Assembly: GCF_040938485.1 (NCBI RefSeq)
Contig: NW_027270966.1
Location: 806,001-870,000 of the forward strand
DNA length: 64,000 bases
From: Diadema antillarum
Taxonomy: Eukaryota
Reading direction: 5' to 3'
The notes beneath the pieces were generated by a model. It did not search any database. It was not told where the DNA came from and saw only the letters and a list, made by a program, of their open reading frames with translations. Each line of letters starts with the position of its first letter. Within the stretch, counting starts at the first letter, position 1. Below are positions 1-64,000 of the stretch, piece by piece. The translations under genes were made by a program, and so were the position numbers.

Positions 1-2669
1 AGGGGAAACACTTAATCTTGATTTCGTCATGGCGTTCGTGAAACATGTTGTAGCAAAGCAGTGTATAGGTGCGTGCGAGAGATTGCATGAGCGTACGCAT
101 GTGTGTTTCAGTGTGATATGATTTGTCGAGAGATTTCCCAACAGCGCTCGATGGTCCTAATTCCCACCCTTCGTGTGAATCACATCACCATTATTTCCGC
201 CCGATAGTTCTACCTTATTTTGTCACACCGTGGTCTGTTTATAACAAAGACGGCATCTGGAGAAGCTTACCATCTTGACGTAAATACGTGATGATTAACA
301 AACTATAACTGTGCTGAACAACGACAATAAAACCCACGAACTCTTGTCATATTGCCATCAACGGTTCATCATTAATGATGTATAGCTATAACAGGATTTC
401 ATTGTTTGCGCTATAAACTTATCATAACGATGACATCGATAATAATGATATTAATAGTGATGATGTACATGTATCTTCCTTTTTGGTAAATGTTCATAAT
501 GAAGACATGATAGGCAGTGCCCTCACTAGATATCCCGGTATAACATAATGGCCAGCGTTCAACTGTTGTTTTCATAGAATTAGAAAAGACAGGTTGAATG
601 TGAGGACTGAATGAAAAGTCGCGGTATTGATAACTTCCTTAAAGAATTAGTGCTTGTTTTTGAAATACATTAGGGCCACAACGAAACACACAACAGTTCA
701 AGTAATCCCGCATCAGGAATATTAGCCGATTCCTTATTGCAGGATCTAGATTATTAAAGCGATGTTCATACGAAGTTATTCCTCTCAATGTTATGTGTAG
801 TTTTGTCTGATAAAGGTAAACGATGACGCCATTAGTTCCTCATCTGCACCAATGCACAAACTCTATGATTGTATTTCAAAGCTTTGTAACACATTTTGAT
901 AATGACTCGGGTATGTCATTCAAGACACGTAAACATGACTGTACTTAATGAATGAATCATTGTAAGCCATTCACCTGTCGACATTAAAGAGGTTGAGAGT
1001 GTTAGTGCGTGTTAGTGCGTCTGTCTGTCCACACCCTTATAATATATCACTGTTGATATCACTATTTAAAACTTCACATTCCACAACTTACCGAATACTC
1101 AAGAGAAACATCCATTTTGAAAAAAAAACATTTGATTAAACTACCAAAAAGGAAAGAATATTTTGTTTTGCTAAGTGTAGATACTCAAACAGCCACCTAC
1201 CAATTGTCTCTGGAAGACATCTAAATAATGCTAAGCAAGAGATTATGTAATCTCTGTTACTTACAGTCATTACAAGATGAATTTCCTCACTAATTTAGAT
1301 TTTGATGAAAAAGCAAGTCTTTATCTTTAGAAATACTGTCAGAAGACCCCCATAGTTTTAAAGTGGAAAAGCAACTATCAATTTTAACTCTAACAATCAC
1401 ATAACTTGAATAAATCTTATAAATCTTTTTTTTTTCATAATGAAGTATTTTGAGTAGTACTTTTTCTCCCTTCCATTTTCTTGAATCAATTCTAATTCAT
1501 TTAATTTCTTTTGGTGAGTAATGATGTTATTGAATTTCTGCTTTCGGGAATGATAATCAACGTAGGTTTATTTCTTGTTCTTCTGTCGCCTATCTTTTTC
1601 TTTTTTCTTTCTTTATTTCTTTCTTTCTCCGTATTGCTTTATTTCTATTTCATTTTCATTTCATTTCTTTTACATTTTTTTCAATGTATTTTGGTGTCTT
1701 TAAGTTTTACAGTTTATTCAACAGTTAATCGATTGCACTCCAATGTTATGTAATGTTAGTCGAGTATATATTATACTGTTTAGAAATTGTAACTAATAAC
1801 CATTATGTCATTTATGTAAAACACAATTGGATGTCCCCAATACTGGTTACTGTGAAATAGGAATACTAACTTGTCTTTTTTACTGTATTGTCATTGTCAC
1901 AAGGCAACAAAAAACACAGCACAGCACATCAATGTCATAATGCATAGCAAAATGCTTTGCAGTATAAGGCCTCCGAACTTAGCCAAAAAAAAAAAAATTC
2001 GTTTTTACCCTCTTACATTTAAAATGCAGTAAAATAAGATGTTATCTGATGTTTCCACCCAATATACTTGAGGATCTATCTCTGCTTGCGGGGTGCAAAA
2101 GTGGAAAAAGAGTAAAAAAAGAAACAAATCTAAATAAACAAACACATAAACGAAAATATATTCCAAACTCCAATGGTCTTCGACGCATTTTGAAGGGGGG
2201 GGGGGGGGGAAATATGCCTAAATATAGGCAGTGGCTTATCAAATCCGCCTCCTTCTTTAAATTGAGTTGTGTAAACGTTCGTGCCTGCCAAGAATGAAGA
2301 AGCCAAGAGGACGGAGTCATACTAATAAAGCGCATGCAATGTTTTATATGTATTTTTATTTCGTAGATGCTATGAAATAAAACAGTCTGGAACGACATTC
2401 CATTGTCAAGGTCATGGACAATTGAATGATGATACATTTGTAATGAATATCTACCCACGTCACAAACATACAAGCACGCGTGAACATGCTTATAGACACA
2501 CGATACAACACTAACTATTTTGATACAATTTTGCCAAAGCTGTTGCATTCCTAAAATACCATAGAAAATAAAAGTAAAGCATCCTATTTGAAGTTGAGAT
2601 TGATTTGTGTTTGCTTTTGTTCCTTAATGATTATTTCATGGTTCATATGTTGCATGTAATTGACTAAAT

Positions 2670-3354
2670 GTGACCCTGCACCACAAAACACAAAAGTCGC
2701 CAGACATGGATTTTTAGTTAAGGGCAGATTCTGAAAGAGCAGACTCTAAGCTTTAAAATGATGTATAATTCAAATCAAATGTATTCTCCTAACCTATATA
2801 GATATTGGAAAGAAAGTACACACTCAGGAAAAGTTTGAACTGAGAAAAGATGCTCTGAAGTACAGTGTGTATTTAAGCGCTTAATCTTTACCAAGCCGTG
2901 CTGCCTGTGCGATGAATGGGACAAAAAACAGGAAGTAAACCACCGGGGTAACAACATTGAAGGGATTATCAAATTGAACTGAAATTGAGCATGCCTTACT
3001 AACACACTCTTTTCATAGTTAATGCCATCTTTCAAAGCAGTAGCATCATCCTTTCAAAAGTTATTAGAGTTGAAAGTCAAGAGTGTGTACAAGGTTTCTC
3101 AGAAATGAAAATTGGACTCTAAAGACACATCTAATCACAGTATTCTACCAAATATGTTCGAGATTAACTGCTAAAAATCACACTTTCCTGACCGTTTTAT
3201 GATCCCAAATTTTTACATAATGTAAAAAAAGACTTGCTCTTCCAGAAAATATGAAAAAGTCAAGATCGGCTAGGTTGACCCATTTCACCTATTTTCAGTC
3301 CTCATGCAAAATCAGTGTGTGCGACTTTTTGTTCGTTTTGTGATGTACGGTCAC
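2670..3354. mobile_element. Non-autonomous Sola1-like DNA transposon, family A copy 1
   Basis: TIRs GTGACCCTGCACCACAAAAC / GTTTTGTGATGTACGGTCAC, perfect 4-bp TSD AAAT; homologous over full length to three other copies; same orientation as copy 4. Confidence 0.85.
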
Positions 3355-3861
3355 AAATTGTCATTGGTACTTTTCTTTCATATTTAAGGTTTCAAGTGTA
3401 TGGTCTAAAATTTGTGACCCTATTTGTGAAATGAAATGACCAAAGTTTAAGGAAAATGATGACTTTAACTAGTTATTTCATTTGAAATCGTGCCAGTGTT
3501 ACAATTATTCAAGTATTCACCACGCATACTTAGAAGTTGCAGGACCAAAAAAAAAAAAAAAAAGAAAGAAAAGAAAGAAAGCTGCATGCAGATCAGCACT
3601 ATCATATGTGGGTCAGCGTCACATCCCCTTAAGAAAATCAATTATGTTTGGAAAATGACTGATAAACCAGATAGCGGATAATGCTGCCGACGAGCCGGGA
3701 ACGCAGGAACAGCCTGAGTGCTAACGCCGAATTACAAAGCAGTTCATGAAGGTCGTCTTAGCGCGCCTGTCTGGTATGGCAGACTTAAAGCTGAAATTCA
3801 GACAACATCACATGCGTATACATACAGGCACATACACCCACCCTCCTCAATACACACATGA

Positions 3862-3863
<2 letters not shown>

Positions 3864-3900
<37 letters not shown>
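3864..3900. repeat. (AT)n microsatellite
   Basis: Direct reading. Confidence 0.95.
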
Positions 3901-3904
<4 letters not shown>

Positions 3905-6029
3905 CGAATGTTCAATTTTGCAGTCATTGGAATGTTGTGCAAATAAATTGAGGTGTATAACAGCTATTTGAATAATTATCTTTATTTTCATTACTTCGCA
4001 AGGCGTCTCCAAAGATGATAGACATATTTAAAATTTGAGCCGTTCTTATACTCAGATAGTCATACACATGATTATACATGATAATTACTCACTTAATAAA
4101 TGCGGCCGCACGCATTTATTGTTATCATTAAAAAAGAGCATATATATTTCCAGTGCATGGACTTTTTGAATTAATCTTCCATCATAAATATGTAATTCAG
4201 AATATGTCAGCATCACAAAGCTTCTTTCGTAAAGTCATTCGCGTGTATTGCAGTCGGCAAACAATTTATGACATTGCACAAATTAGAATCAGTGTATTTA
4301 GTTGTTTATTGGCTGACTTGATTACAAGTGCATGCAACTTTCTTTTTGAAGGGTAGTTCCCTTTAGAGTAAAAACCTTTCGATCAAGAGTCATCATTCAT
4401 TTAGAGATTCAACACATAGATGTTCAATGAAAAATCCCACTTGCGTAGTATCTGCATTCGTGCTCACTTTTCAAAGTTTTTTCTTTTAATCTCCAACATT
4501 TCCTTTAATATTGCCGGTCTAATCACTTAGAAAATAGTGCTAAGGATGATGATCTTAGAAGCAATACCCGTGGATTACGAAATCCTGCGGGTTGTGTGCA
4601 AAGTATGCTGAAATTAAAACAAAAGACGTTGATTGTATTAAATAGTGTACGTTTTTCAGTAGCAATCTTGTTGGTTTTGTTTTCAATATGGATACTTTTT
4701 TTTACGGTACTTGGTTGAATTGCGTATTATTTGATTCGTTTCTATTTATCATGTATTGGATATCAAAATATACTTGTGTGCGTGGGTGAGACATAATTCG
4801 GAGAGCTTTAGTCGAGATCTAGGAATTTAGTACAACCGTATCGGCCTTGCTTACTATTTTCAAATCATACAATATCTAGACACTCATTTCCAACGAGGGA
4901 GTGTTCCCGGACATAGCCCCCAATTTTACAGGTCACCCATGTCCCGTTCCAGCATCGGAAGCAGTCGACGCATCCTTTCACATTTTCATCTTTGCCCGTC
5001 ACTCCTCTCTTCTCTTCCTAAACACTTGCACCAACAGATATGTTTACGCCTACATACATATCCACAGACATAATTGTAGACTTCCTGTCATTGGTTTCAT
5101 GAAAAAATATTGACCTATAATGAACAATATCTCATACACTCATATATATATATATATGTGTATATATATGCGTTATATATATTCATATAATTATAAACAT
5201 AGTTGTATTGTTATAGGCCACTTTATAAATATGTCTATTTATATATAATTCCTTTTTTTTCTTTTGTTACGAGAACAACGATGATTTTGACTGCTCTTAT
5301 TAGCCTTTGAAATACAATGGATTCAATCGAGCTATTGATCATGAAAAGAAAGGCAGTGTCTCTTGTATTAATTTTCTTCAACCTTTTGTTTTGTTTTGTT
5401 TTTTCAAATATGTTACGCCATAACAATTAATGGTTATAACGGCAATTGATATACGGATAGTTCTTTTAACAGTTACAGCATCAAACCCGACAAGACTTGA
5501 ATGGCTGCTGTCAGTTGTTTCGCATCAAGTAACTTTGAATTTACCCGTTCCATACTGAATTCTGAAATCCCAATAGACTTAATACATAGACCAATAGGTT
5601 TCAGTAGGAAACAGGTTAAAATTTAAAACGTCAAAAATTCTAAATCGTTACTGTGATATGTGGGCATATAGGTTAGAAGTCGGACGCACCTGTTAACACT
5701 TTCAAGAGTCCACCTTCGAGGTTTTGTTGTTGTTGTTGTTGTTGTTTTAAACTTAATGCCGAAATCGACATAACTGATCTATGTCTCATCATCTCTGACG
5801 AAATCTGGAAGCCGAACTTTCTGCAGTCAACTAATTTGCTCAATTAGAACGATAATTGCCCACTGAATAAATCATCTATTTTTGTAGTTGGTGAAAGTCC
5901 GCTGTGGTCTCGTGGCCAGATTGCAAACTTTGAAGAGAATCTGAAATGAAAGTCACCGTCATTATGTTTTTTAGCTCTGCAAAACGTTGAGACATAATAC
6001 TCATTTTTATAAGAGAGCTCGAGAATAGA

Positions 6030-7113
6030 TACCTTATCATAAAGCCGATCAGCTGTGTGATCGACAGAGGGAGGAACAACAGCTCTGCCCACGAATCGCG
6101 GGCTGCTTTCTCTCAAGCTGTGGAGATTAGTCTCTGACGCAGGTTTGCGGTACTCGGGCTTAGTCACTCCCTCTCCACTTCGACCAAATGATTCTATTTC
6201 TTCTTCATTTTCTTTCCCGCTATCACGAACGGAGCAGTGAATTATCCAAACATCCGCCTTGACAGACCTTTACAGTAATAACGTATTGCCTGAGAACACA
6301 AGAGCCAGAAGTTACCGCAGATTCATCAACTTATGATTGGTCAATGGCAGAAACTGTGAGTAGCTTTCTCGCTTCCAGCAGGGCGCTCTCTTTGTTGTCA
6401 AAACTCGAAGTTAATTGTGACGTCACTGCGCAGTCCGGCTCTCGACATGAGACTGCGTGAGTACAGCCAGTTAGCGTTGAGCACGGCTTGCAAGTTGACG
6501 TTGCGCGGACAACATTTCGTCTCCTCTGGCGGGAATATCACTTGCTCATCGGAGCGTAATATTTTGAGACCAAAAAGCGAGTGGCATGGGAGTTGAAAGC
6601 TCCTGCTAAAGCGAAGCGTTTTTGCGCTACCCTGGATAAGATACCACACCTCGTGTAACAAAGCATGACTCTGGATTCTCCAAACGCAGCTTTCGCTTTT
6701 CACAGGCTAAAGGGATGTCACACTTTGAGGGCCAGTAGAAGGTTCTCTTTTCCAGTTTTGCAAGTGCACTTCTGGAACCTTTGTGCTACTGACAACAGGT
6801 GTGCCGACATTGCATGTCCCAACGCCTGTCATAAACACGTCGTTAGTGAGAAGCATATTTTGCCTCGAATCATGCAAATGAATGAAAGGCGTTGTTCTAT
6901 CACGTGAAGTACCAATCCGGACCACAGAAGAACTCTTCACTAGAGGTCACAGACCATGAGATAATGTTTGACTACTGTTTACGAGAGTACACGTCAACAT
7001 CTTTTCACTGCTGTCTGCGGATCGCATCTGTGTAGTACTACGCATCCCATTACAGGGGCCGATGTTCAGTTTCGAGCGTGCAGTGCTACGTTAGAATCCC
7101 TTAACACTTCACG
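6030..7113. promoter_or_regulatory. CpG-rich putative promoter/5' region of the receptor gene
   Basis: CpG-rich relative to flanks; full CRE palindrome GTGACGTCAC 6417-6426, ATTGG 6336-6340, CACGTG 6901-6906, CCAAT 6912-6916; lies directly upstream of the signal-peptide exon. Confidence 0.45.
6033..6269 (-). CDS. Candidate exon of a divergently oriented gene (79 open codons ...KPEYRKPASETNLHSLRESSPR...RLYDK)
   Basis: Open frame ending at donor AAG|GTATCT (phase 0); no in-frame ATG, so it may be UTR. Phase-compatible candidates at 4937-5017 and 271-313 (donor ATG|GTAAGC). Confidence 0.25.
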
Positions 7114-7228
7114 ATGGAAATTATTTGTTTAGTAGCCCGTGTCGTTGTCTTTCTTGGTGTTTTTCTCCCGCTTTCGTCTTCACAACTCCATGCGATGCTG
7201 AGGAGGGAACAAAGACCGCGATCCAAAT
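7114..7228 (+). CDS. Exon 1 (coding): signal peptide MEIICLVARVVVFLGVFLPLSSS-QLHAMLRREQRPRSK
   Basis: cacgATGG start context, hydrophobic core then small residues, donor AAAT|GTAAGA at 7229 (phase 1). Linkage to exon 2 across the 16-kb intron is inferred from phase and domain logic; extra exons cannot be excluded. Confidence 0.7.
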
Positions 7229-10200
7229 GTAAGACATATTCCTTTTTGCAGTTTTCATCACTCGAGTTGTTTGTGTGGCTGGGTTGTCTCAGTGCTGAAA
7301 ACGATATCATGAAAAAGAGGTTTATTGGGATAATACGATGTTATTTAAACTCGTGACACTTTCCTTCTTGTGGCATTGAAGGTTCAAAGATGAGATAACA
7401 ATAAAGATTCATCTTACCATGTGCCTACCCAATTGCATGATTCTGGTTTATAGCCTGCATTGTTATTAAGTACGCCCTATGCTGACTATTTTCGATAAGA
7501 ATATTATTTCATTTATTGTATACTCCACCTGCTTCGAGCAAAGTAACAATGCATCATTGATTGATCTCTTATCAGTGAAGTAGGAGGTAGTCCGTTGGTA
7601 ATAAGTGCATTATTAGTTATGATGAATCTGCACAGCTAAATAATGTATCAAATTTGTAAATAAGATGTAGAGAAAAGAAGACACAAACAAAACAACACAC
7701 ACACGAAAGCAGCCGAACATGCCCTGCCGGAGAGACCACAGTATCCCACACTCAGTGTGAAACACAATGTGAACACAGTGTGAAATTTCTTCATATTGTT
7801 AAATTCGAGCGTTTAACAATGTGAATCATCAAAGCACGGTGTGAAACAGAACAATGATGCGTGAATACTCTGTGAAAAGTCACATCGCAACGTGAAACAC
7901 TTTCACACTGTGGCTGAATTCGAGCGTTTTCAAATAGCAGACTATGTGGACACACTTTGTACACACTGAGGGACGTAGTACTTCTTCCAGCAGGGTGAAG
8001 GGCTTATAGGAATGGCGAAGGGCTCATGGGAATGACGAGATCCCTTTTTATATTTTTCTTTATTCGTCGTAAGCTCTCCTTGAGTTTGTGTCACATTCTG
8101 CGTATGAGAAAAGTTTGTGGAGCAAGTACTTTAAAAGTGTACAGTGTACTGGAAAACTGACTTAGACCTTGTCTTTGTAAGAGTGCAAAGACGCTCGTCT
8201 GCATACCGTATGCCATGCACTCCGCAACACTCTGCTACATCATGATGCTTCACGTTATGAGTGTAACTAAAGATCTATGCACTTTTATGAGGTTGAATAC
8301 ATAGAAGTCTTCGGTCGTTAATGAACCCATGAAATGATCTTGAATAGCTTGCTCTGAAGGCACCTACACAGTTGATGGAGAGGTCTCGTCGCTAGGTGGC
8401 GACAGAACCTTTCACTATGTTTTCTAACATCCTCTCGTGGTTATCTACTCCTTCTTCAACATCAGCTTTATACGCCTCTGGCTATTAGTCGTAACGCGAT
8501 AGCAGCATTCGCACGAACATCTAAATGAAATGCTTCCGCGTCGGCCTTTAAAATGACGAAGGGGAACGATGTGTAGGTGGGCACGTTCGATAAAGAGGAG
8601 TTCCTTAACCCGCATTGCCCTGAACCACATGAGCCCAGCAGACGGCATTGACCGTGATCTGTCGCTCAGGTAGATTACGTTAACGTGATTTGAAGAAAGT
8701 GGGGCCTTGGTAGTGTGAATGACATGTGGGGGCACACGCGGGGCATCCTATAACCAAGCAGTCGCAAGACAGCTGTGATCTCTAGCATTGCTTTAGCGTT
8801 GTATACGCCGTCACTCCAGACAAAACTTAACTTAAATCGCATATCATATTTCAACAGATTTTGCGACACCTGTCATAAAACAATGCTCCATAATTGTGAG
8901 TTGAAATTTGCCTTGTTATACCAAAAGTACTGATAGAAAATAAACATTGGGAACCATTGGTCTAAAAAACCCCACAAAACTAAAGCAACAAACAAACACG
9001 TAAATGAAAAGCGAATATTAAGTAAAACCCCGAGCGAAAATCTGCATATGAAACAATAAACAATACGAAAATACTGATACTAAGAGTGTAAAAGTTGAAA
9101 CTTAAAATGAACGACGATGACTATCACTAAATGACATCATAGGCCGTCAATTGTATTGATAGATATTAAAATGACTTTTGTCGTTTATATTATACTGTAA
9201 CATTAATCCTATCTGGGGATCCTATATTCACTCACGGAATGTTCAATCCATTACAAGCAAGATGTTGGACCCCGGGCTCTCGGAAAAGCCAAACAGGTTA
9301 TAGCTTTTAGTACACGCGGAATGCTTTTTTTTATTAGTATAATCACTCAAAGTAGTGATAAGAGCCATGATGACTGTATAGGTCTATTCGGTTTTAAAGT
9401 ACTGTAACTCATGTCTGCCATAACGGGAGGGAGAGGGAACATTGCCATATCATGTCGCTTTGATCGCCTAATTAGACACAACGTAGAAAGGAAGTCCCAT
9501 AAATCAATTAAAGAAGGAAGATTCAGGATATCGATTCGAAAAAAACAACCAACAACCATGTTTTAGTGATATCCCTCTTACAAGGCCTTTATTACCGGCC
9601 TTATGCTAATGATCGAAGTCGGATCTTCAACCAGAGAAGATTCCATCAGTATGTATCCTACGAAATGCTTGTTGCCTCGAAAGATATGGTGATGTTAGGT
9701 AGGACAGTTTGTCGTGATGTTTACACCACTTTGCGACAAGTAATTAATGCGGAAATAAGTTGATAATCATAATTTCTATAATGATATTCAGATACCCTGT
9801 AAAAAAAAAGAGAGAAATAAACACACGTGTCTACTGTTTGAAATTACGTGGTTATGTGCACTTAAGCATTTCGGCACACTGATAATTGGCAGGGTTTTCG
9901 ATGCTTGTTAATGAACTAACCCTCTGTGTGTGTGCTTTGAGTGCTGATTGACACAGAAAACCCTACACTGTTGTACACACAGTTCAAAAGACCTTTGAAC
10001 AGAAAGTGTAAAAAAAAGTTAATAAATTTCCTGCACGATTTTGTTATGTCTATAGATTTTTCTGCACGGCTGACAGATTTCGTCATGCAATCATCAAATA
10101 CTTATCATTGTCTTCGGTAGATGGTGACATGGGCTGTTGTTTACAGTGTACAGTGAAAACGAAAAGCATCGCCATGCATTTTATGTTTTTCCTGAAATTT

Positions 10201-13200
10201 AGCGCCAGATATCAAACAAGGCGTTCACTATCTTATAATAGTAGACCCTCCAGCACCTTCTCTCGGTTTAAAAGTCGTCCCAGTATCTGGCTGGCGCACG
10301 TGCACTTCAATTCATATGGGGAAGACAAGCAGGATTGGACTCGATGCTATCTGCTGAAAAAGTTACGCAGAATCCGGTCACACTCCCCATGTTACTGACG
10401 GAGTTGATCCAAGAATTCCACCCATTACCCGAAAGAGGAAGGAGGCGTCTCCATAGAATTCTCTCGTACAGCCTCTGTCTGCTTAGTGCTTGTAGTATCA
10501 GTAATGCGCTGTGGTGGCCCAGTGGATGACCAAAGACCATAACTCACGAGGTTCGGCGTTCGAGTCCCTTGCATGGCTGCAGCCTGTTGAACCAGTGTTC
10601 CAGGTATTTATATGCTCATAACCTATATAGTTCGTAAGTCCAGTTATTGGACGCTTGCAAGCATTTACAGGTATATATCCTCCCAGCTGCCACGAAGAAA
10701 ACCCCAAACCAACAACATAACCAAATTACAGCGCACAAACAAGCAGATTAGAAGGCAATATACCTAATCTGGTCGGGAATTATGAAATCTTTGCAGGACA
10801 AGGGCTTACAAATGCGTAATTATACCATTTTGAACAGAATAATATTATGAACTTTATTGTCTGTTTCTTGTTCGATCAAGCCCGTGTCATGTCCTTTTGT
10901 TTTCTGTGGGATATTTGGGGTCAATGGGAAAAATTCTAACAACGTCATGGTTTATCAATAGATGGGTCACGGAAACCCACAATTTGTTAATATTTTTTAA
11001 GTATTCTAACAGTAAGTGATAATGTGGTAAAACTTAAATCAACAGTTGCTTTTCCTTTTAACATATCAGTCCTTTCACTTTTCAGCTCCCCCCCCCCCCA
11101 CGGCCATATTTGCCCGATATTTTGGCCGCAATGTTTGCGGATTTAACAGTGAAGGATAGTGACCGGTCGGCAGCTGCGATATTACTGACCAGCTGTCTAG
11201 CCGCAGTGTAGCGATTCCATTTGCCAGATTTGGTTTGCGTGCAACTGGAATGGCTGACCTTCCTTTGCCAGCTCATTAAACTTTACGAGAAAATGCTGTG
11301 TGACTCTTGCTGAACTTTGACTTGCACTGTTCACTGTTTAAAATGAAATTTGGATATTGGTTATTGTGTGAAGAATCTAAACAAATTCATCCATTGATGA
11401 GGCATTACCATACGATGACCATCCAAAGAGTCTGAAGAAAATGCCGAATGGAATATACCCAGGACCGCTACTTTGAACAAGAACAATAATAGCTTGTTTA
11501 TAAACTAAAAACATCTTCATCCTTCAACAATCTTACTTTCTAAACCGTAATGTCACGAGTGCAATCCCGTTTATCTTTTCGTGGTATAATTGAAAATGGC
11601 AAGCGGACTTCCAAATCATTTTTACGTAGTCCCTAAACTACCTGTTTAAATTTGTTTGTTTACCCTCACAACCCATTTCACTTGAAGGCAAGCTCGTGCT
11701 TTAAGGGTTATAGGAACCCATAAACGTCTCCCGAGCGCATGGGAAGCGTACGTGATATCCTGAAAGAGGAACACTAGATGAACTTCCAAAAAAGTGCTGC
11801 AGTAATATAACTACTTACGTGTAGCGGCTAGCAGCCGACTGGTTTCCATAGTTACACCCTGATGTTATCTATTTTTCAAACCAGTTAGTTTCCCCCAAGT
11901 GCATACAACTGAACTGTTTACGGAAGACCAACTAGTGCCCCAGAATATAGGCTATGCATCCAAATTCTCAGATGGAAAAAATGAAACAAGCAAACACATT
12001 TAACAAACCCTTAAAGGTGTAACTGTGCACCTTTCTGGTCTGAAAGGTGCAAAGTTATTCAAGAGCATAGACACTCAAAAGTCGAAAAGTTTACTCAGAA
12101 TTTATACACAGATGACCACGTGTTTTCAATATTTCCCAGGTCCCTCAGTACTTCGGCCCTTTCTATTATGAAAGATAAACAAACAAACCGTTTTAGTATC
12201 GCATATTGAATTTACATGCTTGTCTTATATTCTCTTACTACGTGTGCTTGGCCAAAATAATGGTAGTAGAGAATTAAAAAAAAAATAAAATGGTGTATGA
12301 GAGAGTAACAACTCATGCACGTAAAAGATTCCGCTTCATTCATTCATCGTAAAGAGCAGGGTGTTTAACCCGGTGAAGTGGTCCCACCTCAAATCCAACT
12401 GGACCCCATGGAAGACCAGCTTAACGTAGCTGAATATGGGCTATCCAACCATCTTCTCAGATCTCAGATGGAAAATGAACAAACAAACAAACAAACAAAC
12501 AAACAAACAAACAAACAAACAAACAAACAGCCACCTCATCCATATGCGATATTTTTCATGTCCTTGAAAGAAAAGATGTTGGAGAATAAACCCTCCTGTA
12601 TTATTTCTCTGTCACTCTCCCATGGCCACACCCTTGAAGTCCGATAATCAATTAAAGAGCGGATGTCAACATCTTCCCTCCTCGCTTATCACGATTAAAT
12701 GTGCGCAATAATCACATGAGCAAACTGCCGCGTCGTCAACTGCACCTCGACCTGTAAAGGGATTTTCCACTATGCATTTAATGCGAATTTATTACGGACA
12801 ACATAATCAAACAGGCAGTGATTAAAATTAGAGAAATTCACTCAAATACCCTCTTGGTACGCTTATCATGTATCCGTTGCAAATTCATCATATTTCCCGA
12901 AACAGTTATTTTGGTCGCAGTCAACGTCCAAACGCAGGTGATGATGTCATGAAGTCCCAACCATCCCAGCTTGCTTTTACATGGGGTATCCTACAATCTC
13001 CTCCCTTGCCAATCATGTTGCAAATGAAATCATATTTTCTTTGCAAAGCCAGGATTGATAGGTTATTGCAACTTTAAAGGAATCCGACGTTAAAGCAGTA
13101 ATTTCATTTTTAATTTGATGTTACCAAATAAAGAGAAAACATTGAGGGAGTATTTTTTTCAGCTTGGATTAGCATGCACAAAGGATACATGACGTCATCA

Positions 13201-16200
13201 TGTTATCTAATCTGCATAACGTCAACGTACCAAATGCCACTATTTTGGGGGAAAATATTGGAAAGTGGTCAGTTCCATTATTTTTATTTTTGTCAGATTG
13301 GAATAAAGTGAACATTATTTCGTTTGTTAGGGATTGCTTTGATTATCAAAACTCACCAAAAAGTAATCTTGAACATTATCAAAATTTTCACTGGAACACT
13401 TTTCTCTGGTCCTCAAGGATCAACAGTGGGTTGTGTCGAGATTTACGTTACTCTACTTGATCATTCCGATTTGTGTTTAAAGGGATGGTACAGTATTGGT
13501 GGGGATGAGAATTGGGCTTTTAACTTTTTGCGAGATACCAAGAAAGCACTTATGATGTACAATATGTGTATAGTACAGAGCATACCATTTTAAGAGGAAT
13601 TCAAAGTCTATTTGATGAAAATCGGGTTTGGAATGACTGAAACATCAAAAAACAAAGGAAAACAAAGCAATCGTAATAAAGTGTGGGTCCCACACTTTAT
13701 TAGAATCACTCTTTTTTTTGGATATTTCAGCCATTTCAAAACCAATTTTCATCAAATAAACGTTGAATTCCTCATAGAATTACATGCTCTTTCATATTTC
13801 ATAAGAAGTTTCTTATTATTTCAACAAAAAATGTTAGAAACCTGAATATGGGTCTCAACCAAAACTGTACGATCCCTCAAATGGAATGGACATTCTTTTG
13901 CTCTAGGTAGAGTGAGCAAATAGTAATCCAATGTATAAGTACGTCCTGTGTTCACGAAAAGAGAATAGATTCACGCGACAGTTGGTTGAGATCATGCTCC
14001 ATGATTAACAATTGGGGATACAAACAAGTAAACAGAAACAGAACAACAATAACCAAGAAGCAGAAACTGATCGAGTGACGTACGCAGACGTCTGCTATTC
14101 GATGATATTATTTACAGAAGAAAAACAAAATATTGGAATGCTGCTAGCGTGTTTCCTTTTTTCCTTCTATCCGTACGAAGAAAATAAAATAAACCGCATT
14201 TTTTCTTTTTGTTGCTGTTATTGTTTGTGTCTTGTTCTATGTCGTTGCTGTCTTCGTTTGTTTGTGCTTTGTTTTGGGTTTATTTCCCCTCCTACTCCCA
14301 CCTTAAGGAAAAGGCCCGAGGTATTGTCTGACGACCTTTCATTGGCTGTTCTGCTTTCGCTCGAGGACACTTCCTTTGCCGCAAATTATTGTTGCAATGC
14401 CGTTTTCCTTTCTCATGTTTGTGCACATTGTGCGAAACTTGTATAACATATTCTTCCCTCTCTACATCACCCCTCTCTAAAGTGTGTACATTCATGCAGT
14501 AACCTCACATAGTGCCTTGCCCAAGGAAGAGGAAACACTTAATATAATCAAGACGATTAGAAATTTGATTACTATGCATCCGAACATACATGGAAGGGGC
14601 CCGTTACAGTGAAATGAAACTGCATACGTAGCAAGGTATGGGTATACGGCTATTTGATACGTCTGAATGCACTGATTGAGAATTGATGGCTTTTCAGAGG
14701 ATATCATTTCCTTTCTTTGCTGTATGTTGGGTTTGTTTTCAACGACACCTTAGATATTTTGTTGACCACATTTTACTCTCGTAGCTATTCTGAAGTCAAT
14801 AGCTGTGATGAATGTCGGGCTCACAGTATGAAGTGTACTCAGGGCAACAAATGTGTGTCTTCTCTTGGGGTGCTGTTCGTTATTCCGAAGGTTCGATATT
14901 CCGAAGGTTCGTTATTCCGAAGGTTCGTCAATCCGAAACACACAAATTCCCTATACCAAGAGGTTCGTTAATCCGAAAATGAAAAAGGGTTCGTTAATCC
15001 GAACATTTGTGGCGTTTTTCCGAACATTCCTTATTCCGAAGATTTGTTCATCCGAAAATGAAATTCGGAAACACGAACCTTCGGAATAACGAATCTTCGG
15101 ACTGAAGAGCCTTCGGAATAACGAGCTGTAACCCTTCTCTTGTGACCAAATACTTTTATAAATACGTTCATTTCATTAAATCTATTTTGTATATTTCAAG
15201 AAAAACTCATACAGAAATCACATTACAAATACCAAAATAACGAATGATATGAATTAGGTGAAACATTCACCCCAATATATATGACTATCTGGAAATGAAA
15301 GAAAACGCAGCGGTCTGTCGCAGTTGTATTAGTAACTCTATTCTTGGAAAGCATAAGTAATGTGATGAGGCGCATACATAAGTTTGCAAGAGTCATGGGT
15401 CCAAACATCAAGCATACATCTGATGTCTACTAAATACAGAAGTGGACAGAGAGCCAAACGAAAGATCGGGCCGTCGGTTCTGACAGATCAACCACGCAGA
15501 AAATCAACAGTATTAGCTGATGGGTTTTTGTTATAAAACACATTGATTGTAGTCATTTTTTTTTTAAATTTTTATTCGGAATGGAATGCAGTGCAAGCAG
15601 TTTGCTTGCGACACAATGTGATAAAGACTATGTCATTTGCCGAGAAAACTGAGACACAACTCCATAAATACCCCCCCCCCAAAAAAAAAAGAAGAAGAAA
15701 AGAAGCAAAATGTTTTCAGTTTATGAAACTGTTAGACGGCTGTGCTGTGTCTATTATGTCGAACAAGATTTCCCAAGCACGTCTTGACATTTTCATTTTT
15801 TCAGGAAGCTTTTCAATTCCCCATTCCTTTGTTGAAAGACGGGGAAGTGGAATGCATTTGTCCTCAAAATTTATTTATTTATTTATTCATTTTAACTTTG
15901 GAAAAAAAAACAATAACAACAACAGTACGGAAATGGTAAATATTCAATCAGGAAAATACCGACGTGATTGTTGCAGAGGAAACGGTTCCGCAATCTAATT
16001 TTTCCTTCGCAGCCGATCTTTAACAACATGTACACCGTTAAGGCGGTAGAATGTCAAAATTGCATTTTAGATTTGATTCGGGTCAGAAACGTCACAATGT
16101 CGAGTCTGATTCACGCAAACTGGCGGAAGATGAGATCAGGAAATGTCTCGGAGAAGAATTCCTCGCCCCTCCAGGCATGGGTTCGGCTTTGGAAACTCCC

Positions 16201-19200
16201 CAATGGCTTACGTTTCGGCCGAACTCCTCAGTGGAAATAATGTACAGAAAGAGAGATAAACTATGCACCAATATATCATTCTTAATGCTGGACATTTGAG
16301 ATATCTGGGCAAAATCATAACTATTATATTACGCTTGTACCAGCTTATGGATCGTTGCATTCGTAGGGTATTATTCACATATCTTCTTGACACCATACCA
16401 CTCACAAGAGCAGAAACAAACAAACAAACACACAGACGCGCACACGTACACAGACACAGGAGTACCATACACAAGGATAAGCACAAGAAAATTGTATCAT
16501 TGAAACCAAAATTCTTGTGTCACTAAGAGCTCATACGTACCCCAACATGCAGTGCAGCAATATCCTTTCTTAATGGAATCGAATTAAACACTTGACGAAT
16601 TTCCGCATAACCCTACACGCAAAGACCGTCGTTAGACTTGAGAATTAGAATTGGCATTTTCATATAATGACGTCACTATCTGTGACTTCAATGTTAAACT
16701 TGAAGAGAAAAAAAAAATTACAAACAAGAGCAGAGATTGCGCAATCATATTCACGTAATAGCGAGGTCTTGAGATACTTTAAACCATAATTTCCTTCATT
16801 AAAGTGACGACTTTGAGTGTTAATATAGGTGTACATCTTGTCAACACCAGCAATAGTCCGGTGATTATAACGTGCTATCGTATCCCTTTTGACGATTGTG
16901 GTCACTGTCAAAGAAGAAGACGATCATACAGACTCGTACCGTCATGCCACGTCGAGGCATTTCGCAATACATTTGAAAGTAAAAGTACGAGACAATAGTT
17001 TGCTGGCGATGCCGGAATTCATCGTCTACCCGATCTCTCCGACAGCTTCAAGATCGAAAAATCCCCTGGAGAACTTCTTTTTTTCTTTTTTCTTTTTTCG
17101 GCGGTTTTCCTTTTACCCGTAGGTCGGGAAGGGTTGAATGTGGCGATCAAGGCGATGAAGCGACCAAAACAAAGGCTGTATAGGTGAAGAAAACAGATGC
17201 GATTTGCATTGTGAATGCCAAACAAACAAGGTGATTTCTACACTTGGGTTTCGGTCCAAACCGCAGGTGAGGTTTGGCGGGAGCCTCAACCTGAAGTCAA
17301 AAAGGTAGCTGACCTCTCATGTAGCCATTACTTCCAATGTGTTGTGTTGTTGTTCATTCCCTGTCAGTCTATTAAATTGTCTGTTTCTAATTTACTTTAA
17401 CATTAATGTGTGTGGGTTGTTTCCGTTTTTTACATTTTTCAAGCGTGAGCCTCAGGAGTCAAGCCTAGTAGCCTCAGGAAAATCCTGTCAGCTCTTGAAC
17501 AACTGACTAATGGAAGGCATAAATGGAATCTACGTAAAAAAACAAAACAAAAAACAAAACAAAAACAAAACCTTCTTTCATACCAAAAGTAAAAAATCAT
17601 ACCAAACTTATATCTACTGAAGCTTTTTTTAACAAACAACGGTACTGGTTTGATTATGCGAATTATCTAAGCGTAAAAAAGTGTAAAGAGCTAAACATTG
17701 TCATGTGTGATCTGTCTCCGCAAGGATGTACATAAGGAATTTCATTACAAGAAAAATATCAATATCATAAATTCATCGTGCCAAACGTTAATTGATTAAA
17801 CTTTAATTTTAACGTAATTCAAATCCAACCTTTACTTGCATAATATTTTTTAGTTTTCATAGTTATACTATTTGCTTTTAGAATAATTCTATCTCATGAT
17901 AATTATTGGGAAAGCAAGTGTTCATCTGATTATAGCTTGTTGAGACACAATAGGAAAATTAGTGATAATGTTTTATGTGGTCTGTTTTCTGAAAAAAAAA
18001 CCCACAAAAAACATAACACAACCTTAAATTCCCGTTTACAACCACCATGCATATATCCCCTTTCCTTCTTTTCTTTTCTTTCTTTTTTCTCGTTCGTCTC
18101 GGTTCATGGAATACTGGGTCGTGGACGATTATGTAATCGACCTTAGAGATAATTTATTGGGAATGTTCGAACCACTTCCGGGGAAGATACTCATGTTGCT
18201 GAGAAAGGACTTAAAGTCCTGTCCTGCCTCAATTTGACGGAAATGTAATCATATAAGGAAGTTATGATGAAACTGTAAGCGTGATGAAAAGTTCCATTGG
18301 TATCAGCAAAGGGGAACAGTAAAATGCGGTTACCCTGTTGCACTTATCAGGCTTAATGTTTCATTATGATTACAATCATGTAGGTTATATATATCCATCA
18401 TGAATCTACAATAATAATAAAGTATATAAAATCTATAGATGGTATATTATACATCACATAGTATGCATTTTATGTAATATTGGTATAATAATCAAGCGAT
18501 TTCAAAGGACTTAATATTGTAAAATGATGTTTAATCCCCTGCACGCTTGACTGTATCATTCGGTAATATACTATTTCCCTGGTTATATAATTCTTTTTTA
18601 TTCTGTTTTCTTCCATAACTATGTCATGGCAGGCAGAAATTCTTACCGTTTCCTGTGTCTTTTATTCGTTTATTCAATTTTCCTTAGGTTTATAAGAAAC
18701 GCATAGGGTCTATTGTGTGGTAGGAGGGGCCGACTATTGCGTCCATGGAACCATATTACGTGTTCGTGGGTATGTGTGTGTGCGTGTGTGTGTGCTTGTG
18801 TGCATGTGTGTGTTAAGCTTTGAAAGTACGTACCCTGTAATTTGCTTCTCTGAATTCAAATTATCCGTGACATCAGCACTGACTTCAATACGGTGTGCTA
18901 ATGGCTTCATCCTTCCCAGCACCTCAGCAGCCGAGATTATTCCATCGGCATCCTCTTAAACCAATAACAAGATTACTAATCTTTCTCGTGCGAATCTCGA
19001 CGCGTTCCCATAAACTTATTATTCAATAATATTGAAGAACCTAAAGATCGTAAATGGACTTGCCTTATAAGTAGAATGGCACTGTATCAACGCCATAGGT
19101 TTTTTTTTCAGTGCCAATGGAACTCAAAGAAGAGAAAGGGTTCGACTGGAGTAATTTAATCTTCCGATTGATCTTCATGGTGTACACCTCCAAGTGTTAT

Positions 19201-22200
19201 TTGAACGTTTGGAACGACGAATTACAACATTTGCGCTTATTTCGATGATATGTTTGAACTATATCACATGATATCTGGCGGCGACATATTAGCATAGGAG
19301 AGCCTTCACTAATAAATCAGCGCTGATTTCCTTCAGAATACGAATTATATCTGTATTGTATTGATAAACGATTTTAAAACTCATGTACAGGTGGTGGTGC
19401 TATACGTCAGAGACTTTGCCCTTCATTCTCATAATTAATTCATCATTATGTCTTGTACCCTTTACGTTCATTCACGTTCGAGGGAAATGTATGAACTAAA
19501 TGTACATCCACTGCCAAATAGGTTCATGCCTTCAGTGTGTCTGTTGTTTGAATAATGTCCAACACGACGTGTTTGTAAAACTTCAAAATTATATAGTTTT
19601 TCACACAGAGGTCGTTAGCCTACAATAAAGTTTACGTAAGTCTACTGTTATGTGGTATCTATTTATATAAACACTAAACAAAAAGTAAGTTCCCCCTATT
19701 AACCCCTGTAATTAATGAATCGGGAACCTCTAAGGAAATATGAATACAGGATCATGTAGCTGTATTTCGCGGCTACCTTTCATGTGAAATTCAGTGGATA
19801 TCACTAAGTCACGCTTGAGTGAGCATGACTTAAAGTCAAAATGCTCACTCTTTGAAGTTCACAAGCCCAATTTTGCAACTTTGATTTGATGATATCGGAA
19901 TAAATTTCAATTTTCCGGGATAAAAAGGCATGCAACGTATAATTTATGTGCTTCTTATCGTACCATGTGATTTGTGCACAAAATTTCACGGTTGAGTGAA
20001 CACAGGGTGAAAATTACCAAAATGGCCGATTTGACATGTTTCTCGTGGTAATTTATATCCATTCAGATTGAATTCGTGTGTTGAACAGTTTTTACACACA
20101 ATTCACGTAATTTCACGGTTGAATGAGCACATGAAAAACAAAGAAAAATAACAATTCAAATTGTGCAGTAAGAATTGGGATAATTTTGCGCACTGAAATC
20201 AATTGTTTTAATGCTTTTTGTATTGTGTTTAATACCACTGTGCATACAGTGATCACCTGACATTTCAGTCACGCTTCAATGAGCATGTGGGGCTGGAAAA
20301 CCCTTTTTTACCTTATATAATAAAAATAGTCATTGTTTTTTATGTTTTAATTGAAATGTTGGGAAATTACTCTGATTTCAATTATAAAAATAACATTTCG
20401 ATAAAAAATGACGTTGTGAAATGCTTCAGTGAGCACATAAGATAAGCAAAGTGTGCAGGTCAAAACCATTTTCGTGGCTGAAATTCCCATAAGATTTACA
20501 TTTGGTTGGTTTTGAAGATGTGTTCAGCGGTGTTAGTGGATAGAGCCTAAAAAGTGAGTACAGATGCTCCCCAGTCTGTGTTATATTGCCATAACGATCG
20601 CATAATAGTCAACCAACATCTTAAGCAACTATCATCACCATCACAATCATCAACACCACATGAACAACAAAGGCCACTACTCTCCATGCATATTATGTGC
20701 AGCACGGGAGGATATTGATGTTGAACAAAAGTGAAATTTGGTACCATGTCAATGATTAATTGCATTTATTTTCCCTTTGAGTTAATGCATGACTTCATGA
20801 CGTTACAAAGATCAAGAACTTAATGCCAAAATTAGTATTTAGTAGCGAGAACAAAGGCCCGAAGATTTAATTTGCATAATTTCTCATCTCTGCTCCAAAA
20901 AGGGGATTTCATTAAACTAAAGGCAGACCAATTTCCCCACGAACACTTCAATATTTAATCAAAGGTAGCCATGGATTATAAGGAGGGTTTCGGGCACCAT
21001 GTACCCTTTGACGTGTAAAATTTTGAAGGAATGGCAAGGATCACTGAGACATTTATATTGGTCCTAAACGCAATAATGAAATGTTTTTCAGTTGATTTTA
21101 AATGGAGAAGATCAATGCAACACCTGCTGGATGATTTTAATTAGATAAATCATTGTTTCATAATATGGTCATTCAACCGTAAAATAAACCACATTGCATG
21201 CAAAAGCCATTGTTAGCTTTCAAAAGCATAAATTCCTCCTCTTCACATGAACTTACCATGGGGATTATGGCCAAACTGCCAATTTTTCATTATGTAGGTT
21301 AAAAAAAGGTTTTCCAGCCTCACGTGCTTATTGAAGCGTGACTGAAAGGTCAGGTGGTCACTGATATGCGTTTGGGTATTAGCACAATATAAAAAAAAAG
21401 CATCATACAGTTGATTTCAGTGCGCAAAATTATCCCAATTCTGACTGCACAATTTAAATTGTTATTTTTCTTTGTTTTTAATGTGCTCATTCAACCATGA
21501 AATTACGTAAATTGAGTGTAAATACTGTTCAACACACAAATTCAGTCTCAATTGATAGAAATTACCACGAGAAACATGTCAAATCGGCCATTTTGATAAT
21601 TTTCACCCCGTGTTCACTCAACCGTGAAATTTTGTGCACAAGTCACATGGTACGATAAGAAGCACATAAATAATACGTTGCATGTCTTTTTATCCTGGAA
21701 AATTGAAATTTGTTCCGATATCACCAAATCAAAGTTGCAAAATTGGGCTTGTGAACTTCAAAAAGTGAGCATTTTGACCTCAAGTCATGCTCACTCAAGC
21801 GTGACCAAGTAATATCCACTGAATTTCACATGGGTAGCCGAGAAATACAGCTACATGATCCTGTATTCAGATTTCCTCAAAGGTTCCGGATTCATAAAAT
21901 ATAGATGTTTGTTTTAGGGGGAACTTTCTTTTTGTTTAGTGTTTAGATAGATGCAAACTTACTGTGACCAATTCAATGATCCATAATGTCACAACACAGA
22001 CCCTTATTACAGTCTGGAGCATCAACAAGTGACAACAACATGTATGGAATCCTGGAAACTCTTGCCACATCTGGCAGTTTCAAAGACATAAGAAGAATTA
22101 GTTCGAGTTAGTTATACCTAGATGCAAATTTGAAAGGCAGCACAGCATTTAGGTATGTAGAATAGATAGCCATAGGACAACACTGATTTTGACTTACATT

Positions 22201-25200
22201 TCACATTAACTTGTTTTTGTCGGAATTATTGTATCGCATTATTTTACTGATAGAGATGTATACCACTGCATATTTTGTCCATTTATTATACATGGCGTTG
22301 GTAGCACACTCTTCATACGATACATTAGGAGTTCGTGCAACATGTTTTAATGCCCTCGTGGAGTTCATTGCACTCTCAAACGTTAACTGGCAAGCACTGA
22401 TACATTTAACCCATCTGTATCTGACCAGGGACAAATGGATTCTGTCCCGTAAAGTCCTTGTCCCCACTTCTGGCCGGACCGCTAAGCTCTACCTGTAACA
22501 ATCACTGCGCGTGGAGATTCGTTAATTGATAAGTACGATGAAATGATCAGACAAATACTTCCGCTATTCTCCCTTCGACCTTAATGAAGATGAGTCGCTA
22601 ATTGATCTGTCCTCTGCTGGTGTATGCAGAAAGGGGTGGGGGTGGGAGGGTGGGCGGCATGCAGAGCTGAGATGAAGCTGCCAAGTTTTGGAGAGGTGAG
22701 GTCGCGCCTATGTAAGCAGAATGATCCAAGGGGCGGTATGGGGGCTGTCATCATCCCTCAGGGATATGTTCCATATAAACTAATCTGTGTTGTTCTAGTT
22801 GTAATATTTTAAATCTCCACCTACGTTGTCATTATAGACATATGCGTCACTCGGTCTACGTGGGCATCGCTCACCTTGCATAATAATACACCCTTAAAGC
22901 AAAAATGATGGTAACAAGGATAAAAAAAAATGATGACAATGGAACTACACTGAAACAGGGGTGGATATTAACATGTACTTTTTTTTTCTCAGTGTGCTGA
23001 AACTTCTTCCAAGCATTAATTCGATTCGAGCTTCATCTTTCTATGCTTTCACCTGTAATAAACATATCATATTATACTATCAATTCCTTCGTGCATATAA
23101 AGCATAACGAATTTGTATATCTGTAATATATATAAGTACATATTATTTATATGCATAAAATATATACATAATACACTAATATGTACTGATGTATTACAGA
23201 TATGCAAATGCTCTATTCACGAATGATATATTGGTAGTATCATATGATATGTTATTACCTATTTTTTATGATTATATAATTTTATATATGCACACATGCG
23301 GATACATGGGTATATTAACTCTGTGCTCGCGTATGTGTATATCGGTTTGTCTTCTCTCCTAAGTATGATCCCCACAATGATCACCATCTTTAGCTCTGCA
23401 ACAACCCCTTTCTTGCTTTCCATTCATCGATACACAGGGCGACAGTACTGCACGTTTAACAACGCCCTGCAGTGCCATCCGACCATCGTGGCACAATCGC
23501 CATCGGGGGTCGACCAGCAGGGATGGAAAATATACAGAGCTCCAAAGAGCAAAGGTAAGACCTCTTCATCATCCGGTTCCTTTAACCCATTTAAGGATCA
23601 GCACCTAAAAACTCTCATTGACATTTTATGCAGCATGGTTTTCAGTGATTGTGAAAGGTTAGAATCTTTTCCGCTATAAAATTCTTCTTTCTCAGATCAG
23701 TTCGAATGACAAGATTTTTCTGTATTTTTCGTTAATATTTATACTTTTACCTGTGTTGCTTTTTTCTTAAGAATCCAAAAGATGCCAAAGGATTTGATGA
23801 GTAGAAAGTGATATTGAATATTCTACAATATGGATCATTATACGTCGATTGATTGTTTTTTTTTTTGTTATGGGACCATTTTATTCATTATGATAAACGA
23901 ACATTTATTCGGAATCAAAAGTGGTTGTTGTCACATTGCTTACAGAGGTTTTGGCAATCGCAAATGAAAGGAAATCAAGATAAGAATCAACTGGGTATTG
24001 TGTCGCTAAGTGGACTTGTTTTGGTTGTTATTGGTGATGTTTTAGAATGGATGCAGCATGATGAGAAGTAATCGTCGAAGTGGCTGGAACCAAATTATCC
24101 ATTTTCCTTATCGCCCCTATAAGGCGTCTATGCAAGATAACCTAGGAACTTTGACAAATTTTACAAATATTGATGGCGTGCTGCGTTTCCTGTGCAGAGT
24201 GTCCAAGTTCTTTGTCGTGTCAGGTCGCTGCTCATTTTCCTGGGTGCGAGGTTGTATAATCTGAGATTACGGAAGCAGGAAAGCGCCTCGAGGGGTCAAA
24301 AGAATGTGTTGGCGCACGTTCTCCTCTCTTCAGTCTAGTCAAACACAATCAGGGATGAGACGGGATGTCACCGGATGGTTTCAATTGAGACGAACTAGAA
24401 ATGACTTTCTCTATTATCTGTGGGTGGGATGAAGCTATGACTCAATGTCTTCATCGTGGTCTTTTTTTCTATCTTGTTACTTTCTCTTATATGTTTCATG
24501 TGTGAGAGGATTATCTTACATTTTCCGCCGTGAATTATATTCTGTATGTCCCACACGGCCGTCGTCAGCTCAACTACATGTGACATTTTCTCGTGGAACA
24601 AAGTGATTAAATCCACTCAAACTGACAAAACGTGTATATCTGATAGCCGCGACTGCAGTACAACTTCATCAACTCTTCTAAAGCTTGTACAGGTGGCCGT
24701 GCTAGGCGGGCATCAACGATAAGTCTGTCCTAATTGGGGGGAAGGAGAATAATTGTCGGAGTGGGACCAAAATTGATTCGAGATACACACATCCCAAGGG
24801 TGATTACAGGGCTGGCCGCTAGCTGCAGTGCCCTGGAATAGATTAGAACTTTGCGGCGACATGTGCATACACCTGCACTTTGTAACCCTTTGTTTCCCAT
24901 CGAATTATTATCTACTCTCTCATTGTAATTTGTTACAGTAAAAACAAAGCAACGATGTCTTTTCCCATCAAAAAGATACTCTCATTTTGAATTCCATTAT
25001 ACTTGAGCGTAACGCGTTTGATGTTGACTCAGTTTACGTACATTAAGTAAGCTCTTGAATGGGTTTCATCTTTTATCATTATTATCCAGTACGAAAGGAA
25101 GGAACTCTTAGGATGGTCTCGAGCTGACAAACATACTAGATAATCGGCAACGCAATTACAAAGACGTATCATATAGCAATTACATTGACGTAGCCATGAA

Positions 25201-27289
25201 AACATTTAAGGTTTTACTATATNNNNNNNNNNNNNNNNNNNNNNNNNNNNNNNNNNNNNNNNNNNNNNNNNNNNNNNNNNNNNNNNNNNNNNNNNNNNNN
25301 NNNNNNNNNNNNNNNNNNNNNNNNNNNNNNNNNNNNNNNNNNNNNNNNNNNNNNNNNNNNNNNNNNNNNNNNNNNNNNNNNNNNNNNNNNGGCACCCCGA
25401 ATGAACTAGATAATTGATATTCAATGGTCTCGCTCACTGAAAGAGATAGTTGTTATATATCCCATTGAAATTCGAACCAGATTACTACGCCGGGATCACG
25501 TGCACGTATCGATGCTGGCAGAGCATCCGGATATTTGCCAACATGCACGCCTCCAGCCGAGTGGCGACTCTCTCTTTTTACTATTACATCTGGGAGACCA
25601 AGACGAAATCGAACGACGGTCTGCTACCAGAGATACGTATCAGAGGTAATCATGAAAACGATTTACACCCAAGACCAGAATTTCTGTTTGTTTGTTTGTT
25701 TGTTTGTTTGTTTGTTGTTTGTTTGTTTTCAAGCTACTACGCTAAAATGATAATGACACGTGGATAACAATGTACTGGTATATCATAATTCGTCGATGCT
25801 GTTGTCGTAAATGAAGTAGATTATGACAGTGATGGTAACAAATTCGACCATAACCATTCAATCTAAAGGGATGGTACAGTATTGGTGGAGATGAGAACTG
25901 GGCTTTTAACTTTTTGCGAGATACCAAGAAAACACTTATGATATAGTACAGAGCATACCATTTTAAGAGGAATTCAAAGTTTATTTGATGAAAATGGGGT
26001 TTCGAATGACTGAAACATCCAAAAACAAAGTAAAACAAAGTGATTGCAATAAAGTGTGGGTCCCACACTTTATTAGAATCACTCCTTTTTGGATATCTCA
26101 ACCATTTCAAAACCAATTTTCATCAAATAAACGTTGAATTCCTCATAGAATTACATGCTCTTTCATATTTCATAAGAGGTTTCTCATTATCTCACCAAAA
26201 AATGTTAGAAACCTGAAATTATGTCTCAACCAAAACTATACGATTTAAAAAAAAAATCTTTATCTTCATCTTTACTGCTTGCAAACTTGCTCTTGTTTGT
26301 GTTATTCTAAGAGCGTCATACGAAAAAAAAAAGATCGTTGTGACTTATCTTCACTCCAATTCGTAGCAAGATAGGCCTAATCATGTTCATTGGGTGTTTA
26401 TCTTTCCGTCTGCTTTCTACGGTAGATCGTGAAGTCGTGAATTTAATCTTCTGGAACAGTAATTTGGGATCATCATGTAGAATTCATCGTATGGAAAACT
26501 GAAGGAAGGGAAAACTAAGATTATTAAAGATAGTTGTTGAATTAATGGGGGGGGGGGGGTATAGAGAAGCGTTGTTTGCAGGTATTCCATCACGTGCTTT
26601 AAATATTTAGAGTCAATAATGTATACCCTTCCATTATATGCGGGAATTTCAGTGATTTTGGGAGGATATCGCATAGCATTGATTGTTCGGACTTTGAACT
26701 TGCTGTAAAATACGTATTCACCGTTGTTTGATGTTATTTTCATCCCCAATTTTAATGATCCTTGGTCATCTATTAAGGCTGCCAAAACAAGGAGCTATGG
26801 AGATCGACAAACCAGCCCATGTCTGAGGAAAACGGAGAGTGGGTAGGCGTGGTTCTACCAATCCAGTGTGCCGATACGTTTAGTGTGAGTATCTTTATGT
26901 CCATAGATCATACATGGTGGCCGTGCGTAAGGTTAAATGCCGTGGTTTTGGGAATGCATTACAGACGATGTATATTTGCCAACACGTTATCATTCATGTG
27001 TGTTTGTTCAGCGAACAGAAACGTTGGAAACCAGTGAAGACTGTTTAATCTATTTATTTATTTATTTGGATGCGGTATAGAAAGTCGCACGGAAAGACGA
27101 ATTACATTGGAAAAACATTACGCACGATGTGAGAGGTATATCCTCCTTAAAGAATCATTCTTTAAGGCGTCAAGATCACTCGCGTTCTGTTGACAGTTTT
27201 CGACTGTAGATAAAGAATGTTGTCATGAAACATTCCTCCATGTTGACACATGCGTATACATCCAAAACCATTAAAATCGTTACCAGTCG

Positions 27290-27342
<53 letters not shown>

Positions 27343-39300: not shown

Positions 39301-42300
39301 CATCACCACGTCTGGTACTAGGACACTCGACCAGCATACCCAAGTTGCTTGTCGCCCTGGCTCTTTGCATCTGCACTCTGACAATTTGCATCCACTGCGT
39401 CATCTACAAACGGCAAAAGTAAGTAATCAAACACTGAGTGAAGAGAATAGCGATGACGATAATGATGATGATAATGATGATGATACCATACTATTTTTTA
39501 AATAAACTAGTGATCATAGTCATGTTCCCTGTGTCTGTTGAAATATTTAATGACCTCAACCCGTTGAGGACGAGTCCCGAGTATACTCGGGCAGGTGTCT
39601 ATGAGAAATGCGTGTTGTAGCAAAATCAAACCGTCCTCAACGGGTTAAGATTAAATACATTGATTTCAATGAAAGATGTTAACATCAGTACAATGTAAAA
39701 ATTCGGAAACAGAGCAAACAAAACGTCTCAATTAAAATAACCTGAGTGGGGATGTCTGTTAACAAGTTAAAGGCAAATTAATATTTTGTCTGTATCACCC
39801 GAATTATCATTATGTGTGCTCAGAGATATGAGGTCATATGTGACCGTGCACCTCAAAACGAACATAAAGTCGCACACACTGATTTTGCGTGAGGACTGAA
39901 AATAAGTGAAATGGGTCAACCTAGCCGAACTTGACTTTTTTTTATTTTCTGAAAGAGCGGGTCTTCTTTTACATTATGCTAAAATTTGGTATCATAAAAC
40001 GGGCAGGAAAGTGTGTTTTTTAGAAGTTTATATCGAGCATTTTTCGTAGAATAGTGTGATTAGGTGTTTCTTTAGAATCCCTTTTTCATTTCTGAAAACC
40101 TTGTCCACACTCTTCACTTTCAACTCTAATAACTTTTGAAAGGATAGTGCTACTGCTTGAAAGTTGGCATTAATTATGGACAGAATGTGTTAATGAGGCA
40201 TGCTAAATTTCAGTTTAATCTGATAATCCCTTCATTGTTGTCACTCTGGTGGTTTACTTCCTGTTTTTTGTCCCATTCATCGCACAGCCAGCACGGTTTG
40301 GTAAAAATTAAGCGCTTGAATAGACACTGTACTTCAGAGCCTCTTTTCTCAGTTCACACTTTTCCTGAGTTTGTGCTTTCTTTCCAATATTTAGATAGGT
40401 TAGGAGAGTCCACTTGATTTGAGTTATACATCATTTTAAAGCTTAAAGTCTGCTCTTTCAGAATATGGTCTTAACTAAAAATTCATGTCTGGCGACTTTT
40501 TGTTTGTTTTGAGGTGCAGTGTCACATATAGGACCTTTGAACCTTACTGGTCTGTCAGGCTGTCATTTAGCGTGATACTCTCAGAAACAAAAGTATACCA
40601 TTAGTTCTTCTCCTATGCTGTTCAGTCGTTGACCAGAAAGACCATTTTTTTGTCATGTTAATGGTTTAAACTCTCGTTCACCGCTTCGTTACATCGATTT
40701 CTTTTACGAGATTTCATACGATTCTGTCTTTACATAAATATCTTGGCGGCGCGCTGATAATCTTTAATCTAGGTGAGTATCATTCTTTTCATAACTGTTG
40801 GCTGCCGGAACCGACATCAGTGTGTTTCGTCAATGTGATTGTTTTCATTCGTTTTTCTTGTCTTTTACGTTTGCTCAGGAAATGTCGGAAACTGACTCAC
40901 GGAAGTCCGGCCCCCGAGCGAAACGCTGTCACCGGTCAACTCTCGTCATGCTCCTCGGTGTGTGAGATCGTCATCACCGACCACAGCCGTAACTCGTGGG
41001 CTGTCAACAGGAGCGAGCCCTTCAACGAGCCGGGCACGTCGCGAGGCCTGACGGTCGATCACGGTCCAGGAGCTCATCGACCTCGGTTGTCGACATGTAC
41101 CCTTGGCATCAAGACCTTCAACGCAGACCTGGGTGGGGCCAACGAGTTACGCCCGTCCGGTCGGGCGTGCAGTCTGCCCAGCAGACCGATGCCAAACATC
41201 TACGAATCCATCGACGAGGTCAAAGATGGTTTGACGTCACACCCGTCTAACTTCTTCCTCAACCTGAAGAAGCGGAGCTCGTTTATGAAGCGCGTTGTCG
41301 ACACGATTGAGATTCCCTTCCGAAAGAGCTTCGTCGAGATGAAAGCCAAGGGCTCGGCTCTGCTGACGAAAGAGCGGAGTGCTTCGGACAGCAAAGTGAA
41401 ACCCGAAACCCCAAAACAGTGGAAGAAGACGTTCAGGAAGTCGAACAGTCAACCCGTCGGAATCCGATACGTTCCAGGTGCACAGACACTGTCGAGGGAT
41501 CTGCACACCCCGTTCACCCACGACTCAAGGAATTTGCCGCCAACTTTCCCTGCCCTGCCGCAGAGGCCGCTGTCCAACGTGTTCACGGCAGCTGCCCGGA
41601 GAGGTAGCCTGCGGATGAGCAAGATGAAATCGCGAAGTCACTCGGACATCAGCGAAGCCGCCTCGGATCACAAGCCGACATCCAGGAGGCAGGTATCACC
41701 GTACTCCTGCTCGAAGCTTCCGAACATCTCCTCACACCTTACCGACTCCAGTCGCAGCGTCCACTTCTCAAAATCGACGGCAGAGACGACCCCGAACCAA
41801 TCATTCACCGACGAGCCCAACGAGACTACTTCGTCGTCTCGCATATCGGAGCATTTCTACCAGGATCTCGATCCGCAATACCAGTCCACGGCATCAAATG
41901 TATATCATGTCCTCGACCCTACCACATTCGAGTCGTCATCATCGTCCTCGTCGTCGTCCTCGTCATCGGAGGATGAAGAGATTGTCCAGAAGAGAACCAC
42001 TATAAAGCGGAACACTATTCTCCAGCGTACCGAGAGTGGTTACACTATTGTTTCAAAGAGCAGCGGCAGCTCGGACTTTGAGAACTCAGTCAGCAGCTCG
42101 ATGTCGCTGATACAACCCGTCGATCGGGTGTATTTTAGACTCGAATCAATCGACCAAACCAGCTGCGAAGATATGGATTATGGATTCGGCGTCCGAGACG
42201 GCTTACTCGAGCACGAATTCGAGATGAGCTGTGACCTGCACAACCACGCGACGGACAAATTCTCGAGGCGCGTTAGTGATTTGGAGACGACGTGCACGTT

Positions 42301-42397
42301 GTCGATGTACGAGGAAAGTGGAAGGATTCTTGACGAAACCGACGTCTCGTCGACAATCGACGACCGACCCGACGTCTTAAAGGGTGTTGTGGCTTAA
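7114..42397 (+). CDS. Spliced 9-exon gene: type I membrane protein, signal peptide-MAM-like domain-mucin-like stalk-TM-long Ser/Tyr-motif cytoplasmic tail (844 aa)
   Basis: Exons 7114-7228, 23438-23554, 25481-25645, 26778-26884, 33774-33858, 35528-35752, 37573-37677, 39322-39418, 40879-42397. All introns are GT..AG with phases 1,1,1,0,1,1,1,2 that match. Total 2535 nt = 845 codons with one terminal TAA. The joined translation gives a coherent domain order. Confidence 0.85.
7722..7995. mobile_element. EnSpm/CACTA-like MITE with CCC termini
   Basis: TIR CCCTGC(C/T)GGA, 2-bp TSD TG/TG, interior rich in GTGTGAAA/TTTCACAC motifs. Confidence 0.7.
10508..10680 (+). mobile_element. tRNA-derived SINE (head)
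   Basis: A box TGGCCCAGTGG at 10515-10525 and B box GTTCGAGTCC at 10558-10567 with tRNA-like spacing; no full cloverleaf; 3' limit approximate. Confidence 0.6.
11925..12528 (+). repeat. Two diverged copies of a short retroposon-like 3' tail ending in (AAAC)n
   Basis: GGAAGACCA..GAATAT(A/G)GGCTAT..TTCTCAGAT..GGAAAA..CAAAC at ~11925-11995 and ~12405-12528; (AAAC)n at 12478-12528. Confidence 0.5.
13481..13877. mobile_element. Foldback MITE, TTAA|AGGGATGGTACAG termini (Kolobok-like), copy 1
   Basis: Imperfect palindrome over most of its length; central perfect 14-bp hairpin 13674-13702; right TTAA degenerate. Confidence 0.75.
14868..15134. mobile_element. MITE with 8-bp TSD and tandem TTATTCCGAAGGTTCG subrepeats
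   Basis: TSD TTCTCTTG at 14860-14867 and 15135-15142; termini GGGT..ACCC; subrepeats switch orientation between the two ends. Confidence 0.8.
19668..21945. mobile_element. 2.3-kb element with ~650-bp inverted arms and ~1-kb spacer
   Basis: About 19668-20330 is the reverse complement of about 21280-21945 (compare the mirrored ORFs 19804-19989 and 21624-21812); outer ends uncertain, no TSD identified. Confidence 0.8.
23438..23554 (+). CDS. Exon 2: MAM-like N-terminus (W)RQYCTFNNALQCHPTIVAQSPSGVDQQGWKIYRAPKSK
   Basis: Acceptor tacacag|, donor AAAG|GTAAGA, 117 nt, phase 1-1; C-x-F..C..W pattern typical of the start of a MAM domain. Confidence 0.85.
25223..25390. other. Assembly gap (N run)
   Basis: 168 N. 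Confidence 1.
25481..25645 (+). CDS. Exon 3: MAM-like core (D)YYAGITCTYRCWQSIRIFANMHASSRVATLSFYYYIWETKTKSNDGLLPEIRIR
   Basis: Acceptor gaaccag|, donor AGAG|GTAATC, 165 nt, phase 1-1; LSFYYY resembles the MAM CLxFWY motif. Confidence 0.8.
25867..26244. mobile_element. Foldback MITE copy 2
   Basis: Colinear with 13481-13877; hairpin at 26048-26074; right end slightly truncated. Confidence 0.75.
26778..26884 (+). CDS. Exon 4: MAM-like (G)CQNKELWRSTNQPMSEENGEWVGVVLPIQCADTFS
   Basis: Acceptor tattaag| directly after an in-frame TAA, donor AGT|GTGAGT, 107 nt, phase 1-0; LW...W..V.L pattern of MAM. Confidence 0.85.
27291..27338. repeat. (TG)n microsatellite
   Basis: Direct reading. Confidence 0.95.
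32255..32440. other. Assembly gap (N run)
   Basis: 186 N. Confidence 1.
33774..33858 (+). CDS. Exon 5: MAM-like C-terminus VIFEGIITSGGQVAAVDNIVLSEGRSNT
   Basis: Acceptor gtctttcag|, donor ACGA|GTAAGT, 85 nt, phase 0-1; matches the MAM (V/I)xFEG...(I/V)A(I/V)DxI end motif. Confidence 0.9.
33933..34080. other. Assembly gap (N run)
   Basis: 148 N. Confidence 1.
34357..35043. mobile_element. Sola1-like family A copy 2
   Basis: GTGACCGTGCACCTCAAAAC...GTTTTGAGGTGCACAGTCAC, TSD ATTT/ATTT; opposite orientation to copies 1 and 4. Confidence 0.88.
35117..35384. mobile_element. Diverged relative of the 7722-7995 MITE, opposite orientation
   Basis: Starts CCCTGCTGGAAGAAG, ends TTCCAGCAAGG, shares AAACGCTCGA and TTTCACA(C/T)TGTG motifs; TSD ambiguous. 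Confidence 0.65.
35528..35752 (+). CDS. Exon 6: Pro/Ser/Thr/Arg-rich mucin-like stalk
   Basis: Pyrimidine tract plus cttaag| acceptor, donor ACCA|GTAAGT, 225 nt, phase 1-1, GC-rich; frame of ORF 35569 (ALPQPSIAVVRPTLPSST...SPTTPRTT). Confidence 0.85.
37023..37094. mobile_element. 72-bp piggyBac-like mini-MITE
   Basis: TTAA|CCCGTTCCATA...TATGGAACGAG|TTAA. Confidence 0.65.
37573..37677 (+). CDS. Exon 7: Thr/Pro-rich stalk (I)TATMDGTALPTELILPTDQTLPTVIAEGATGAGR
   Basis: Acceptor gtttacag|, donor AGAG|GTCAGA, 105 nt, phase 1-1. Confidence 0.8.
38200..38862. mobile_element. Sola1-like family B (related TIR, different interior)
   Basis: TIRs GTGACGTGCTTCAACAAAAGGATCCTAAAGTCG / CGACTTTCGGATCCTTTTGTTATAGCGGGTCAC, TSD ATTT/ATTT. 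Confidence 0.8.
39322..39418 (+). CDS. Exon 8: transmembrane exon (G)HSTSIPKLLVALALCICTLTICIHCVIYKRQ(K)
   Basis: Acceptor gtactag|, donor CAAAA|GTAAGT, 97 nt, phase 1-2; ~21-residue hydrophobic run followed by a basic stop-transfer segment. The frame differs from the listed ORF 39230. Confidence 0.85.
39560..39644. mobile_element. 85-bp piggyBac-like mini-MITE
   Basis: Perfect 13-bp TIR CCCGTTGAGGACG, flanks TCAA/TTAA, internal palindrome CCCGAGTATACTCGGG at 39576-39591. Confidence 0.7.
39840..40525. mobile_element. Sola1-like family A copy 3
   Basis: Same TIRs, TSD ATAT/ATAT; very similar to copy 2 and in the same orientation. Confidence 0.88.
40879..42397 (+). CDS. Exon 9 (terminal): ~505-aa Ser-rich cytoplasmic tail ending ...VLKGVVA
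   Basis: Longest ORF in the window (40820-42397), GC3-rich; acceptor tttgctcag| at 40878 gives phase 2, matching exon 8; poly-Ser run near 41930-41968. Confidence 0.92.
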
Positions 42398-44359
42398 AGA
42401 GACCATTATCGTCTTCGGCATTCTGTAGACGGCGATCAATATGTTATGTATGAACGACAGTACGTTACTGACGTGCGTATGAAGTGCAAATGTGAAATTT
42501 TGCATCAGCACGAACAGCGGAACCTTGATTTGTTGTACCAGGGAGATGTACCTTTCAAGTATGCATAATATTGCCCCCAGGGTATTAATGTATAAAGTTT
42601 GTGTCTTGGTTGCTATTTAAGCACATAGCTGTCTCTTTGTGACTTTGCTCTGATGAGATGTGGCCGTCACTTGGTGCTAATAATCATGCATACCATGTGA
42701 TTAATCAGAGAAAACATTGTTGTGCATACAGACAAGCATGACAATAATTTGGTAGCGGAGAGATCGAATGTTCCATGACTATGAGGAAGAAGCTGCGGTG
42801 TATGAAAGCTGCTTCGCACGTAAATGGAAGGAACGCCCTCTTTCGGCGAATTGCTGCGTGTTGCATTGAAGCTCATGGTGACAAAATCATAGAGTCGTGT
42901 ATGCCTATTCAAACTTGGAAAAAACAATTTTGAGAGAAATTCGTGAGGATTGCCGTTTAGCAACACATCGCTTCGCTTCCCTCATAGTTAAAGTGAATGA
43001 AATTCTTTAAATCTGTCATCAGTAGCTAGAATATGCAAACATTATCAATTTATTGAGATCTTAGGGTTCTCAACACTTTTCCTTTTTGGTAAGTAACTGT
43101 AACAGTTGCCTACAGTCTGTTAATTCCACCGATTACGAAAAGATGCAAGACGTCCACGAGCTAATGAAGGCTTTACCCTATTTTCATTTGAAATTTTCAT
43201 TGAAATAACATGTGAAAAGATTTTGTCTGAAATCAGTTGCACATTTGGGTGACGAAACTTTATTTCTATAGCCCTTTCTTCGACATACCTCTCCATCACC
43301 TGACTGATGAAAGATGTTAGTGTGAAAGTGATAATGATGCATAATACTTATTGATTCGTCTATTTCTCATTCGCATAGAAGTCGTACCGGGTGTTCATAA
43401 AATCAATGCGAAAAATAAGGTCAGTGTTTTTTTTTCTCTCCTATGTTCGTCCAATACTGTGAGGTCAGTAATAGGGCACTTTATGATATCAATGATTGTC
43501 TCCATAGCAATAAGAAGAAAAAAAGAAAGAAAGAAACATTCAACAAACTTCTTCACACATGTGTATGACCATAAATGTCAACTACGAAGAAACTGCTGAT
43601 TCCAGTGGTGACTCTATAGGCGTATTGATTGTAAATAACACGCGATTTATCATCAACATCAGATGAACTGTTTAAGCGATGCAGGCTGATGGTGGTCTGA
43701 ATAAATTTTCATTGCGCGTAGCGGAAAACGGGCCAATTGAAGAGTTTTTATGAAAGGAAAATCCCAGATATCCATTGTTATCAATCTGAGATGTTTGAAA
43801 TTGAATCTGCTGAAAACAGAAACCAAAAAGAGTCAAAATATTATATGTAATGATGTTGATATCTTCAAAAATCGTTTCTTGCTATGTGGTGCAGTATCAT
43901 TACAAAGCTTATATTTTACTCAAATGTTTTAAAATGACCTTACTTGAAAACACCAACAACAACACAAGCATGACGATGGTTTTATTCGCTTTTGCATTCA
44001 AACTCTACTTGGAGAGAACAGTACAATCAAGACCTAAATCGTGGGTCCCCTGGAATGCATAGTTTGCGCGCTAATCAAATTCGCATAGTTTGACGTTTGT
44101 CAGCATTTTTTGTTGTAAGAAACCTTGATACGAGGACCCTCGGTATTGTGGCAATATTATAATATAAACAGAACATTGATGCCAAAATATAAAGAAATTT
44201 TGACTAGTTCTCTAAGACATATAATTGGTGCTGGACGTTCGTAAAGACTCGCGATAAAAATGTCAATTAAATCCATGAAATTCTTCCGTCGAGATGTTTT
44301 CATTGCAACCGATTTATGACTTGCCCTAGATCGACGTAAATATCGTCTGTTATTAAAAT

Positions 44360-44420
44360 GACGCCTGTCCGGAGATTAGGAGGTCGTAGGTTCGAATCCT
44401 GCTCGAGTATGTACGCCCAT
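44360..44420 (+). mobile_element. tRNA-derived SINE fragment
   Basis: Perfect B box GGTTCGAATCC at 44389-44399 in GGAGGTCGTAGGTTCGAATCCT; A box not recognisable. Confidence 0.45.
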
Positions 44421-45968
44421 GATTTTCTTATCGTGGCTACTACTAAAACACTGATCTATTCAGTGCTTATTTACGTCGATGATGGGCAATTTGTCAGTCA
44501 TTTGCAATGCCAATATGATTGTATTCCCTGATAAAATTATTTGTGTATATAAAGAGGAAATAATATTATGAAGATGACAAATATTATATTGTTCAAATAT
44601 ATACGATTAATGTTTCTAAAGTGAAGGTACAACTTGTCAGAGGCAAGAAAAAGTTGATGTCATGATATTTATTTTACAGCCGATGGCTTTATACCATGCT
44701 GACATTCCTAGCATTATGTCTATTCTTTCTTTTTCCTTAATTACAGCTAATTACCATAATTGATACAGTGTTCAGTGAACACAATTCATATTTAGATGTA
44801 TTTATTGATTATTCTGTAATTTATCTAGTCGATTCACACATTACGTATCATCGACGCATGACGAAGCCGAACTTCTCTGATGTTCAGTCATATCTCAATA
44901 GTGCATTTACTGATTAGCTATTAAGTATGTATCGGTTGAAACGTTTACTATTGGAATGTCGCCCCCTAGTGACTGGGTTTGCAGAGTCGACGCACGAAGG
45001 AGGCCATTCTGTGTAGCTCTGATAGGGTACTTTACAGTATAATACACATCATTAGATGCACGCATGCTACATTCATGTATGACCTTAATGTATCTTAAGT
45101 ACTTTAAGCCATTCTATAGATGTTTGAATATATCCGACACCTTACCAGTCTATAGCTTTTCCTGATTATGTACATTTCCCTTCGTAGACCATGAAATGAC
45201 ATACAGGTTTTACGTATTTATATAAATTTGCCAAGGGGAAGCTTAGCACAACGTGATAACGTATCACCAAATGAATAATAACGTCTTTCACGTCAAAGGT
45301 TTTATTATTTCATTATGGGTTCGACAAAAAATAAAACAAAAATGAAGCGGACATAAATAACTTCATCGTGCAATCTTTGTTTTGTACTGTCCGAAGAAAA
45401 GTTGTTTTGAAATCACTACGTACAGTTTTCAGCATTCAGTTTTGTTTGTGGGTAGTGAGTAGAAAAACGTAGGGCCTATATGAATAACATAGAATGGCCT
45501 ATCAGAGGCATGAACGGGTTCAGAATGCTATTGGATGCAGTTTTACTGGAGCACGCAATCGCCTTTATGTAGTCACAATCATTATCGTGTGAGTTTGGGT
45601 TATTGACCTTTTATCCAATTAACGAAAGACCTTGATAAACGAGCGAACGCTTCGATAAATCTCAAGTTTGATCACACTCGGTGGGCCGTGTGAGGTTTAT
45701 TGGGTGTCATAATCAACTGTGTGCACGCCCTCGCGACACCGCCTCTGACTCAGATCTCCCGGGGAAACGCTCGGCGAGCTAAAATTGGGCAAAGATCAGA
45801 AAACGGCGGGTCACGGGCGGGTGAAGTTCCTGGTCCAGCGAAGAAAAGAAGGGGGAGACGACGAAGAAGACGAAAGGGTGAGGAAGAAGACGACGAAGAA
45901 GAAGAGGACAAATACGAAGAAGGAAAAGAAGATTGGCAGTACCATGTCACGGGGCGCTGTCACGCCTG

Positions 45969-46128
45969 GGTCCCATTTCAGAAAAGATGTTAGGATAGCA
46001 ACTCTTGCTGGAATGGCAACTTCCAATAGCAACAACCAATAATGAAGCTGAATTCTTGTCATTACTATGACAATAATTGCCATTCCAGGAAGAGTTGCTA
46101 TCATATTAACTTTTTATGAAATGGGGCC
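45969..46128. mobile_element. PIF/Harbinger-like MITE (160 bp)
   Basis: ~50-bp TIRs GG(T/C)CCCATTTCA..., 3-bp TSD CTG/CTG. Confidence 0.75.
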
Positions 46129-46149
46129 CTGGACTTGTCGAAGACAATC

Positions 46150-46900
46150 CTCGCCTTGGGGATTCTTTGATAGCGTGCTGCGAGATCTCCTTTTGTTTTG
46201 CCATAGATTTATCTTTTTACTGCATCGTATTTTTCTAAGGCACGGGCATATGGCGTCATCTCAGAGTGATTGCTGGCAGTGTTGTTGCTTATTCAGGCGA
46301 GAAATCTGTGCCATTATCGGTTGCTGTGCGTCAAAGCTGACGAATAAGTATCGTCAAGGTTGTCCGATCTTTGTTTTCTCTTATTTCTTTCTGCTTTAAG
46401 GACTCAAGTGCGGATAGGGGGAAGAGGGTGGACTGAAACTCCTGTGTTGCGGTTCTTGTGAACTCTTGCTTTAGGGTATTGTCGAAACTTTTGTATTTAA
46501 AATCGTCCCTGATGAGGTTTACTTAATAAAAATTTTAGTCGTCGCGAATAAGGAGATGAGATTGATCGTCTTCATCTCGGGTGTCTTCACCTACACCCGT
46601 CCAGTGATGTTGGGCACGTCTTTTGGCCGTAACGTTGAGGTCAGTCAGGTTTTCTTGGATGCACTGTGGAGCTGTAGCTCCATGGATGCATCAACGCTGC
46701 AGGACACCGAGTCCCTGCAGCGTCCGGATCTGATGATTATTATGGTCCTATTTGCCGTGGATACCATCCCGAGGCAGGAGTGGCGCAGTTCCTCTGGAGA
46801 GTCTAGCATCAACCAAGAACTTCCAGGTACCCACTGTCCACTAGGGCCAAGAGGGACAAGAGGAATAATACATGTTGTCCAGGGGGAACAAACCACACGA
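46150..46900 (-). pseudogene. Decayed coding relic, probably retroelement-derived
   Basis: One minus-strand frame stays largely open for >200 codons with scattered stops; no diagnostic motif securely recognised. Confidence 0.3.
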
Positions 46901-47390
46901 AGTAATCAGTCTCACTTAAAACTCTAACCCTCCCATGTAAATTATTACAGTTTAAAACACAGGATGCCAAAGCACTAAATTATGAACATCAACGAGAACA
47001 CTAGAGTCTCAAGCAACATGGGGAATGCGAGGAACAGACATCATTTCTCTTGCTTCTTCTTGTTTTTTGTTTTTTGTTTTGTTTTTGTAAGACGACTTTC
47101 AATAGTCGTGCAATGTTTCACAAGTCGTCGTCGCCTTGGCGTCTCTGTGTAATCCACCTAGCATAATGTTAAGCCCAACCGCAGGTAAACTCATGCATGT
47201 GCATGGTGCAAGCATTGTAGTTATTTCTATTTCTGACAATATGATGCATTCGTGTTCGGGTGAGATGAACCCAGATATTTCGAGGTCGCGTTCTGACGTG
47301 CCTTACCAAAGCGCCATTTGCAACACTGCAGTACGGCTTACCTGGGCCTTTGACCTGTCACAAAACTCCCGAGTCCGACATCAAAAGGGT

Positions 47391-47558
47391 NNNNNNNNNN
47401 NNNNNNNNNNNNNNNNNNNNNNNNNNNNNNNNNNNNNNNNNNNNNNNNNNNNNNNNNNNNNNNNNNNNNNNNNNNNNNNNNNNNNNNNNNNNNNNNNNNN
47501 NNNNNNNNNNNNNNNNNNNNNNNNNNNNNNNNNNNNNNNNNNNNNNNNNNNNNNNNNN
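47391..47558. other. Assembly gap (N run)
   Basis: 168 N. Confidence 1.
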
Positions 47559-48661
47559 CTGTGCGAGTTATGATAGAAGGGTTACTATGAAACCCGTGTA
47601 TATAGCTCCCGTGTCAGGATTAATCATCGTCTATTACACGCCCATGTCATGGCTGGCTGGTGCTGTTTCACCCCCTAAAAAACCACGACCCGTCTATGTA
47701 TCGATACGACTTAAAGGTACAGTCATCGTACCGACCAACGCAAATGGATATAGGCCCAGTGTGCAGACCGAGATGAAAGAGAACACATGATATTCATCCA
47801 CCGTCATTCTTTCCCAAGCAAAACTATCAACATACAGGTCGCACTTTGTTAACGTAGAATCCGACCGTAATAGATAACCATGACTTTCCTATAACCTATG
47901 TAAGTCTCAAAATAATCTCAATTCTGATGACTAGGCTGCATAACGAATACGTGAAAAAGTACCACACTCCCACTTACAAAAAAAAAAAAACCCAGAACAA
48001 AAACAAAACATATAAGCCGTTGCAATCAAACATCTTAGAACAATGCCACCCTATGCGTTATCTTGATAATTTACCGAAATCAAAATGGAAATACTATTAA
48101 CTAGTAAATATGAAATAGTCAATGAATTCTTAAAAGAAAAAAAAATGTATTTTCAACCCTAGCTATTCCATAGCTTCAGAAAGTATTGTATACGCAATGT
48201 CAGAAATATAGGCTGTTAGCATGCACATCCCTACTTTTCTTTTTAATTATGTAAATGGAGTCTTTGACATAATACTTTCGACCGCTGGATACAGCCTAGA
48301 CAATATACACTATCTCCACTTCTCTGTGAGATAGCTGCATGTGGTATGGTTGGGTGTTCATAATACCGGCCACCTAACGTTTTTCTATCAATAGAAACGT
48401 GAAAAATCTCACAATTTGCCTGAAATTTTACTCACGTGTGGAGTAAATACTCCGGATTCACAAGCGCGCACTGAAAATGCAATCTTTGGTACGCGCTCTA
48501 GATGGCGGCTTCAAACGCTTGGGGTGTCATTTTTTCCGCACTCAGTTGCCCTGTTCATTTCAACCGACCACCCTGACAATGCGTATAAAGGGCACTTAAA
48601 TGCGTTTTTTTCGACAGGCCGCTGTTTTTTTCTAGCCGTCATTTTTTCCCCAATAATATTT

Positions 48662-49352
48662 GTGACCCTGCACCTCAAAACAAACAAAAAGTCGCCAGAC
48701 ATAAATTTTTAGTTAAGACCATATTCTGAAAGAGTAGACTTTAAGCTTTAAAATGATGTATAACATAAATCAAATGGACTCTCCTAACCTATCTAAATAT
48801 TGGAAAGAAAGCACAAACTCAGGAAAACTGTGAACTGAGAAAAGACGCTCTGAAGTACAGTGTCTATTCAAGCGCTTAATCTTTACCAAACCGTGCTGGC
48901 TGTGCGATGAATGGGACAAAAATCAGGAAGTAAACCACCACAGTAACAACAATGAAGGGATTATCAGATTAAACTGACATTAATCATGCCTCACTAACAC
49001 ATTCTGTCCATACTTAATACCATCTTTCAAATTAGTAGTCCTATCCTTTCAAGAGTTATTAGAGTTGAAAGTGAAGAGTGTGGACAAGGTTTTTCAGAAA
49101 TGAAAAAGGGATTCTAAAGACACACCTAATCACACTATTCTACCAAAAATGTTCGAGATAAACTGCTAAAAAACACACTTTCCTGTCCGTTTTATGACAC
49201 CAATTTTTAGCATAATGTAAAAGAAGACCCGCTCTTTCAGAAAATATGAAAAAGTCAAGTTCGGCTAGGTTGACCCATTTCACTTAATATTTTCAGTCCT
49301 CACGCAAAATCAGTGTGTGCGACTTTATGTTCGTTTTGAGGTGCACGGTCAC
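48662..49352. mobile_element. Sola1-like family A copy 4
   Basis: Same TIRs, TSD ATTT/ATTT. Confidence 0.88.
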
Positions 49353-51928
49353 ATTTGAATATATTTTGAATCCTTCGATATTACTTTTGAAGGACTGTTT
49401 GATGAATTTGAATTGATTTTCATTATGAAACTTTTCATCGTAATTGAAATAAATTAGATGAGTCGGTTTGTTTTTTCACATTCATTTCTCGTTTCTGCTT
49501 CAACTCGTACGGTCGTAGCGGGCGACAAAATAATCATGTCATGTGGATGTGTAACGTATGTGCACGGTCGTACAAGCGGCGGTGACAATTTTGCGGTCAA
49601 AATCGTCAAATTTATTACGGAAGGATACTCTACATCTAACAACGAGTCAGCAAAGGTAGGCCACTGCCGGCCTAGTTTTATGTAGTTACACGATAAATAT
49701 TATTCGATTTTGCTAAATTTCGTTGATTTAGAGGGAATACTTATTTCTTTTCGCCTCATTTTACTCGGTAGCGTAGCCCAGTGAAGAATCGAACACCGTT
49801 GCGCGTAGTCCCATGCGTACATTTTCTTTCTGTACGCGCAATGCCATTATAGTGCGCGGTCGGTTGATATGGACCCGGTCGGTGGGTTGAACACTTACCA
49901 TACTACGAGTAAGGAAAGACTATGGAAGCTTCATTTATTTTCAATCAACAGAATCAATGCAAAGTGCGTTGTCGAATCTCGGATGGCAATACGCATACAC
50001 ATACGCACACATACAAACAAACACACACCACACAAACGCGCCCAATCATACACGCACATACAAGGCTCTGTTGAACAAAAAACATTAAACAAAAACAAGC
50101 AGGAGTGTCACAGCGCAACAAATTTATGCGTACACAATAGAAGTACAAAAGACGCCCAAAATTGTCAGTTTCCTGCTTTTACATTTTAAATTTTCCGTTT
50201 TAAACCATTATCAAACTTTGAAATTTTGATAGGAAGTGGTTGAAATATCGAATATCCTGTTTCAGAGGAAATTTTTCATTTTTTCTTTGTTAACCAGTGA
50301 TACATTTTGAGAATTCCTACCCGAATCCATTTGGGTAACGTTGTGACGCGTCAACCACAGTTATCTTTTGAAAAATAAAATATGGCAGGCGATGTGATCG
50401 ATGTGATCGAACCTGAAGCAAAACAAAACAAAATCCTTGAAAATAGTTTGTGTCTTTCATCTAAGCATCTGCAGAAAAAAGTGAAATCATTATAAGAACT
50501 GACCCATGACAATGATTTGCTTTACTGTACTGTTTTTCTTTCCCATTAAAACACTCTACTCATTAAAAAGTACACGCTGGCTCCTGCTAACAAATCAAAA
50601 TCCCAAATAATTCACGTAAACTCCTTCTATGAAACCTGATAAAGCGGTTTAATGGAGAAGAAAATGCACTTGGTATCAGGGACGACATGATTACAGAAAG
50701 ATATAGTATCCCGACACATTCAACTCGTCCTTAATGAATATAGTAAAATAATACTGATTATAACACATCACGGTAGAAGTTAGTGAAATTCAATCCAATT
50801 CAATTTATTTCACATCTCTTAAAAATGCACAAACATAGACTCATATGTATATAATATGTACATAACATAACACGGAAATATACACAAAACAAAACAAAAC
50901 ACAAGCAGTACAAGGACAATTACAGTCACGACAGTGAAATATAAAGACAGTAAAAAACAGTAAGAACTGCAGCAGATGTGAGGGAATGACAAAGGCCATT
51001 GGTCTATCAGAGGTCAAACCCCTGGTGGACTGCATCTTACAAGTTTGCATTTTAAAAATTGTGTTTCATAAGTTATAGAAGACAAATGCACGTAAATGAG
51101 CATGAACAGAGACAAGGAGACAAGGAGAAGGACAGTTAGGCAACATGAAAAAAAAATGGACTTCAAATACGAATATCGATATCAAATTTTCCTGTTTTGC
51201 CAGTTGAAATTTGTTGAAATTGGCCATACTCTTCGGTAATGGCATTATCTTGTCACAGGTCTTCCACTTTACCCGTACCACAGAGCTCTACAAAATGTTT
51301 TTAACGTAAAACAAAAGGAAACTAATTCCAAATACTTTCTCAGAGTTCAAAATAATGGCAGAGCTGTAATGACTTAGCATTACTGACTTCACGGACTCCA
51401 AGAGGCCGAAAAGACGAGATTTCATAATATGTCGCCTTCTTGCCTACTTGCCTTCTACAAGGCGAGGAATTATCTCGTCTTCTCAGCGGCACTTATGGTA
51501 TTTTTGTGGTTAGTAAGGTATTCTGATCAGCACTCGCATGATGTCTGGTCTGTTAATTCATCAAAATAAGCGCTGAACTGGACGCCCTGTGGGGATATAC
51601 AGGGTCGGCCAAGTCGTGTTAATGAGTATGCATTTTTTTTTCCAGGTAACTTTTCTGGAGGTGTTAAGTTGCAGTGTTGCAGTTCAAGTTGATAAGTTGC
51701 TGGCTCCTGGACATGTGCGAGCAAAGCATTGAAGGAAAAAAAAAAACTCATTATAGATTTAGTACAGCGGTGTGTTAAGAAAACAATGATGCTTTCACAA
51801 CGCATGATTGGGTCATCCCTGATCTACAATGTATAATCTATATATAGATTATGTATTCATATACATTCAATTGTTCTGAGCTTCTGTCCGATAAGTGTCA
51901 AGTCAATTCGATGTTTGTTAAAAAGTTA

Positions 51929-53032
51929 CGTTTCCCACTTAACCGAGTTGTCGTCTCGAGTGATGGCAAGCTAGCGCGATCTTCAAATCGCCTGAATTGG
52001 CATGAAGATTGCCTACCACTAAAGCCGAATTGTAGTGGCGAGTCATGGCGAGCTGTCTGAAGGAGGACAACTCGACAACTCGACAACTCGACAACTCGAC
52101 TCGGTTCGGCGTATTTAAACTCGGCGTAACTCTGCTTGAAGTAGCGAGCAAGTCCTCAATTTCTGAACACGTTCAAAACTTGTACCCACTCGTTGCAACT
52201 TGTGATACACTCTCATTACTCGGAACAAGTTCGAGATGAACTCTTTCTAACTCATACTAACTCGCCACCTTCTAGTATATTCGAGTGCTATGATATAGCA
52301 CTCCATATTATGGATTTCAAAGACCGGAGTACGAGCACAGGACTGTGTCAGGCGTGTAGACAAGTCAGGCTGAGATGCCAATGAGATTGGTGTGAGTTTA
52401 GAACGAGTACGGCGACTTGCAGCGAGTTTGCAAGAGCCTGTCTCGAGATTCAGCACGTTTTGCACGAGCATGAGTGCAGGGTGAACGTTGCAGTACCCTA
52501 TTATTATACATGTCAGCTGGCCTATAAAATGTAGTGATTATCGTTTTCTGAACTCGCACTAATCTCATGACAACTCAGAATTACTTGCAACACGGTCGTA
52601 GTGCTCGTACTCCACTCTTGGAAACTCGTATTATACTTGATGGAGGTAAGTTGTTACAAGATATGATATTATAGAGGTCATCTCGAGGTTGTTACGACTA
52701 GTGTGAGTGCATTACGACTTTGGCACGAATCATCACGAGTTGCAACGAGTTAGTAACATTTTTGAATATGTTTAGTAATTGAGGACTTGATCACGATTTC
52801 AAGCAGAGTTTTGCCGGGTTACGCCGAGCCGTGTAGAGTTGTCTCGAGTTATCCCGATTCACATAAGAAACTTTACGCGACTAATCACGAGTACAACTCG
52901 CCATATTTACTTCCTCCTGACTTGCCACTACAATGCGCCTATGTGGGAAGCAATATTCACGCGAGTTCACAGGAGTTAAAATTCGCGCTAGCTCGCCATC
53001 ACTCGAGACTGCAGCTCGGTGAAGTGGGGACG
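51929..53032. mobile_element. 1.1-kb TA-flanked non-autonomous TIR element rich in ACTCG/CGAGT motifs
   Basis: ~55-bp imperfect TIRs (CCCACTT(A/C)ACCGAG...CTCGAGTGATGGC.AGCTAGCGCGA), TA on both sides, (CAACTCGA)4 near 52067-52100. Confidence 0.7.
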
Positions 53033-53139
53033 TAGATCGGTAGGCCTTGGTGAGAGGTTCTGGAGCTTGTCGGATCAGGTTTCATCGGAACTCATCAGAA
53101 CGCAGATTTTTATTGTTCTTATTTATCTATTTTTTATTC

Positions 53140-53173
53140 ATTTGTTCATTTATTTATTTATTTATTTATGTAT

Positions 53174-53216
<43 letters not shown>

Positions 53217-53217
53217 T
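53140..53217. repeat. (TTTA)n microsatellite
   Basis: Direct reading. Confidence 0.9.
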
Positions 53218-53421
53218 TATTTTGTTTTTGCATTTGAGGGATCAGATGAGCCTCCGATGGTCTGTGGAGTTAGGCCTTCAACACTGAGCTTATTTCCTTC
53301 ATCGGACGATTCTAGCTCATTGGATAACGTCCGGCCATGTCTGACACTGACCTGAAATGCCTGATAGCTGACCATCATATTAAAATCGGATTCATCATAC
53401 TGCGATCCGATGCACTTGACG
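53217..53421 (-). CDS. Candidate terminal exon (S)VKCIGSQYDESDFNMMVSYQAFQVSVRHGRTLSNELESSDEGNKLSVEGLTPQTIGGSSDPSNAKTK*
   Basis: Acceptor taatacag|, phase 2, 68 codons to TAA, followed by an AATAAA-containing (TAAA)n tract. An internal donor CAG|GTCAGT after 53352 could make it an internal exon instead. Confidence 0.5.
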
Positions 53422-53499
53422 CTGTATTAATATATTGGTGGGCGGAAGCAAAAAATTCGAGGGCCCGATGAGAGAGAAACAGAGAAAAAACAACAACAA

Positions 53500-53700
53500 A
53501 AGTCTGTGAAATCGGGGTTTAACTCACACATGGGACCTCCATTTAATCAGGGAGGTGGGAAGTCCCACCTCCCTGATTTAATGTTGTATCTGAGGGACAG
53601 AATGCTTATACACAACATTGCTCAGTAAGACTCGGAAATCTCAAACGCGGGTCCCTGGGATAAGAGGCAGACGCGCCGTGCCGACTGAATCAAATCACCT
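53500..53700 (-). mobile_element. Degenerate tRNA-derived SINE
   Basis: A-box-like TGATTCAGTCGG (53681-53692, minus strand), degenerate B box near 53634-53648, SINE-like body downstream. Confidence 0.4.
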
Positions 53701-54201
53701 CCTTTTTTTCCCCACTCGTTTAACTATTTGATTTTATATTGAAGTTCTGCCACTGAGTTGTTGGTTCACTGGTCAGAAGTTTCTTTGTGATTTATCACAA
53801 GAATTAGTGCCTTATAAAGGAATTTATTCATGGTTAACATAATGCGTGTTTCCATGCATCTATTGAATAAACATTATTTTCTTTTATTTATTTTTGTTAC
53901 CAATCCGTCAATATTCATTCGATGAGACAGCTGAAAAAAAGCTGCATGTCACATTTTTGGGAACAATTTAATAACCGAGAAGGATCGTGTTTCCAAATTG
54001 TGGAGAAAGTTTCAAAAAAGTTTCTTTATATAACTAAAAGTCCAAGACAGAGGACAATCTTTCTACTTCTGGCAAAATGACTTGTTTTTGTTATTTCAGC
54101 TTTTGCTGAAGTCTAATTTGGTTGGTATTAAACTGCAGAGTCTGGAACGTAAGGCACAACTTCAATTCTGTTTAAAAGCGATTGTAAGCTTAGAGCTATA
54201 C

Positions 54202-54261
54202 CTGACTACCCCCTCACACAGGGGGACCTTGATTCCCCCACGTCTGGAGAAATACGGGATC
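54202..54261 (-). CDS. Candidate 60-nt exon IPYFSRRGGIKVPLCEGVV
   Basis: Acceptor aatgacag|, donor TCAG|GTATAG; the only open reading is phase 2-2. Confidence 0.45.
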
Positions 54262-54502
54262 CTGTCATTTTGAGAGCGCAGAGAGGTTAAGCCGCAGTTG
54301 TTCTTTTTTGACCATTCGATTCAAATCCTATTTCCTTCCTCCGCTGGGGTGTATGCCAAACGTCGTGTCACAGAGTTATTCTTAGCTCGGCCTTCGCTAG
54401 CCATCGAGCGGGACAACTTCAACTGTCGCACCATCACTTCCCATCGCTACTAGTAGAATATAAGAGAGAGAAAGAGAGAGGGAGAGTTGTCCTCTATTTT
54501 AC

Positions 54503-54530
54503 CCAGGAGCCTTCACAAGATTTCCCCTTT
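54503..54530 (-). CDS. Candidate 28-nt microexon (E)RGNLVKAP(G)
   Basis: Acceptor gatttgtctcgcag|, donor CTGG|GTAAAA; phase 1-2 bridges the flanking candidate exons. Confidence 0.4.
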
Positions 54531-54949
54531 CTGCGAGACAAATCAAATAGATTTTAGCGGAGCAAAAGGATGACACGCATATAGCACGAACTAATAATTG
54601 GAGTAGTGAATTTAGACAGTAAAGCGAAACCTTGATTCCAAGACATGCATCTAGCTATAGAGTTCTACGTAAATGCATACACCCACAAGCTTGTATACAT
54701 ATGATATCATATTGGCAATATTATTATTACCTATTTGATAAAACAATTCGTATTTGTGGTAAGAGGAATGAGTGATTATGACTAACGAACTGCGTGTGTT
54801 TCCACATCGGCTATGGATTGATGCACAGACTCATATACAGAACCTATGATTATTAATCTCAGCGATTTATATACGTTTAACTTTTTGAATAAATCATATT
54901 CGATCTTGCTCGATCATACAGGAGGACTAACGTCGTATTCTATTTCCGG

Positions 54950-55500
54950 CATCTTTGAGTGGCCCCTAAAATGTACTACATCTATACACCCCACCCCCTT
55001 TGCAACATCCTGTACTGGGGATCTGTCGCAAGGGTCCTTCGCGCCACCCACTCGTTTGAAATAAGGATGGCATCCAAATTGTTACGTCATCAAAAGTGAC
55101 GCATGGAGCGCATAGAATCGAGGTGATATCTAGATGACAAAATGTGAACCGAGTCATCCCTTTCTCCTTGTTACAGCAACATGAAAGAGTTCACCAGAAC
55201 AAACAACCAAACAATCCTACAGCCTCACACAAACAACCTAATGATGATCGCAACAGCCTCATTTCTTGGAAAATTTGTTCCAAAGTCAAGGCTTTTATGA
55301 CCCCATGATTAACAAAGTTTCCAAATTCACGGCTGGACTTCCTTGATGACCTAGTAATGAGCTTTACGATTTCAAACTATTTAGTCTCATATTCTCGGAA
55401 TGCAATGTGCATGTATACATTTGCTCTATCGGGCAAACCTTGGATATATTTTCTGATCATCGGTAATGACTCTTGCTGTGAATTCACCGCATCACATGGG
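54950..55500 (-). mobile_element. Decayed CR1/L2-like LINE ORF2 fragment
   Basis: Stop- and frameshift-interrupted peptides MRLNSLKS, GVIKALTL, ITSILCAPC, EWVARRTL occur in the order expected for the post-RT region (LxLNxxKT..LGVxxxxxLxW..IRSxLEY..ExVQRRA). Confidence 0.4.
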
Positions 55501-55756
55501 TGAAATAATTATAATGGATGCACATCGCAGGCCTAGATTTTAACACACATTAATTTCTGCACGGCACGCCTGAGTGACCCTATTTGATATTCAAATCCTC
55601 TTTCTTTCTTACATGTATTTATGAAAATGCACCTCTTATAACTCTCTCTTATTTAGTCACTATTTGAATGGGCTGAGATGGTCCAATTTTTATGTTTATG
55701 TATGATTTTCAAGCTTTATAGAGCTTACTCTTTGAAATCATGCTGTAAAGTAGGCA

Positions 55757-55921
55757 TTATTATCATTATTATTGCTATCATTATCATTCTTATTATCATT
55801 TATTACTATTGTTATTATTACTGTTATTTTCAATATTGTTATTATCAATGTTATTATTATTATTGTTAGTAGTAGTAGTATTATTAGTATTATTATTATT
55901 ACCATTATCATTATTATTATG
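55757..55921. repeat. Imperfect (TAT/TGT/TAG)n trinucleotide tract
   Basis: Direct reading. Confidence 0.9.
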
Positions 55922-56200
55922 ATTGAGCTGGTGGCAGCAAATGTGATCCAAAACCATTCTATATCCATCATTTTCCAACCTTGTCTTCAAGCTACACCGT
56001 TTATGCACACCAATTAGAAAATAGCTTTACGAAGAGATACACTTCTTCGATGAATTATTTTCGTTTGATTGTTTGTTGAGGGGAGATTTTGCTAGTAATT
56101 AGAATGGAAGATTAATGAAAATGACACAAAATGTCGTTTTTCATAATCAATGATATAAATCTTGTCGGGGTTTTTTGTCAGCTTTTGATAGAAGAGTTAA

Positions 56201-56669
56201 AAAGGGCATTCCAGACGATTTTCATAATTTCACATCATTTAGTACATAGATCGACAGCTCCATGTATAGATTTGTGGAATTTATTGTGGCCCTTGAGCAG
56301 AGAAACAATACTCTGAAAAATCTTAAACAAATTACACTGACCAGTGTTGGTGACATAGGAGCCTCACATATTTCAGAAATGTAGCAGTGTAATTTCATTA
56401 CAATACCACTTGCTTAATAAGTTCACATGTGTAGAATGTATGCATGCCATCTTCTTTTGTTCTGCTTCCTTGAGCCCCAACTCATGCATTCTTATGGTGA
56501 GGCTGCCATGTCGTCATCCTTGTTCATTGCAATTTTGTTGTAAATTTTGAAAATATGTTTATTCCTGAACCCAAATCACTACATGTATAAATTGTGAAAC
56601 TCTGTACTCGGTATAACTAATTTATAGCTGTTCAAATGTAAAAGTCTGAAAATCATCCGGAGGTCTCCT
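56201..56669. mobile_element. TTAA-flanked non-autonomous element (Kolobok-like), copy 1
   Basis: TTAA on both sides; imperfect TIR AAAGGGCATTCCAGACGATTTTCA / TGAAAATCATCCGGAGGTCTCCT. Confidence 0.7.
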
Positions 56670-57349
56670 TTAAGTGGCAGTTTTTTTTTAGGTCACCTTG
56701 TCAGAAGCTGAAGACATCAGAATTGTGTATGTGTGTGGATGGACCTCAGAGTACAAGAACGAAGGAGAAATAATGAGAACGAGAAAGAGAGAGAGGGAGG
56801 TTCAGAACAATTGACAATGTAAGAAATTCGAAACAATCACCTGTCATATGATTCACCAACTGTCATATCCCTGCTGCCTCTTGAAACAATCCCCCTTTGG
56901 AAGTTTTTGGCCTCCTTCTGATTTTACCGCACTCTCATATTTAGGCCAATCTTATGACAGCAATTTGAAATAAGTAGGACATCGCACAGGGAATGTAGTT
57001 GTTTCAGTCCAGAGACGGATTTTCGACGAAATGGCGTCGGAGCGTTTCTACGCTGTACTAACACAGCTCATGCATAATTTCCCGAGTAAATATTTGCCGC
57101 AGACGAGGGGTATAATAATCGGAGTCAATTGTCTTTCAGGTCATTTTAAACGGCTCGGGTCGTAATATTATAGTTAAATGAGATTGACTGCATGGAGTGC
57201 AGGTGCAGGGGGGCTCAGGGTTAACAGGTGGCTACGCCCTGGATTTTAACGGTGCCCAGTATATTAAGCCTGGATTGACATTATTAGTTTGGCCGTTGTA
57301 ATCGAGCGAGATCAGGTGTCACATGTACTAAAAAGTCACCCTGTACAAC

Positions 57350-57894
57350 TGCTGTAAAAACATCGGTGTTAAATTTAACAACATGGGTGTTGAATCTAAC
57401 ACTGATCAAGTGTCAATAGAGGACCACACCCACAGGTGTAGAAAGTATGTTCTGTTTTTGTTGGAAAGTGTTCACCTGGCACTTCGTGGTGTTAATTTGG
57501 CACTGTAGCCGGTGATATTTTTGACACTGCACTGGTGTTACTTCAACAATGACAGCGCATGGTGTTGATTTGATATTGCTAGTGTTAATGTCAAAGGTAT
57601 AACACCCGCCCAGTGTCAATAGGAGACCACACCAACAGGTGTTACTGTGGTGTAAATGTGTCCACACATTTTTTTTTTTCACAAATCAAGTACCTTATCG
57701 GAAAATTGTTTGATCGTCTTGATGATATTCAAAATCAACAAGAAGAACAGTAACTAGGTAACTATTCGAAAAAAAAAAAACAACTTTTGTATTTTGAAGT
57801 TACATCCGGAGTTGTTAATCTAGCACCTCACATGAGCACTAGAAATTTAACACCAGCTCGGTGTTTCATATCTAACACCGGACTTTTTGCAGTG
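57350..57894. mobile_element. CACTG-terminated EnSpm-like MITE with many GGTGTT/AACACC subrepeats
   Basis: Right end AACACCGGACTTTTTGCAGTG is the inverted match of left CTGTAAAAACATCGGTGTT; left terminus degenerate. Confidence 0.55.
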
Positions 57895-59345
57895 CAGGCA
57901 TGCTGTTATGTACCAGCTGTGAAACATAATGACTCAAGATAAACTATTTTTGGCAGGTAATGATTCTGAGAGTCGAATGTTAATCAGAGCACGAAAATAT
58001 CAAGCTTACAAGCTGACATTTTAGTAAAAGTAAGTAAAATTCTTTGAGGATATGCGTGTGCAAGAGTATTAGGAGTAACATCAGTTTACACATCCAACTA
58101 TAAAAACGATTAATGATTTCTTGTGCAAACTTCCCTCTAACATTTTACTCAAGCTATAGCATTGAAATGTACAGTAAATCCGTTTAAATGCAGCGTTCAT
58201 ATTCAATTGATTGTAAACAAACGCGATTCCCTTTTCATGAATGTTGTAAGGGCTTATAGACGTGCTCTCAGCCAAATCTTTTGCCTGTTTTGATTTTGCG
58301 ATTTTTCAAAATGGATATTTTCTTTCCCTTCATATTTCATTAGCTTTCTGTGATTCCGTGAGTGAGTGTTTTTTGTTGAATAAATTCATTGTTTTCCATG
58401 GTAGCGTAATATGATTGCATATAGTATGCTTGCAACTCACAGGGATACCACATATACGCGACTGAAATCCTCAAACTGCTTAAGGATTAAAATTATTATT
58501 ATTATTGTGGGATTTCGGTCTCGAAGAATAAAGGAATAACAAGAATAATCTTCGAAGCCATAAGAAGAGAGAGAGAGAGAGAGAGATGGGGGGGGGGCAG
58601 GTGGTGATAGAGGGGGATGGGGAAAACAGTTATTACAATTATTCACTGCGAAACGTACTTTGATTCTTTTCGATTTCATTTATTAGAAAAGGGAGACAAA
58701 ATTATATGCAAAAGTAACTGGGTGAAATTGAAGAAAAAAAAAACATGCCAAACTTGTTTCAATGTAAGTTTAACATTGGTAAAACGTTATCCGTTATGTC
58801 TAGTCGATTTTGCCTATCTATTACAGTGAATTTAAGCATGAAGTGGACTTTCTCAATGAATGCGAATAAAAATGGCCTTGTACCTTGCGTGAACGGAAAC
58901 ACCAGATTACAATCACTATCTTACACTTTCACCGGGATTAAATTGGCTGCTCCTAACGACAGGAAGGGCCGACCGTAAACTAAACCATGCGGATTACACT
59001 CCGACGATCACAAGGGTGCCAGCGAACAATCACAGGACCGTCCAATCATATTACGAGAATGTTGTTATTAATGATCACGATTCTGTGCTACAAACAAGTG
59101 GACGCGTTAAATTAGTATAACGGGGTCTCAATGATATTATATAGAGCGAAAGATCGGCGCTAAGGAAATGAATTCCTAGCGTACGTAGATATGCACATTT
59201 ATAGCGGGGTCTCAATAGGCAGGAAATCTTCGTAAGATGTTAAACCGAATGACATTTGGCAAAACGGAAGTCTTGACAAGTGGATGCTTATAAAATTTTA
59301 TGTTTTCTGGAAGGATGGTGGCATAATCGAATTATTCCCCATTAC

Positions 59346-59525
59346 CGGTCGACAGGGCGGAATTGTTATCTTGTTCAACAATACAGCGAGGATTGGCTAT
59401 CATCCTCTTAAAGTACGCCTGCTTGATCTTGGACTTCCACTGTAAGACCTGTGTTATTTCAGAGACAAAACTTGTTTCAAAGTTCTTCTCGAAAAAAGCA
59501 TTTTGTCTTCGAAAGCCCTTAATAC
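59346..59525 (-). CDS. Candidate internal exon of an unidentified minus-strand gene (G)IKGFRRQNAFFEKNFETSFVSEITQVLQWKSKIKQAYFKRMIANPRCIVEQDNNSALST
   Basis: 180 nt, phase 1-1, GC3-biased codons, donor ACCG|GTAATG, CTAAT branch-like site upstream; alternative acceptor at 59517. Confidence 0.5.
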
Positions 59526-61035
59526 CTTCCGTGAACGCGATTAGGTATAACAAATAACTACAAAAACAAACCATTACTCATTCAATTTTGTAATATGGTT
59601 CAGTCATTTTCCCATGTCGATTGATTTGTCTATTCATAATCATTTCTACCATTGTCATGTTATCAGGCATGCATGATTTAATATTCGCATCACCGAAAAT
59701 CGGTCTGTAGACTTTATATACAGACCTTTGGATTTTACAGAAGTTACCACTACCGCTTGAAAAAGAAACGTGTCGCGACCCCCCCCCCCCCTAAAAAAAA
59801 AGAAGAAGAAAAGAAATGAAAGCTATTTGTCGATATGGCGGAACGCGAATGTCGAATTGAAAATATATTATGATAGGAAGCATATACGAATGAATAATTG
59901 ATATTGAATGTTCTATAGAAAGTATTGTTGAAGTGTTCTAGTGTAAAATTGGCCACAACGGAAACGGTTTCTCATCAGTCATTATACCTGTTCGTAGATT
60001 TTGGTAGCATTATAATAATTTCAAACTGTTTTCAAAGCGTTCCTTTACCCTTTTAACATTTTAAGGATCAGTATATACCATAATGGTTCAACCAGCAAAC
60101 TTCGAACAGGTCTGCAGAGCCGCTGTACAATGTTAAACCCCTTATAGCTGTCACAGAAAGAGATAACGGTGTGTTCCTGTGAGCGGTAAAATGTTCTGTA
60201 AAATAGCATCTGTATGGGTGCAGGTGCGAAAATTCATCTATAGTACTAAAAATAGTATTCCAAGACCACCAAAGACGACAGGAAAATGCGAGCTAATGTG
60301 AATTTATTTAATTGTTGACGCAAAGCAACCATCAACACTCTCTGCTTTATAAAAATTCGATTGTGAGCAGAGTTGAGTTGCTTTGATTTGTTGAATCTGC
60401 CTTGATGACGCTAATCATAATACTAAGGATTAAAGAAGGTACATCAGTTAACCGTTACAACCTTTAAAACCTAGCAGAGTCGTAATGCTATATTCCGAAC
60501 ATGCATGGAAGAACCATAAATTTGAGAGAATTATGATATACATCTTGCATTTGCTTTCTTGAGGGGTGAATTAGAAGAGGTTGAATGCTCAGATTCAAAG
60601 ATAGATTACGTCTATTATTAACAATTCCCTCGTTCGGAAAGTGGCAAAGTGACCCGTTTTACCGGGTCATAATTGGAAAACCTCCTCCGTATGATAAGTG
60701 AAGGATTAAACGATGGGGGTGCTAGTTGTTGTTCTTGCCCTGTTTTGTTTTAAGAGGAGAATGGTACAGTGTGCATCTTGTTCACTGCAGAGAGGGGGAA
60801 GGTGGAATGAATCACGTAGGCAGGAACAAGACGGGAGCGGGTACGGGTTGATCTAGGGAGAACGGGAAACGAGCGCGGGAAACGCAATTATAGTATGAAG
60901 CGAGGGAAGGGGAGAAACTGTACAGCTCAAAGAAGCAAAAAAGAAAAAGAAAGAAAGAAAATAAAATAAAACGAAACAAAACAAAAACAAAACAAAAACG
61001 AAACAAACCGAGATGCAAATGTTTGAGAGCTTTAA

Positions 61036-61500
61036 GTGGGCATTCAATACTTGAAAAATCAAGACAGTATAGAAATCAATAGTTTCATGTATATATTTGC
61101 GGAAATTATTGTGGTCTTACAACAGATAAACCCATAATCTGAAAAACCGTAGATGCATTTGCACCGAGCAAGGGTGATGCCATATGTGGGGGATTACATA
61201 TTTCAGCATACTGAGTAATGCAGCAGTGTAATTTCACTGAAATACCCCTTGCTGTACAATTTCACCTGTGTAGAATTTATGCATTCTTTCTTCTAATGTT
61301 CTGCTTCCTTGAGCACACAACCACGCATTCTTATGTGAATGTACGCATGATATGTCTTCCACCTTGTTCATTGTGATTCGAAATAAAGCTTGAAAACATT
61401 CTCCTTCTTCATCTCAATCACTATAAATTCTGGAACTCTGTATCAAGTATAACCAGTTTATAGATGTTCAAATGCTTTGAAAATCATCCAGAAGTCTCGT
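61036..61500. mobile_element. TTAA-flanked element, diverged copy 2
   Basis: TTAA at 61032-61035 and 61501-61504; colinear similarity to 56201-56669 (e.g. GTTCTGCTTCCTTGAGC, TGAAAATCATCC). Confidence 0.7.
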
Positions 61501-61714
61501 TTAACCCCATCCATACGACCGGTAAGTGCTGGTGCATACGATGTCAACGGCGTTCATGAACAGCCGACTCTAGAGAATTAAATAGTAAGGTGCAACGTGC
61601 AAAAGACTAACACTCAAAAAAAAAAATGTGAAGTTATCAAAGGAGAGAAAGGAGGATAGAGAAAAGAAAAAGATGGAGAGAAAGAAAAGGAGACAGAATA
61701 GGTTTGTCTGAATT

Positions 61715-61982
61715 TGTGTGTGTGTGTGTGTGTCTGTGTGTGTGTGTGTGTTAACCTTTCCCTCATCCCTCTGTTTCTGGGCGTGTGTGTCTCTTTCTGT
61801 CTCTCCCTCTCCCTCTGTATGTATTTCTGTCTGTCTCCTGTGTATGTGTAGATGTGCGTTTGTCTCTCCTTGTCTGTCTTGTTTCTCTCCCTGTGTGTGC
61901 GTTTGTGTGCGTGCTTTGTGTGTGTGCGTGTGTGCGTTCGTGTGTGTGTGTGTGAGAGAGTTTGTGTGTGTGTGTGTGTGTG
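61715..61982. repeat. Compound (TG)n/(TC)n low-complexity tract
   Basis: Direct reading; source of several spurious His/Thr- and Val/Cys-rich ORFs. Confidence 0.9.
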
Positions 61983-62216
61983 ACAAGAGGGGATAAGAGG
62001 GAACGGATTAAGATGGTTGACCTTGCCCTTTGTACACACACAGAAGTACGAACATATGCCACAGTAAAAACGGACGCAGTTCAACAAACCCGATGCTCCA
62101 AACGTGATCTTCTTTAGATTAACTTTCTAATGACAGCATTTTCGCCCCGTCACAGTATTCTTTTTTACTATCTGGAGAGTATACTCGCAGGTAGTGCTTC
62201 GAGAAATGTCACTTAC

Positions 62217-62277
62217 CGAGCTCCTTTGAGAAGTTAAAACAAAAACCCATGAAATTCCAACCAAAGAATTGAATACT
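62217..62277 (-). CDS. Candidate exon SIQFFGWNFMGFCFNFSKEL of the same minus-strand gene
   Basis: Strong acceptor tttttctttttacag| and donor CTCG|GTAAGT; 61 nt, open as phase 0-1 (also open as phase 2-0). Confidence 0.45.
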
Positions 62278-63647
62278 CTGTAAAAAGAAAAATGTATGAA
62301 AATCAAGTTCAAGAATCGAATGTAAAAATTCAATTTGAGTTGTAGAGAAAACAACGCACGCTAAAGTATACGTAAAACCGCAAAGCACGCGAACTTGTGA
62401 CCAAGAATTTTAAAGCACAAATCGATATTAGACCAATGCCCACTACGTATAGATGAAGTAGGATAATGAATGGATTGATAACTCAAATTTCATGAGCTTG
62501 ACACAGATCTTCCAAAGTATTTAAAATCTTCAGCACACTTTTTTTTTATTTGATTTTTTTTGGCCTGATGTTACCATCATTATGATGAAAGGTGGCCCCA
62601 GATTACACTTGAATAATCCAGTCGGTTCTATAATTTAAAATTTATTGTCTTTAATATTAACGCCTTTTTGGAGTTAAAAGCAGGGATGTCATCGCAAAAA
62701 GAAAATCGATAAGGAAAACGGTGCCTTTAAATGATAATTCTATTGTGGTTTGCATATTAAGGACGTACTGTCATTCTATGGTTGTTATGAATTACTTTGA
62801 CTATGTGCGTATTAGACATAATCGAGACCCAGTGATAGAAGGACGTGCAGAAAATGGGAGAAGGAAAGATATGATGCACCGAAGATACGAGTCTTGGCTT
62901 CTCCGTTGCCCTGAATAGCTGTCAGGAAGGACTGCAATCCAAAGCAATATACCCCCCCCCCCACCCTTGCCCCTCTCCCTCTCTGACTCGCTCTCCCCCT
63001 CCTTTACCGCAGTCTTGCCCGAGAAAGGGTACGAGTATCTAACACCGATGCGACGAGCCGCGACCCAGCTCAGCAGCCGCTAGGAGATTCCTGGAACGTG
63101 GGTGTCGGTACGTCACTTCGCCGGGTCGAACACCGTTGGCTGGGGATTGACAGATCGGAAGGTTGGTGTTTGCAGCACGTTGCAGCCAGCCGTCAGCCTC
63201 AAACAAGACCTCACGGTCGCTGAAGCAAGGAAATCACTTACGGCTATACGCGGGAGCGGGGAGCCCCCCACCAGATACTGTATTGTTTCGAGCTGACAAC
63301 ACAGTCATCATTCTGTACAACGAGTGTATGTATAGATAAACTATACAATCATACTTGTATAGCTAGGTGCTCTATTTAAGGAGCCCCTCCGTTTTTATCA
63401 TCTTTGCTTTTAAACATATTCCTTTCTACAGCATCATGGCGAAGATCTTGCGACAAAATTCCTAGAGATTCCGAACGCTCATCATCAATCAACCATCTTA
63501 ATAAAGATCCGTTTGCTTCCGCGTTGTTTTATGTAAAAATGGCTGTATCTAAACAGGCACGTCCTACGGACTGACATTCCTAAGATGTACTGAAAACACT
63601 CTTCTCTACGCCTAATCAGGACGAAAGCTGGCGATAACTACTCGATA

Positions 63648-64000
63648 TCACTTCACGTCGCACGCGGATGTTCGCCACAGCCACTGCACATTGGTGTAGG
63701 ATCCCAGCGTTTCTTCTGATCTCCTACGACTACTGCGATCTTGTCCAGGGGCTTCCTTAAGCACGCCATTTGGCGCTTGTCGCTCCCCGTGAAACGTGTT
63801 GCGGTACCCCCCGGTCCTCCTTCTAAGACCCGTTTGGATCCATGGTGCTCTCTTCTTCGACAATTCTTCGCTGACCCTGTCTGAACACGGTAAACTTGTT
63901 CGAAAGTTGAGCTGCCGATCGCTGCTGTTGGTTGGCACACTGTGGAAGCAGCCATGAAGGGGCCCCTGCCGCGGCTTATCATGTGGATAATACCTTGGAT
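63648..64000 (-). CDS. GC-rich coding-like segment truncated by the window edge; two frames open
   Basis: Two minus-strand frames run open from position 64000 to stops at ~63648 and ~63653; no recognisable domain; frame undecidable. Confidence 0.3.
   Translation of the reverse strand, partial: PRYYPHDKPRQGPLHGCFHSVPTNSSDRQLNFRTSLPCSDRVSEELSKKRAPWIQTGLRRRTGGYRNTFHGERQAPNGVLKEAPGQDRSSRRRSEETLGSYTNVQWLWRTSACDVK

Follow-up and report, generated by a model that had tools for sequence, protein, structure and literature searches.

A conserved gene for a predicted single-MAM receptor with a long disordered tail in the sea urchin Diadema antillarum

Background

Nearly all known MAM domains are accessory modules in multidomain proteins. 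Those of RPTPmu and meprin serve homophilic binding or oligomerisation, and extracellular MAM-type jelly rolls are present throughout the type IIB RPTPs (PTPRM/K/T/U), neuropilins, MDGA, meprins, ALK/LTK and MALRD1/MAMDC4. The insect scavenger receptor C (SR-C) offers a closer parallel, although we know of no long tyrosine-motif tail among these receptors. SR-C is a non-enzymatic recognition and endocytosis receptor with the architecture CCP-MAM-somatomedin B-Ser/Thr-rich-TM, and in Spodoptera endocytosis is mediated via its MAM domain (PMC6191154).

Here we describe a gene from a 64-kb stretch of D. antillarum DNA (hereafter the window), the product of which shares with insect SR-C (Drosophila SR-CI, Spodoptera SR-C) a type I topology, one MAM domain, a Ser/Thr-rich stalk and a transmembrane (TM) helix (PMC6191154), and likewise lacks an enzyme domain. 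A first-pass annotation of this DNA had listed known MAM membrane proteins while omitting SR-C, the closest characterised analogue. The MAM domain of SR-C (PDB 8yt7) matches a model of the S. purpuratus orthologue's ectodomain at Z 13.2 (rmsd 2.8 over 145 residues), whereas Pfam finds neither CCP nor somatomedin B, both present in SR-C, in the orthologues, and no orthology to SR-C at the sequence level was seen in a search of 1.84 billion proteins. In the remaining MAM families the domain is accompanied by modules (Ig, FN3, PTP, CUB, FA58C, astacin, LDLa, kinase or a GPI signal) that are absent here, where, unlike in RPTP IIB, neuropilins, MDGA, meprins, ALK/LTK and MALRD1/MAMDC4, the MAM domain is the sole folded domain. 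Consequently, given that Ig, FN3, PTP, CUB, FA58C, LDLa and VWD domains are all absent according to Pfam, no characterised MAM family fits, as had been proposed from the sequence at first pass. Pfam returned no domain for P0002 (L. pictus), P0003 (S. purpuratus), P0017 or P0018.

A hemichordate protein from Ptychodera flava ('MALRD1-like isoform X2', P0040) likewise combines a signal peptide, a MAM-only ectodomain, a stalk, one TM helix and a non-catalytic tail, but it has two canonical MAMs, a tail of only ~95 aa, and none of the conserved tail motifs described below. Its relation to the window protein is via the MAM domain only.

Gene structure and protein layout

The gene was rebuilt from the window sequence on the + strand as nine exons encoding 844 aa and a stop codon, reproducing exactly the phase-compatible product of the first-pass annotation. 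All eight introns are of the GT...AG type and their phases are compatible:

7114..7228, + strand: exon 1, start codon, signal-peptide-like N-terminus (MEIICLVARVVVFLGVFLPLSSS) and short basic linker
23438..23554, + strand: exon 2, start of the MAM-like domain (CTFNNALQC ... GWKIYRAPKSK)
25481..25645, + strand: exon 3, middle of the MAM-like domain (DYYAGITCTYRCW ... ATLSFYYYIWE ... IRIRG)
26778..26884, + strand: exon 4, MAM-like domain (CQNKELWRS ... GEWVGVVLPIQCADTFS)
33774..33858, + strand: exon 5, end of the MAM-like domain (VIFEGIITSGGQVAAVDNIVLSEGR)
35528..35752, + strand: exon 6, first part of the Pro/Ser/Thr-rich stalk
37573..37677, + strand: exon 7, second part of the stalk (GT-AG, phase 1)
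39322..39418, + strand: exon 8, TM helix (PKLLVALALCICTLTICIHCVIY, 39339-39407) and start of the basic stop-transfer KRQK
40879..42397, + strand: exon 9, entire cytoplasmic tail (506 aa) and stop codon in a single ORF

Support for the junctions consists of the GT-AG dinucleotides, intron phase and orthologues, the gene models of the latter being computer predictions. Exons 2-9 are collinear with L. pictus XP_063968659.1, and all nine, including exon 1 and its phase-1 AAAT/GT donor (AAAT/GTAAGA in the window, the slash marking the exon end), match S. purpuratus XP_030838636.1. Exon 2 reaches 79% identity in tblastn comparisons with L. pictus and S. purpuratus. Considered alone, exon 1 does not rise above chance (one candidate, where shuffled sequence would yield 0.37 per 23 kb), and we accept it because the first exon of the S. 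purpuratus orthologue corresponds to it, with its donor at the same position and its end reading EQRxRxKW. Alignment of exon 1 to this counterpart, which takes in a few exon-2 residues, scores 54 against -11±9 for 500 shuffles. The 10 kb preceding the L. pictus gene contain no recognisable homologue of exon 1, and the Gnomon model there starts with a 7-codon exon lacking a signal peptide; the two L. pictus models begin differently, both without a signal peptide.

Three runs of N lie within the gene, each of 148-185 N and each intronic, so that neither coding sequence nor splice sites are affected: 25223-25390 in intron 2 (ending 91 nt upstream of the exon 3 acceptor), 32255-32439 in intron 4, and 33933-34080 in intron 5 (beginning 75 nt past the exon 5 donor). 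No coding sequence is expected in these gaps, because the S. purpuratus and L. pictus proteins cross junctions 2/3, 4/5 and 5/6 without additional residues. These comparisons show an intact, conserved D. antillarum gene for what is predicted to be a type I membrane protein, laid out as follows:

residues 1-24: hydrophobic N-terminus (Kyte-Doolittle 3.0 over 12 aa)
residues ~40-193: cysteine-bearing beta domain
residues 194-311: stalk, 47% Pro+Ser+Thr
residues 313-335: TM helix (hydropathy 2.66), then KRQKKCRK
residues 339-844: cytoplasmic tail of 506 aa, encoded by exon 9

This layout upholds the architecture read from the sequence at first pass, namely a signal peptide, one MAM-like domain, a Pro/Ser/Thr stalk, a TM helix and a long non-catalytic tail. 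The MAM-type domain is spaced from the membrane by an unstructured Pro/Ser/Thr stalk of ~115 aa, which is weakly conserved (33% identity to S. purpuratus), is composed of 18% T, 16% P and 13% S (residues 194-312), and contains no N-glycosylation sequons. The TM helix and juxtamembrane region are ~73% identical to those of other urchins (73.5% to S. purpuratus), and the helix is modelled by AlphaFold in an orthologue at pLDDT 87-96.

A divergent MAM domain

The proposal that the ectodomain is a MAM domain was borne out by profile, ESM and structural-model matches, yet the domain is degenerate, and the Pfam MAM model fails to match it in two urchin orthologues. Specifically, PF00629 (gathering score 26.4 bits) gave no match to the L. 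pictus orthologue, either whole or as residues 1-170, at E up to 10, nor to the S. purpuratus orthologue at E up to 0.1, nor to the single ORF translations spanning window exons 2, 3 and 5. In contrast, hhalign of the orthologue ectodomains against the Pfam-validated MAM of a tandem paralogue (see below) gave a probability of 96.9% (E 1.5e-10). A custom HMM, built from 34 canonical MAM domains of 11 proteins, scored 21.7 bits against the window protein (best of 2000 shuffles, 9.6), the match covering only the C-terminal two thirds of the domain (residues 90-189, within which exon 4 falls). The MDGA1 MAM was the best PDB sequence match (E 0.053), and MAM clusters were assigned at 0.95 from ESM features.

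At the level of individual residues, exon 2 aligns with the CxFExxxxC...W start of canonical MAM domains, with C43-x7-C51 and W67 in the corresponding places in urchins, while the sea-star relatives lack the first Cys pair. Exon 5 bears an FEG...(A/I)xDD/N hallmark common to the MDGA1 MAM and the tandem paralogue. The GPxxDHT loop region of canonical MAMs is deleted across the whole family. Identity to S. purpuratus over the MAM-like domain is 69.5%.

The structural check suggested at first pass, AlphaFold followed by Foldseek, was carried out on the S. purpuratus orthologue rather than the window protein, using a 12-sequence alignment, and produced an ectodomain model of moderate confidence (pLDDT 65, pTM 0.66). 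Its nearest solved neighbours are MAM domains: the top Foldseek matches were LAST-MAM, enteropeptidase, meprin, the NRP1 MAM and RPTPmu. VIA gave Z 14.8 for meprin and 13.2 for the SR-C and RPTPmu MAMs, with Eph ligand-binding domains (12.8) and CBMs at Z 12-13, only modestly below the meprin MAM. Collectively, the profile and model evidence shows what is best described as one divergent MAM-type beta-sandwich without the canonical GPxxDHT loop region.

A match of the pattern GW..Y..P....YYV..T....W to the GAS7 WW domain (E 0.025) was also obtained and judged to be chance, because the stretch in question lies outside the cell, crosses an exon junction, and contributes strands to the beta-sandwich of the AlphaFold model.

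A constrained cytoplasmic tail

The tail is 61-63% identical to L. pictus and to the S. purpuratus cluster (63.7% in the comparison with the S. purpuratus orthologue), and its exon evolves at a dN/dS of 0.08 (S. purpuratus versus L. pictus). As stated at first pass, no kinase or phosphatase is recognisable: Pfam detects no such domain, or any other, in the window ORFs or the orthologues, the window tail exon producing one sub-threshold match only (Cwp8_D3, 15.7 bits against a cut-off of 27) and the L. pictus tail none. A search of the ESM atlas with the tail gave no usable match, and pLDDT in the orthologue AlphaFold model is <50 throughout the tail. Sequence comparison and modelling thus show a tail of ~500 aa, apparently without a folded or catalytic domain, that is under strong constraint, with conserved short motifs forming islands along it:

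41171..41221, + strand: SLPSRPMPNIYESIDEV (Tyr447), a proline-rich stretch followed by YESI
41846..41923, + strand: SEHFYQDLD (Tyr666) and NVYHVLDPT (Tyr681), forming YxxL-x11-YxxL
42032..42061, + strand: ESGYTIVSKS (Tyr727), which fits the ITIM consensus and is conserved in the three urchins only

Two of these motifs are invariant across three urchins and three sea stars, LPxRP..NxYESIDE at Tyr447 and YxxL[DE]P at Tyr681. The latter is followed in the window by a Ser/acidic run (41933-41980), with an acidic Ser/Asp/Glu run at this place in both urchins and sea stars. SEHFY is common to the urchin orthologues and the paralogue (SEISEHFYYSLFP), and a NEIYES variant of the Tyr447 motif is found at the paralogue C-terminus.

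The ITIM consensus is (S/I/V/L)xYxx(I/V/L), while the ITAM is YxxL/I-x6-8(12)-YxxL/I, with a canonical spacing of 6-8. The window protein resembles ITAM/ITIM receptors and those of the Draper/MEGF10 type in being single-pass and without an enzyme domain, and further in its conserved YxxL/I motifs, its one site that fits the ITIM consensus (SGYTIV, residues 725-730) and its YxxL-x11-YxxL pair. However, its ectodomain is not of Ig, lectin or EGF type, its tail is far longer, and the spacing of the YQDL-x11-YHVL pair (11-12 residues) exceeds that of a canonical ITAM, with only the second half (YHVL) kept in sea stars. The likeness to non-catalytic tyrosine-phosphorylated receptors may be read as a possible mechanism, not as membership. 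The Tyr447 and Tyr681 motifs both also fit YxxΦ sorting signals.

Relatives and a tandem paralogue

The first-pass description of the gene as an orphan is wrong, because urchins and sea stars carry relatives and a sister gene has a canonical MAM. Annotated orthologues exist in S. purpuratus and L. pictus, more distant relatives of the same architecture in three sea stars, and the canonical-MAM paralogue in tandem. The S. purpuratus orthologue, LOC105438996, is likewise laid out in nine exons, the first of them a matching signal-peptide exon, and the window gene shares with its group a collinear protein, the exon structure, the membrane-proximal segment IHCxI(Y/W)xxQ(K/R)K and LPxRPxxNxYESIDE. 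Domain order is the same in three urchins and three sea stars, with no additional residues at any junction.

A phmmer search of the 1.84-billion-protein library recovered only nine matches at E<=1e-3, comprising relatives or fragments from urchins and sea stars, the paralogue, and a single multi-MAM protease; judged from this search, the family appears limited to echinoderms. A word search with the L. pictus ectodomain returned only itself. All annotated members carry the label "uncharacterized", and no paper on the orthologues was found in the literature under their LOC, XP or UniProt identifiers. A word search likewise returned no D. antillarum protein for the gene, though that of its neighbour is in the same collection, and the gene appears to be missing from, or modelled differently in, the D. 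antillarum annotation.

The neighbour in question, the tandem paralogue, is cut by the end of the window and was found nowhere else within its 64 kb:

63954..64000, + strand: first 15 codons of the tandem paralogue (MKGPLPRLIMWIIPW)

Their translation is the same as the N-terminus of an uncharacterized protein of D. antillarum (P0037, 577 aa; Pfam MAM E 3e-18), and a further sequence (L006) is 100% identical to window positions 53954-64000. The paralogue (S. purpuratus LOC754912, L. variegatus LOC121431346, L. pictus LOC129280143 and D. antillarum P0037; proteins P0025, P0020, P0023 and P0037) is the next gene downstream on the same strand, at a distance that ranges from 14.3 kb (S. purpuratus) through 21.6 kb (the window) to 46 kb (L. 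pictus). Like the window gene, it encodes a signal peptide, one MAM, a Pro/Thr stalk, a TM helix and a disordered tail in a single last exon, with a similar exon layout, and SEHFYxxL and N(x)IYES recur in its tail. The two genes differ in that the paralogue has a canonical MAM (Pfam E 3e-21 to 3e-18), as opposed to the degenerate one of the window gene, and a tail of ~290 aa as against 506 aa. The paralogue is likewise uncharacterized, and so gives no clue to function. Gene order and sequence comparison show a small family of urchins and sea stars that arose beside this canonical-MAM sister gene.

Possible function

The best explanation for these features, to which we assign a probability of about 0.5, is an intact receptor with a single MAM, a stalk and a disordered tail, the latter serving as a non-enzymatic phosphotyrosine docking platform. 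The partner of the MAM domain would be a protein: another copy of the domain, bound in cis or trans in the manner of RPTPmu or meprin, or else a ligand that is foreign or belongs to the matrix, as for insect SR-C. A putative cytoplasmic kinase would phosphorylate the tail tyrosines, and the tail, devoid of enzyme activity, would act by docking. The ancient motifs PxxP-NxYESIDE and YxxL[D/E]P with its acidic/Ser cluster, once phosphorylated, may recruit SH2/SH3 proteins, joined in urchins by the lineage-specific SEHFYxDL, SGYT(I/V)V, RVYFRL and MYEES sites. The same YxxΦ motifs would probably also drive AP-2-dependent internalisation. We infer SH2 signalling from the motifs, to which endocytic YxxΦ sorting would fit equally well, and two features of the ITAM-like pair, its 11-12 residue spacing and the absence in sea stars of its first half (SEHFY), count against the docking-platform reading.

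An endocytic role without phosphotyrosine signalling is the foremost rival, and a minority possibility that we take seriously. Here the MAM would capture ligand as in insect SR-C, and the tail would supply AP-2/sorting signals in the form of YxxΦ (YESI, YHVL, YFRL, YTIV), acidic/serine clusters, and an ExxxL(L/I)-like EESGR(L/I)L. Every conserved tail tyrosine fits YxxΦ, the acidic Ser/Asp/Glu run after Tyr681 persists from urchins to sea stars, the SR-C MAM is among the best structural matches, and Spodoptera SR-C joins MAM, Ser/Thr-rich stalk and TM helix in a receptor that performs endocytosis via the MAM (PMC6191154). However, a 500-aa tail with a dN/dS of 0.08 and many conserved islands beyond the tyrosines exceeds what sorting signals need; moreover, the dileucine-like site reads IL in Diadema and has no counterpart in sea stars, and neither the CCP nor the somatomedin B domain of SR-C is present. 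Homophilic adhesion, with the MAM making cell-cell contacts as in RPTPmu and the tail scaffolding cytoskeletal or PDZ/SH3 partners independently of phosphotyrosine, strikes us as unlikely. It draws on the homophilic or oligomerising role of the RPTPmu and meprin MAMs, the good structural match to RPTPmu, and the conserved proline-rich LPxRP, which could be an SH3 ligand, yet RPTPmu adhesion requires Ig and FN3 domains in addition to the MAM, and these are absent; one small domain carried on a flexible stalk makes for weak adhesion, and the protein ends in GVVA or GVRA, without a C-terminal PDZ class I motif.

The remaining alternatives concern the gene itself. That the model is incomplete or partly wrong, with a different first exon or further exons hidden in long introns or assembly gaps, is quite improbable: exon 1 on its own is at chance level, the two L. 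pictus models start differently and without a signal peptide, and the word search returned no D. antillarum protein for the gene although the neighbour's is in the collection, but the S. purpuratus model begins with a corresponding signal-peptide exon whose donor occupies the same position, the gaps are short and intronic, and the six urchins and sea stars agree in domain order without insertions at junctions. That the gene is a pseudogene in decay, or that its ORFs came together by chance, is scarcely credible; the missing D. antillarum protein is the only support for this reading, which is effectively refuted by an 844-codon frame open over nine exons with canonical splice sites, the nine-exon match in S. 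purpuratus, purifying selection on the orthologues (dN/dS 0.08), and conservation that reaches sea stars.

Returning to the docking-platform reading, a broader and more doubtful proposal is that the two-gene echinoderm family represents independently evolved non-catalytic tyrosine-phosphorylated receptors, in which a MAM sensor takes the place of an Ig or lectin domain and a PxxP-YESIDE plus YxxL(D/E)P docking unit of Src/Syk type would predate the split between urchins and sea stars. If true, this would constitute a deuterostome immune or adhesion signalling module without a vertebrate counterpart. The gene described here encodes a receptor whose only folded part is a stripped-down MAM; its disordered tail of 500 residues is about as tightly conserved as many enzymes, and the family, common to urchins and sea stars, is old and unnamed. 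Should the two invariant tyrosine motifs be real docking sites, the family would be a simple system in which to study how a non-Ig receptor connects with SH2 signalling, the host being an invertebrate deuterostome whose innate immune repertoire is very large. The nine-exon map could additionally serve to correct the D. antillarum annotation and the two L. pictus models that lack a signal peptide.

Gene structure and relatives

Rebuilding the gene from stop-to-stop frames and the surrounding DNA reproduced the nine phase-compatible exons and 844-aa product proposed in the first-pass annotation, with GT...AG boundaries at every intron.

Coding features, as window positions (exons of the MAM-like gene rebuilt from window DNA)
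7114-7228, +, exon 1
23438-23554, +, exon 2
25481-25645, +, exon 3
26778-26884, +, exon 4
33774-33858, +, exon 5
35528-35752, +, exon 6
37573-37677, +, exon 7
39322-39418, +, exon 8
40879-42397, +, exon 9
63954-64000, +, start codon and opening 15 codons (MKGPLPRLIMWIIPW) of the tandem, canonical-MAM paralogue (D. antillarum P0037, 577 aa), which continues past the window end

Three N gaps fall inside the gene, all intronic: one stops 91 nt short of exon 3, one sits well inside intron 4 and one starts 75 nt past exon 5. They are expected to be free of coding sequence, because the orthologous proteins cross the 2/3, 4/5 and 5/6 junctions without added residues. Exons 2-9 are collinear with L. 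pictus, and S. purpuratus has the same nine-exon layout (tblastn). The weakest piece of the model is exon 1, which lies 16 kb upstream of exon 2. In a scan for an ATG, a hydrophobic stretch and a phase-1 donor it was the sole candidate in 23 kb, where 0.37 are expected by chance. The support for exon 1 comes from the S. purpuratus model, whose first exon encodes a comparable signal peptide, finishes in EQRxRxKW and has the same AAAT|GT donor as window exon 1; the two align with a score of 54 (shuffles, -11+-9), an alignment that takes in three to four residues of exon 2. Unlike these, the L. pictus models XP_063968659.1 and XP_054772171.1 have short, differing first exons and no signal peptide (10001-10022 of L001, the L. 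pictus locus), probably reflecting 5' mis-annotation. A word search with the gene's own tail returned no D. antillarum protein for it from a collection in which its neighbour's protein, of the same assembly, is present; the gene may be unannotated in GCA_040938485.1, or modelled at a very different length.

The gene had been described as an orphan, a description that does not hold, since annotated relatives exist in urchins and sea stars alongside a tandem paralogue. A tail search returned two clusters, one being L. pictus XP_063968659.1 (785 aa) and the other including S. purpuratus XP_030838636.1 (LOC105438996, 817 aa), both annotated as uncharacterized. An exhaustive single-sequence phmmer search over 1.84 billion representatives gave only 9 matches at E<=1e-3: fragments from urchins, three proteins from sea stars, a single protease with multiple MAMs, and another urchin protein. 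The sea-star relatives (Acanthaster LOC110980459, Asterias rubens LOC117304851 and one A. amurensis protein; 658-694 aa) have their parts in the same order and carry the same motif.

That other urchin protein is the tandem paralogue (L. variegatus LOC121431346, S. purpuratus LOC754912, L. pictus LOC129280143 and one D. antillarum protein). Its signal peptide is followed by a MAM that Pfam recognises as canonical (E 3e-21), then by a Pro/Thr stalk and, beyond a TM helix, by a tail of ~290 aa; the exon layout resembles that of the MAM-like gene. It is the next downstream gene in S. purpuratus, on the same strand and 14.3 kb away; in L. pictus it is the adjoining annotated gene, 46 kb off on the same contig (a comparison of position only); and in the window it starts 21.6 kb past the MAM-like gene's stop codon. 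The MAM-like gene is one of a tandem pair, in a family older than the urchin/sea-star split. A cytochrome P450 gene lies downstream of the paralogue, on the minus strand, in both Diadema and S. purpuratus, and synteny is therefore conserved. NCBI names echinoderm family members "uncharacterized", with one older L. pictus model called "mucin-2-like", and in the literature no paper names the family's identifiers.

A probable degenerate MAM ectodomain

Pfam, folding and look-ups were run on the orthologues, while the window's own protein was examined by local scripts. The MAM domain of the first-pass annotation survives in divergent form: Pfam MAM gave no match in the orthologues or in ORFs spanning exons 2, 3 and 5, so that by Pfam's own criterion the domain falls outside the family, and several other comparisons recover the likeness. 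In a phmmer search of the PDB the MDGA1 MAM ranked second (E 0.053), with the FEG...IA(I/V)DD end aligned, and ESM features returned MAM clusters at 0.95. Aligning six orthologue ectodomains to the paralogue MAM with hhalign gave 96.9% (E 1.5e-10, 85 columns), and an HMM of 34 canonical MAM domains from 11 unrelated proteins scored the window protein at 21.7 bits over residues 90-189, against a best score of 9.6 among 2000 shuffled ectodomains. A multiple alignment sets CTFNNALxC...GW of the urchins opposite the canonical CxFExxxxC...W and shows a deletion of the GPxxDHT loop region.

AlphaFold predicts an all-beta ectodomain for S. purpuratus (pLDDT 65, pTM 0.66), and the best Foldseek matches of this model were LAST-MAM, enteropeptidase, meprin, neuropilin-1 MAM and RPTPmu. 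In VIA-align, meprin MAM reached Z 14.8, and the MAMs of insect scavenger receptor C (SR-C) and RPTPmu both reached 13.2, with Eph ligand-binding domains (12.8) and CBMs not far below. We consider the ectodomain a jelly roll of MAM type, degenerate and shortened, and our confidence in this is good though not full. A WW domain was also entertained at 23500-23554 and 25481-25520 (residues about 66-90, GWKIYRAPKSKDYYAGITCTYRCW), given a likeness to GAS7 WW (E 0.025 for the L. pictus orthologue), which we judge to be chance because the segment is extracellular, intron-split and modelled as beta-sandwich strands.

Protein layout and tail

The layout first described (signal peptide, MAM-like domain, P/S/T stalk, TM helix and long tail) is borne out: a strongly hydrophobic N-terminus precedes six cysteines between residues 43 and 163, a stalk at 194-311 (47% Pro+Ser+Thr, no N-glycosylation sequons), a single TM helix at 313-335 followed by KRQKKCRK, and a tail of 506 residues (17% Ser, ten tyrosines). 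As proposed, the tail carries no recognisable kinase or phosphatase; Pfam found no meaningful family there (one sub-threshold match in the window's own tail) and an ESM search with the tail no match. In the orthologue's AlphaFold model, built on a shallow alignment, confidence is limited to the TM helix, with pLDDT <50 from there to the C-terminus. The tail exon nevertheless has a dN/dS of 0.08 between S. purpuratus and L. pictus, and long identical islands occur among urchins, with few elements invariant across three urchins and three sea stars.

Tail elements invariant across 3 urchins and 3 sea stars
IHCxI..Q.K, membrane-proximal
RP..R..SLPxRP..NxYESIDE, containing Tyr447
YxxL(D/E)P, containing Tyr681, then an acidic/serine run

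Conserved in urchins only are SEHFYxDL (paralogue counterpart SEISEHFYYSLFP), SGYT(I/V)V, which matches the ITIM consensus, RVYFRL, RRVSDLETTCTLSMYEESGR(L/I)L and a C-terminal DDRPDV. The pair YQDL-x11-YHVL resembles an ITAM, but its spacing is over-long. The paralogue ends in NEIYESY, making N(x)IYES a family hallmark. The 844-aa protein has type I topology and a single MAM-like domain on a flexible stalk; its tail is disordered yet constrained, and the tyrosine motifs there are ancient.

Possible function

Src-type SH2 domains prefer pYEEI, to which YESI is near. We suggest, at a probability of about 0.5, that the MAM would bind to itself or to a ligand as its protein partner, and that the tail would act as a docking platform whose YESI and YxxL sites, once phosphorylated, would recruit SH2 proteins, aided by the proline-rich element adjoining the tyrosine site. 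The main rival, to which we give about half that weight, is a receptor of the scavenger or endocytic type, with the same YxxΦ motifs and the acidic clusters serving as sorting signals. It has a characterised precedent in insect SR-C (CCP-MAM-somatomedin B-Ser/Thr stalk-TM), where the MAM serves both ligand binding and uptake (PMC6191154). Homophilic adhesion seems less probable again; an incomplete gene model is a distinctly improbable account of the architecture, and a pseudogene a scarcely credible one.

Pfam scans found none of the accessory modules of characterised MAM families, which places the protein outside all of them, as the first-pass annotation had argued; it belongs to an unnamed family of echinoderm proteins. 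The Ptychodera flava protein P0040 resembles it in being a MAM-only membrane protein (signal peptide, two canonical MAM domains, stalk, one TM helix), so such proteins are not unique to echinoderms, but differs in its two MAMs, its short tail (~95 aa) and its lack of the tail motifs; P0040 is annotated "MALRD1-like" though it has no LDLa domain. The finding is structurally sound and the family unstudied, yet uncharacterized receptors specific to the lineage are a common feature of urchin genomes.

Genomic setting

The window is 39% G+C, with CpG at 0.92 of its expected frequency and four runs of N. Over the N-free stretches compared, positions 53954-64000 (10,047 bases) are 100% identical to JBFRCO010000078.1 of the D. 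antillarum assembly GCA_040938485.1, and 53470-64000 match a second contig of that assembly, JBFRCO010001279.1, at 90-97% identity. The latter is probably the other haplotype, the identity pointing to two divergent haplotypes and high heterozygosity.

Repeats in the window
2692-3358 (-), 34353-35049 (+), 39836-40530 (+) and 48656-49286 (-), interspersed repeat of ~650-700 nt, four copies 88-96% alike
19781-20219 and 21394-21832, inverted repeat of 439 nt, 92% complementary, 1.2 kb apart, within intron 1
13715-13873 and 26086-26244, short dispersed repeat, 93%, introns 1 and 3
about 27280-27350, (TG/CA)n simple repeat, intron 4
about 12450-12520, (ACAA)n-type simple repeat, intron 1
about 61570-62090, CA-rich tract, downstream of the MAM-like gene

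No long ORF is evident in the four interspersed copies, two of which lie within introns 5 and 8 of the MAM-like gene. Around the short dispersed repeat, ORF-like translations are similar too (13594-13842 and 25967-26213). The 439-nt inverted repeat may represent two opposed repeat copies or transposon ends.
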